From a virus (lineage: Duplodnaviria > Caudoviricetes), in the IMG/VR virus record IMGVR_UViG_3300017721_000911, positions 1-50,433 of that record: a DNA stretch of 50,433 nucleotides; one strand, given 5' to 3'. Positions within the stretch are counted from its first letter, which is position 1. Every line of letters begins with the position of its first letter. A model generated the notes under the pieces. That model was not told the DNA's origin and searched no databases. It was given only the letters and a program-made list of their open reading frames with translations. Positions 1 to 50,433 of the stretch are shown here, piece by piece. The position numbers and the translations under genes were made by a program.

Positions 1-202
1 CCTGAAGACAACAATCACGACCTAAGACATTATTCGCACACGAACAAAAAGTTCCGTCTTGTGCCCCACCTGTTGTACAACAGGCTCCAAGTGCATCTGG
101 AATGTAAGGTGGTTCGTTGACATTAAAGGCAACGGTTTGGTCTACTCTTAAAAGTTGTCCTCTTGAAAGTGCTGAAACAGCCTTGCGAATCTTTTGTCTC
201 AT
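1..202 (-). CDS. Cys-rich hypothetical protein, runs off the window edge (not in ORF track)
   Basis: ATG at 202 overlaps the upstream TAA (TAATG). Open to base 1: MRQKIRKAVSALSRGQLLRVDQTVAFNVNEPPYIPDALGACCTTGGAQDGTFCSCANNVLGRDCCLQ. Confidence 0.7.
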   Translation of the reverse strand, partial: MRQKIRKAVSALSRGQLLRVDQTVAFNVNEPPYIPDALGACCTTGGAQDGTFCSCANNVLGRDCCLQ

Positions 203-912
203 TATGAAGCCTGATAGGTAAATGTTGCAAATTCTCTTGTCGCGTTGAATGGATCAAGAAGTGCAGAGAATCGAAGACGATCAATATCGTCCAATTCAAT
301 AAACACTTCCTCGCCGGGAAGCAACAAGTAAGCATTTGCGGTCGCACCACCAGATGAGTAATCACTATTTGATACTGCAATGATTGCACCACTTAGTGTC
401 AGACCAGCAAAGTTTTTGATTTTGATTCCAGTTGCACAAGAGAAACCGGGAAGTTGAACAACAGGAGGAGTATCGGTTCCAAGAAACCGTGAACCCATCG
501 TCAAGGAGGATGGCAGAACGACATCAGAGATGATTACTGATGATCCACTAATGTCCAGAGTCGTACCGTCCACATTTTGAACACCAAATGTCAATCCAGT
601 CGTGAATCCATCGATGGTAACTCTGAATTGATCTCCTGTGATCGTACCCGTAAATCCAAAGGTTCCTGTGACCAAGATAGGACCACCCTCAGTGTTTCCG
701 GCAACGGGAAGAGTCTGGAAGGTGTTATTGATTCCTTGAATATTTACAGGAAGCGGGTTTTGGTTTGAAACTTGTGAAAAAGAGTTTTCATCACCAAAGT
801 CAAGTTTTACAATTTGGTAATGTGAGTCTTTTGCGGACACATAATCGGTCGCTACGCTTGCTCCGGAAAGACCGGGATTTAATCGAACATTGTCTTGCTG
901 AAACTGTGACAT
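202..912 (-). CDS. hypothetical protein, probably a virion structural protein
   Basis: 236-aa Gly/Thr-rich ORF with late-promoter-like ATACATA upstream on the minus strand. Confidence 0.65.
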   Translation of the reverse strand: MSQFQQDNVRLNPGLSGASVATDYVSAKDSHYQIVKLDFGDENSFSQVSNQNPLPVNIQGINNTFQTLPVAGNTEGGPILVTGTFGFTGTITGDQFRVTIDGFTTGLTFGVQNVDGTTLDISGSSVIISDVVLPSSLTMGSRFLGTDTPPVVQLPGFSCATGIKIKNFAGLTLSGAIIAVSNSDYSSGGATANAYLLLPGEEVFIELDDIDRLRFSALLDPFNATREFATFTYQAS

Positions 913-928
913 AGGTGTATACTCCGTA

Positions 929-943
929 CTACATAATATGTAT
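929..943. promoter_or_regulatory. overlapping divergent late-promoter-like boxes
   Basis: CTACATA (+, 929-935) and ATACATA (-, 943-937) form the palindrome TACATA-A-TATGTA between divergent genes. Confidence 0.6.
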
Positions 944-954
944 GCGAGGTGAAT

Positions 955-1182
955 ATGTTTGAAGATTTAGAAAAGACTTTCTCTCGAAAAGTTGAAGAAA
1001 TGGTTCTAAAAAATGGTGATGGATATATGGATACAATTAATCTACTTTGTGAAGAAATGGTCATTGAACCAGAACTCGCTGCAAAATATCTATCAAAGCC
1101 AATTATTGAAAAAATTCGTGTGGAAGCCGAAAACATAAATTTACTCCCACGCGGTCCAAAATTATTTTCAGATGGGTCTTGA
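955..1182 (+). CDS. gp33: late transcription coactivator gp33
   Basis: Small acidic protein with F.R.VE..V....YMD.I..LCEE..IEPE..AK.LS.PI.EKI..EAE..NLL pattern, adjacent to gp32. ATG at 955 follows GAGGT; GTG at 949 is an alternative start. Confidence 0.85.
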   Translation: MFEDLEKTFSRKVEEMVLKNGDGYMDTINLLCEEMVIEPELAAKYLSKPIIEKIRVEAENINLLPRGPKLFSDGS

Positions 1183-1206
1183 CAAGGGGTCAGACCCGAC
1201 TACAAT
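1179..1206 (+). promoter_or_regulatory. sigma70-type promoter for gp32
   Basis: TTGACA (1179-1184), 16-nt spacer, TACAAT (1201-1206). Confidence 0.7.
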
Positions 1207-1259
1207 ACTTACAACTGTCCGACAACAAATAACAACAATTAAAACAGGAGAAAACAGTT

Positions 1260-2165
1260 ATGTCATTTGAAGAACTTAAACGTCGAAGTCAAAATAAAGA
1301 TGCCCTCATTGAGAAACTCACCTCAATGGATGATGGGGATAAGAAGAAGTCATATAAGGATGATCGTTTCTGGCGACCAACTGTAGATGACGCAGGAACC
1401 GCAAGTGCGGTAATTCGTTTCCTTCCAGAAGCACAAGGAGATGAAGATTCGTGGGTTTTGTATTACAATCACGCATTCCAAGGTCCGGGTGGCTGGTTCA
1501 TTGAAAACTCTCGCACCACTTTTGGTGAGAAAGATCCGGTTTCGGAAATGAACAGTAAACTTTGGAACAGTGGTTTGCAATCCAACAAGGATCTTGTTTC
1601 TCAGAAGTATAAGAGAAAGAAGAACTTTGTATCAAACATCCTTGTCATTAATGATTCAGGTAATCCCGAAAACAACGGTAAGGTTTTCCTTTATCGTTAC
1701 GGGGTTAAGATTCATCAAAAGATTATGGATGCAATGAAGCCAGAGTTTGCGGATGAAGAACCTATCATCCCATTCGATTTCTGGCAAGGTGCAAACTTCC
1801 GATTGCGTCAACGCAAGGTCGCTGGTTATCCCAACTACGACAAGTCGGAGTTTGATTCGCCTTCCGCTCTTCTTGATGGAGATGAAGAGAAGTTGAAGGC
1901 AATCTGGGAGCAAGAGTATGCTCTCAGTGAGTTTGTCGATCCGACAAACTACAAATCTTATGATGAGTTGAAGACTCGTCTTGAGAGCGTCCTTGGCGGC
2001 TCGCAGCCGACTACGACAGCAGAAACAGTTGCTGTCAATGATGCACCAGTTATCCAAACTGAGGATAAGATTTCTGGTGGTGGTCAGGGGGACCGTGAGG
2101 AAGTCCAGCCTGATTCGGAAGAGTCTGCATTGGACTACTTCCAACGGCTCGCAGCCGAGGACTGA
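1260..2165 (+). CDS. gp32: single-stranded DNA-binding protein gp32
   Basis: DDRFW, AVIRFLP, HAFQGPGGWFIENS.TT, PFDFWQGANF, NYDKSEF motifs and acidic C-terminal tail; AGGAG RBS. Confidence 0.97.
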   Translation: MSFEELKRRSQNKDALIEKLTSMDDGDKKKSYKDDRFWRPTVDDAGTASAVIRFLPEAQGDEDSWVLYYNHAFQGPGGWFIENSRTTFGEKDPVSEMNSKLWNSGLQSNKDLVSQKYKRKKNFVSNILVINDSGNPENNGKVFLYRYGVKIHQKIMDAMKPEFADEEPIIPFDFWQGANFRLRQRKVAGYPNYDKSEFDSPSALLDGDEEKLKAIWEQEYALSEFVDPTNYKSYDELKTRLESVLGGSQPTTTAETVAVNDAPVIQTEDKISGGGQGDREEVQPDSEESALDYFQRLAAED

Positions 2166-2191
2166 TTCCATTTGACAGAGATGGAATCCCT

Positions 2192-2222
2192 AAGACCCCT
2201 GCTTCGGCGGGGGTCTTTTTTT
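2192..2222 (+). terminator. rho-independent terminator after gp32
   Basis: AAGACCCCTGC-TTCG-GCGGGGGTCTT followed by a T run; C(UUCG)G tetraloop; lies between convergent genes. Confidence 0.9.
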
Positions 2223-3846
2223 ATCTACCACCAAAAGCAATTCCTTGCATAGCATATGCTGCCGCTTCCATATCTGCCGACACAGGACTTGGTGAAGACT
2301 CAAGGGCAAAGTTATTGCTAACGGGCGTTGTGCTATTTTGAACAATTACTGTTGATGCTCCAGAACCAGACTCACGTTCTGCTCTTAATCTTGCATCAAA
2401 GACTCTTTCTCTCGCCTCCATCTTTCTTTCCATTTCTGATGTGATGTCACGACGAATATTTTCAATTCTTCCCTGTGTTTCTGCTGTCCTATCAAGAATT
2501 TGATTTTCAAGATTAGTACTTAAATTCCGGGACGCTGATGCCCCCGACCGAAGAGTTTCTGCACCACCAATTTCTACTCCAAAGAAACCAAGTCTGCTAT
2601 TAATATCCTCAATAATACCTGCAACACCATCCATTAATGTTGCTGCGACATTGTTTACCATAATTTTAACACGGTCAACTAAGTTTGAGAATGCTGTAGG
2701 TATCGTATCCGTAAAGAAAAATGATGCCTCTGCAACTCCTAATTTTATGAAGCCCGGAAGCGTTACAGAAAAGAAGTCTGGTAATGTTTTAACAAAGAAA
2801 TTTTTGACTTTGGAAAATACGTCCGGCAGTGTAATTGTAAAGAACTCAAATACTTTTGTAAAGAATCCCGACAACCCATCAATCACCTTATCAAAGAAAC
2901 CCATTACTCCTTCTTCAGACAGCAATCCAAATGATAGACCCTCCAACACGCTGGCAAAGGCTTGTCTGATGCCTTTCAAAAATCCACCATCTTCTGCGGT
3001 GAATCCTTTGATAAATCCTGTAATAGCGTCGAAAGCGATGAGTAGTTGTCCGAGGATAGGAACAAATTTGAAAACCCTTCCCACGACTCGTTTGAATCTA
3101 CCAAAGAATTCACCAACTCTTGTGAACAATTGGCTCACACCTGCAAGCGAACCACCCTCTGCGAACAGTTTTCCGATTCTTCCTGCTGGTCCAAATGCCC
3201 CTTTAATCTTGGTAAAGAAGTTTGAGATCCTTGAAAAAATATTCTTATCACCCGAACCAAAAAATCTTGTATTGAGTCTTTTAAAAAATTCTGTGATTTG
3301 CACACGAAGTGAAATGAGCCGGACTCTAATTGAGTCGCCGCTCCTGCCGAAAGAAATATTTCCGATTGCTTTGAACAGACTAATCAATGGGTTTTTGACA
3401 CCTTTGACAAAAGCCCCACGAATAATGCTACTGTCTTTGATTGCTTTTGCCGCTCCAAGTTGCCGACCAGCACCGAGGGCGACGGCTCCACCTGCTGCTA
3501 ACGCACCTTTACCCGGAATTGTGAATCCGTCTTCAGTGAGCGGTCTGGTATTTTTTGCGATTTCGGAAAGTGCTTGGAGTTGCTTTCCGAAAATACCAGC
3601 AAGTTTTTGTGCCAAGAGGGTAGCCAAAAAGTTTGCATTATTTTTTTCTTGTCGAGCGTTCTCCTCTCGCTCCTCTTTTGATGGACCAGACAACGTTTTA
3701 GACACGATTACATCAACATTACTTTTAATGTCTGAGATATCTTTTTCGAGTTTATCTTCACCTTCGTTACCCTGTGACAAAGCAGAGATGATATCTCTGA
3801 TTTCATCTCGTTCCGATTTTGGGTCTAGTCCTTCAAATTCAGCCAT
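2221..3846 (-). CDS. probable tape measure / baseplate hub protein (gp29-like)
   Basis: 541 aa, helical, with amphipathic Phe-rich repeats and hydrophobic segments; directly downstream of gp26/gp51; AGGAG RBS. Confidence 0.65.
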   Translation of the reverse strand: MAEFEGLDPKSERDEIRDIISALSQGNEGEDKLEKDISDIKSNVDVIVSKTLSGPSKEEREENARQEKNNANFLATLLAQKLAGIFGKQLQALSEIAKNTRPLTEDGFTIPGKGALAAGGAVALGAGRQLGAAKAIKDSSIIRGAFVKGVKNPLISLFKAIGNISFGRSGDSIRVRLISLRVQITEFFKRLNTRFFGSGDKNIFSRISNFFTKIKGAFGPAGRIGKLFAEGGSLAGVSQLFTRVGEFFGRFKRVVGRVFKFVPILGQLLIAFDAITGFIKGFTAEDGGFLKGIRQAFASVLEGLSFGLLSEEGVMGFFDKVIDGLSGFFTKVFEFFTITLPDVFSKVKNFFVKTLPDFFSVTLPGFIKLGVAEASFFFTDTIPTAFSNLVDRVKIMVNNVAATLMDGVAGIIEDINSRLGFFGVEIGGAETLRSGASASRNLSTNLENQILDRTAETQGRIENIRRDITSEMERKMEARERVFDARLRAERESGSGASTVIVQNSTTPVSNNFALESSPSPVSADMEAAAYAMQGIAFGGR

Positions 3847-4030
3847 TTTTTGCTCCTAGCCTTTCATATTCCTTTCTTTCACTCTCAATATCTTGAATAT
3901 AGAGATTGATGTAAATAATTCTTTCCCACGGCATCATATTGCTAATTGTTTCAAGACTCATATGTGCCTTGATCATCAGGTGAAAATTCATTTGTAGATG
4001 GGACGCAATTGAGTCGTGACCCATCATCAA
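3839..4030 (-). CDS. gp51: baseplate hub assembly chaperone gp51, possibly the C-terminal part of a gp26-gp51 frameshift product
   Basis: NF.LM...H.SL..I.NMMPWER.IY motif. Confidence 0.85.
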   Translation of the reverse strand: MMMGHDSIASHLQMNFHLMIKAHMSLETISNMMPWERIIYINLYIQDIESERKEYERLGAKNG

Positions 4031-4054
4031 GTAAAAAAATTCTGCAAGCCCTCC
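3997..4054 (-). promoter_or_regulatory. candidate -1 programmed ribosomal frameshift cassette
   Basis: GGAGG (4054-4050), 10 nt, T_TTT_TTT (4039-4033), 7 nt, then hairpin GATGGG..ACG/CGT-CCCATC (4025-3997). Confidence 0.6.
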
Positions 4055-4719
4055 ACTTCAATATCAAGTTCCTCTCCACAGTGCTTACACTCACATTTTT
4101 GTTTGATAACACATCTTGGGAACTCTTCCACCTTTTCAACAATCTTCTGAATCTGTTTAAGACTCAATGATTCAATAAAATCACTTCGTTCTTTCTTTGT
4201 AAAGTCTTTGAAATGATAAACATTTTGATCGTTAAATACCGTCTTGATAACGTTCTCGGACAATTCCAAGACATCAGTTTCTTCACCACTGTATTTTTCA
4301 ATTGAACGAGAGTTCAATGGTTGGACTTCAACGCCAACATTTTCTTGCAGCATCACAACGACATCTTCTGGGTACTCTTTGTTCAGAGATAGATTCTCGA
4401 TGCTCACCTCCAGTGGAAATGACTTATTACATTTATCGCAGGTGTAGTTGATGTCGATGCTTTCACCCACGGATCTTGATCTCATATGAATAAACAAATG
4501 TTCAAGATCAAAATATGATAATTCTTCGACTTTAGTTTCGTCTTCAATGCAAGACTGTACAACAGTTTCAATACAACGAATGATGTCTTTTGATGAATCA
4601 CTTTCTTTCATCATCAGCATCACCTTTTCTTCTTTTACAAGAAATGGTCGAAACTTCACCATTTCCCCACTAGGGATTTTAGTTTCATATTTTGGTGTCA
4701 CAATAATTGGAATGCTCAT
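4027..4719 (-). CDS. gp26: baseplate hub assembly protein gp26
   Basis: P.Y...IPSG..VKFRPFLVKEEK, R.RSVGE, two CxxC pairs, C-terminal EGLQNFF. Confidence 0.92.
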   Translation of the reverse strand: MSIPIIVTPKYETKIPSGEMVKFRPFLVKEEKVMLMMKESDSSKDIIRCIETVVQSCIEDETKVEELSYFDLEHLFIHMRSRSVGESIDINYTCDKCNKSFPLEVSIENLSLNKEYPEDVVVMLQENVGVEVQPLNSRSIEKYSGEETDVLELSENVIKTVFNDQNVYHFKDFTKKERSDFIESLSLKQIQKIVEKVEEFPRCVIKQKCECKHCGEELDIEVEGLQNFFT

Positions 4720-4732
4720 AATAATCCTTTCA

Positions 4733-5302
4733 TTATCTTAAGAAAAATTCTTTAAAGGAGAACGTCACGGGTAACTGGATAAGTGATGTGTTTTCTGATT
4801 CAAAGTTAAAAGAACCAACAGACTTTGGGAAAATTTCACGAATAAAAAACGAGTTTTGACCCTCAACCTCACCCTTATCATTTAAAATATCAAGATACGC
4901 ATCACAAACATAATCTGTCCTGTAGGTGTACAATCCAGTTCTTGTGGGGTAAATACCATTTAACCAGTTTGTCATTGTTTTACGAAGTAATGACTCTCTA
5001 TCTAAAAGTAAATTAACTGTGAGATCCCCCTCATAGTTCATCTGATATGGATGTTCGTAGTCAACACCACTAACCTTTATAGCGTTCGTAGCGACCGTCT
5101 GAGAGGGTGTATTGATTGATTGGATGCGGTTGTCGAATTCCTCAACAAAGTCCCTCACGCTCCATCCAGCGGCGGAACAGGCGGCTTGTAGGTTTGCCGG
5201 AATGTTGACAAATTCAAAACGATAACGATCAGACCTTTGGGTTCCAAACCGCCCCATCGATCCAATAAATCTATTAATACTAATTGGTCCTAAATCTGCC
5301 AT
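4733..5302 (-). CDS. tail tube-like protein (gp54/gp19-like tube initiator)
   Basis: Tube-fold features (PY...Y..LTV.., IFPKSVG, QLPVTFSF); located between gp2 and gp26. Confidence 0.7.
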   Translation of the reverse strand: MADLGPISINRFIGSMGRFGTQRSDRYRFEFVNIPANLQAACSAAGWSVRDFVEEFDNRIQSINTPSQTVATNAIKVSGVDYEHPYQMNYEGDLTVNLLLDRESLLRKTMTNWLNGIYPTRTGLYTYRTDYVCDAYLDILNDKGEVEGQNSFFIREIFPKSVGSFNFESENTSLIQLPVTFSFKEFFLR

Positions 5303-5901
5303 TATGTTCTCTCAGATGTATCTAGGATATTTTTTAGAATATCTTCGTATGATTTTCTATATGCAGTCGAAGCAGAGGTTTTTCTCCAAGCACGCTCAAG
5401 TATTTTTGAAGTTGGTCCGAGAAAGAAGTCCTCCCAAATATTTGGGTGTAATTGTAAAGATACTGCACCCATTCTTGGAATGATATATTTTCTAACACAA
5501 CTTTTGGCAACCGCCGACAAATATGTTTCATTAAGCATTCCCTCATATGAGAAATTAATCTGTGTTTTGTTACCAGATTCGTTCCCAAGAGATTTTGATG
5601 TAAGCACTTTTGTGAGGAAAAATTTTCTAAATTTTCTTGGTAAATGAAAAAGATTCATACCAGTGAGGTAATCACGTTTCACATCAATCACCAGAACTCC
5701 GGGGAACAAGTGGTAGTATGGAATTGTGTCAATTGTTTTGGGAACTGGATACGAAAAAAATTGAACGCTGCCAGCAAGTTGATCACCCTTTTTAAGAGCA
5801 GGTGGAGATTCAATACTAATATTATCAATTGAGTATCGACTACCTGATTGTGATAGTAGTTTTTTAATCTTTCCGGATGTGCGAACATACTCACTTGCCA
5901 T
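5302..5901 (-). CDS. gp2: DNA end protector protein gp2-like
   Basis: FF.Y..PKT...IPYY..FP, GMNL.HLP...R and C.RKY motifs; follows gp4. Confidence 0.75.
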   Translation of the reverse strand: MASEYVRTSGKIKKLLSQSGSRYSIDNISIESPPALKKGDQLAGSVQFFSYPVPKTIDTIPYYHLFPGVLVIDVKRDYLTGMNLFHLPRKFRKFFLTKVLTSKSLGNESGNKTQINFSYEGMLNETYLSAVAKSCVRKYIIPRMGAVSLQLHPNIWEDFFLGPTSKILERAWRKTSASTAYRKSYEDILKNILDTSERT

Positions 5902-6328
5902 AGATTTCTTTCTCTGTCAAAATCTTAAACTTCCAACCTTTTTTGTGACAGACGTTTTCTGCTGCTTCCCACTTTGCTTGATTTACCAAATAAGTATTTG
6001 CCTCATTCAGAAACCTTTTGGTTATTCTTTTTGGTTTCTTTGGACTCTGGGTATACTTGGCTGGTTTAACCTCAAGCATCTGTGTCTCAATCTCACCCGT
6101 TTTGTTCTTAACTTCAATTATAAAATCAGGAAAATATTTGTGTCGTTTTTTATCGACTGGTGAAAGGTATGGGATAGCCATCTCTTCGGATGCCCAACGA
6201 ATCACATTTGGATTCTCATCAAAGATTCTCATACATTTACGCTCCCATAGGGATCTGTAAACAATTTTTGTTGGATCACCAAGATATTTTGAAGGATTCT
6301 TTGGTTGATACTTTCCACGGTACGCCAT
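5891..6328 (-). CDS. gp4: head completion nuclease gp4
   Basis: MAY.GKY.PKNP.KY.GDPT.I.YRSLWER, WASEE, Y.PDF, EVKP, N.AKW.AA motifs. Confidence 0.96.
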   Translation of the reverse strand: MAYRGKYQPKNPSKYLGDPTKIVYRSLWERKCMRIFDENPNVIRWASEEMAIPYLSPVDKKRHKYFPDFIIEVKNKTGEIETQMLEVKPAKYTQSPKKPKRITKRFLNEANTYLVNQAKWEAAENVCHKKGWKFKILTEKEIYGK

Positions 6329-6343
6329 ACATAGAATATGTAG
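6327..6343. promoter_or_regulatory. overlapping divergent late-promoter-like boxes
   Basis: ATACATA (+, 6327-6333) and CTACATA (-, 6343-6337); palindrome TACATA-GAA-TATGTA between gp4 and gp48. Confidence 0.6.
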
Positions 6344-6351
6344 GAGGCACT

Positions 6352-7665
6352 ATGGCAGTTGACGAATCAGGAATGCAACCGCAATCCACACAACCCGATA
6401 CCACAAATAGAACAGCACTTGATGATTTGGTTGATGCAGGATCATCTTTTCTTGTAGACAACAGTTTAAAGGATTTGGCTGATGTATTTGATGACGTTGG
6501 TATTGGACAAAATGAATACTTTAGCAGTCGATCAAAGGGTCGATCTGCAAGTCTTTACCAATACGAAAGCGATCTCGTTTATCCTCTTGATCTGACAGAA
6601 GAAAGTGAAACAAATCGACAATCTTCCTACATTCGCTTTCAGGTTTTCAAGCGAAAAAGTCAACGTGCCAAGGTCGGTATTGATACGAGTGGGGATGGTC
6701 CGTTTTTCACTGCTGGCTTGGTTGACAGGCAGGGAAATATTGAAGAAGGGATTGAATTAAGCACCGACACGTTCAGTAGCCTTGAAAACTTCACTGATTC
6801 TTTTGTTTCTCAAGATGAAAAGTCATCGTACACGGCATATGGCAAATATGGTGATTTAATTGGAAATCGTGGGATTGCCTTTGATCCTTTGAAGGGTGAG
6901 TTGTCACGGACAAATCGGTTTGGCAATAAAACCTCAGTCGGTCCATCTGCCAATCGTGAAATTGTAAACAAAGTGGCATCAGACATTCGGTTGTCCAAGG
7001 CTACTGAAAAACTTGAAGAACAAATTTTAATGTATATCCCATCAGGTTTGAACTTCTCTGATAAAGTGGATTACGAAGAGGGATCTGCTGGAGTCTTCAA
7101 TGCGATCAACGAAGCCGTTTCTGGTAACATCGGTGCGGGTATTGATAAACTTAAATTACTTGGTGTAGAAAAACTGTCACAGAAAGCAGCAAAAAATATT
7201 CCAACAGGTGGTGAAAATGATCTGTCTAACTTTTTCCGAGCAAGGCTTGGCTTTGCAGAAAACCCAAAGAACGAATCGTTGTTCAGAGGTGTCGGAAGAA
7301 AGACATTTTCACTTGAGTTTAAGTTCGCTCCAAGAAATCAACGCGAGTCAATTATGATGTTAAACATCATTGAGGCTTTTCGTTTTCATATGCTTCCCGA
7401 ACTCTCCATCTCATCCACGATGTTGCTCGCACCACACGAATTTGATGTGAGTTTTTTCTATCGTGATTTGCCTTCTGGTGAGTTTGTAGAAAATGTTAAT
7501 CTTCCTAAGATTGGTCGTGCATTCTTGACCGACTTATCAGTAAACTACGCACCGAGTGAACGGTCTACCTTTTTCCGAGATGGTGTACCAACTGAGGTGA
7601 CACTCAATCTCACTATGAGTCAGGCTGTTCTTCTCAATCGTCAACTTATTTTGGCAGGATTCTAA
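6352..7665 (+). CDS. gp48: baseplate tail tube cap gp48
   Basis: LVYPLD, NP..E.LF.GV..R.FS.EFKFAPRN..E, F..G.P.EV.L.L motifs. Start moved to ATG 6352 after AGGAGG, because the track start at 6190 overlaps gp4. Confidence 0.88.
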   Translation: MAVDESGMQPQSTQPDTTNRTALDDLVDAGSSFLVDNSLKDLADVFDDVGIGQNEYFSSRSKGRSASLYQYESDLVYPLDLTEESETNRQSSYIRFQVFKRKSQRAKVGIDTSGDGPFFTAGLVDRQGNIEEGIELSTDTFSSLENFTDSFVSQDEKSSYTAYGKYGDLIGNRGIAFDPLKGELSRTNRFGNKTSVGPSANREIVNKVASDIRLSKATEKLEEQILMYIPSGLNFSDKVDYEEGSAGVFNAINEAVSGNIGAGIDKLKLLGVEKLSQKAAKNIPTGGENDLSNFFRARLGFAENPKNESLFRGVGRKTFSLEFKFAPRNQRESIMMLNIIEAFRFHMLPELSISSTMLLAPHEFDVSFFYRDLPSGEFVENVNLPKIGRAFLTDLSVNYAPSERSTFFRDGVPTEVTLNLTMSQAVLLNRQLILAGF

Positions 7666-8561
7666 TGACTTACTTTGATAAATTTCCAACAACAAGTTAT
7701 GTAAATCCAGATGGTCAACGGTCTGGGGTCAAGGACACCCTTCGTCGTGCTATCTTTACAAATGAGTCTTTACTACAAAGATCAAATTATGTTGAGTACA
7801 CGATCAAAGACGGCGAAACTCCGGACATACTTTCACAAAAGTTCTTTGACGATCCAAACTACAACTGGATCATTCTTCTGTTCAACGAAGCACTTGACCC
7901 ATTCTATTCTTTTCCATTATCCACCAACTCGTTGGAGAGATATGTAAGCAAAAAATATGGTAATCAGTGTTTGTTTATTGGAAACAGTGATGACTCTGTT
8001 GCACCTTTCTTTGACTCGACAACATCTCTACAAGAGGGTGATTCGTTGTCTACCACAAGAAGAGAATTTGAAAATATTGTATCAGGTGGTATCGAAAAAT
8101 TTAATTCCGAAACAAAGGTCGGAAGAGTAAAGTATTTCAATGCTGCATTATCACAGATCCAACTCACTGAACAAACAGGAGTTTTTGAAAAGGATGAAAA
8201 TCTGGCAAGACGAAAATGGCTTCTTGATCCGTTTCGTGCTAAAATTCGTAAGGTCGTGGCAGGCGATGAGGCTGTTCATCATTTTGAAACAGACAGGGGT
8301 ACTACCGGGGGCATCGTCTTAGATCCTCTGGCATCACCTCCCGGAGCCGACAATATTCAGACACCAATTCACACAAATGGAATCAAATACACAGATACTA
8401 TTCTTCACAATTACATTGAAAACAACGATGGAACGTATGTCGTTACAAATGCAGAGTATGAGCGTCGTGTAAATGAAAGTAAAAGAAGAATCAGGATTCC
8501 ATCGGCAAGTGTTGTCCAAGATATCAATAGAGAGTTTTCAAATATCGTAGGTAATCAATGA
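7665..8561 (+). CDS. gp53: baseplate wedge protein gp53
   Basis: YF.KFP...Y, Y.IKDGETPD.LS (LysM-like), WIILL.N, VTN.EYE...NE.KR.I. Confidence 0.92.
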   Translation: MTYFDKFPTTSYVNPDGQRSGVKDTLRRAIFTNESLLQRSNYVEYTIKDGETPDILSQKFFDDPNYNWIILLFNEALDPFYSFPLSTNSLERYVSKKYGNQCLFIGNSDDSVAPFFDSTTSLQEGDSLSTTRREFENIVSGGIEKFNSETKVGRVKYFNAALSQIQLTEQTGVFEKDENLARRKWLLDPFRAKIRKVVAGDEAVHHFETDRGTTGGIVLDPLASPPGADNIQTPIHTNGIKYTDTILHNYIENNDGTYVVTNAEYERRVNESKRRIRIPSASVVQDINREFSNIVGNQ

Positions 8562-9859
8562 CGCAACCAAGAGATAGAGATTTTATTACAAAAGAAAACG
8601 ATGTGGTCATCGAAGACATTCGTATTGAATCTCTCGCTGGTGGTGAATTTTCAATTCGAGAATACGTCACCTCTCTTGGTTTTTTTGAAAACATTTTTTC
8701 ACCATTTATGATTGGTGATATGACATTTACCGACACGGTTGGATTGATGAAAAAATTACCAATCATTGGTCGAGAGATTGTCACGGTTGAGTATCGAAGT
8801 CCACAGTACAAAAATTTTAAAACTGTTCGATTTAGAATCATCGGACAGAACTCAAGATTTCGCACAGACAAAACAAGAACTGATGTCATATCATTTAAAC
8901 TTATGTCAATCAATGGATACAATGACTTAAATACAAAAATTAGTCGTTCGTATCTTGGAAAAATTTCTGAGATTGCAAAGAGTGTAGTCAGCGAAAATCT
9001 TCTCACTGAACTTGTTGATGTCGATGACACTAGCGGCAACTTTCAGTATGCCTTTCCGTACCAGCGTCCGTCTGAGATGATTGCACAACTGGCACAGAGA
9101 GGATATGTTGAAAATGATATTCGCAATGTTGGCTTTCTTTTGTATGAAACCTCCAGTGGTTTAAAGTTTAAAAATCTTCTCAATCTTTATACAGAACAAC
9201 CAGTTAATTTTTTCTTTGACTCAAACGTGAGAAGAACAGAAGAACTTCAAGATGACTTCACGCTCGGCACGCACAAGATGAGAAACCTTAAATTTGGTAA
9301 AGAATTCAATCGTGCAAAGCAAGTTTCTGCTGGTGTGTTTTCAACAAATCTAAAATCATTTGACATCACACGAAAGTCTATCTTAAATCAAAACCTGTCA
9401 TATGCCAAGGACTCGATCCTTGCAACTGATAGAGGAAGAGGAGAAACAATTATCTCCGAGGCAGACAATGAAAACTATACAAGACCAAAAATTTTGTATA
9501 CAAACGACAGCACCTCAAGATTTGCTCCCAATTATGACGATATAACTGAGTGCGAGTTGTATCTCAATTCAAACATTGGAATTCACAATGATTCACAAAT
9601 AACATTCGACATTTGTGGAGATTCAATCCTTGAGGCAGGTCAGACAATTTCAATTCAAATTACAAAGAATGACGTTGATGAAGAACTCATTCAAGAGGGT
9701 GAAAATGATGAAGACCTCAGCACAAATTATTTAATCAAAGGATTGGGTCATCGGTTTTACTTTGATCCGTCCGCTGGTGACGAATATAAAACTGCCATCG
9801 AAGCAGTGAGAAATTTCCGTGGTCAAGCAGTACCAACTACCACGACAATAGGAGGTTGA
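8558..9859 (+). CDS. baseplate hub protein (gp27-like)
   Basis: 433 aa between gp53 and gp5; FENIFSPF..G...F.D motif and C-terminal GD..L.AG..I / YLI....H. Confidence 0.65.
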   Translation: MTQPRDRDFITKENDVVIEDIRIESLAGGEFSIREYVTSLGFFENIFSPFMIGDMTFTDTVGLMKKLPIIGREIVTVEYRSPQYKNFKTVRFRIIGQNSRFRTDKTRTDVISFKLMSINGYNDLNTKISRSYLGKISEIAKSVVSENLLTELVDVDDTSGNFQYAFPYQRPSEMIAQLAQRGYVENDIRNVGFLLYETSSGLKFKNLLNLYTEQPVNFFFDSNVRRTEELQDDFTLGTHKMRNLKFGKEFNRAKQVSAGVFSTNLKSFDITRKSILNQNLSYAKDSILATDRGRGETIISEADNENYTRPKILYTNDSTSRFAPNYDDITECELYLNSNIGIHNDSQITFDICGDSILEAGQTISIQITKNDVDEELIQEGENDEDLSTNYLIKGLGHRFYFDPSAGDEYKTAIEAVRNFRGQAVPTTTTIGG

Positions 9860-9860
9860 T

Positions 9861-10748
9861 ATGGAAAATTTTGTATGGTTTCAAGGTGTGATTGAAGATC
9901 GAAACGACCCCTTGAAAATTGGTCGCGTGAAGATTAGGTGTTATGGTTATCATACAGAGAACAAACAGGATCTTCCGACCGAAGATTTGCCTTGGGCAAC
10001 ACCCATCACTCCAGTGACATCTGCATCGGTAAATGGTATTGGCGAAACACCCCTTGGTCCTGTTACTGGTACTTGGGTTGTTGGATTTTTTAGAGATGGA
10101 AGTCTTGCACAAAACCCTGTCTACTTCGGAACAATTCCTGCAATCTCAAGTATGCTTCCAAATCCAAACATTGGATTCAGTGATCCGAGTGGTGTCTATC
10201 CGAAAGAAGATTTCATCGATGAATCTGACACAAACCGTTTGGCGAGAAATGAAAAAATTGAAGAAACGATTGTTGAAAAGAAAAGAAATGACATTGATGA
10301 AATGGAGGTTCCCTCTGGTGGTGGATCTTCAAGTCAAATTACTGAGCCATCAACACCCTACAACACTCAGTATCCATTCAACAAAGTGAAAGAAACTGAA
10401 GGTGGTCACATCCAAGAGTTTGATGACACCCCCGGTGCAGAAAGAATCCACTGGTATCACCGTTCGGGAACCTTTGAGGAAATTCATCCTGATGGCAGCA
10501 CGGTTCTTAAAATTGTGGGTAGCAAGTACGAAGTGACTATCAACGACAATAATCTACACGTTAAGGGCGACCTCAACATCGATGTAGATCAGAACGCAAA
10601 TATTCTTATCAACGGAAACGCAAATGTAAAGGTAGATGGTAAACTCGACTTTGTTGCCGAGGATGGTATAGATATTTCTACGAATGGGAATTTGAATCTT
10701 TCTGGTAAAACTGTAAATATATCTGGAAAGCCAATCAACTTAAACTAA
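9861..10748 (+). CDS. gp5: baseplate central spike gp5 (OB fold plus beta-helix, no lysozyme domain)
   Basis: WF.GVIEDR.DPL.IGRV..RC.G.HT, LPWA, YP.N.V..T..GH..EFDDTPG.ERI...HRSGT, C-terminal VxG repeats. Confidence 0.95.
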   Translation: MENFVWFQGVIEDRNDPLKIGRVKIRCYGYHTENKQDLPTEDLPWATPITPVTSASVNGIGETPLGPVTGTWVVGFFRDGSLAQNPVYFGTIPAISSMLPNPNIGFSDPSGVYPKEDFIDESDTNRLARNEKIEETIVEKKRNDIDEMEVPSGGGSSSQITEPSTPYNTQYPFNKVKETEGGHIQEFDDTPGAERIHWYHRSGTFEEIHPDGSTVLKIVGSKYEVTINDNNLHVKGDLNIDVDQNANILINGNANVKVDGKLDFVAEDGIDISTNGNLNLSGKTVNISGKPINLN

Positions 10749-10749
10749 T

Positions 10750-11016
10750 ATGGGATTACCAGCAGCAAAAATTGGTGACAAGGCAGGTGGCGTTATACTC
10801 AATAGTCGTGCCAATGCTGTCAACATAAATGGACTTCCGCCAGCAACGCTTGGATCGTCTGTCTCTCCACACGGAGACTCACCACACTCATCTGCAAGAA
10901 TTACTACTGGGAGTTCGAGTGTTTACAGTGGGGGGATTCCTCTTTCAAGACTAACTGACTCTGCCACTTGCTCCCATTCAATTACGACTGGTTCGGGAGA
11001 TGTGAATATCGGATGA
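10750..11016 (+). CDS. PAAR-repeat spike tip protein (gp5.4-like)
   Basis: PAAK.GD, V.ING.P.A, GS.SV...G.P..R..D...C.H....GS.DV. Confidence 0.9.
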   Translation: MGLPAAKIGDKAGGVILNSRANAVNINGLPPATLGSSVSPHGDSPHSSARITTGSSSVYSGGIPLSRLTDSATCSHSITTGSGDVNIG

Positions 11017-11597
11017 CTACAAAAGAAACGCTCAACCTGATTAACTATGTCCAAGCAAAGGGTGTTCTTCTTACAATCTTTGCCGAGGAGGAAGGGTACG
11101 CACAAAACTTTACTGACGATCAGGGTAACAGAGGATCATATCCAAAAGGTCAGACAGCGAGATTTGCATTTGTGTCGATGATGTTAAAGTCTCTCTCAAA
11201 TGTTCAAATCAAAAATGATTATCCAGAATTGTCTGATCAAAAAATTGATTCGATGCGAGGATTGTTTAATCAAAATAAAAGTATTAGACCTTTTGAATAC
11301 CCTGTGCAGGTAAAAAATTCTAATGATGATCTTACAAGTCTTTTGTTCAATGATCGACAATCAGTATACTCCTATCTTTTACAGACCAAGCCATTGGTAA
11401 ATTATCAAACTGGCACGTACGAAAGACCCGGTATCACAAGAAAATTTTCGGTCAAAGAAAAGGATAGCAACTCAACAATTATCACGCCCGATGCTCCCTC
11501 CTCTGCCATCTCTGGAGATATCTGGATAAATACTAGCACAGGTCTTAACTACGTTTTTGTCATCGAAGATGGTCGTGGTTATTGGGTAGAAATGTGA
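11013..11597 (+). CDS. hypothetical virion protein
   Basis: ATG at 11013 overlaps the PAAR stop (ATGA). C-terminal P.....GDIW.NT.TG..YV......YWV module typical of phage fibre/appendage proteins. Confidence 0.65.
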   Translation: MTTKETLNLINYVQAKGVLLTIFAEEEGYAQNFTDDQGNRGSYPKGQTARFAFVSMMLKSLSNVQIKNDYPELSDQKIDSMRGLFNQNKSIRPFEYPVQVKNSNDDLTSLLFNDRQSVYSYLLQTKPLVNYQTGTYERPGITRKFSVKEKDSNSTIITPDAPSSAISGDIWINTSTGLNYVFVIEDGRGYWVEM

Positions 11598-11605
11598 GTT
11601 AAAAT

Positions 11606-13705
11606 ATGCCGATTGATTTATTTACCGTACTTAGAAATGATGTCATCCAAGAGGATTTGAAGCCCCTAATTTTTTCACCTAAAATTACAGATTTGGGTGG
11701 CATAGTCAATAAAGATTCTATCTTTCTCGATATCACTCAACTTGAAAAAACCATTCTAACAGAAGAAGAAGAAGAGGCAGGGGTGGAGCGGTTTACTTCA
11801 TTCCCAAGTATTATTGAGTTTGGAAATTCTGATGAAAACACATTGTTTAGCAACGCTGTGAATAACATCACCCAATTGACTGGACTGTCGTTGGAGCAAC
11901 TTGGTGACATCAAAGATGTTAATTTAAACTTTAGTTTTGTAATTGACGATATGGTTGATCCCAATCTTGTCTTTCTGAATGAAACTGAGATTAATTTTGA
12001 TCATTTATTTTTGTCCTTCTTTGGAACATATCGTAATAATATTAACTCCGGAAGTTATGAACTTTCTGGAGTGATGCCAAATTTCCTAAAAGGTATTGAA
12101 ACAAGACTGACTATAGTAAGAAGTATTTTCCCATCTGCAACAATTAGCATCACTCCAATTTACAATCCAACTTATTCGATCCAATCTGGCGAATACGATG
12201 ATTTTTACTCTGATGGTTTAAGAAACTATTTCACTTACATTGATAGGCTAGGTCCGTATGGCGATGAGAGTGATCCACTTTTTGTGCAGGCTAATGATCG
12301 AGATGTTGCTTTAGCAAATTCTATTTTTGATGTCGTACAAGACGGAAATGTTAGATTACTATCCCCTATCGATTCAGATATACCTCCAGTCCCAGATCCC
12401 GGTGAAGACCAGCAACCAGCACCTCAACTGTCGATTGTGAGAGGACAAATTGAATCGGCTTATCGTTTATTTGGAACACAGTACGACGCGACTGTTCCTA
12501 CACCGGCGGGTGGTGTTCCGGGTGGATCAACGAATGTAGGACCACTGACAAAAAAACTTGGTTTTGGTTTAAACCATTCAGTTACTTTTGAAGATTTAGA
12601 TAATCCTCCAAACAATGAAAATTATATTTCTGAGGATTTCTTTGAAGACTTGGTTGACACCATTCAAGAGGTTAATGACGATCCGTTATTTTTTATTGTT
12701 TCAAATAAGTTTTATCTAAGAACAAATACCATTGGTGTTCGAGCATTTTTATCAGAGGCACAAATAATTTCGTTTCCCTCTGATGATATCCCAACACAAA
12801 TTAATCAAACTGATGAGTATGTTGCCAATGGTCAATTGTTCAATCTTGATTTGTTCAATACCTCTGGGTGTGATTTGCCACCTCTTCCATTTTCAGACGA
12901 TGATCTGCAAGCGATTAGAGATGTAATTTCCGGTGAAGTTTTTAGAAGTCCAGTCGAATCAGCAGTCAATGGTGTTTTAAGTGGCACTGGTCAAATCCTA
13001 AGCGATCTGGCAGACGCAGTTGATGTTCCACTCACAGACGACCTTGGAAACCCTCTATCAACCTTTGTAGACAGTCAAGGAACACTTCGGATTAATACTG
13101 CTGTTGGATTTTTGACAGACCGAATAAATCTAATCACAGCAAGATCACAAGAGTTTCAAGATCACGCTTACAGATTGAGTGGTGTGAGTAATTATAAAGA
13201 GGGGTTCAATCCGGGTGGTGGAGTTGGTGATCTTCCCGGTTTGGTGGGGATCCAATCAATTGCTCAAAGTTACAATAACATTAAAAATGCTATAGATTCA
13301 GGAAATATCGGACAGGCACTCGTGGATCATTACTCTCCGTTTTTTGGGAGTATTCTGGGTCCGGGTCAAGCATTATATGATTCCGTTGATTCTTTAATCA
13401 ATGGTAATATTAGAGCATTCCTTTCCGAATTTCCTCTTACTGACGGTAGACTGGATTTGTCGAAAGCATCACAGGATCAACTGGGTCAATTAATTAATCT
13501 TGGGAATTCAACTTTGGATTTCACATCGAGCATTAGAAACCTTATTGATTCAGATAATGCGACTTATTTTGCAGCCCTTGATTACATTGCAAAATCAAGT
13601 CTTGGTTTCTCAGTCCTGACAATGGCAGAGGATCCTTGTTTTAGTCAAAAATTATTGGGACAGATTGCAAAACCTGACCTGAAAGGCTTACTTAATATTA
13701 CATAA
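11606..13705 (+). CDS. hypothetical acidic protein (699 aa) in the baseplate cluster
   Basis: Long ORF with phage-like codon usage; no motif recognised. Confidence 0.7.
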   Translation: MPIDLFTVLRNDVIQEDLKPLIFSPKITDLGGIVNKDSIFLDITQLEKTILTEEEEEAGVERFTSFPSIIEFGNSDENTLFSNAVNNITQLTGLSLEQLGDIKDVNLNFSFVIDDMVDPNLVFLNETEINFDHLFLSFFGTYRNNINSGSYELSGVMPNFLKGIETRLTIVRSIFPSATISITPIYNPTYSIQSGEYDDFYSDGLRNYFTYIDRLGPYGDESDPLFVQANDRDVALANSIFDVVQDGNVRLLSPIDSDIPPVPDPGEDQQPAPQLSIVRGQIESAYRLFGTQYDATVPTPAGGVPGGSTNVGPLTKKLGFGLNHSVTFEDLDNPPNNENYISEDFFEDLVDTIQEVNDDPLFFIVSNKFYLRTNTIGVRAFLSEAQIISFPSDDIPTQINQTDEYVANGQLFNLDLFNTSGCDLPPLPFSDDDLQAIRDVISGEVFRSPVESAVNGVLSGTGQILSDLADAVDVPLTDDLGNPLSTFVDSQGTLRINTAVGFLTDRINLITARSQEFQDHAYRLSGVSNYKEGFNPGGGVGDLPGLVGIQSIAQSYNNIKNAIDSGNIGQALVDHYSPFFGSILGPGQALYDSVDSLINGNIRAFLSEFPLTDGRLDLSKASQDQLGQLINLGNSTLDFTSSIRNLIDSDNATYFAALDYIAKSSLGFSVLTMAEDPCFSQKLLGQIAKPDLKGLLNIT

Positions 13706-13708
13706 ATA
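13702..13708 (+). promoter_or_regulatory. late promoter for gp25
   Basis: ATAAATA 5 nt before the ATG at 13714. Confidence 0.65.
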
Positions 13709-13713
13709 AAAAT

Positions 13714-14094
13714 ATGAGCAGATTCTCAGACATCGATCTTAATTTTACAAAGAACCCCATCACCAACGATGTAAATATCTTGCGTGACAGCGAGGCGGTT
13801 CGTAGATCGGTTAGAAATATTGTTCTCTACAATTTTTTAGAAAAACCATTTTCCCCTACGTTTGGCGGAAATGTTCGTGGAAAACTTTTTGAAAACATTA
13901 ATTCAATCACAGCACTTAGAATCAAGGGAGAGATTGAAAAAGCAATTATTGACAATGAGCCGCGTGCTTCTTTAAGAGGTGTTAAAGTTTCACCGAATTT
14001 AAGTAGAAACGCATTTGATGTGACAATCGTTTTTAGCGTCAGCAACAATCCCGCTCCCGTCAAAGTTGAAATCAGTCTTGAAAGGATTCGATAA
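13714..14094 (+). CDS. gp25: baseplate wedge / sheath initiator gp25
   Basis: FSDIDL.F..NP.T.D......AV.RSV.N.V.....EKPF.P.FG, EPR, LER.R. Confidence 0.96.
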   Translation: MSRFSDIDLNFTKNPITNDVNILRDSEAVRRSVRNIVLYNFLEKPFSPTFGGNVRGKLFENINSITALRIKGEIEKAIIDNEPRASLRGVKVSPNLSRNAFDVTIVFSVSNNPAPVKVEISLERIR

Positions 14095-16034
14095 TGGACA
14101 ACGAAAGACAATCACTCTCTGTTAATCAACTTGATTTTGATACGATCAAGCAAAATATGATTAACTTTCTTCAAAACCAAGAAGAGTTTAAAGACTACGA
14201 TTTTGAGGGGTCTGGTCTTAGTGTAATTCTTGATCTGTTATCATATTATACTCATTACCAAGGCATTTACAACAATTTCACCGCGAGTGAGTTGTTTTTA
14301 GATACCGCACAAAAACGATCATCGGTTGTCTCACACGCCAAGAGTTTAGGATATGTTCCGTTTTCGAGAACTGCTCCAACTCTTACAGCAAACTGCACCT
14401 TCAATAATTTAAAAATCAATACCCTTCCAAGGGGTTCGAGATTTCTTGCAAGAGTTGGCAATAAATCTTACAATTTTACAAATATTGATCCAGTCTCTCT
14501 TTCCATCTTAGACACTGACACGGGAAATGGTAGATTCGCAAATAACGTAGAACTGCGTGAAGGTGAAATCAAATCTTTCTCTTTTGTCGTGCCATCGTCT
14601 GATGCAAATCAAAAGTATAGAATTGATGATCCCAATGCTGATACAAAAACCCTTCGTGTTCAAGTATTCAAATCAGTAAGTGATACTTCGGGGGTAGATG
14701 ACGTTTGGAGTGAAGCCAATAGTTATACTGAAATCACATCCGAGACAAATGCTTTCTTCGTCGAGGAAGATTTTGACGGCGTTTACTCGATTCGTTTCGG
14801 TGACGGGGTAATTGGAAAAAAATTAAGTGCCGGGAACTTAATTAGCGTATCTTATCTGCAAACAGATGGATCGGTTGCAAATGGTGTTGGTAAAACAGAT
14901 TCATCAACTTCAAGAGCGTTGTTCTTTAATGAGTTCTCTACCATTGAAGTTGAGAGTGCTGCTTCTGGTGGTTCTGAAAGAGAGTCAGTTGCAAGCATTC
15001 GATATAATTCGCCGAAGTCATTTTCTGCACAGAATCGAGCAGTAACAACATCAGACTTTGAAGCCTTGGTTTCAAACAATTTTTCAGGATTTAGATCAGT
15101 CTACTGCTATGGAGGTGAGGATGCAAACCCGCCTCAATTCGGAAAAGTTTTTATTACGTTGAAGCCAAACTCAGGATCAATTATTACAACAAGTCTTAAA
15201 AATTCAATTCAAACCTTTTTGCAGACAAAATGCTCTGTTGGTGTTTCTCCAGAGGTAGTCGATGCGATACAATTATATTTCCGATACAATGCAAAGGTTG
15301 TGTACGATCCAACAAAAACTGTTTTGAACGAAGCCAGTCTGATTGCTGTAATTCAACAAACAATTTCAGATTACTTTGAAGAAAATTCTCAAAACTTTTT
15401 CTCAGTTGTTTCAATTAGTAGAATGGTAAAGAAAATTCTTGACTCACTTGTTGAAGTCGAGACTATAACACTAACACCATCTCTAGAGTCAAGGTTTGTT
15501 CCAACACCAAATGCACCCTCAAACTACTCTTTGAATTTTGCAAATCCGATATTCCATCCGCACGCTGGTCACTCGGCAGTGGTCACTACGAATGATTTTA
15601 CTTACTTTAATAAAGACGGAAATGAGATTAAAGTATTTGCAGAAGATGATGGTTTTGGAAAACTTAAACTTTTTAATATTGTCAATGCAACTAAAAATGT
15701 TGTCGAAGAAGACTTTGGAACAGTTGATTATCAAAACGGAGTTGTGACTTTTAATAGTTTCACGATCAAAGAAATTTCTGGTGATATTCGTGTTCGAGCC
15801 GAAATTGCAAACAATCGTCTGGTCGCTAATGAAAATTATATTTTAGCACAAGATGCTGAAGACTCCGAACGAAACACCACTGTGATGCTCCCTGATGATC
15901 GACCCGACAGACAGATTCAAACTTCGACATCTGGCGTTTCATACGTCGGAACGTCTTCTATCTCTAGTGCATTCACTACTTCGAGAACATCAAGCAGCAG
16001 CAGTTCTTCGACAAGTGGAGGGGGTAGTTACTAA
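14094..16034 (+). CDS. gp6: baseplate wedge protein gp6
   Basis: LDFD.IK, F.DYDFEGSGLS..LD.L.Y, FGDG..GK, QNRAVT..D, PPQFGKVFI, GTVDY..G. Confidence 0.96.
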   Translation: MDNERQSLSVNQLDFDTIKQNMINFLQNQEEFKDYDFEGSGLSVILDLLSYYTHYQGIYNNFTASELFLDTAQKRSSVVSHAKSLGYVPFSRTAPTLTANCTFNNLKINTLPRGSRFLARVGNKSYNFTNIDPVSLSILDTDTGNGRFANNVELREGEIKSFSFVVPSSDANQKYRIDDPNADTKTLRVQVFKSVSDTSGVDDVWSEANSYTEITSETNAFFVEEDFDGVYSIRFGDGVIGKKLSAGNLISVSYLQTDGSVANGVGKTDSSTSRALFFNEFSTIEVESAASGGSERESVASIRYNSPKSFSAQNRAVTTSDFEALVSNNFSGFRSVYCYGGEDANPPQFGKVFITLKPNSGSIITTSLKNSIQTFLQTKCSVGVSPEVVDAIQLYFRYNAKVVYDPTKTVLNEASLIAVIQQTISDYFEENSQNFFSVVSISRMVKKILDSLVEVETITLTPSLESRFVPTPNAPSNYSLNFANPIFHPHAGHSAVVTTNDFTYFNKDGNEIKVFAEDDGFGKLKLFNIVNATKNVVEEDFGTVDYQNGVVTFNSFTIKEISGDIRVRAEIANNRLVANENYILAQDAEDSERNTTVMLPDDRPDRQIQTSTSGVSYVGTSSISSAFTTSRTSSSSSSSTSGGGSY

Positions 16035-18265
16035 TGTCACTCGCGTACGGTGGATCTTTACTTCTTCCGCTTCAGGCATTCTCTGAGCCAACGTTTGGTG
16101 CGACTGGTCCCTTATCAATTGATGAGCGATTTTCTGTTTTAGCAGAGCAGTTTCTTCCAGATTTTGTCGTAAATGATCACCCGACCTTTGTTGCCTTTAT
16201 GAAGGCATTTCTGGAATACACTGAGCAGCAAGGTAACTCGCGGGCGGAAGCCGTTAGAATAAACACGTACACAGACTTTGACCAAACTCTAAATTCGTTT
16301 GAAAAATATTTTAGAGAGACATATCTTCAGAATTTTCCCAAAGAGTTTTCCACTGCGGTCAATGAAGAGTTGGCGATTAAAAAGGTCAAAGACTATTACC
16401 AAAACAAAGGTAACTCCGAGTCAGTGGAGTTTTTGTTTAGACTTTTGTACGACAAAGAAGCCAATATCCAATATCTTCGAGACAGAATTTTTAAACTGTC
16501 AGATTCGGATTATTCTAATTCTGTTTCCATCTATACTACTCTCTCAAACTCAAGGTCAACACTCAATAATTTCATTGGTGCAAGAATCTATCAACGCAAG
16601 AATGAATTTGATGGTAAAAGTCCAATCAACGCATCTGCTGATATTGACAATATTATTTTTAGGTTTGATACTGCAACAAAAGTAGATTACGCAGAAATCA
16701 TTTTGAAAAACAGAATTGGTGAGTTTTTACCAAACTTTAAAGTTATTTTAGAAAATGATTCAACTGTCAAAGAAACAGTGTTTGATTTAGTTTCGGAGGT
16801 CAAACCGAGTTTGGTTGGCGGTATCACCCAAGACGGCGAAGGATACGCTCTCAATGATATTGTTCTCATCAAAGATGGAAAAAAAATTGTTTCAAAACTA
16901 AGAGTGAACAATATCTCCACACTTGGTGAAATTAGATCAGTCTCAAAACCCACTGGTAAGCCTGTCAGAATTTTTACAGTTGATTCAAACCTTTCGGTTG
17001 ATATTTTAACCGCAGGGGGATCTGGTGCTTCTTTGAAAATTCTCGGCGGTCGCGGTGAGATCGTGGATGAAAAAGTTTTCAAAAGCAATCGATCACTGTT
17101 GTCTTCTTCCTCCGTCATTCAAAATAATTTTAATTATCAACAATTTTCTTACACAATCTCCGCTGAAAAGTCTTTAAAACAATACGCAGATATTGTAAAG
17201 AAAGTTTTTCATCCTGCCGGAAGTATGATGCTTGGACGCTATGAAACGACTACCAATCTTGACATCGCCGGGTTCACTTCAAATCTCACTACAGATGATA
17301 TCGATCAAGATACTTTTATCCTCCCTTTGATTGGAAACTATCTTCCATACACTATCTCTGCGACATCTGATTTCAGAGGCGACACTCTTGCAAATAAATT
17401 TGGTGATTTTTATCCAAATGGATGGGGTGGTATTACAACATCACCTTTGACATTTACGGGAAGCAGTCCAAATGTTGCACCAGATTTAGTTTTTCCGTAT
17501 ACAAGTCAAATCGTTCCGATTGGAAACGGTGTATACTCGGACAATGAGGATGTTAGTCCAGAATATATTCAAAGTGTGCTTGATGAATCTGATCGAAAAC
17601 CCGGATATGTGGTCGCACCGAAAACACAAGTGCCAATGACAACATCTGATGCTCAAAGATTTGGACGAGGATTCAGTGGTGGTTATATCGTTTACCGACA
17701 CCCAAGAGTTTTGTTTAAAGAAAATAGAACTGACGAAGAGTTGTCAAAAATTAATAATAAGTACGAGTTTGCTACTTCTAGAGGAAAGGTTAGAATTCGA
17801 TTCCAAAACGTTGATATGACAATCAGCGGAATTTCTGGGGACATACAGGTTGGGGATGAATTGTCTCAGACGGTCCCCGGACAAATAACGGCGTTAGGTG
17901 AAGTTACGGCTGTCACAAGTAAAGACTTTTCAGAAACACCCGCAGCCAAAGAGGAAAAAGTATCCGCTACTTTGTCACAAAATAAATTTACAGTAAATCC
18001 GCTTCTGGCAACGTCATCATCAGTCGGAAGTGGAAAATCAGGATTCAACAATACGGTTTTGACTGTAAAAGTTAAAAGCGGAAGTTTCACATCTCAAAGT
18101 AGTGTCAAAGTTTTTGCTGATGATGGAGATTCATTTACAATTCTAGGTGACTCCGCATCTGCATCTCTTCCAATTGTTTCCTCTGTGCAACAAGATATGG
18201 AATTTGGTGATGTTCGTATTTCAGATTTCCTCGATAAAATGAGTGTACCAAAACTTGATACATAA
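16034..18265 (+). CDS. baseplate wedge protein gp7-like
   Basis: Q.LP.FV..DHP.FV.F.KA..E, KG...S..FLFR.LY, YQ.FSY, HPAG; follows gp6. Confidence 0.8.
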   Translation: MSLAYGGSLLLPLQAFSEPTFGATGPLSIDERFSVLAEQFLPDFVVNDHPTFVAFMKAFLEYTEQQGNSRAEAVRINTYTDFDQTLNSFEKYFRETYLQNFPKEFSTAVNEELAIKKVKDYYQNKGNSESVEFLFRLLYDKEANIQYLRDRIFKLSDSDYSNSVSIYTTLSNSRSTLNNFIGARIYQRKNEFDGKSPINASADIDNIIFRFDTATKVDYAEIILKNRIGEFLPNFKVILENDSTVKETVFDLVSEVKPSLVGGITQDGEGYALNDIVLIKDGKKIVSKLRVNNISTLGEIRSVSKPTGKPVRIFTVDSNLSVDILTAGGSGASLKILGGRGEIVDEKVFKSNRSLLSSSSVIQNNFNYQQFSYTISAEKSLKQYADIVKKVFHPAGSMMLGRYETTTNLDIAGFTSNLTTDDIDQDTFILPLIGNYLPYTISATSDFRGDTLANKFGDFYPNGWGGITTSPLTFTGSSPNVAPDLVFPYTSQIVPIGNGVYSDNEDVSPEYIQSVLDESDRKPGYVVAPKTQVPMTTSDAQRFGRGFSGGYIVYRHPRVLFKENRTDEELSKINNKYEFATSRGKVRIRFQNVDMTISGISGDIQVGDELSQTVPGQITALGEVTAVTSKDFSETPAAKEEKVSATLSQNKFTVNPLLATSSSVGSGKSGFNNTVLTVKVKSGSFTSQSSVKVFADDGDSFTILGDSASASLPIVSSVQQDMEFGDVRISDFLDKMSVPKLDT
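18258..18264 (+). promoter_or_regulatory. late-promoter-like box upstream of gp8
   Basis: ATACATA followed by a GGAG RBS. Confidence 0.45.
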
Positions 18266-18277
18266 AATGGAGTTCTT

Positions 18278-20236
18278 ATGTCCGGCGTAACTTACGATTA
18301 TCAATTCAAAGGTCAACTTGCAAAAAACTTTGTGAGTCAGTTCGGTCCTCTTGCAGAGGATAAATTTTTTATGTGTCTTTCCGGAATCACCGGATCCACG
18401 ACAGATCAGCGTACTGATGAATCTGAGGGGACAGTCAGGCGAAATATGATTCTTGCAAAACGTATTGAAGCAAGTGCTTCTACCGTTCTGGTTCCCAGAT
18501 ATGATTGGATTCAAGGTATTTCGATGGATAAGATTTCATCCGATACCGATACAAGCACTCTCACAAAACCATTTTATGTTAAAACCAATTCGCAAAATGT
18601 ATACATTTGTCTTGAAAATAACGGCAATGAATCTGGTTCGGACATTGAGCCAAATGGGACAAGCACAGATCCAATCGTTCTGGCTGACGGCTTTGAATGG
18701 AAATTTCTTTACACCATTCCCTCTGGCTTAGAAGACTTTATTGATAAAAACTTTATCCCTGTTAAGCAATTACCATTTTACGAAAGAATCGCCAACGCAT
18801 ACGAAAACACTGATCAAAACCAATATGAAGTTCAATATGAGGCGAACTTAGATGGTAATGTTGGATCTATTTCCGGAATTAGTATCACAAGAGGCACTGG
18901 CAATTTAGTTTTTGATTCAGGCTTGCCCAGAAGTAGTTCTAATCAAGTATCATTTGTTTCGGGTGACAAAAAAACAGTTACCGTTAATCAAAACGTCCCA
19001 GTGGGCAGTGCAACATACGGTGTTAGATTCTTAAGTGGTGTTGCGAGTGGGGTTGTTCGTCAAATCAAGGGTGTCAATAATAATGTGATTACATTTGGCA
19101 TAAATCTTCCCGACAATCAAATTCCAAAACCGGGCGATTTATTTGAAATTGGTCCAATTATTAATATCGACGGCGACGGAAGAGACGCAGAAGCCTTTGG
19201 ATCTCTCAAGGATGACAAAACAATTGAAAACGTGGTCGTTCATAGCCCCGGAGAAAATTACACGAGGGCAACCACTTCATTCTCCGTGGTTAATCAAACA
19301 TTTGACTACACTTTAAATACTCTTATTTTTGATCCGATTGGAAAGGATGCAATTACAGAACTTGCTGCGAACCGTTCAGCAATCGGTGTAAAATTTGAAG
19401 GTAGTTTGGATTTGTCAAGTGATGAAGCATCTGGTATTGGAAATGATTTCATCAATATTGCAATCCTCAAGAATCCAAAAATCACTGCTGATCTTGAAGA
19501 TGGTGGTAAATTACTAAACTTTGATGATTTTAGAAAAACTACGGTTCTTGTTCGTGAGGTTTCTGCGACAGGTAGTCTTGCTGGATTCGGTCTTGAAGAC
19601 AAAAATAAAGTTTATACTGTGATTGGAAATCTTTCCGGTGTGGTGGGTGAATTGGATGGTTCACTTTCTCTTGACACTGGCTCACAGGTTTCAGGACAAA
19701 TCGTTGTCAAGAATATGGCAAAACCTTTTATTAATGATGAAATTCTTACGGTGCTTGTTTCAGATAAACGAGATGGAACTTTTACCCAGTTAGAAAAGAA
19801 ATTAAAAGTCTATCAAACAAGATTTGAAGATACTCAATTGAGTGTTTCAAAAACCGCATTTAGAGGAACAGTTGGACTCAAAGCGACAGGAATTGAAGAT
19901 GCTGAAAGTAAAGTAAAGTTTGATGGTACAATTCTTAATAATGAAAGACGCGGAGACGGAAAAGTAGTATCAGTTAGAAATCTTACGGGCGATGATGAGT
20001 TTGAAGTTTTTGTGACTGATATTAACGTTTTAGGATTGACGTATGGTTTTGGTGTGGGTGATACATTTACCGTTGATAGAGTTGGTGGGGGAGGCTTGAT
20101 CGGTACTGTTACGGAAGTTGTCGATCCACAATTTGACACCAAGTCCGGAGAAATGGTATACATACAAGGACTAGGTGAAAGCGTCAGCAGAGTCGCGGAG
20201 CAATCTGAATTTATTAAACTTATCTTTAATTTCTAA
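18278..20236 (+). CDS. gp8: baseplate wedge protein gp8-like
   Basis: VPR.DW..G, FYV......VY.CL.N, DG..WK.LYTI, C-terminal SGE..YI....R...QSE.IK.I..F. Confidence 0.85.
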   Translation: MSGVTYDYQFKGQLAKNFVSQFGPLAEDKFFMCLSGITGSTTDQRTDESEGTVRRNMILAKRIEASASTVLVPRYDWIQGISMDKISSDTDTSTLTKPFYVKTNSQNVYICLENNGNESGSDIEPNGTSTDPIVLADGFEWKFLYTIPSGLEDFIDKNFIPVKQLPFYERIANAYENTDQNQYEVQYEANLDGNVGSISGISITRGTGNLVFDSGLPRSSSNQVSFVSGDKKTVTVNQNVPVGSATYGVRFLSGVASGVVRQIKGVNNNVITFGINLPDNQIPKPGDLFEIGPIINIDGDGRDAEAFGSLKDDKTIENVVVHSPGENYTRATTSFSVVNQTFDYTLNTLIFDPIGKDAITELAANRSAIGVKFEGSLDLSSDEASGIGNDFINIAILKNPKITADLEDGGKLLNFDDFRKTTVLVREVSATGSLAGFGLEDKNKVYTVIGNLSGVVGELDGSLSLDTGSQVSGQIVVKNMAKPFINDEILTVLVSDKRDGTFTQLEKKLKVYQTRFEDTQLSVSKTAFRGTVGLKATGIEDAESKVKFDGTILNNERRGDGKVVSVRNLTGDDEFEVFVTDINVLGLTYGFGVGDTFTVDRVGGGGLIGTVTEVVDPQFDTKSGEMVYIQGLGESVSRVAEQSEFIKLIFNF

Positions 20237-20245
20237 TAAGGGGAA

Positions 20246-23200
20246 ATGATGACGGCATACAATAAAGAAATTATGGGTGGAACCCCCTACTTCAATGACT
20301 TTGACGAAGATAAAAAATTTCTTCAAATGATGTTCAAGCCGGGGTTCCCTGTTCAAGCCCGTGAACTTTCCCAACTTCAGAGTATTCTTCAGAATCAAAT
20401 CGAAAGATTTGGTAATCATATTTTCAAGAATGGATCTGTCGTTTTAGGTGGAGAAGTGTCAACTTCAAAGGCTGCGTTTATTCGTATTTCTCCAACCACA
20501 GAATTGTCCGAAAGTGTTCTCGAAAGTATGGTTGGTCAAACCCTTCGAGCGACATCGGGAACTATCACCACCGACGCAAAAGTTGTCGGTTTTGCAGATA
20601 AAGTAAATTTTGTTGATGATGCCTATCAAGTGTTATTTTGTCAGTATTTGACTCCGGGTTCCTTTGAACAAAATCAGTCCATCGAAACTGTGGGAACAAA
20701 TAACATTGGTGTTACAGTCACTTCTCTTTCCGGTGTGACTGCACCCGGAGTTGGTACGGTTGCTAACTTCGTCTCGGTGAATCCCGGTGTCTACTATGTC
20801 GATGGATATTTCAACCAAAACGATTCTCAAGGTTATGCACCTTACAACACGGTAACAAATGGTTCTACTGCTTCATATAGAGATTTTTCTGAAAATACAA
20901 TCTCAGTCGGTTTTGATGTAAATAGAAGTTTTGTTTCTGTCGATGATGATTCAAGTCTTCGAGATCCATCATTTGGATTTAATAACTTTAATGCTCCCGG
21001 TGCAGATCGTTATAAAATTGATCTTACACTCTCACAGCGTGGATTGAGTGGTTCAAATGTTTCCGGGTTTAGCGTTGTTGGTAATACTGGTGGTTCTTAT
21101 GTCGAATTGATTCGTATCATTGACAATAAATCAACCAAGAAAATTAAATATCCTGACTACGCTGAACTTGAAAAAACTCTGGCACGTAGAACATACGACG
21201 AGTCTGGTCACTACACAGTTGTTCCTTTCCCTGCCGAAACAGACACATTCTTGAACACATTCGGTTCTTCAGACCCCACAAAGTTTGGTGTAATTCTTTC
21301 ACCGGGTAAAGCATATGTTCGTGGGTTTGAATTTGAAACTATTGCTAGTACAAAACTCAATTCTCCATATCCAAACTCTTTGACAACTATTGAAAATACA
21401 AATCAATACAGCAGACAACTTGGATCATTCTTTGAATTTACAGATGGTGCAATAAAAAATCTTCTGACTGACACAGCAAACGTTTTCTTGCGTTCGACAA
21501 GAATGTTTATGTACGACAGTGGAGTGAATGTAATTGGCTCATTCAATCCGCTGCACGTCGCACGAAAGGCTGGTACAGGAACACAGCCTGTAAGAATGTA
21601 CATTGCAAATATCTCATTCAACGCTGGAAAAACTCCATCGGATATTGCTTACATTTCTGACAAGTCATCCGATCCGTTGACCACCGACAATAATCTCATT
21701 ACCTTTGACAGTTCACAACAAAGATTAATCCAATCTGGTTCATCAAGAAGACTTTTCAAAGTTGGTAGTGGTGTTAAAAATCTTTCTAACCCTGTGAACC
21801 TTGAGGGTATTAGAACCTTTACAGGTCAAGTCAACGCACAGGGTAACGCAGTTATTCAAACACTTGACGGTAGGAGAACATTCGCAGGTTTCAAAGGACG
21901 AGTAAATGGATCTTTGATCGGTCCAACTTTGCTACTTAGAACCTCAACAGGTGAAAGTTCTATTATTAGAGCAGATGACTTTACGATCAATTCAGCAAGT
22001 AATACAATTTCAATTTCTGTGGATCCGAAATTTTCAAATAGTTCTTTTGTTGCATTTATGCCGATCAATATTACTGATAAGTCTGCGGTCAGAACCAAAA
22101 CACTTAGCGGTAACATCACTTCAAGTCTTACATTTACAAACGCTACAAGTGAAATTAGACTCGGTTCGGTTGATGTAAAAGAGGTTACAAGTATTGTTAA
22201 TACCGACACAGGTGTTGACGTTATTGATGATTTTGTTTTAAATGATGGACAGACAGAAGAAGCCTATTTGGAGTCCTCACTTTCGCTCAAAGCAAATGCG
22301 ACAGCACCCGCTGATGGTGCAAATATGTCTGTGACGTTTAAAAAGTATGAGCGGTCTGGATCAAACGGACCATTTACGGTGGATAGTTACAGCAACGTTG
22401 CTACCAAAAATGTTCCGAAATACAATGGACACAAATTAACAGAATTTATTGATTTCCGTGCAGACGAAGTTATATCTACAATTTCTGGAATTGATGGATC
22501 CTTTAACTACAGTATTGATCCACTCAATCCAAGCAACTGTGATCCTGTGATTGATCCGGGTAATGGAGATATCGTAACAGTCAACTATGCTGCAAGAATT
22601 GATAGTGTTGTTTTGACTCAAGATAGAACATTTAAAATTGTTCAAGGAGAACTTTCAAACTTTCCAGAACCACCATACGTTTCACCAAACGATATGGAAT
22701 TGTATAGATTGATTATTCCTGCGTATGCGACAACTCCCGAAGATATTCGCATTGAATACATTGATAATCAGCGATTTACAATGAAAGAAATTGGTGAGAT
22801 TGAGAAAACTCAACAACTCGATGCCGAATTTAACTACACAAGACAACTCATCAATGATGCAACAAATAGAACCAAGAGTCTTGAGAATGTCGCACCTGTT
22901 TCATTGACTGGTGTTTTTGTTGATGAATTTATTGGACACGGCAACGCAGACCTCACACGAGTTAATTACAATGCTTCAATTGATCCAGTAAGAAACAGAC
23001 TTCGACCACCGTTTGTCAGTTCAAGTATTGGTATTATTACACCAACAGAAAGTGATGTTTCCGGAGCCACAATCAATGGCGACCTCATCATTTCTGATCA
23101 CACTGAAGCGGTTCTGTCTTCAGATTTTGAATGCACTGGCAAAGAACGACTCAATGAGTTTGGTAGTATTGATTACTATGGTAAACTTGATCTATCTCCA

Positions 23201-25873
23201 TATTGTGTAAATTACTGGAGTGAAACTAAAAAACCAAAAATTGCATCAAACTTTGATGGTGAATTAAACAACTGGGAATTTTCTGTTGTAATCAAAGACG
23301 ATAGTAACGATATCGCGGGTCGCAACAATGGATTCGGTACAACGTGGAAAGATTGGGAATTCCACTGGTTCTCCACGATGAGTATTGATCCATTTGATCA
23401 AGACACAAACCCACTTGACCGAACCTATACTGAAAGTTCTAAAACATCATTTGTTGCAAGAGCATTATCAAAACGAATTGTTGAGCGTTTGGGCAACAAA
23501 ATTGTTGATCTTTCTATTCGACCGTATATTCCTGCCACTACTGTTACTGTTACAGCAAATGGTCTTCGACCCAGTTCTACCGTGTATCTTTTCTTCGATG
23601 ACGGACAGGTTGGTAATGAAACGGGGTATACTGTATCGGAAGAGGGAAGTTGTAGTATTACATACGAACTTCCGAGTGACACATACACCGTTGGCAAAAA
23701 GAGATTTTTGATCACCGATAATGTTGATGGTGATGTTACAGAAGCAACAACATCTGCTGATGCCTTTTTCTATGCTCAGGGTACAATCAACACTGATCTT
23801 AATGGAGAGACTTTTATTCGTCCTCCTGTCGTAAAACGAGTTTCTTCAACTTCAAATAACACAAGACTTGAAAACTTTAATGAACTGTTTAATTCGACAT
23901 CAGACGCAACTCTAAACACTATCAATCCGATTTATCAGATTTTCTCTGTAGATCCAAGTGCCAATCCAAATGGTGTGTTTATTAAGAAAGTTAGACTTTG
24001 GTTTGACGAAGCATCCGACACAGGAACTCCAATTCAAGTTTCAATTCGTCCTGTGATTGACGGTGTTCCTTCTTCATCAATTATTATTCCATTCTCTGAA
24101 GTTGTTAAATCTTGTGATGATGATGGGGTTGCAACAGATCCATCAATTGGCTCCCCAAGAAATCTTGAAGATAGTGGTGACACCTTTACAGACTTTGAGT
24201 TTGATTCTCCTGTATATCTTCCATATGGTGATTATGCACTTGCAGTATCAACAAACGATACTTCACTTTCTGTTAGGACTACAAATAATCCAAATGAAAC
24301 AGAAAACTTTGGAGCCTTGTATCTTCCAAATAACAGAGGATCCAACACACCATACTTTGACAAGAGACTTTGTGTTGGTATTTACAGTTGTGTATTTACA
24401 TCCGGAAATACACCCACGGCTCGGTTTACGTTAACAGACACGAGTTTTGATGCAAATACTTTATATGCTTCAAACTCACCAAATGTAGACTCTGATTTTG
24501 TAAACAGTATTGTCTTGGGTGGTGATGGGTCATTCGATGTTTCGATTCCTGAAAATGGAACATTTGAAAGAACCTTTGGTCCTCGACTTTCTTACGCAAA
24601 TGGTGTGATGACTTATACTTTAGAAAATTCCACAAGTCACTCCACAACAATTGACATTGATAGAGTTTCTCTTCTGGCATCAAAAATGATTTCAAACGAT
24701 GCTACAATCGGAGGAATCGTTAATAATGAAGTTGTGGATGAACTTGCGGCAGACGGCGGTACTGATCTTGCTGCACCCGGACTTGCACGTTACTACACCA
24801 AAATTGTAGAAATGGATGATGCAGCCCCGGCAGATGACATCGCAGTATTCATCGATGGCTTCTTCCCCGGTCGTGCCCCACTCGTCTTTGTCAAACCCCA
24901 AGGAACCCAAGTTGGGTCTGACAATATTGACGAAGCAAGATATTATCAACTCTATCTCGGCGGTGATGTTCAGGCTACAGACCCCAAGGATGACTCGGTT
25001 GTTAGTTTAACTTATACTACTTACAAAGAAAATGCTGCGGCTGGTGAGGAACCTGCTACGTTTGCAGATCAAGCATTCACGAAATACGTTGTCAAAATTG
25101 TATTTACCGATGATGCCGCTACAGTGGGCGGGATTCCATATATTGAATACTTGGCGGCAGTTCCAATTCGTCGTGCCTTTGGTGCATTTGGTCTGACAAA
25201 CTTGGCAATTCCAAGTGGTACAATCATTCCCTACGCAGGTATTTTGAATAACGGTGAAGTTCCTTCATCAATTAATGGTGGTGGGGCTAACCCAATTTAT
25301 CTTCCGTGTGACGGCGGAATTTATGACCAAGCCGAATTTGGAATCTTGTCTGGTGTTCTTGGACAAAAATACGCAAGAAGCGATGATGAGGCAGATACAC
25401 TTGAGGCAGCCGGAGAATTTAGGGTTCCTGATTTTAGAGGAAGAGTCCCACTTGGAACTAACTCAACCGTAAATAATGGTTTGAATAATAACTCAACTCC
25501 TGATATTTTCTCCGAGACACCAAGAGAAAGAGGACTTGGTGTAACTGGTGGTTCACCACTTCTCAGACCTCACAAACACTTTATTGCTGATAACTTAGGC
25601 ACAGGTGGGGGTGCGGGAGATAACCTTATGAATCGATTGACTTTGGCTTTCAACAGACCGACTACTCAAGGTTCTTCTAATGACAAATATAAATTGGGTG
25701 GTAATGATAATCTTGCAGATATTGGAGAAACATCAAACCCAATCAATCCGGGAGATGGTTTCAACACAGACCTTGATGGCAGTGCGTCTAAAGGGACTAT
25801 CAATATTACTGATGAAAACCTAACCGAACAAATGCCACCTTTCCTTTCTGTAAATTACCTAATTAAGACCTGA
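20246..25873 (+). CDS. large virion structural protein (DUF4815/VrlC-like) with a C-terminal tail-collar domain
   Basis: PY..DFDE.K.F....FKPG.PVQAREL.QLQSILQNQ, APGADR, LARRTYDESG.Y; C-terminal G.I.PYAG..YL.CDG, F.VPD.RGR, PP.L.VNY.IK. Confidence 0.88.
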   Translation: MMTAYNKEIMGGTPYFNDFDEDKKFLQMMFKPGFPVQARELSQLQSILQNQIERFGNHIFKNGSVVLGGEVSTSKAAFIRISPTTELSESVLESMVGQTLRATSGTITTDAKVVGFADKVNFVDDAYQVLFCQYLTPGSFEQNQSIETVGTNNIGVTVTSLSGVTAPGVGTVANFVSVNPGVYYVDGYFNQNDSQGYAPYNTVTNGSTASYRDFSENTISVGFDVNRSFVSVDDDSSLRDPSFGFNNFNAPGADRYKIDLTLSQRGLSGSNVSGFSVVGNTGGSYVELIRIIDNKSTKKIKYPDYAELEKTLARRTYDESGHYTVVPFPAETDTFLNTFGSSDPTKFGVILSPGKAYVRGFEFETIASTKLNSPYPNSLTTIENTNQYSRQLGSFFEFTDGAIKNLLTDTANVFLRSTRMFMYDSGVNVIGSFNPLHVARKAGTGTQPVRMYIANISFNAGKTPSDIAYISDKSSDPLTTDNNLITFDSSQQRLIQSGSSRRLFKVGSGVKNLSNPVNLEGIRTFTGQVNAQGNAVIQTLDGRRTFAGFKGRVNGSLIGPTLLLRTSTGESSIIRADDFTINSASNTISISVDPKFSNSSFVAFMPINITDKSAVRTKTLSGNITSSLTFTNATSEIRLGSVDVKEVTSIVNTDTGVDVIDDFVLNDGQTEEAYLESSLSLKANATAPADGANMSVTFKKYERSGSNGPFTVDSYSNVATKNVPKYNGHKLTEFIDFRADEVISTISGIDGSFNYSIDPLNPSNCDPVIDPGNGDIVTVNYAARIDSVVLTQDRTFKIVQGELSNFPEPPYVSPNDMELYRLIIPAYATTPEDIRIEYIDNQRFTMKEIGEIEKTQQLDAEFNYTRQLINDATNRTKSLENVAPVSLTGVFVDEFIGHGNADLTRVNYNASIDPVRNRLRPPFVSSSIGIITPTESDVSGATINGDLIISDHTEAVLSSDFECTGKERLNEFGSIDYYGKLDLSPYCVNYWSETKKPKIASNFDGELNNWEFSVVIKDDSNDIAGRNNGFGTTWKDWEFHWFSTMSIDPFDQDTNPLDRTYTESSKTSFVARALSKRIVERLGNKIVDLSIRPYIPATTVTVTANGLRPSSTVYLFFDDGQVGNETGYTVSEEGSCSITYELPSDTYTVGKKRFLITDNVDGDVTEATTSADAFFYAQGTINTDLNGETFIRPPVVKRVSSTSNNTRLENFNELFNSTSDATLNTINPIYQIFSVDPSANPNGVFIKKVRLWFDEASDTGTPIQVSIRPVIDGVPSSSIIIPFSEVVKSCDDDGVATDPSIGSPRNLEDSGDTFTDFEFDSPVYLPYGDYALAVSTNDTSLSVRTTNNPNETENFGALYLPNNRGSNTPYFDKRLCVGIYSCVFTSGNTPTARFTLTDTSFDANTLYASNSPNVDSDFVNSIVLGGDGSFDVSIPENGTFERTFGPRLSYANGVMTYTLENSTSHSTTIDIDRVSLLASKMISNDATIGGIVNNEVVDELAADGGTDLAAPGLARYYTKIVEMDDAAPADDIAVFIDGFFPGRAPLVFVKPQGTQVGSDNIDEARYYQLYLGGDVQATDPKDDSVVSLTYTTYKENAAAGEEPATFADQAFTKYVVKIVFTDDAATVGGIPYIEYLAAVPIRRAFGAFGLTNLAIPSGTIIPYAGILNNGEVPSSINGGGANPIYLPCDGGIYDQAEFGILSGVLGQKYARSDDEADTLEAAGEFRVPDFRGRVPLGTNSTVNNGLNNNSTPDIFSETPRERGLGVTGGSPLLRPHKHFIADNLGTGGGAGDNLMNRLTLAFNRPTTQGSSNDKYKLGGNDNLADIGETSNPINPGDGFNTDLDGSASKGTINITDENLTEQMPPFLSVNYLIKT

Positions 25874-25879
25874 TACATA
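25873..25879 (+). promoter_or_regulatory. late-promoter-like box upstream of the fibre gene
   Basis: ATACATA followed by a GAGG RBS. Confidence 0.55.
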
Positions 25880-25894
25880 TAAAGAGGTTTTTGA

Positions 25895-28800
25895 ATGTCG
25901 AATAATTATCCACCACCACCCGGCTTTTCAGGAGGATCTGTCCAAGGATTGACCTTAGATAATCTTCTTACGTCTGATACTTTCAAAGTTTGGTTTAATA
26001 CGACCAATGATTTGGTCAGTGCAATCAATCCCCTTGAGATTTACGGTCTGACCGCTGGATCTGGAATTTCGATTGATTATCTTACAAACACGGGTATTGC
26101 AAAATTAAGTTTTACTTTACCCAACAGTATTAGTGGAAGTAGTGAGTTTACTGGTGGACTTACTTTCTCTGGTAATAATTTACTGTTTAGTGGCGGTACG
26201 GTTGATTTTACTGGATCAAATCTTTATGGTAATGTTGTTCGCACCGTTAATGGATCAACAGGTGATGTAACAGTATCCGCTATTGTTCAACTTCCAACAA
26301 GTGGACAAGATGGTGATATTGTCGTTTTCAATTCTGCGGGATCGACATTTGAACCTCAAAGATTCTTTACTGGTGAAACTGGAGACAGACTTTATGTTGG
26401 TGCATCTGGAGGACTTGTTCTCGGTGCAACCACAGAAGGTGCTGGCAATTTAGGTCGTGCCAATATTCAACTTGTTGGAAACACTGGAGCCACCGCTTCG
26501 ATTTATCTGAGAGATGGAAACTACGCAGGCTCTAACGTCCGTGAACTTGGATCCTTCATTCAATTCTTTAGAAATTCAGCCGCAAAGTCTGTTCTTCAAA
26601 TCGCCGGAGGTAACACAGCAGGAACAATTGACGGCAATGCTGCCTCACCATACGTTATCATTGACCAGACCGACCGGGAAATGGGACTCTTTGGAGTCAC
26701 TAATCCAATCAGTCCTGTTCATTACAGATCCAGAACGTCGAAAGGTATTTCCGCAGATTTTGTCTTTGAGGAAGTTGGTGGTCAAACATTAGGTTTTGAT
26801 ATTGAATCCAATCAAGTTGTGATTCGACCAAATGAGATTAAAAGATTAAATATTTTACTTGGAGCCACAGGAGAAAACGGTGACTTTATTATTAAGGGTA
26901 ATAATCCCTTAAGTGCCTACGGAACAAAAACACCATTCTTTGCCAAGCAAGATGGTGTGGTTGTAATCGGTGGTGAACAAGCATCCTCAAGTGGTGATAC
27001 GTTTGGATCTCTTAACGTTGCCAGTGGTAAGTTACAAGTTGGCGGTACACTGGGAAGTAATGGTCAAGTCTTAACATCTTTTGGTGCTTCGGCTGGTTGG
27101 CAATCGATTGATAGTGGTCTGACCAGCGTTCTTGTTAATTCGACAAATATTAACGGAAGCACACTCGCTAGTAGCCTTGATCTTATCTCAGGAAAAAATA
27201 TTAGCGTCCAAGGATCATTCACTGGTGGTGCTGCAAGTATTACTATTGACAGTGCGATGAGAGTAAAATTCGATAACACTGCCGAGGTAGGTAGAACTTC
27301 GGATGGTTTCGCGTTTGTGGGCGAACAAGGTGTCGCTATTGCATCTGGTGGACAATTAACTGATAACGATAACAACTCCTTTGAAGTTATTAAAATTATT
27401 GGCGGCGGTGGTGGTAGTGGTGTAAGTCAAGATGTAATTAATAATATTCAAGTTGATGGTTCTGTCATCGCTACCTCTGGTGCGTCTTTTGAAACTATCA
27501 ACTTTGCCGCGAGTGGATCTGGTATTACAATCTCGTCCTCCTTTGATTCAGAAGGTTCTACATTAAATATCACATTCCAAGTCGATCCAACAGGCTCCGG
27601 TACAGCAGGTACAACAGGAGCAGCCGGTCCCACTGGTGCAGCAGGACCGACTGGAGCCACTGGTGCGACAGGAGCAGTTGGAGCCACTGGTGCGACTGGT
27701 GCGACCGGAGCCGTTGGTGCGACCGGGGCAACTGGTGCTACTGGTATGGGTGGAATTCTGTATTCTTTTGATACAGGAGGAACACCATCTACTGGAGAAC
27801 TCACATACACAGGAACACAAATCAAGGTTCACGATACCAACTCGTATGGTGTTGATATCTCAGATTTCCTTGGTCAAGTAAGCACTTCAAATGGAGGAGA
27901 TTTGATTTTCCTTCAAGGAACTACAGGTCTTTACTCACTTCGAGTTTCTGGAATTACCTCGTCCTCGAATGTATTCACCTTTAGCGGGGGAACCACAACT
28001 GAGGGTGGAACATTTGCAAATAACGCAAATGTTTTCTTCAATTATGTTCGTGCTGGTGACGGTACAACAGGTGCAACTGGTGCGGCAGGATCCGCAGGAG
28101 CGGTCGGACCAACTGGAGCAACTGGACCTGCCGGTTCCGCTGGTTCCGCTGGTGCAGTTGGAGCAACTGGTGCGACTGGTTCCACTGGTATTCAAGGTTC
28201 CACTGGTAATGCGGCGGGATTTGCATACAAGGTGGGTGGCAATCCCGGTGTTAGTTCTGGTAGGCTCAACGATACGGAAGCCGGTTCAGTTCACACAATT
28301 GTATTAAGTGTCACAAGTGATGATGGTCAAAATTTAAACACTTACTTTGATGCAATTGAAGATAATCAAAAAGATAGACTTTATATTCAAGGTCTAGCCG
28401 GATCGGCACATTCGTCTCTTGAAGTAAGTGGTATTACAAACACAAGTACAACTTATACATTTACCGGAAGTACAACAAGATCGACTGGAACGAGATTTGG
28501 AACCACTGGTGATGAAGTTTATGTTTATCATATTGCCGGTGCTGGTGGAACTGGTACAACAGGAAACACTGGAGCAATTGGTGCAACTGGATCGACAGGT
28601 CCGTCAGGTGCGACGGGTAATGCAGGTTTAAGATATTCTCTTACTAAATTTACTGCAAATACAAATGTTACACCCGGAAATGGCGAACTGGTAATTAGTC
28701 CAAGCACTGTTGCTGGAAGAAAATTTATTAGAATTAGTGAACAAGACAAAGATGCAACAACAATTACATCGTTGTTCACAAGCGGAGTCATTGCAAGCGG

Positions 28801-29908
28801 AGACACTGTTTTAGTCACTTGTCCTGCCGCCGGAACTCCAATCTTCTTTACTGGACATATTTCAGAAGCACCAGATGATAAGGGAACTTATTACAGAATC
28901 GATTTTGATAACATCGCATTCAGTGGAACATTAACTTCAACAACAGATGCGTTTGTCACCTTTTCACGAAGAGGCGAGCAAGGTCTTGTTGGTTCAGTCG
29001 GTGCTAGAGGTGCAACCGGAACAGATGGTGCAGTAGGTGCGACAGGATCAACTGGATCGACAGGTCTGGCGGGTGCGACAGGATCAATTACAACGTTTAG
29101 AGATGCAAGCACATCAATTACTGCTGGAAACACCGTCGCTGAATTGCAGATTCTTGGTTCTGGTGTTGATGTTGAATTGACATATGATTCGGTAAATGAT
29201 AGAGCAGTTTACTCAATCAGTGGAACTACAGCAGGCACTCAATCGGGTCGCGGTTTCCTTGTTGATGAGATGTCGTATCCTTCACTGACCGGAAGTACGA
29301 TCAGAACGTTTGGAATTTCTGCCGCCAGCAGTTATATCGGAGCATTGAATCCGGATATTACTGACGCGAACCATTACTTTAATGTGCCTTTCCAAACTGT
29401 TGTTTCTCGAAATTACACTGATGGATTCTCAACTGTAAGCGTTGCCGACGGTGAATTCAGAGGCTGCACTCTTCCGTCAATTAGTGGTGACGGATATACT
29501 GGTGCTGGCGTGCAATCAAATAATGCCGTTGTTGTTCGGTCTGGAAATGCAGGAAACGTCATTAAGTTGACATATGAAGTTATCGTTGGAGTTGGAAGTT
29601 CAGTTGCCAGTAACGATCAATGTCTTTTGTTTAAGGTTGCTCGTTTTGGTTCAACCGCCGATTCAAGTCCAAACTCTTTTGAAACAGACTTAAGAAGCGT
29701 ATATCATTACAATGAAAGCGGTGCGGGCAACTACCCAAATCAAACAGTTCGCATTGAGGCATATGACAACGTTCAAAGTGTTGATAAACGATATATTCTT
29801 TGTGTGAAGGGTATGTCGGATAGTCCACCAAAAATTATTAGGGCTACGAGAACAGTTGAAACAATGGTTTCTGCAAATCTACTCAATACTATAACAAACT
29901 TTGGATAA
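25895..29908 (+). CDS. tail fibre / whisker protein with collagen-like G-X-Y segments
   Basis: N-terminal L..SDTF..W...TN motif seen in phage fibres; four Gly-X-Y runs; located before gp13. Confidence 0.8.
   Translation: [1337 protein letters not shown]
27599..27745 (+). repeat. collagen-like (Gly-X-Y)n run 1, degenerate 9-bp tandem repeat
   Basis: [49 protein letters not shown]. Confidence 0.9.
28061..28207 (+). repeat. collagen-like run 2
   Basis: [49 protein letters not shown]. Confidence 0.9.
28553..28618 (+). repeat. collagen-like run 3
   Basis: [22 protein letters not shown]. Confidence 0.85.
28973..29083 (+). repeat. collagen-like run 4
   Basis: [37 protein letters not shown]. Confidence 0.85.
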
Positions 29909-29969
29909 GTCTACCAAATGAAAAGGCATCCATTCTCTAGTCTGAAAAGACACAGGAAGCCTCGCTCTA

Positions 29970-29976
29970 ATACATA
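29970..29976 (+). promoter_or_regulatory. late-promoter-like box upstream of gp13
   Basis: ATACATA, then an AAGGAG RBS. Confidence 0.55.
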
Positions 29977-29999
29977 CAAAAGGAAAAGGAGCGCAGTAG

Positions 30000-30794
30000 A
30001 TGTCCACGCCTTCATCAAGAGAAGAACTAAAACAGTATGCTCTAAGAAAACTGGGCGCACCAGTAATCGAGATCAATGTTGACGATGCTCAACTAGAAGA
30101 TGCAATAGATGATGCTTTGCAAATGTTTAATGAGTACCATTTTGATGGTGCAGAAAGAGCATTGTACAAACATCAAATTACTCAGACAGATATTGATAAC
30201 GGATATTTGGATACTGATTCCTTTGGATTTACAGGTCCAAACGATGCTATTCAGCCCGAAGATTCACAACGTATTGTTTCGGTGACAAAGGTTTTTCAGT
30301 TCGATCAGGGTGGTGCTGGGTCAAATATGTTCAGCGTGAGATATCAGATGGCGTTACAAGACCAGTATGGTTTACGAAGTGCCGGTGATATGTCTAACTA
30401 TTACATCACTCAGTCATACATTTCACTTTTGGCTGATTTCCTTGATCCAGAAAAACAGATTAGATTTAGTAGGGTCACAAATCGCTTATATCTTGATATG
30501 AATTGGTCAGATACAGTAAACGTTGGTGATTTTTTAGTTATTGATGCCTATGTCTCATTGGATCCAGAAACATATACTGAAATATACAACGACATTTTAC
30601 TCAAAAAATATGTGACGGCATCATTTAAAAAACAATGGGCGATGAACTTACTGAAATATCAAAATATTAATCTTCCGGGTGGTGTACAATTCAATGGTGA
30701 TCAATTGTTCAGTGCCGCAGAAAATGAAATGTCTAATATTGAAGATACTCTACAAGACAAATATGAACTTCCTCCGGATTTCTTTACGGGGTAA
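30000..30794 (+). CDS. gp13: neck protein gp13
   Basis: P.SR.EL..Y.LR.LGAPVIEINV...Q..D.ID, LPGGV..NG, YELPP....G. Confidence 0.97.
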   Translation: MSTPSSREELKQYALRKLGAPVIEINVDDAQLEDAIDDALQMFNEYHFDGAERALYKHQITQTDIDNGYLDTDSFGFTGPNDAIQPEDSQRIVSVTKVFQFDQGGAGSNMFSVRYQMALQDQYGLRSAGDMSNYYITQSYISLLADFLDPEKQIRFSRVTNRLYLDMNWSDTVNVGDFLVIDAYVSLDPETYTEIYNDILLKKYVTASFKKQWAMNLLKYQNINLPGGVQFNGDQLFSAAENEMSNIEDTLQDKYELPPDFFTG

Positions 30795-30796
30795 TT

Positions 30797-31669
30797 ATGG
30801 CAACGAATCCTTACTTCAATAAATTTAAAAGCACCGCAGAGCAACGTCTTGTACAAGATATTGTTGATGAATCTATCAAGATTCACGGTGTTGATATGGT
30901 GTATGCTATTCGTTCTTTACAGAGTGAAGATGAATTGTTTGGTGAAGATAGGCTTCCTAAATTTCAAGACGGTCGTGAATTAGAAATGTACGTCGAAAGT
31001 TATGATGGTTTTGAGGGACAGGGCGAGGTGATGACTCAGTTTGGTCTTGATATTAAAGATGAAATGACTCTCACTGTATCAAAGAAAAGATTTTCAGAAG
31101 TATTCGCAGATAAAACTGATATTAAGTATCCAAGAGAGGGTGACTTAATTTACTTTCCTCTGATGGATGGTATTTTTGAGGTCAACTTTGTTGAGCGTGA
31201 ACAAAATTTCTTTAATTTCGGAAAAACGTTTACTTATCAAATAAAGGTTTCTTTGTACAAATACTCTGGAGAACAACTCGATACTGGTTTCGATCAAATC
31301 GATGGTGTTACATCAAATGCTATGAACCAACTTGTTAATACCACTTTCAGTGGGGGCGTTGGGGAATTCATCGAAGGAGAAACTGTTAATATTATTACAT
31401 TTGCCGGAGCCACAGGAGCAACGATGGAAGTTGTTGTGTGGCAAGGCTCAACAGCAGATGTTTTGGAATCGTTCTTAGTCTCTGGAAGTATCACAGGCGA
31501 GAGAATTGTTGGACAATCATCAAATGCGAACAGAGTTATCGACACAATTGGCTTCACAGCAGATTACTTTGCCAAAGATACAATGGAAGACAATACAGAG
31601 TTTATGCGAGAAAGTCACAGTATCTTTGACTTTACAGATCAAGATCCGTTTAGTGAGGGAGATATTTAA
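30797..31669 (+). CDS. gp14: neck protein gp14
   Basis: NPYF, EQ.L......ESI...G.D..Y, P.EGDLIYFP, DF...DPF. Confidence 0.96.
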   Translation: MATNPYFNKFKSTAEQRLVQDIVDESIKIHGVDMVYAIRSLQSEDELFGEDRLPKFQDGRELEMYVESYDGFEGQGEVMTQFGLDIKDEMTLTVSKKRFSEVFADKTDIKYPREGDLIYFPLMDGIFEVNFVEREQNFFNFGKTFTYQIKVSLYKYSGEQLDTGFDQIDGVTSNAMNQLVNTTFSGGVGEFIEGETVNIITFAGATGATMEVVVWQGSTADVLESFLVSGSITGERIVGQSSNANRVIDTIGFTADYFAKDTMEDNTEFMRESHSIFDFTDQDPFSEGDI

Positions 31670-32496
31670 TGTTCACTCAGTTTTACAATGAATCAATTCG
31701 CAAAACCGTAGTTGCCTTCGGTGCTATGTTTGATGAAATTTTTGTTGTTCGTAGAAATTCAGATGGTTCAATAAACAGAAGATTTTTAGTTCCAATTACA
31801 TACGCACAAAAAGAAAAATTCATTCGTATGCTTGACGAACTTCCAAACACAAAAGAGTCAGACAACGCAGCGGCAATTGCAAATATTTTACCTCGACTTG
31901 GGTTTTCGATCACAAGTATGAATTATGATTCTGCAAGAAAACGAAACACAGTTTATAAAAAGTACCAAACCAGCAGCACAGCAAATACTTACAATACTCA
32001 GTTTTCGGAAGTTCCATACACAGTAGGTTTTAGTCTTGCAGTGGCGACAAGAACAATGGATGACGCTTTGCAGATTCTTGAACAAATTACTGCATACTTT
32101 ACACCAGAATTTACCGTCACAATTAATTTTACTGACATCAATGCAAAAGTTGATGTACCATTTGTCTTAAACTCTGTAACTCCAGAGATTGATTATCTCG
32201 GTGATACATCTGAGCAGCGTTCGATTATTTTTAATCTTGATTTTACTGCCTACACCTATGTGTTTGGACCAACTAAACAACAAACTTACATTACAGAATC
32301 AACTGTCGATGTGTTTACATCATTCTTTGATGAATTTGGTGGGGTCACTGGACCCACTGGTGCTGCGTTGAAGTCGATTGCGTCCATCACTGGACCGTCT
32401 GGAGCGAATACACTGCCGCCTTCTGCTATCGCAGGCGTAACAAGTTTCTTCGCTCCGGAAACCCTAAGCGTCACAGGAGCAACCCAAGATGTCTAA
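31669..32496 (+). CDS. gp15: tail terminator / sheath stabiliser gp15
   Basis: FY.E.IRK.V.AFG..F, VPI.YA.K.K, LPR..F, QI.EQI...F.P. Confidence 0.95.
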   Translation: MFTQFYNESIRKTVVAFGAMFDEIFVVRRNSDGSINRRFLVPITYAQKEKFIRMLDELPNTKESDNAAAIANILPRLGFSITSMNYDSARKRNTVYKKYQTSSTANTYNTQFSEVPYTVGFSLAVATRTMDDALQILEQITAYFTPEFTVTINFTDINAKVDVPFVLNSVTPEIDYLGDTSEQRSIIFNLDFTAYTYVFGPTKQQTYITESTVDVFTSFFDEFGGVTGPTGAALKSIASITGPSGANTLPPSAIAGVTSFFAPETLSVTGATQDV

Positions 32497-32971
32497 AAAA
32501 GAAGAAAATCCGCTTGAAAATGCTTTAAATATAGAGCCTATTGAAGTGCGTCCGGCAGAAGATCCGGAAACAGGAATGCGAAAAAAAGTTGAACTTGATC
32601 TTTCAAAGTTTCCTGAACGAAAAAAGATTGAACAGCGTAAAGACTTCGGTGAAGTCCGCGAAAATATCAAAGAAGTAATTGACTACAGCAAGAATGCAAT
32701 TGACGGTATTCTCAAAGTAGCATCAGAGAGCGACAGCCCAAGAGCCTACGAAGTGGTCAGCCAACTTCTCAAGACGGCAACCGAAGCCAATAAAGACCTA
32801 CTTGATATTCATAAACAAATGAAAACCTTAGAGGAAGACGAGCAAGTGAGGAATGTGACCAACAACGCATTCTTCGTGGGTTCTACAAAAGAACTCCAAG
32901 AACTTGTTCGACAACAACTTCCTGAAAAGAAAGTGAAAAAAGTAAAAAATAATGACAAAGAAACTGGATGA
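32489..32971 (+). CDS. gp16: terminase small subunit gp16
   Basis: A.ESDSPRAYEV...L.K and VTNNA.FVGST.ELQ. Confidence 0.95.
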   Translation: MSKKEENPLENALNIEPIEVRPAEDPETGMRKKVELDLSKFPERKKIEQRKDFGEVRENIKEVIDYSKNAIDGILKVASESDSPRAYEVVSQLLKTATEANKDLLDIHKQMKTLEEDEQVRNVTNNAFFVGSTKELQELVRQQLPEKKVKKVKNNDKETG

Positions 32972-34595
32972 TAAATCATACCTCGGCAACGCCAATATTA
33001 AAGCGGCTGGTGTAGAGTCAGAATATACAAAAGAACAAATTCAAGAATACGCCAAGTGTGTTTCTGATCCGATGTATTTTATTAAAAATTACATCAAGAT
33101 TGTTTCACTTGACGAAGGTTTGGTACAGTTCAAACCTTACGACTTTCAAGAAAACATTTTAAATTCCGTTCACACGGATCGCTTTGTTATTTGCAAGATG
33201 CCCCGACAGTCCGGCAAATCCACGACAGTTATTTCGTATTTGCTTCACTACATTTTGTTTAATCCCGATAAAAATGTTGCAATCCTAGCCAACAAATTGT
33301 CAACCGCCCGAGAACTTCTTGGTCGTCTGAAGTTAGCCTATGAACATCTGCCAAAATGGCTTCAGCAAGGTGTCGTGGAGTGGAACAAAGGGTCTATTGT
33401 TTTAGAAAATGGATCAAAGATTCTTGCATCCTCTACATCATCCTCCGCTGTTCGGGGTGGTTCTTTTAACTTATTGTTTATGGATGAATTCGCATTCGTT
33501 CCCGAGAACGTGGCAGATGAGTTTTTCAACTCTGTATACCCCACGATCTCAGCGGGTCAAAGCACCAAGGTTCTGATCGTCAGCACTCCCAAAGGTTTGA
33601 ATATGTTTTATAAACTTTGGAAGGATGCCGAGGACGGTCAAAATTCTTATACTCCGATTGAAGTTCACTGGTCGGACGTTCCCGGTCGTGACGATAAATG
33701 GAAAAAAGAGACGATTCGGAACACATCTCCCCAGCAGTTTCGGCAGGAGTTTGAATGTGACTTTCTTGGGTCTGTGAACACCCTCATAGCCCCTTCAAAG
33801 TTGAAATCGCTTCACTACACTCGTCCGAAGCAAGAGCGTGAGGACGGCTTGAAGGTCTACTATGAGCCAGAACCGGAACACTTATATTTTATGGGTGTCG
33901 ATGTTTCACGCGGTCAAGATTTAGATTATCACGCGGTCACGATTATTGATGTTACTACTTCTCCATATAAAGTTGTAGCCCAATATAAAAATAATCAACT
34001 TTCACCATATCTTTTACCAAACTTAATTTACGCGATGGGCAAACGATACAATGATGCCTATATCCTAACCGAAGTAAATGATCTTGGACAAGAGATTGTT
34101 GATATTTTGCACAATGAGTTTGAGTATGAAAATTTACTTGTCACTTCTGTTCGTGGACGAAAGGGACAGGTGATGGATGGTGGCTTCGGTAGTTTTCAAA
34201 CACAACAGGGTGTGCGAATGAGTCCTAAAGTAAAGAAAGTCGGCTGCACGATGCTTAAGGAAATGATTGAGCAAGATCGGATAATTATTGAAGATTTTGA
34301 GATTATTCAAGAACTATCATCTTTTATATCAAAGAAAGGATCTTATGAAGCAGAAGTCGGTCATAATGATGATTTGGTGATTACGCTCGTGCTTTTTGCT
34401 TGGGCGGCAACGCAAAATTACTTCAAAGATATGACAGACATAAATATTCGTGAACAACTCTATAAAGATCAAATAGAGAAGATGGAAGAGGATTTGATGC
34501 CGTTTGGTTTTATGGATACAGAACCAGACAGCACGTTTATTGAAAATGACGGAACCGTGTGGGATATTTCAGATGATGATAGGTTCTCTTTGTAA
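32952..34595 (+). CDS. gp17: terminase large subunit gp17
   Basis: Walker A PRQSGKST, Walker B LFMDEFAF, STPKG.N, nuclease motifs GVDVSRG and HNDDLV. Confidence 0.98.
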   Translation: MTKKLDDKSYLGNANIKAAGVESEYTKEQIQEYAKCVSDPMYFIKNYIKIVSLDEGLVQFKPYDFQENILNSVHTDRFVICKMPRQSGKSTTVISYLLHYILFNPDKNVAILANKLSTARELLGRLKLAYEHLPKWLQQGVVEWNKGSIVLENGSKILASSTSSSAVRGGSFNLLFMDEFAFVPENVADEFFNSVYPTISAGQSTKVLIVSTPKGLNMFYKLWKDAEDGQNSYTPIEVHWSDVPGRDDKWKKETIRNTSPQQFRQEFECDFLGSVNTLIAPSKLKSLHYTRPKQEREDGLKVYYEPEPEHLYFMGVDVSRGQDLDYHAVTIIDVTTSPYKVVAQYKNNQLSPYLLPNLIYAMGKRYNDAYILTEVNDLGQEIVDILHNEFEYENLLVTSVRGRKGQVMDGGFGSFQTQQGVRMSPKVKKVGCTMLKEMIEQDRIIIEDFEIIQELSSFISKKGSYEAEVGHNDDLVITLVLFAWAATQNYFKDMTDINIREQLYKDQIEKMEEDLMPFGFMDTEPDSTFIENDGTVWDISDDDRFSL

Positions 34596-34606
34596 TCAGC
34601 ATTTCG

Positions 34607-34613
34607 CTAAATA
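34607..34613 (+). promoter_or_regulatory. late promoter for gp18
   Basis: CTAAATA upstream of an AAGGAG RBS. Confidence 0.7.
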
Positions 34614-34637
34614 ATAAGACCAAAAGGAGAATCGTTT

Positions 34638-36677
34638 ATGGCATTTCAAGTCAGCCCCGGTGTTGAAGTCAAAGAAGTTGACCTCACAAATATTGTTCCT
34701 GCCGTTTCTACAACAAACGCAGGTTTCGCTGGTTTCTTTGATTGGGGACCAATTGATCAAACTGTTGTCGTTACATCAGTCGATGACCTGAGAGAAAAAT
34801 TCGGTGGTCCAACCACCGCTAACAAAGACTATTGGTTCACCGCAGCAAACTACCTGACCTATGCCTCGTCTTTGAATCTTGTACGAGTTGTCAGTGGCGG
34901 TCTTAACGCTGCCGATGTACAAGGTACTTTGATCAAAAATATCAGTGACTATAATAGTAAAACCACAACAACAGCAGGTGATTGGAATAGTAGTCACTTT
35001 CTTGCTAAATTTGCTGGTGGTGATGCGGCATCTGCAACAGCAGTAGGAAGCGAACTGGGCAACTCGTTGCTTGTTTCGGCTTCAAATAGAAGCAGCATTA
35101 CTTTTGGAATGACTGCCGGTCTTGCTTCTGGAGCAACAACATTCCAAATTACACACAACACCGATTTTACAATTACGGGTGGAACTGAATATTCTGACGT
35201 TGTAAAAATTGGTGGAGTAAGATATCCAATTACTTCTGCTACTGCGGTTGCGGGTGGATCAACCATTGATATTGCTTCACCCGGTATTCTCTCACAGTCA
35301 ACCAGCATTACCTCTGGTAGTGTTGATTGGTTCTTTAGTCCCAACGTCAGCACGATCACGCCTGCTCAATCTACATTCGTAGAAGAAAGTGGCACTAATG
35401 TCACTGGAGTAAACGACCTGATTTCTGTGGTTGTGGTTGATGAAGATGGATACTGGTCTGGCACTCGCGGAACAATTCTTGAAACTTTCGATGATGTCTC
35501 AGTTGCAACAAATGCAAAACGTGACGATGGTTCATCACAATACGTTAAGAATGTGATTCGTGATACTTCAGAATATATTTACACAGGATATCAATTCCAA
35601 TCAGCCGACCTTATTGCCAATGCCCTTCCAGATAGAGCATTCTCTTCTGGTGTGACATTCGGTCTGTTGAAAGCAAATCAATATCTTTCCCTTAAGGGTG
35701 GTACAGGTTCGGTTCCAGCAGGTCTTGATTTCTTCACTGACGGATATGATAAATTTGAAGATTCAGAAACTTCTGATATTTCTCTGATTCTTGGTGGACC
35801 AGCCGAGGGCGACAAGGCAAAAGAACTTGTTACTCTTGCAAATAATAGAAAAGATTGTATTGCATTCCTTTCTCCACCAAAAGATACAGTTCTTAGTTCA
35901 ACCGATACACCCAAGAAAAATTACATCGCAACTGCAAATATTGTGGCGTATAGAAATGGCACTGATGCACTTTCTCAAGGTGGTGATTTGACGGACACAG
36001 CAACAAATAACTTAAATGTGTCATCTTCGTTTGCCTTCTTGGATTCTGGATACAAGTATCAGTACGATAGATTCAACGATATTTTCCGATACGTTCCATT
36101 GAACGGTGATATCGCTGGTGTTGCTGCAAGAGCAGACGTTACAAGTGAAACTTGGTTCTCGCCTGCTGGCTTCAACCGAGGGCAACTTAATAACGTTGTT
36201 TCACTTGCTTTCAATCCTGATAAAACTTCACGCGATACACTTTATCAAAATGGTATCAACCCAGTGGTTTCTTTCCCCGGACAAGGCACTGTTCTCTTTG
36301 GAGACAAGACTTTGCTCAAGAAACCAAGTGCATTCGATAGAATTAATGTTCGTAGATTGTTCATTGTTCTTGAAAAAGCCATCTCGACTGCTGCCAAGTT
36401 TAGTCTGTTTGAATTGAATGACAGATTTACACGCGCACAGTTCAAGAACTTAATTGAACCATTCCTTCTCGATGTCCAGTCCCGTCGTGGAATTACGGAC
36501 TTCCGAGTTGTATGTGATGAAACAAATAACACGCCAGAGGTAATCGACAGAAACGCTTTTGTCGCAGACATCTTTGTGCAACCAACAAGATCCATCAACT
36601 TTATCACCCTTAACTTTGTAGCCACCAGAACTGGTGTTGACTTTGAAGAGTTGACCAACTTGGGTGGCGGCAGATAA
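34638..36677 (+). CDS. gp18: tail sheath protein gp18
   Basis: MAFQVSPGV...E.DLT, WFSPAG.NRG, GDKT, SAFDRINVRRLF, CDETNNT. Confidence 0.98.
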   Translation: MAFQVSPGVEVKEVDLTNIVPAVSTTNAGFAGFFDWGPIDQTVVVTSVDDLREKFGGPTTANKDYWFTAANYLTYASSLNLVRVVSGGLNAADVQGTLIKNISDYNSKTTTTAGDWNSSHFLAKFAGGDAASATAVGSELGNSLLVSASNRSSITFGMTAGLASGATTFQITHNTDFTITGGTEYSDVVKIGGVRYPITSATAVAGGSTIDIASPGILSQSTSITSGSVDWFFSPNVSTITPAQSTFVEESGTNVTGVNDLISVVVVDEDGYWSGTRGTILETFDDVSVATNAKRDDGSSQYVKNVIRDTSEYIYTGYQFQSADLIANALPDRAFSSGVTFGLLKANQYLSLKGGTGSVPAGLDFFTDGYDKFEDSETSDISLILGGPAEGDKAKELVTLANNRKDCIAFLSPPKDTVLSSTDTPKKNYIATANIVAYRNGTDALSQGGDLTDTATNNLNVSSSFAFLDSGYKYQYDRFNDIFRYVPLNGDIAGVAARADVTSETWFSPAGFNRGQLNNVVSLAFNPDKTSRDTLYQNGINPVVSFPGQGTVLFGDKTLLKKPSAFDRINVRRLFIVLEKAISTAAKFSLFELNDRFTRAQFKNLIEPFLLDVQSRRGITDFRVVCDETNNTPEVIDRNAFVADIFVQPTRSINFITLNFVATRTGVDFEELTNLGGGR

Positions 36678-36680
36678 ATA
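36674..36680 (+). promoter_or_regulatory. late promoter for gp19
   Basis: ATAAATA overlapping the gp18 stop, then AAGGAG. Confidence 0.65.
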
Positions 36681-36699
36681 CAAGTAAGGAGAATCTCTA

Positions 36700-37257
36700 A
36701 TGAGAATTGACGACTTTAAAGATAAAATTGGTGGCGGCGTAAGACCTTCGCTATTCCGCGTTGGTGGTCGAATTGGTGCGAGTGGCACTGATGTAGCAAC
36801 TTCGTTTTTGGTTACAGCAGCAGCACTTCCTGCATCAAACATTGGTGAGGTGACTGCACCTTATCGTGGAAGAAATATTAAACTTCCAACATCTCGTACC
36901 TTTGAAGATTGGACTATTACCATTCTTTCTGATAAGGATATGAGACTTCGTAGCAAAATGGAGCAATGGCTTGAAGACCTGAATGGTGCAGAGAGCAATA
37001 CCCCAGATCGTGAAATTGCACTTAATAATGCAACTGATTTCCCAGACTGGTCTGTTGATCAGTTAGATCGATCTGGTGATCCAATTAAATCTTACACGTT
37101 TAAATACTGCTTCCCCAAAAGTATCTCAGAAATTTCTGTGGATGCTGCGAATGAGGATCTTGCCTCATTCACCGTAACACTTGGTTACTCTTACTTTATT
37201 ACTTCAGATGTGAATGTGGGCTACGGCTCACCCGGAAATAGAACTTCCGCTTTATAA
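36700..37257 (+). CDS. gp19: tail tube protein gp19
   Basis: GGG.RP.LF, AA.LPAS.IG...PYRGR..K....RTF..WT.T, V.QLDR.G, FP..I. Confidence 0.95.
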   Translation: MRIDDFKDKIGGGVRPSLFRVGGRIGASGTDVATSFLVTAAALPASNIGEVTAPYRGRNIKLPTSRTFEDWTITILSDKDMRLRSKMEQWLEDLNGAESNTPDREIALNNATDFPDWSVDQLDRSGDPIKSYTFKYCFPKSISEISVDAANEDLASFTVTLGYSYFITSDVNVGYGSPGNRTSAL

Positions 37258-37266
37258 GGATGAATT

Positions 37267-38778
37267 ATGCCTGTTGAACTTTTTGGTCTTTCAGTAGGTA
37301 GAACTAAAAGAGAGGCGGCTTCTCGAAATACACCAATTGAGAAGAATGCTGCCTCTTTTGTTCTGCCTGATATAGATGATGCAACTCCGGTTGAAGCCGG
37401 TGGTTACTACGGTGTGGGTATTGACCTTGATGGTTCACTTCGCGGTGAAACACAATACATTACAAAATATCGTGAAATGGCGATGCAACCGGAGATTGAA
37501 CAAGCGGTTGAGGATATTTGTAATGAATCGGTTATTACAGGGGAACAAAGATTTCCTGTTGCTCTGAATCTTGATAATTTAAAAGTTTCAGATGATGTCA
37601 AAGAAAAAATGAATTCTGAATTCAATCATATTCTTCGACTCCTTGATTTTAATAATAAAGGTTATGAAATTTTCCGAAGATGGTACATCGATGGAAAAGG
37701 TTATTACCATATGATCTTTGATCCCTCAAATAGTAAGAGGGGTATCATTGAGATGCGTCCTATTGATGCAGCAAAAATTAAAAAGATTGCTAAGGTTGAT
37801 AAAGAGACGGATAAAAAAACTGGTGTGAAGAAAATTAAAAGTGTCAGAGAGGTTTTCATTTATCGTGAAAAACCTACAGATTCTTCTGCAATTGAAATCG
37901 CACCCGAAGCAATTTGTTATTACCCATCTGGTCTTTATGATTCTACACGAGAGCGAGCAATTTCATATTTGCAAAAGGCAATTAAGCCTCTAAACCAACT
38001 TCGGATGGTTGAAGATGCAACTGTAATCTATCGTCTTTCTCGTGCCCCCGAGCGAAGAATCTTTTATGTTGATGTTGGTTCGCTTCCCAAAAACAAAGCA
38101 GAGCAATATGTCAAAGGTTTGATGAATCGATATCGTAATAAACTTGTTTACGATGCCAACACTGGTGAGATTCGTGATGACCGCAAATTTATGAATATGC
38201 TTGAGGACTACTGGTTCCCTCGTCGTGAAGGCGGTAAAGGCACAGAAGTATCCACGCTAGACGGTGGACAGAACTTAGGTGAAATGGAAGACGTTCTATA
38301 TTTTGAAAAGAAACTTTACAAATCTCTTAACATTCCAATGTCTCGCCTTGAAGCCGATAGTGGATTCAATATGGGTAGAGCATCAGAAATTACAAGAGAC
38401 GAATTGAATTTTCATAAATTTATTGATCGCTTGCGATACAAATTCAATATGCTGTTTATGAATGCTCTTCGTGTTCAATGTTTATTGAAGAATGTAATGT
38501 CTGATAAAGACTGGTACAAGATTGTTCAAGATATTCGTTTTGATTATGTCTCCGACTCTTACTTTACAGAGAGCAAAGAGTACGAAGTTTTAAAAGAACG
38601 TCTTGAAGTTCTACGTGAGATCAATGATCACATCGGAGATTACTATTCACGAGAATGGGTGAGAAGAAATATCCTTCGTCAAACTGATGAAGAAATTAAG
38701 ATAATGGACAAAAGTATTTCCAAGGAAAGAGAACTTGGATTGATTCCTGAGAAATCCGAAATGGGGGGAGGCTTCTAA
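37267..38778 (+). CDS. gp20: portal protein gp20
   Basis: FRRWY.DG, NQLRM.EDA.VIYR.SRAPERRIFY.DVG.LPK, EDYW.PRREGG.GTE. Confidence 0.98.
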   Translation: MPVELFGLSVGRTKREAASRNTPIEKNAASFVLPDIDDATPVEAGGYYGVGIDLDGSLRGETQYITKYREMAMQPEIEQAVEDICNESVITGEQRFPVALNLDNLKVSDDVKEKMNSEFNHILRLLDFNNKGYEIFRRWYIDGKGYYHMIFDPSNSKRGIIEMRPIDAAKIKKIAKVDKETDKKTGVKKIKSVREVFIYREKPTDSSAIEIAPEAICYYPSGLYDSTRERAISYLQKAIKPLNQLRMVEDATVIYRLSRAPERRIFYVDVGSLPKNKAEQYVKGLMNRYRNKLVYDANTGEIRDDRKFMNMLEDYWFPRREGGKGTEVSTLDGGQNLGEMEDVLYFEKKLYKSLNIPMSRLEADSGFNMGRASEITRDELNFHKFIDRLRYKFNMLFMNALRVQCLLKNVMSDKDWYKIVQDIRFDYVSDSYFTESKEYEVLKERLEVLREINDHIGDYYSREWVRRNILRQTDEEIKIMDKSISKERELGLIPEKSEMGGGF

Positions 38779-39416
38779 TGGATCTATACCGTAATGCAAT
38801 TGGTCTAATCGAAAATGCTCCTGATCAAATTGTAAAAACTTATCTCGATTCGTTGCTTGCTTCAAAAACACTCAATTTAATTGAGGAAGCAGAAGAGTCT
38901 CGCCCAGAGAAAAAAGAGGCAGAGGCAAGTGAGGAAGGTGACAAGGATGATGTCACACTTGACCCAGAGTTTCAAAAAGAATTTTTTCTAAAGACTTTTG
39001 AACACAAAGGAAAAGTTATCACCTTGAAAAAAGTTGGTATGGGTGCATCTGCTCCTGTGTCCGCGTATGTTGATGGTAAACGAAAAGATATTTTTCTTAC
39101 ACTGAAGCAGGCACGCAGGGGTATTAAGAAAATTATTGATATGGAAGAGAAAAGAAAAGAAGTTGTCAAAGAATCATTTGTAAACGCAACAATTTCTGAT
39201 CTTGAAACAATTGATGAGTCCGGAGCAAGTGTTATTTTTAAGGACGATTCAATTGCATTTTTATCACAAAAGAACGCAAATTTTATTGTCGAAACTTACA
39301 AGTCACTAAATAAGAAGAATAAAGACAAGTTTGAAAACAAGTTGAAGACCTCAAGTGAGGAAGCGATTCAAATGGTCAACTTCTTTCAGGAACGAATCAA
39401 AAGGGATATCATATGA
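38778..39416 (+). CDS. hypothetical, probable prohead core / internal head protein
   Basis: Occupies the T4 gp67/gp68 position; highly charged; I-x-E sites; C-terminal Y.SLN..N...F segment. Confidence 0.6.
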   Translation: MDLYRNAIGLIENAPDQIVKTYLDSLLASKTLNLIEEAEESRPEKKEAEASEEGDKDDVTLDPEFQKEFFLKTFEHKGKVITLKKVGMGASAPVSAYVDGKRKDIFLTLKQARRGIKKIIDMEEKRKEVVKESFVNATISDLETIDESGASVIFKDDSIAFLSQKNANFIVETYKSLNKKNKDKFENKLKTSSEEAIQMVNFFQERIKRDII

Positions 39417-40279
39417 ACTCTCAGCACATCGTAGACTCAATCATTAATAGAGATTATAACGAAGCCGAACAAACGATGTTCGAGTCTCTCACAAAAAAAC
39501 TTAGTGATAAAATCATTGAGTCAAAGTATGAAGTTGCTAACCAATTCCGTGAGGAGATGGATGGTGAATCTGGCTATGATGCTTTCTTTAAGAAGGCAAT
39601 GAAGAAGTTTGGTATTTCTTCTCCTGCTGACTTGAAGACAGACGAAAAGAAAAAAGAATTCTTTGATTACATCGACAAAAACTTTACCGCCAAAAACGAA
39701 GGATATGGCGGTATGGGTATGATGCGTAAGCGTGGTGGAAGTGAAGAAGAGTTTCCCTTTGGACAAAATCCTTTCCGACCTGTAAGTACCCCAGACGATA
39801 GACCACCTGTCGATCCTCGACCAGTCGGTGGTCGCCCCGGTCCCAAGATTACTCGTGATCCACTTCGACCAAACTTCCCCGGTATTTCTGATCCCGTTGG
39901 TGGTGGTCGCCCCGGTCCCAAGATCACTCAAGATCCACTGCGTCCAAACTTCCCCGGCATCGAGGGTGAAATGCCGGAGATGGGTGCTGAGATGATGGGA
40001 ATGGATAAGGAAAAGGACAAAGAATCTGACGACCTTGAGACTGCAATTAAAAAGGCTCTTGACGTAGCAGGTAAAGAACAAGCCCAAGCACCACAAGCAC
40101 AAGGTGGTATGCCTCCAATGGGCGGCGGCGGAGAAAACCCAATGGCTGCAATGGCTAAGATGATGGGTGGTGGACAAACGCCTCCTATGGACGGTGGTGG
40201 AGAAAACCCAATGGCTGCAATGGCTAAGATGATGGGTGGAATGAAAATGAATCGTCGTAAAATGGGCGGGGGAATGTAA
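39413..40279 (+). CDS. probable prohead core / internal protein with Pro-rich and Met/Gly-rich repeats
   Basis: gp67-like N-terminus (I..I....Y.EA...F...L..K); between gp20 and gp21; internal tandem repeats. Confidence 0.65.
   Translation: MNSQHIVDSIINRDYNEAEQTMFESLTKKLSDKIIESKYEVANQFREEMDGESGYDAFFKKAMKKFGISSPADLKTDEKKKEFFDYIDKNFTAKNEGYGGMGMMRKRGGSEEEFPFGQNPFRPVSTPDDRPPVDPRPVGGRPGPKITRDPLRPNFPGISDPVGGGRPGPKITQDPLRPNFPGIEGEMPEMGAEMMGMDKEKDKESDDLETAIKKALDVAGKEQAQAPQAQGGMPPMGGGGENPMAAMAKMMGGGQTPPMDGGGENPMAAMAKMMGGMKMNRRKMGGGM
39827..39960 (+). repeat. two-copy degenerate direct repeat, period 75 bp
   Basis: Encodes GGRPGPKIT[R/Q]DPLRPNFPGI twice. Confidence 0.9.
40130..40239 (+). repeat. two exact 41-bp direct repeats, period 69 bp
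   Basis: GGAGAAAACCCAATGGCTGCAATGGCTAAGATGATGGGTGG at 40130-40170 and 40199-40239. Confidence 0.92.
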
Positions 40280-40932
40280 TGTTACTGATTACAGAAGTAA
40301 ATGATAATGTTAATCTCGTCACCGAAGAAGTAAATGGTGAGAAGCAATATCATATCGACGGCATCTTTATGCAAGCCGAGCAAAAAAATAGAAATGGTCG
40401 CGTTTACCCAAACAAAGTTTTGATGAACGAAGTCCAAAAGTATAACAATGAATATGTGAAACCCCAAAGAGCAATGGGAGAACTTGGACATCCCGAGGGA
40501 CCATCGCTCAATCTCGAAAGAGTTTCCCACCTCATTAAAGAAATGAGAATTGATGGAAACGACATTTACGGAAAAGCAAAAATTCTTGATACCCCCTATG
40601 GCAAAATTGTCAAAAGTCTTATTGACGAGGGTGTGAAGATTGGTGTCTCTTCAAGAGGTATGGGTTCACTTAAAGAAAAAGGTGGCATCAACGAAGTTCA
40701 GGATGACTTCTCACTTGCCGCTGTCGATATCGTTGCTGATCCATCGGCTCCTGACGCTTTTGTTCAGGGAATTATGGAAGGCAAGGAATGGGTGTGGGAA
40801 AACGGTATTCTCACATCTCGTGCAATCGAAACAGTCAAAAAACAAATTGCGACTGCTTCGCGTTCAGAATTAGAGGAGGCGAAGTTACTCGTGTTCGCAG
40901 ATTTCCTCTCAAAATTATCTAGAGATAAATAA
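40279..40932 (+). CDS. gp21: prohead protease gp21
   Basis: GIFMQAE..NRNGR.YP, GELGHP, GVSSRG.GS, DIVADPSAP.A.V.G..E. Confidence 0.98.
   Translation: MLLITEVNDNVNLVTEEVNGEKQYHIDGIFMQAEQKNRNGRVYPNKVLMNEVQKYNNEYVKPQRAMGELGHPEGPSLNLERVSHLIKEMRIDGNDIYGKAKILDTPYGKIVKSLIDEGVKIGVSSRGMGSLKEKGGINEVQDDFSLAAVDIVADPSAPDAFVQGIMEGKEWVWENGILTSRAIETVKKQIATASRSELEEAKLLVFADFLSKLSRDK
40925..40931 (+). promoter_or_regulatory. late promoter for gp22-gp23
   Basis: ATAAATA upstream of AAGGAG. Confidence 0.7.
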
Positions 40933-40951
40933 AAAAGACAAGGAGAATCTA

Positions 40952-41971
40952 ATGAGTCTTGAAAACGCTCTTGAAACTGCGAAACAAATTTTAGAAGACC
41001 AAGGCGAAGGTATGCCTATGTCCCCTCCCGGAACTTCTGTAGAAAAGAAGAAAAAGGGTGGTGGCGATGCTGAAACTGCTGATGGTAAAGGTGCTGAAAC
41101 CAGTGATGGTGTCACTCCGATGTTTGCCAAGCCACTCGAAAAGGGTGAACTAGGTAAAACACATTCTACGGATCTTTCTGATAAGGAAAGTGAAGAAGAG
41201 TATGGAAGTGAAGAAGAAATGGCTGGCAAAAAGCAATTGAAGAAAATGATGGCTGGTGCTGGTATGTCAGAAGAATTCGTCGAGAAGGCTTCTGAAATCT
41301 TCGATCACGCTGTCGATCTTCGGGTTGATCAAGTTCGTAATGATCTTTCTGCCGAATTTGAATCATCAATTGAAGAACATAAGGAACATCTTGCTACTAA
41401 ACTTGATGATTACTTATCATACGTTGTCGAAAACTGGATGGGCGAAAATCAAGTCGCCGTCGAGTCCGGCATTCGTTCTGACATCAATGAGTCATTTATG
41501 AGAGGTCTTAAGCAACTCTTTGAATCTCACTATGTCACAATGCCAGAAGAGCGTTATGATCTTGTCGATGGTTTGAACAATCGTATTGAAGCACTCGAAG
41601 AAAAGTTAAATGAGTCTCTTGAAAAGAACATTGATCTTTCAAAGGGTGTTGTTAAGGCTCAAGCCGAAGCAATCTACGAAAATGCTGCCCGTGATCTTTC
41701 TTCTATTGATGAAGAAAAGTTTAGAAAAATGGCAGAAAACGTTGATTTTGATAACATTGAAGAATTCAGTGCATCAATTGAAAATTTAAAAGAAAACTTC
41801 TTTGAGGGCGAGGATGGCGTTGTCACTCCTATGCTCACCGAAGAAATCCAAATTCTGAGTGAGGAAGAAGCAGATCAACAAAATCAGGCTGATCTCACTC
41901 CCCGAATGTCTAAATATGCGTCTATGCTCAATCGTATGAGCCACGCGGACTCTAATAGAAGTCAACACTAA
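40952..41971 (+). CDS. gp22: prohead core scaffold protein gp22
   Basis: SEEF..KA..IF, D.YL.YVVE.W..EN..A.E.G.R, ESF..GLK.LF..H. Confidence 0.95.
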   Translation: MSLENALETAKQILEDQGEGMPMSPPGTSVEKKKKGGGDAETADGKGAETSDGVTPMFAKPLEKGELGKTHSTDLSDKESEEEYGSEEEMAGKKQLKKMMAGAGMSEEFVEKASEIFDHAVDLRVDQVRNDLSAEFESSIEEHKEHLATKLDDYLSYVVENWMGENQVAVESGIRSDINESFMRGLKQLFESHYVTMPEERYDLVDGLNNRIEALEEKLNESLEKNIDLSKGVVKAQAEAIYENAARDLSSIDEEKFRKMAENVDFDNIEEFSASIENLKENFFEGEDGVVTPMLTEEIQILSEEEADQQNQADLTPRMSKYASMLNRMSHADSNRSQH

Positions 41972-41989
41972 CAAGAAGGAGATTCCATA

Positions 41990-43456
41990 ATGGAACAGTT
42001 ATTAGTTGAAAATCTCAAAAAGAAGTGGGAGCCAGTCCTTAACTGTGAAGGTATGAATCCCATTCGTGATAATTATCGTAAAAACGTCACGGCAATCTTG
42101 CTTGAAAACCAAGAAAAGGCTCTTCGTGAAGAAGCCAACGTTGCTCCGGTTCCCGGTGCAAACGGTTTTATTGATACCCAAGGTACGTTCGATGCCGTCG
42201 CCGGTTTCGATCCCGTCCTGATTTCTCTCGTTCGTCGTTCGATGCCTAACCTCATCGCCTACGATGTCTGTGGTGTTCAGCCACTTTCCGGTCCTACCGG
42301 CTTGATCTTCGCTATGAAGGCTAAGTTCACTGGCAAAGCATCTCCTGATGCTCCGGAAGCACTGTTTGACGAAGCACCAACACAGTTCTCTGCAACTTCA
42401 TCGGGCTTGACCGGCGGTCAAGGCTTCCCATCAATTGGTGGTACAGGCGACCCCCTTGGTGTTCGACAAACTGCTGGACACTTCGGTGCAGCCACTGAAG
42501 GTGGTTTAGGTGGTGATCCTACTGCTCCTGAAAGCACTCTCTCAATGAAGGCTTTCTCCGGTGCAGACACTGCTGAATTTGAAACTAGCACCTTTGGACA
42601 AATGGCGTTCGTTATCGACCGTACATCTGTCGTTGCAAAGACTCGTGCATTGAAGGCTGAATATACTTCTGAACTCGCTCAAGACCTTAAGGCTATCCAC
42701 GGTCTTGATGCCGAAGTTGAATTGGCAAACATTCTCTCGTCTGAGATTCTTGCTGAAATCAACCGTGAAGTGATTCGTACCATCTATCGTGGTGCTAAAC
42801 TTGGCGCACAACAAGGTGACTTGAAATTCAAGGCTACTGGTGTTTCGGGTCTTTCTGGTGGTGACTTGACTGGTCTTGGTGGTATCTACGATGTCGCTAA
42901 TGACTCCGATGGTCGCTGGTCTGCTGAGAAATTCCGTGGTTTGATGTTCCAACTCGAACGTGAAGCCAACGTAATTGCTAAGGAAACTCGTCGTGGTAAG
43001 GGTAACTTCATCATCACGACTTCCGATGTCGCTTCGGCTCTCGCAATGTCTGGTTTCTTGAACCTGACCCCAACCCCTGATGTTAATCTCGACGTTGATG
43101 ACACTGGCAACACCTTTGCTGGTACACTGAACGGTCGTATTAAGGTTTACATCGATCCTTACTCCGTGTCTGGTGCTGATTACATCTGTACTGGCTACAG
43201 AGGATCCAGCCCATACGATGCTGGTATGTTCTACTGCCCATACGTTCCGTTGCAAATGGTTCGTGCAGTCAACGAAACCAACTTCCAACCGAAGATTGGC
43301 TTCAAGACTCGATACGGTCTGGTGAACAACCCATTCGTTTCGGGTAATGGTGAAGGTTCGACAGCCAACAAGAGTGACCCTCATTCTTCCGCTGCCGTTC
43401 GTTCTAACCAATACTACAGAATCTTCCGTGTTATTAACCTTCACGGTGCAGACTGA
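41990..43456 (+). CDS. gp23: major capsid protein gp23
   Basis: KW.PVL, LLENQEK, DPVLISLVRR.MP, GPTGLIFA, RALKAEY..ELAQDLKA.HG, FQPKIGFKTRYG. Confidence 0.99.
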   Translation: MEQLLVENLKKKWEPVLNCEGMNPIRDNYRKNVTAILLENQEKALREEANVAPVPGANGFIDTQGTFDAVAGFDPVLISLVRRSMPNLIAYDVCGVQPLSGPTGLIFAMKAKFTGKASPDAPEALFDEAPTQFSATSSGLTGGQGFPSIGGTGDPLGVRQTAGHFGAATEGGLGGDPTAPESTLSMKAFSGADTAEFETSTFGQMAFVIDRTSVVAKTRALKAEYTSELAQDLKAIHGLDAEVELANILSSEILAEINREVIRTIYRGAKLGAQQGDLKFKATGVSGLSGGDLTGLGGIYDVANDSDGRWSAEKFRGLMFQLEREANVIAKETRRGKGNFIITTSDVASALAMSGFLNLTPTPDVNLDVDDTGNTFAGTLNGRIKVYIDPYSVSGADYICTGYRGSSPYDAGMFYCPYVPLQMVRAVNETNFQPKIGFKTRYGLVNNPFVSGNGEGSTANKSDPHSSAAVRSNQYYRIFRVINLHGAD

Positions 43457-43480
43457 TTCTAAGTAAAAAATTAAATACGC

Positions 43481-43515
43481 AAGATAGGGGAGTCGAAAGG
43501 CTCCCTTATCTTTTT
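43481..43515 (+). terminator. rho-independent terminator after gp23
   Basis: AAGATAGGGGAGTC-GAAA-GGCTCCCTTATCTT followed by TTT. Confidence 0.9.
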
Positions 43516-43519
43516 ACAC

Positions 43520-43526
43520 CTAAATA
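43520..43526 (+). promoter_or_regulatory. late promoter for gp3
   Basis: CTAAATA immediately after the terminator and 5 nt before the ATG. Confidence 0.7.
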
Positions 43527-43531
43527 ATCAT

Positions 43532-44119
43532 ATGGGTATTAACACCGTAGATTCAGATTCAATTTTTAATAGCAATAATCAGTTGCCATCTATCACTGCT
43601 GGGTTTGCTGGTGCTTCTCTCGAAACAGCCGAGGATAAGCAACCATCAAATGTAAATTATCTGTACCAAACTCTGTTTAAATTTGAAATCTTTCGTTTAC
43701 CAAAAATGGAATATTTCATTCAAAGAGTCAATCTTCCCGGTTTCGGAGCAGATGCTAATCTTGAGCAGCCCACACGATTCGTTGCGGCAAAGCATCCAAA
43801 CACAAAAGTTAATTATGAAAATCTAACGATGACCTTTTTGGTCAATGAAGATATGTCAAACTGGCGTGAGATTTACGAGTGGATGAGAACAATTTACTTA
43901 ACAAAAGATAGTAAGAATTTTGAAAGTAAAATCTCTACACACTTCACCGATGGTTCTCTTCATATTCTAAACAGTGCAATGAATCCAAAACTACAAGTTC
44001 GTTTCCGGAACCTTCTGCCTGTTAGTCTTTCTGGTTTTGAATTTGATTCGTCGGTGACTGACATTGCTCCATTTACTGCGAATATCACCTTTGCCTACGA
44101 TTATTACGAATTCGTCTGA
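43532..44119 (+). CDS. gp3: tail tube terminator gp3
   Basis: N.L....F.F.I..LP..EYF.Q.VNLPG, FLV.EDM.NW.EI..W, P.SLSG..F; follows gp23. Confidence 0.9.
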   Translation: MGINTVDSDSIFNSNNQLPSITAGFAGASLETAEDKQPSNVNYLYQTLFKFEIFRLPKMEYFIQRVNLPGFGADANLEQPTRFVAAKHPNTKVNYENLTMTFLVNEDMSNWREIYEWMRTIYLTKDSKNFESKISTHFTDGSLHILNSAMNPKLQVRFRNLLPVSLSGFEFDSSVTDIAPFTANITFAYDYYEFV

Positions 44120-44126
44120 TTTCCTC

Positions 44127-44154
44127 TTGACACGCCCTTGGGTACTCTTATAAT
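44127..44154 (+). promoter_or_regulatory. consensus sigma70 promoter for uvsY
   Basis: TTGACA (44127-44132), 16-nt spacer, TATAAT (44149-44154). Confidence 0.8.
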
Positions 44155-44190
44155 CCGAGTGTCAACGAGAAAAAGGGATAAAGAATTATT

Positions 44191-44625
44191 ATGGAACTTA
44201 ATGAACTTAGAGTATTAGTAGAGCAAGATGCCCAGATTGATGATACCCAACTCGATACGGAATCCTTGAGACTTCCTGCTCTTCACAACAAATATCTCAA
44301 CTTTTACCACGATGCCAAACTCAGATATGAGAAAGCGTCAAATGAATACAATCGTCTGTATCGGCTCAAGTGGGAATACTATACAGGAAAAATGGATCAG
44401 GAAACCCTTGACAAAAAAGGATGGGAACCTTTTCAACACAATATTCTCAAGCAAGATATTCCTATCTTTATGAACAGTGACGAAGACCTGTGCAAAAGAA
44501 AAGAAGTTATTACATATGTGAAATCTATTGTAGAGTATCTTGAAGATGTTGTGAAAGAAATCACATTCCGACACACCAAGATCAAAAATGCAATTGAATG
44601 GAGAAGATTCTTGTCCGGAGCATAA
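44191..44625 (+). CDS. uvsY: recombination mediator UvsY
   Basis: D..ID...L..ESL..P.LH.KY, KWEYY.GK, IKNAIEW.RF..G. Confidence 0.95.
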   Translation: MELNELRVLVEQDAQIDDTQLDTESLRLPALHNKYLNFYHDAKLRYEKASNEYNRLYRLKWEYYTGKMDQETLDKKGWEPFQHNILKQDIPIFMNSDEDLCKRKEVITYVKSIVEYLEDVVKEITFRHTKIKNAIEWRRFLSGA

Positions 44626-44628
44626 ATA
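44622..44628 (+). promoter_or_regulatory. late promoter for uvsW
   Basis: ATAAATA 6 nt before the ATG at 44635. Confidence 0.65.
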
Positions 44629-44634
44629 TAATGT

Positions 44635-46158
44635 ATGCCCGATTACACGATTGAGGACATTGATTCTTCAAATATCAAAGTCCGCTGTGAAAGACATCTT
44701 GCCAAGGAACTCTCTGACTTCTTTACCTTTAAAGTACCCGGAAGAGAGTTTATGCCCGCGTATCGTGCAAAGAGGTGGGACGGGCAGATCAAACTCTACA
44801 ATCTGTATTCACAACGCATCTACGCAGGACTTGAAGCATACATTCTCAAGTTTTGTCAGGATCGAAAGTATACGATTGAATTACCAAAAAGAAGTTCTCC
44901 CCCGACATTCTCAGAAGCCCACCTAGAATCGCTTCTAAGCAGTTTGAATATTTCTATCGGTGGGAAGTCGATTGATCCCCACAAGCACCAGAAAGAAGCC
45001 ATCCTACACGGTATGAATACAAACCGTTGTTTGTTGTTATCACCAACAGGATCAGGCAAGTCTTTGATCATCTATACGCTTCTGAGACACTATTTGAATC
45101 TGATTCCAAAGGAACAGAAAGTTTTAATTATTGTTCCAACTATTGGACTTGTTTCTCAAATGTTCTCTGACATCTGTGACTATGCAGGCAAAGATACAAG
45201 GTGGAATCCAAGAGAACAGACACACAATGTGTATGCCGGTAAAGAAAAGAACACAAAGAAACGAGTGGTCATCTCAACTTGGCAGTCATTACACAAACTA
45301 CCACCAGAATACTTTCAGCAGTTCGGTGCAGTCTTTGGCGACGAAGCACACTTGTTCAAGTCAAAGTCGCTGAGTTCAATTATGACCAAACTTACTCGTT
45401 GTCCGTATCGTATCGCAACGACAGGAACACTCGACGGAATGCTCACTCACAAGTTAGTGATTGAAGGATTGTTTGGTCCGGCGAAGAAGATTATTACAAC
45501 GAAGAAGTTGATGGAAAAGAAGTTGCTTACCAACTTGACTATTGACTGCTTGCTGCTAAAATATTCTGGTAGCGATAGACAACGGATCAGAAGAACACCA
45601 TATCAAGATGAGATAGAATGGCTCATCACTGACGAAAGACGAAACAAGTTTATATGTGATTTAGCCCTGAAAACAAAAGGCAATACACTCATACTGTTTC
45701 AGTTTGTGGAGAAACACGGAAAGGTTCTAAACAAAATGCTAAAAGATTGTGGAAAACCTGTGTTCTATATTCACGGCGGAACCGACGTTGAGCAGCGTGA
45801 AGAAGCCCGTAAAGTTGCAGAAACAATCGACAACGGAATCATCCTTGCATCCTATGGAACATTTTCGACCGGCGTGAACATCAAACGCCTAAATAATATT
45901 GTGTTCTCATCACCGTCAAAGAGTCGGGTCAGGGTGCTACAGAGTATTGGAAGACAACTTAGAAAGTCTATTCACAAAAGCACCGCACGACTCTACGACA
46001 TCTGTGATGACTTGTCGTGGAAAAAGTATCAGAATCACACTCTTCGTCATTTTATAGAACGTAAAAAAATATACGACGCTGAGAAGTTTGACTACTCAGT
46101 GATTACGATACCACTACAGGGAGAACGGAATGAGCAAAACCCCCTTCAAGATTCTTAA
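44635..46158 (+). CDS. uvsW: SF2 DNA helicase UvsW
   Basis: WDG.I.L, SPTGSGKS, DEAH, TGT, ASYGTFSTG.NI, QSIGR.LR. Confidence 0.97.
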   Translation: MPDYTIEDIDSSNIKVRCERHLAKELSDFFTFKVPGREFMPAYRAKRWDGQIKLYNLYSQRIYAGLEAYILKFCQDRKYTIELPKRSSPPTFSEAHLESLLSSLNISIGGKSIDPHKHQKEAILHGMNTNRCLLLSPTGSGKSLIIYTLLRHYLNLIPKEQKVLIIVPTIGLVSQMFSDICDYAGKDTRWNPREQTHNVYAGKEKNTKKRVVISTWQSLHKLPPEYFQQFGAVFGDEAHLFKSKSLSSIMTKLTRCPYRIATTGTLDGMLTHKLVIEGLFGPAKKIITTKKLMEKKLLTNLTIDCLLLKYSGSDRQRIRRTPYQDEIEWLITDERRNKFICDLALKTKGNTLILFQFVEKHGKVLNKMLKDCGKPVFYIHGGTDVEQREEARKVAETIDNGIILASYGTFSTGVNIKRLNNIVFSSPSKSRVRVLQSIGRQLRKSIHKSTARLYDICDDLSWKKYQNHTLRHFIERKKIYDAEKFDYSVITIPLQGERNEQNPLQDS

Positions 46159-46753
46159 ATTGAGAAGCGGCGATGATATCGTTGCACATTTAATTAAAAA
46201 TACAAAAGACTTTATTCGGCTTGAGCGTCCGATGCTCCTCAAAGTGATGCACTATGTTGACAACCACAGCGGAAACAAAAGAGAAACGATCGTTTTGGTA
46301 GACTGGTTGAAGGCAACCACATCCAATCACATTGACATACCGAGAGATCATATTCTTGGAATCTTTGATTGTGACCCAGACATTCTCCAAGCCTACGAAT
46401 TTCAAAAGAAACTTGATGATAACCCCCAACTAGGATATAAAATGGACGACCCACGACAAATGAAACTTCCGTTCGGCAAAAGACCTATAACTCCTCCTCC
46501 GAACATTGACAATATCTTGAAGATCGTTGCAGCAAAGATTGACGATATGAAAAGCAAGATTGATAAAGAGATGGATGATCAGGACATCGAAGAAGCATTA
46601 GAGGCGATGGGTATGGACCCAGAATCAATTAAAGAAATTATCGATGATGAAGATATCGATGTTGATATTGAGATGATCGATAATAAAAAACGAAAAGATT
46701 ATGGAGAATCTTTTATGGATTGGTCGCCAAAATTAGATGATTACTTGACATAA
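46130..46753 (+). CDS. conserved hypothetical protein between uvsW and gp55, with an acidic tail
   Basis: ILKL.SG.DI.A N-terminus typical of the small gene at this position in T4-like phages. Confidence 0.65.
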   Translation: MSKTPFKILKLRSGDDIVAHLIKNTKDFIRLERPMLLKVMHYVDNHSGNKRETIVLVDWLKATTSNHIDIPRDHILGIFDCDPDILQAYEFQKKLDDNPQLGYKMDDPRQMKLPFGKRPITPPPNIDNILKIVAAKIDDMKSKIDKEMDDQDIEEALEAMGMDPESIKEIIDDEDIDVDIEMIDNKKRKDYGESFMDWSPKLDDYLT

Positions 46754-46772
46754 GAATAAAAAGGTGTAAAAT
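46745..46772 (+). promoter_or_regulatory. sigma70-type promoter for gp55
   Basis: TTGACA (46745-46750), 16-nt spacer, TAAAAT (46767-46772). Confidence 0.65.
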
Positions 46773-46778
46773 TTTATT

Positions 46779-47315
46779 ATGGCGAAAAACAGCGATCACT
46801 ACATTGACAATAAATTATTCTACTCAGAAATGATTAAGTGGAAAGATGAGGTTAAGAGTGCGGAAGAGACTGATGACCCCAAACCACCAGTGACCGAATA
46901 TATCGGTCAATGCTTTCTTTTGATTGCAGAACGTTTGTCCACTCGCCCAAACTTTGTAAATTATCCGTTCCGAGAAGAAATGGTTGGAGATGCGATTGAG
47001 AACTGTCTGATGTATGCGGGCAACTTTGATCCAGATAAATCCAAGAACCCATTTGCATATTTCACCCAGATAACGTATTATGCCTTTCTCAGAAGAATTC
47101 AACGCGAGAAAAAACAAGATCATATCAAATATAAACTAATGGAAGCAGCAGACGCAAAGGGTGAACTGGCTGCGATTCTTGATCCAGATGGAGCAAAAAA
47201 GAATCCATACGCCGCTCACCTTAGACTGACTGATAATGACATCGTAAATATGGAACCGAAGAAGAAGCGAAAGAAAAGAGCCAAAGGTTCCACAGGTGAC
47301 GGAGAGTTATTTTGA
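46779..47315 (+). CDS. gp55: late sigma factor gp55
   Basis: HY.DN, YIG.C...IA..LS..PNF.NY..REEM..D.IENC, NFDP.KS.NPFAYFTQI...AFLRRI..EKKQ. Confidence 0.97.
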   Translation: MAKNSDHYIDNKLFYSEMIKWKDEVKSAEETDDPKPPVTEYIGQCFLLIAERLSTRPNFVNYPFREEMVGDAIENCLMYAGNFDPDKSKNPFAYFTQITYYAFLRRIQREKKQDHIKYKLMEAADAKGELAAILDPDGAKKNPYAAHLRLTDNDIVNMEPKKKRKKRAKGSTGDGELF

Positions 47316-48370
47316 AGATTGCAATTATCACCGACACGCACTTTGGTGCAAAAGGTGATTCCCAGATTTTCTTAGAACACACACTCAAGTTTTTTGAGGA
47401 TGTGTTTTTTCCTACGCTCAAAGAGCAGGGAATCACAAACGTTTTACACTTGGGTGATTTGATGGATCGTCGGAAGTATGTGAACTTTCACACGCTTCAT
47501 CAAATGCGGACTCGGTTTATGGATCGCCTGCTTGCTGAAAAAGTCAACGTTCACTGTATCGTCGGCAACCACGACACCTACTTTAAAAACACAAACGAGG
47601 TAAACTCTCCCAAAGAGTTGTTCGGTGATAAGTATCCAAACTTTCATATCTACACTGATCCTGTAATCTTAGGTCTGGGTGATAAAAACTTTGCAATGGT
47701 TCCGTGGATCAACAAAGAAAATCAAGATGATATTTTAGAGTGGATTCATAATGTAGACGCTCCGATTCTTTGTGGTCACTTTGAACTTGACGGTTATCAG
47801 GTGATGAGAAACGTGAAGCACAGCGGTGGTCAAGATCCTAAATTCTGTGATCGCTTTGATAAAGTCTGGTCTGGACACTTTCACCAGAAGCACGAAGAAA
47901 ACAATGTATGTTACTTTGGCACTGCCTATCAGATGACCTTTTCCGATCTCTTTGAGAAAAAAGGTTTTCACATTTATGATACAGACACCGATGAGATTGA
48001 GTTTGTAGAAAATCCTCATCGTATTTTCTTTGCGATTCCGTATCGTGACAATATTGACATTGACGCAATTGACTACAAGCAATATAAAAAGTCATACGTT
48101 AAAGTCTTTGTCCACGAAAAGAAAGACCCTGCAAAGTTTGATCGGATGCTTGAGAGGATCTACGACCAAGCACCAGAGAGCGTGACGTTTCTTGAAAACG
48201 AAGCCAGCGATCCCGTTGATGATGCAACCATCGACGAAGAGGCTTTGTCCACTGATACCTTGACACTTATCAATCAGCACGTTGATGAGGCATTTAGAGA
48301 TGACCCCGATGAATGCAAGCGATTGAAAGAAGTGTTCAAGGATTTGTTCCTTGAAAGTTTTGATTTATGA
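47312..48370 (+). CDS. gp47: recombination nuclease gp47 (Mre11/SbcD-like)
   Basis: DTHFG, HLGD..DRRK, GNHD, GHFE, SGHFH; TTG start overlapping the gp55 stop, after GGAG. Confidence 0.96.
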   Translation: MKIAIITDTHFGAKGDSQIFLEHTLKFFEDVFFPTLKEQGITNVLHLGDLMDRRKYVNFHTLHQMRTRFMDRLLAEKVNVHCIVGNHDTYFKNTNEVNSPKELFGDKYPNFHIYTDPVILGLGDKNFAMVPWINKENQDDILEWIHNVDAPILCGHFELDGYQVMRNVKHSGGQDPKFCDRFDKVWSGHFHQKHEENNVCYFGTAYQMTFSDLFEKKGFHIYDTDTDEIEFVENPHRIFFAIPYRDNIDIDAIDYKQYKKSYVKVFVHEKKDPAKFDRMLERIYDQAPESVTFLENEASDPVDDATIDEEALSTDTLTLINQHVDEAFRDDPDECKRLKEVFKDLFLESFDL

Positions 48371-50085
48371 TTGAATTCAAAAAGATTAGATGTAAAAATT
48401 TTGGCTCCTTCGGCAATCACTTCACTGAGATTGATCTGAATCGTCACCGCACCACACTGGTGAGTGGACTTAACGGACACGGCAAGTCTTTTGCCCTGCT
48501 GGACTCCATCACGTTTGCATTGTTTGGCAAGCCGTTTCGTAAGATCAACATTCCACAACTGGTGAACTCGGTCAATGAAAAGGACTGTGTGGTTGAGGTT
48601 GAATTTAACATCGGCGAGGACGAGTATATGATTCACCGTGGACTCAAGCCGAAGAAGTTTGAGGTTCACAAGAACGGCGAGTTGCTGGATGTCATCGCAC
48701 GATCAAAAGATTATCAAAAGATGCTGGAGGATCAGGTTCTCAAAATGAACTACAAGTCTTTCACGCAGGTGGTAATTCTGGGTGCGTCGGCATTTGTTCC
48801 GTTTATGCAACTATCAGCCGCAGATCGTCGGACGGTGATTGAGGATATTCTTGATATTCAAGTGTTCTCAAATATGAACTCTGTGTTGAGAGACAAGACC
48901 TCGGCTACCAAAACAGAAATCAATGAAATCACAAGACAACTTTCTATTAACAAAGAACGTGGAACTGGTCTGGTAAATCTGGTCAAGTCTCTGGAGAAGA
49001 AGAGCGACGAACAACTCGTGACGCTCAACGAGGAACTCCGTGTCGCAAATCAAACCAGAGGCTCCGCAGAAAACGTGATCACGACGTTAGATGAAAAAAT
49101 TTCAGGACTTCTTTTAAAAATCTCCGATGAGAAGACTGTAGATCAGCGTATTCAAAAGTATTCACAAGCAAGAATGCGTATGAATCGTGAGATTAAAGAA
49201 AATAAAAAGAATAGTAAATTCTACACGGATCACAAAAACTGCCCCACCTGCCATCAAGAAATCACAGAAGAAAGTCGAGCGGAAGCCACGACCAAGGCGG
49301 TCAACACGATTGACACCCTGAACGCTGCGTTGGCTGAACTGGAGGATATGGAGCAGAAGCAGATTGAGCGAAGTAATGAAATCTCAGATGTTCAAAAACA
49401 AATTGAAGATTTAAAATCTGACAGAATCGCTCACATTACTACAGAAAGAAACGCCCGGACTGCCATCAAGTCAATTGAAGATAAAAAAGAAAAACTACAA
49501 GAATCCGAAGAAGATGATATCCAAGATGTCAGATCAAAACTTGAAAGAGTGATGGAGGATCGTGAAAAGTTGATCAAAAGAAAAGAAGAACTTTTGGTCA
49601 AGCAAAACACATTCACACACGCAGGACATATGCTCAAGGACTCTGGCATCAAAGCCAAGGTCATTCGCTACTACCTTCCGATTATCAATGCACTGGTAAA
49701 CAAGCATCTCAAAGAGATGGACTTCTACGTTTCGTTTGATCTGGATGAAAACTTCAACGAAACAATCAAGAGTCGGCATCGTGATAACTTCTCGTATATG
49801 TCGTTCTCTGAGGGTGAGAAGATGCGTATTGACCTTGCGATTCTTCTGGCTTGGCGTGAGGTATCCAGACTCAAGAACTCTGCAAATACAAACCTGCTGA
49901 TTCTTGACGAGGTATTTGACGCATCGCTGGATACTATCGGTTCTGATGACTTCTTGAAACTTTTGGATAAACTCTCAACACAAAGCCATATTTTTGTGAT
50001 CTCACATAAGGCAGACCAACTCGTAGACAAATTCCAGAATCAAGTATCATTCCAGAAGCAAGGTAACTTCTCTCGACTTGTGTAA
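48367..50085 (+). CDS. gp46: recombination ATPase gp46 (Rad50/SbcC-like)
   Basis: Walker A G.NGHGKS, CPTC zinc hook, FSEGE signature, LILDEVFD, ISH. Confidence 0.97.
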   Translation: MIEFKKIRCKNFGSFGNHFTEIDLNRHRTTLVSGLNGHGKSFALLDSITFALFGKPFRKINIPQLVNSVNEKDCVVEVEFNIGEDEYMIHRGLKPKKFEVHKNGELLDVIARSKDYQKMLEDQVLKMNYKSFTQVVILGASAFVPFMQLSAADRRTVIEDILDIQVFSNMNSVLRDKTSATKTEINEITRQLSINKERGTGLVNLVKSLEKKSDEQLVTLNEELRVANQTRGSAENVITTLDEKISGLLLKISDEKTVDQRIQKYSQARMRMNREIKENKKNSKFYTDHKNCPTCHQEITEESRAEATTKAVNTIDTLNAALAELEDMEQKQIERSNEISDVQKQIEDLKSDRIAHITTERNARTAIKSIEDKKEKLQESEEDDIQDVRSKLERVMEDREKLIKRKEELLVKQNTFTHAGHMLKDSGIKAKVIRYYLPIINALVNKHLKEMDFYVSFDLDENFNETIKSRHRDNFSYMSFSEGEKMRIDLAILLAWREVSRLKNSANTNLLILDEVFDASLDTIGSDDFLKLLDKLSTQSHIFVISHKADQLVDKFQNQVSFQKQGNFSRLV

Positions 50086-50086
50086 C

Positions 50087-50093
50087 CTACATA
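50087..50093 (+). promoter_or_regulatory. late-promoter-like box for the nuclease gene
   Basis: CTACATA 5 nt before the ATG at 50099. Confidence 0.55.
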
Positions 50094-50098
50094 AGTGA

Positions 50099-50433
50099 AT
50101 GAAACCACCAAGCAGAAAATCGTGCTATAATTTTAGAGTTACCGAGATTGTAAAAGTCGTTGATGGGGACACCATTGATGTAATTATTGATCTTGGGTTT
50201 GATCTTTACAAAAAAGAACGTGTTCGTGTCGCTGGCGTGGATACACCCGAAAAGAGAACACGCGATCTTGAAGAAAAAAAACTGGGTATTGATGCCACCA
50301 ATTGGATGAAAGATCAATTAGAATCAGCCATTCAGGGTGAGGATGATCTCGTAATCCGAACAGAAATTGATGGTGGTTTTGGTAAGTATGGTCGGCTTCT
50401 TGGTTGGCTATACATCGGTGAAGAAACAGAATC
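50099..50433 (+). CDS. staphylococcal nuclease (SNase/thermonuclease)-family protein, 3' truncated (not in ORF track)
   Basis: Manual translation MKPPSRKSCYNFRVTEIVKVVDGDTIDVIIDLGFDLYKKERVRVAGVDTPEKRTRD...GKYGRLLG contains the DGDT, R..G.DTPE and KYGR.L motifs. Confidence 0.9.
   Translation, partial: MKPPSRKSCYNFRVTEIVKVVDGDTIDVIIDLGFDLYKKERVRVAGVDTPEKRTRDLEEKKLGIDATNWMKDQLESAIQGEDDLVIRTEIDGGFGKYGRLLGWLYIGEETE

What the first reader, a model, noticed from the sequence alone, without database searches (positions are those of the whole stretch)
1..50433. Apparent window-wide avoidance of AGCT, CATG, GGCC and CCWGG through synonymous codon choice
Seen by eye, not counted. Each Pro-Gly pair I checked uses CCC/CCG-GG despite the AT-rich genome (e.g. 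near 1485, 10430, 39836, 42152). His before a G-starting codon is CAC. Lys/Glu-Ala use AAG-GCT, AAA-GCA or GAA-GCA/GCC. The Gly-Ala-rich collagen runs lack GGA-GCT, Gly-Pro is GGT/GGA-CC, and the Met-rich gene at 39413-40279 has no C-ATG. I found no instance of these four motifs, while GATC, CCGG, GTAC, TCGA, ACGT and GCGC occur. Base composition alone would predict tens to over a hundred of each. Inference: long-term selection by host restriction systems (AluI-, NlaIII-, HaeIII- and EcoRII-like specificities) or by methyl-directed defence. This fingerprints the host methylome and suggests the phage DNA lacks blanket base modification.
Basis: partly seen in the sequence, partly recalled or inferred. 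Interest (0 to 1): 0.7.

Follow-up and report, generated by a model that had tools for sequence, protein, structure and literature searches.

The report
Marine phage erased restriction-enzyme words
This uncultured marine T4-like virus has no copy of AGCT, CATG, GGCC or CCWGG in 50 kb, and even lacks the Trp-Pro pair that would spell GGCC, most likely because restriction enzymes cut those words; a sister lineage that lacks CTAG carries its own predicted CTAG-cutting enzyme, so some of the erasure may be self-imposed rather than a fingerprint of the host.

Summary
Observation confirmed. AGCT, CATG, GGCC and CCWGG each occur 0 times; codon-preserving shuffles give 122, 55, 51 and 49. The purge is wider than reported: GCGC is nearly gone (4), some 20 longer restriction-type words are absent, and Trp-Pro, which forces GGCC, is missing. 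The window is about a quarter of an uncultured marine T4-like myovirus. Its clade shares the AGCT/GGCC/CCWGG core; lineages add one word each (CATG here; CTAG, TTAA, TCGA, GATC, GTAC elsewhere). A CTAG-free clade member encodes a solitary MjaI-family restriction nuclease. So does cyanophage S-SM2 (0 CTAG in 191 kb, no methylase found), while three phages with that nuclease plus a methylase keep CTAG. No nuclease for this window's words was found, but much of the genome is unseen. Best reading: selection against Type II-type cutters, with an old core imposed from outside and CATG likely self-imposed. 'Host methylome fingerprint' is therefore unsafe. The host is unresolved (PVC hint). Site avoidance is known, and this scan reported solitary-nuclease/purged-site pairs before on other DNA.

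The parts
1..50433 (.). Whole fragment: zero AGCT, CATG, GGCC, CCWGG. Also zero TTCGAA, GGYRCC, AGATCT, GRCGYC, GWGCWC, GGTCTC/GAGACC, CTGCAG, ACCGGT, RGCGCY, GRGCYC, ATGCAT, GGTACC, GGTNACC, RGGWCCY, GACNNNGTC, TACGTA, ACTAGT, GTCGAC, CTCGAG; 38 of 64 six-base palindromes absent
1260..29908 (.). T4-like gp32, then tail, baseplate and fibre genes (both strands); collagen-repeat fibre at 25895-29908
   Evidence: PHROGs and Pfam
30000..44119 (+). T4-like neck, terminase, sheath, tube, portal (37267-38778), protease, scaffold and major capsid gp23 (41990-43456)
   Evidence: gp23 at most about 55% identical to cultured phages
44191..50433 (+). UvsY, UvsW, late sigma gp55, gp47, gp46 and a cut SNase-like gene; no methyltransferase or restriction nuclease found in the window
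36700..37257 (+). Tail-tube gene with Phe-Pro where three outgroup records have Trp-Pro (TGG-CCN would spell GGCC)
7665..8561 (+). gp53-like wedge gene with Phe-Pro where three outgroup records have Trp-Pro
39413..40279 (+). Met- and Gly-Pro-rich gene of no known family between portal and protease; no C before any ATG, all Pro-Gly as CCC-GG
29991..42807 (.). The four surviving GCGC sites (29991, 30055, 36433, 42804), all followed by A (three GCGCAC, one GCGCAG)

Best explanation
The fragment has lost every AGCT, CATG, GGCC and CCWGG, most likely through selection against Type II-type restriction nucleases that would cut these words in unprotected phage DNA, in two layers: an old clade-wide core likely imposed from outside (hosts or co-infecting phages) and a newer CATG purge likely imposed by a methylase-free nuclease of the phage's own that is predicted to lie in the unseen part of its genome. 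Shown: the zeros, their clade-wide spread, the lineage-by-lineage extra words, the loss of Trp-Pro, and a solitary MjaI-family gene in a CTAG-free clade member. Inferred: that the words are cut, which enzyme cuts each, that such a phage nuclease destroys host or rival-phage DNA, and that a CATG nuclease exists in this lineage.
For: Zeros against codon shuffles. The missing set has the shape of Type II sites, with no bipartite asymmetric or strand-biased depletion beyond chance; Rusinov 2018 found elimination almost only for Type II sites, 7.1% against under 0.5%. The clade has 33 portal rows at SH-aLRT 100, and CATG loss is confined to a 5-row subclade at 99. Of 108 redundant clade loci, 106 lack AGCT, 108 CCWGG, 100 GGCC and 17 CATG. 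CATG stays at zero in relatives 75-90% identical to the window. Trp-Pro is 0 against 7.7, 7.1 and 9.1 expected in three GGCC-free sets, while Phe-Pro and Tyr-Pro are normal; S-SM2 has 19 of 24 and G180 23 of 23. G172 has CTAG 0 of 30 and RE_MjaI at E 3e-46 just upstream of gp43, with conserved acidic and Lys positions. S-SM2 has the homolog (54%), CTAG 0 of 299 and no methylase found. S-CAM3, S-H9-2 and S-RIM32 have it beside a methylase and keep CTAG at 14/78, 9/61 and 5/42 in the stretches read. G172 holds a second solitary nuclease-like gene.
Against: No nuclease for CATG, AGCT, GGCC or CCWGG was found in any clade record, including six CATG-free replication-region loci; the PvuII-family search was empty in 70 records, with a silent control. 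No lineage-specific nuclease was seen in the TTAA-free or TCGA-free loci either. G008, 93% complete and free of AGCT, ACGT and CCGG, showed none among the ORFs scanned. The self-imposed link rests on one word (CTAG) in two independent lineages, and L430 has the gene with 2 CTAG of 12 expected. CTAG is low even where the methylase is present. G172 is a 17% fragment, so a distant methylase is not excluded. No activity was tested.
Confidence: 0.5

Rival explanations
1. All missing words, CATG included, were selected by host restriction-modification systems; the lineage-specific words mark shifts between host strains.
For: This is the established cause of site loss in virulent phages (Rusinov 2018). 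More than 20 specificities are too many for one phage to carry. Relatives carry anti-restriction-type genes: SAM lyase and Mom-like in G008, Mom-like in the TTAA-free lineage. No own nuclease was found for the four words.
Against: It does not explain why CTAG is zero exactly where a methylase-free MjaI-family gene sits. Hiraoka 2022 reports that marine myovirus methyl motifs (RGCY, CCWGG, GGWCC) were rarely shared with the prokaryotic genomes recovered (passages). A Synechococcus phage (S-SM2) lacks many of the same six-base words.
Confidence: 0.3
2. The core too is imposed by phage-borne nucleases, the phage's own ancestors' and those of co-infecting T4-like phages, so that purging and methylating are two answers to phage-versus-phage restriction.
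For: Other marine myoviruses methylate the very words purged here (RGCY covers AGCT and GGCC; CCWGG) and carry 2.2 methylases per genome (Hiraoka 2022). Relatives with a conserved methylase-like gene beside gp46 mostly keep GGCC and CCWGG at 0.2-0.8 of expectation, and this clade lacks that gene there. Unrelated marine T4-likes purge other words (P-HM2: CCGG, GCGC; S-CAM3: CCGG).
Against: Only one nuclease family (plus one candidate) was found in all records scanned. Solitary nucleases are rare in virulent phages, 7 in 520 (Oliveira 2014). The methylase correlation has exceptions (G198, L166, L168, L201, L217) and few independent clades. Host enzymes would give the same methylate-or-purge pattern.
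Confidence: 0.12
3. The words are avoided because a previous host methylates them and a methyl-directed (Type IIM/IV) enzyme in the next host cuts the methylated form.
For: AGCT, CCWGG and GGCC are known methylation targets in aquatic microbes (passages).
Against: GATC, the commonest methylated motif in the marine survey, is neutral here. Rusinov found only slight depletion for Type IV sites. The long and split palindromes fit ordinary Type II sites.
Confidence: 0.05
4. Mutation bias, codon usage or an assembly artefact.
For: Palindromes are mildly low in many phages.
Against: The codon shuffle keeps usage and never fell below 35. Neighbouring words are enriched, not only deamination products. 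The pattern recurs in over 100 loci, and other runs confirm the letters.
Confidence: 0.02

Closest known systems
Restriction-site avoidance in virulent dsDNA phages (Rusinov et al. 2018, PMC6286503; parts 2-3 of 5 read)
   Same: Complete elimination of Type II-type sites; none of Type I or III kind; consistent with unmodified cytosine.
   Different: Three 4-mers, one 5-mer and 21 six-base palindromes with at least 5 expected are at zero in 50 kb, against 11 in HTVC008M and 4 in P-HM2. The purge is layered by lineage, reaches protein sequence (Trp-Pro), and one layer in the clade tracks a phage-borne nuclease; the parts read treat only host enzymes.
MjaI-family restriction endonucleases (Pfam PF09568, PADLOC PDLC03519) in cyanophages S-SM2, S-CAM3, S-RIM32, S-H9-2
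   Same: Clade member G172 carries a 174-aa homolog, 44-55% identical to these.
   Different: It is not in the window. In G172 and S-SM2 it has no adjacent methylase and CTAG is zero. CTAG as the MjaI site is recalled; the paper checked did not name MjaI.
Methylated marine myoviruses (Hiraoka et al. 2022, PMC8919816; passages read)
   Same: Same words: RGCY (AGCT, GGCC) and CCWGG.
   Different: Those viruses keep and methylate the words; this clade deletes them, and no methylase was found in its fragments.
Kyanoviridae-like T4 phages (P-HM2, HTVC008M, S-SKS1, Melnitz)
   Same: Gene order and core genes; partial or single-word purges of their own.
   Different: gp23 is only 52-55% identical; the host is probably not a cyanobacterium or SAR11 (PVC-like accessory genes in relatives).

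Membership tests
Restriction-site avoidance (Type II) | Observed far below expected under a codon- and composition-preserving null | tested here: met
Restriction-site avoidance (Type II) | Missing words are palindromic or two-strand sites of Type II form, not bipartite or strand-biased | tested here: met
   enzyme names for the words are recalled, not looked up in REBASE
Restriction-site avoidance (Type II) | Host encodes R-M systems with these specificities | tested here: inconclusive
   Host unknown; EcoRII-C and RE_HaeIII found in 0 of 54 PVC candidates, but the controls were silent
Restriction-site avoidance (Type II) | Adding a site lowers plating on the host | not testable with these tools
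   no cultured phage or host
Solitary phage nuclease with purged site | Nuclease gene without a cognate methylase in a genome lacking its site: clade member G172 (CTAG) and S-SM2 | tested here: met
   G172 is only a 17% fragment
Solitary phage nuclease with purged site | The same for this window's lineage (CATG) or the core words | tested here: inconclusive
   none found; the early region was not recovered, and Pfam and PADLOC both missed the second G172 nuclease candidate
Solitary phage nuclease with purged site | Site retained when the methylase is present | tested here: met
   3 of 3 phages keep CTAG, though at 0.12-0.18 of expectation
Solitary phage nuclease with purged site | Enzyme is expressed and cuts the word | not testable with these tools
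   needs biochemistry
T4-like myovirus | gp13-gp23, gp17-20, gp32, gp46/47, gp55, UvsW/Y in T4-like order | tested here: met

The most novel reading that the evidence does not exclude
The short words missing from this clade are the footprint of phage-borne, methylase-free restriction nucleases. Marine T4-like phages cut host and rival-phage DNA and tell self from non-self by deleting the target from their own genome, so each lineage's missing word (CATG, CTAG, TTAA, TCGA, GATC, GTAC) names an enzyme it carries, and the shared core records an old phage-versus-phage arms race strong enough to ban a dipeptide.
Probability: 0.2. Interest if true: 0.8.

Novelty: new variant of a known kind. Interest (0 to 1): 0.5.

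Why it matters
Missing words in phage genomes are read as a record of host defences and proposed for host prediction. If some are self-imposed, that reading needs a check for phage nucleases first. The clade offers a clean natural experiment: one shared background, six different added words. Each word predicts the specificity of an enzyme to look for, in the phage or in its host. The Trp-Pro ban shows that DNA-level defence can constrain virion protein sequence.

Tried and rejected
Host by mis-binned contigs in GTDB genomes: 13 hits, scattered over phyla and distant; not used. A dockerin-protease gene of G008 as a Planctomycetota marker: 0 of 151 genomes, and G008 lies outside the clade. A 64-aa protein that I recalled as planctomycete-like: virus-only in the Atlas, homologs unnamed; rejected. 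Matching host word profiles: 40 stretches of up to 20 kb from PVC genomes show no AGCT purge, which is uninformative because hosts methylate. Genome-wide 4-mer counts in hosts could not be had from the pattern search. PvuII-family, EcoRII-C and HaeIII-family searches were empty with silent controls. A gene shared by AGCT-free records and missing in AGCT-keeping G180 and S-SM2: no nuclease-like candidate stood out. The last viral scan returned only its own record. HincII-like gene L421:1918-2388: GTYRAC is present in G172 (25), so not HincII specificity; no cultured homolog; the profile search for it never finished. No solved structure matched the MjaI alignment. Small-share sequencing runs were not used for habitat. 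Paper searches (listings) showed no paper on solitary phage nucleases paired with purged sites; the library lacks most subscription papers, and no supplements were read.
Full report
1. The observation. AGCT, CATG, GGCC and CCWGG occur 0 times in 50,433 bases (40% G+C); maximal-order Markov expectations are 99, 139, 57 and 50. Shuffling synonymous codons within 41 genes 100 times gave means of 122, 55, 51 and 49 and minima of 98, 43, 35 and 38. All codon-pair claims hold: 46 of 46 Pro-Gly use CCC/CCG, 27 of 27 His before G are CAC, 0 of 256 internal ATG follow C, 35 of 35 Gly-Pro use GGA/GGT. Two corrections: GCGC is itself nearly purged (4 sites), and GTAC, ACGT and TCGA are partly depleted; only GATC and CCGG are neutral. 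Contigs from four other marine runs cover 30.5-50.4 kb, those of one run mostly without a difference, so this is no assembly artefact.

2. The purge is wider. Also at zero, with shuffle means: GGYRCC 25, TTCGAA 24, AGATCT 19, GRCGYC 17, GWGCWC 16, GGTCTC on both strands 15, CTGCAG 14, ACCGGT 13, RGCGCY 11, GRGCYC 11, ATGCAT, GGTACC, GGTNACC and RGGWCCY 9 each, GACNNNGTC 8, GTCGAC 7. Of 64 six-base palindromes 38 are absent: 8 of 8 all-G/C, 20 of 24 with four G/C, 9 of 24 with two, 1 of 8 all-A/T. GAATTC, GGATCC, GATATC, TGATCA and TTTAAA remain. A scan of 3+3 gapped words found five at zero with at least 6 expected, four of them palindromic, and no strand-biased 5- or 6-mer. This is the form of Type II sites; the enzyme names that match them (AluI, NlaIII, HaeIII, EcoRII and others) are recalled, not looked up. 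Length-matched controls: 21 six-base palindromes with at least 5 expected are at zero here, 11 in HTVC008M, 4 in P-HM2, 9 in 40 kb of S-CAM3; those phages have purges of their own (CGCG; CCGG and GCGC; CCGG). The window is at the high end of a common habit.

3. What the DNA is. A T4-like myovirus fragment from gp32 through tail, head and gp46, about 27% complete, with gp23 at most 55% identical to cultured cyanophages and pelagiphages. Runs that hold it are marine metagenomes. No methylase or restriction nuclease was found in it.

4. Relatives show layers. Seven scans gathered 108 redundant loci above marker-identity cut-offs. Of these 108 lack CCWGG, 106 lack AGCT, 100 lack GGCC and 17 lack CATG; the two with AGCT entered by ribonucleotide reductase alone and may be other phages. 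Sixteen records totalling 561 kb hold 0 AGCT, 0 CCWGG and 13 GGCC, 12 of them in one record. In a portal tree of 110 rows the clade has 33 rows (SH-aLRT 100) and CATG loss is confined to 5 rows around the window (99); other branches lose GATC, TCGA, GTAC or CTAG, and another lineage TTAA. CATG is 0 in 164 kb of redundant DNA from 14 loci, some only 75-81% identical to the window; L162 has one CATG; replication-region loci are tied to the window by the shared signature, not by overlap. AGCT loss extends to many more distant T4-likes, but G180 and S-SM2 keep AGCT while lacking a core of six-base palindromes.

5. The purge reaches protein. Trp-Pro (TGG-CCN) cannot avoid GGCC. It is 0 against 7.7, 7.1 and 9.1 expected in three GGCC-free sets (which share homologous genes), while Phe-Pro and Tyr-Pro are normal; S-SM2 has 19 of 24 and G180 23 of 23, G006 11 of 18 and G007 9 of 16. 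At two orthologous places (tail tube, gp53) three outgroup records each have Trp-Pro and the window Phe-Pro. At CATG sites of sister lineages with unchanged amino acids the window uses other synonymous words (28 of 28 against G001), whereas GATC is kept at 37 of 63.

6. Who cuts? Clade member G172 has CTAG 0 of 30 and a 174-aa RE_MjaI gene (E 3e-46) directly upstream of the DNA polymerase, with no methylase in its 32 kb. That MjaI recognises CTAG is recalled. Homologs occur in cyanophages. S-SM2 has the gene alone, CTAG 0 of 299 in 190,789 bp as its only 4-base palindrome at zero, and no methylase by two family searches and six protein queries. S-CAM3, S-H9-2 and S-RIM32 have it next to a methylase and keep CTAG at 14/78, 9/61 and 5/42 in the 18-40 kb read. 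Two short loci have 0 of 13 and 2 of 12. Among 66 records the family rang in just 4; CTAG-free G003 is a structural fragment that does not overlap G172. A second G172 gene after the polymerase looks like a restriction nuclease (HincII at E 0.2; Atlas features near ThaI and NspV families at 0.90-0.94) but was missed by Pfam and PADLOC, which shows the limits of my negative scans. Against the self-imposed reading: no nuclease for CATG, AGCT, GGCC or CCWGG turned up in Pfam or PADLOC scans of selected unknown ORFs, in the CATG-, TTAA- and TCGA-free replication loci read by eye, or in a PvuII-family search of 70 records (control silent). The region rich in small early genes, where S-SM2 keeps its copy, was not recovered for this clade. 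I reached the MjaI link; the scan's notes, read, report it and similar pairs for CATG, TTAA and AGCT on other genomes. They are unchecked AI notes, and one of them found a case where the nuclease did not explain the purge.

7. Host and modification. A CATG-free relative (L584) carries a TonB gene and a 541-aa secreted-protein gene. The TonB matches 22 of 251 Planctomycetota and 32 of 201 Verrucomicrobiota genomes at E up to 1e-20 (counted; best 47-49% identity) and 0 of 151 Pseudomonadota and 0 of 121 Bacteroidota. The 541-aa protein is 53-58% identical in five Planctomycetota and 35-53% in five Verrucomicrobiota chosen for their TonB match. This is a hint at a PVC host, not an assignment; other phyla were not sampled. 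Heavy purging argues against blanket cytosine modification (Rusinov 2018). Clade members carry glycosyltransferase clusters, a weak DUF1599 match below cut-off and, in some lineages, a Mom-family gene, so partial modification stays open.

8. Mechanism. Shown: word loss far beyond chance, inherited across a clade, added to by lineage, enforced at codon and amino-acid level. Established: Type II restriction selects for such loss. Inferred: the many-word core comes from outside enzymes, and single added words can come from a nuclease the phage carries without a methylase, which would cut host or rival DNA and leave its own genome intact. For CTAG this has comparative support; for CATG it is analogy. 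I put 0.5 on this two-layer reading, 0.3 on host enzymes alone, 0.12 on phage enzymes throughout, 0.05 on methyl-directed defence.

9. Literature seen. Rusinov 2018 (PMC6286503): parts 2-3 of 5. Oliveira 2014 (PMC4176335): passages and the section on solitary genes, which counts 7 solitary nucleases in 520 virulent phages. Hiraoka 2019 and 2022 (PMC6329791, PMC8919816), Seong 2022 (PMC9516812), the S-H9-2 paper (PMC10194205) and PMC10609329: passages only. Search listings 13, 51, 74, 81, 124 and 130 showed no paper pairing a solitary phage nuclease with a purged site; the library is partial and no supplements were read.

10. Verdict. The feature is real and strong. It is a variant of known restriction-site avoidance, notable for its layering, its reach into protein sequence and the sign that part of it is self-imposed. 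The window alone does not identify the enzymes or the host. Interest 0.5.

Noticed in passing
window 29991, 30055, 36433, 42804 and 15 clade records: GCGC survives almost only before A: 97 of 99 clade sites; GCGCAC is at 0.69 of expectation while VGCGCB is 3 of about 470. Unexplained; may mean an overlapping modification shields those sites.
   Followed up: partly
L421:1918-2388 (-), G172: Second solitary restriction-nuclease-like gene, downstream of the DNA polymerase; HincII/ThaI/NspV-like; site unknown (TTCGAA, AACGTT, TCATGA are low in G172).
   Followed up: partly
L254:14461-16056 and homologs beside gp46: A 530-650 aa protein with a partial N4/N6 methylase domain is conserved in many relatives and absent at that place in this clade; carriers mostly keep GGCC and CCWGG. 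Possible methylate-or-purge pair; exceptions exist.
   Followed up: partly
L453:7045-7971, L573, L574; L248:10121-11044; L563:13117-14031: Mom-family gene after UvsX in the TTAA-free lineage and in G008 and G198; G008 also has SAM lyase, SAM decarboxylase, cohesin and dockerin genes and a tmRNA.
   Followed up: no
L584:12124-16085; L579:6718-8664: Host-like cluster after ribonucleotide reductase: porin-like gene, weak phosphate-transporter match, 541-aa secreted protein and TonB, with PVC-like homologs.
   Followed up: partly
G010, G186, G200; G198, G216: Other word sets in relatives: near-complete RGCY loss (AGCT, GGCC, AGCC); or AGCT and AGCC/GGCT lost with GGCC kept. G002 lacks GACNGC.
   Followed up: no
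G004, G005, G166-G173, between regA and gp43: Highly variable clusters of glycosyltransferase and sugar-nucleotide genes next to collagen-repeat genes; virion glycosylation is a likely role.
   Followed up: no
window 39413-40279 and 38778-39416: Two genes of no known family between portal and prohead protease; the second has Pro/Gly/Met-rich repeats.
   Followed up: no
window CAGNNNNNCTG: Split palindrome at zero with about 10 expected; I recall no enzyme for it.
   Followed up: no
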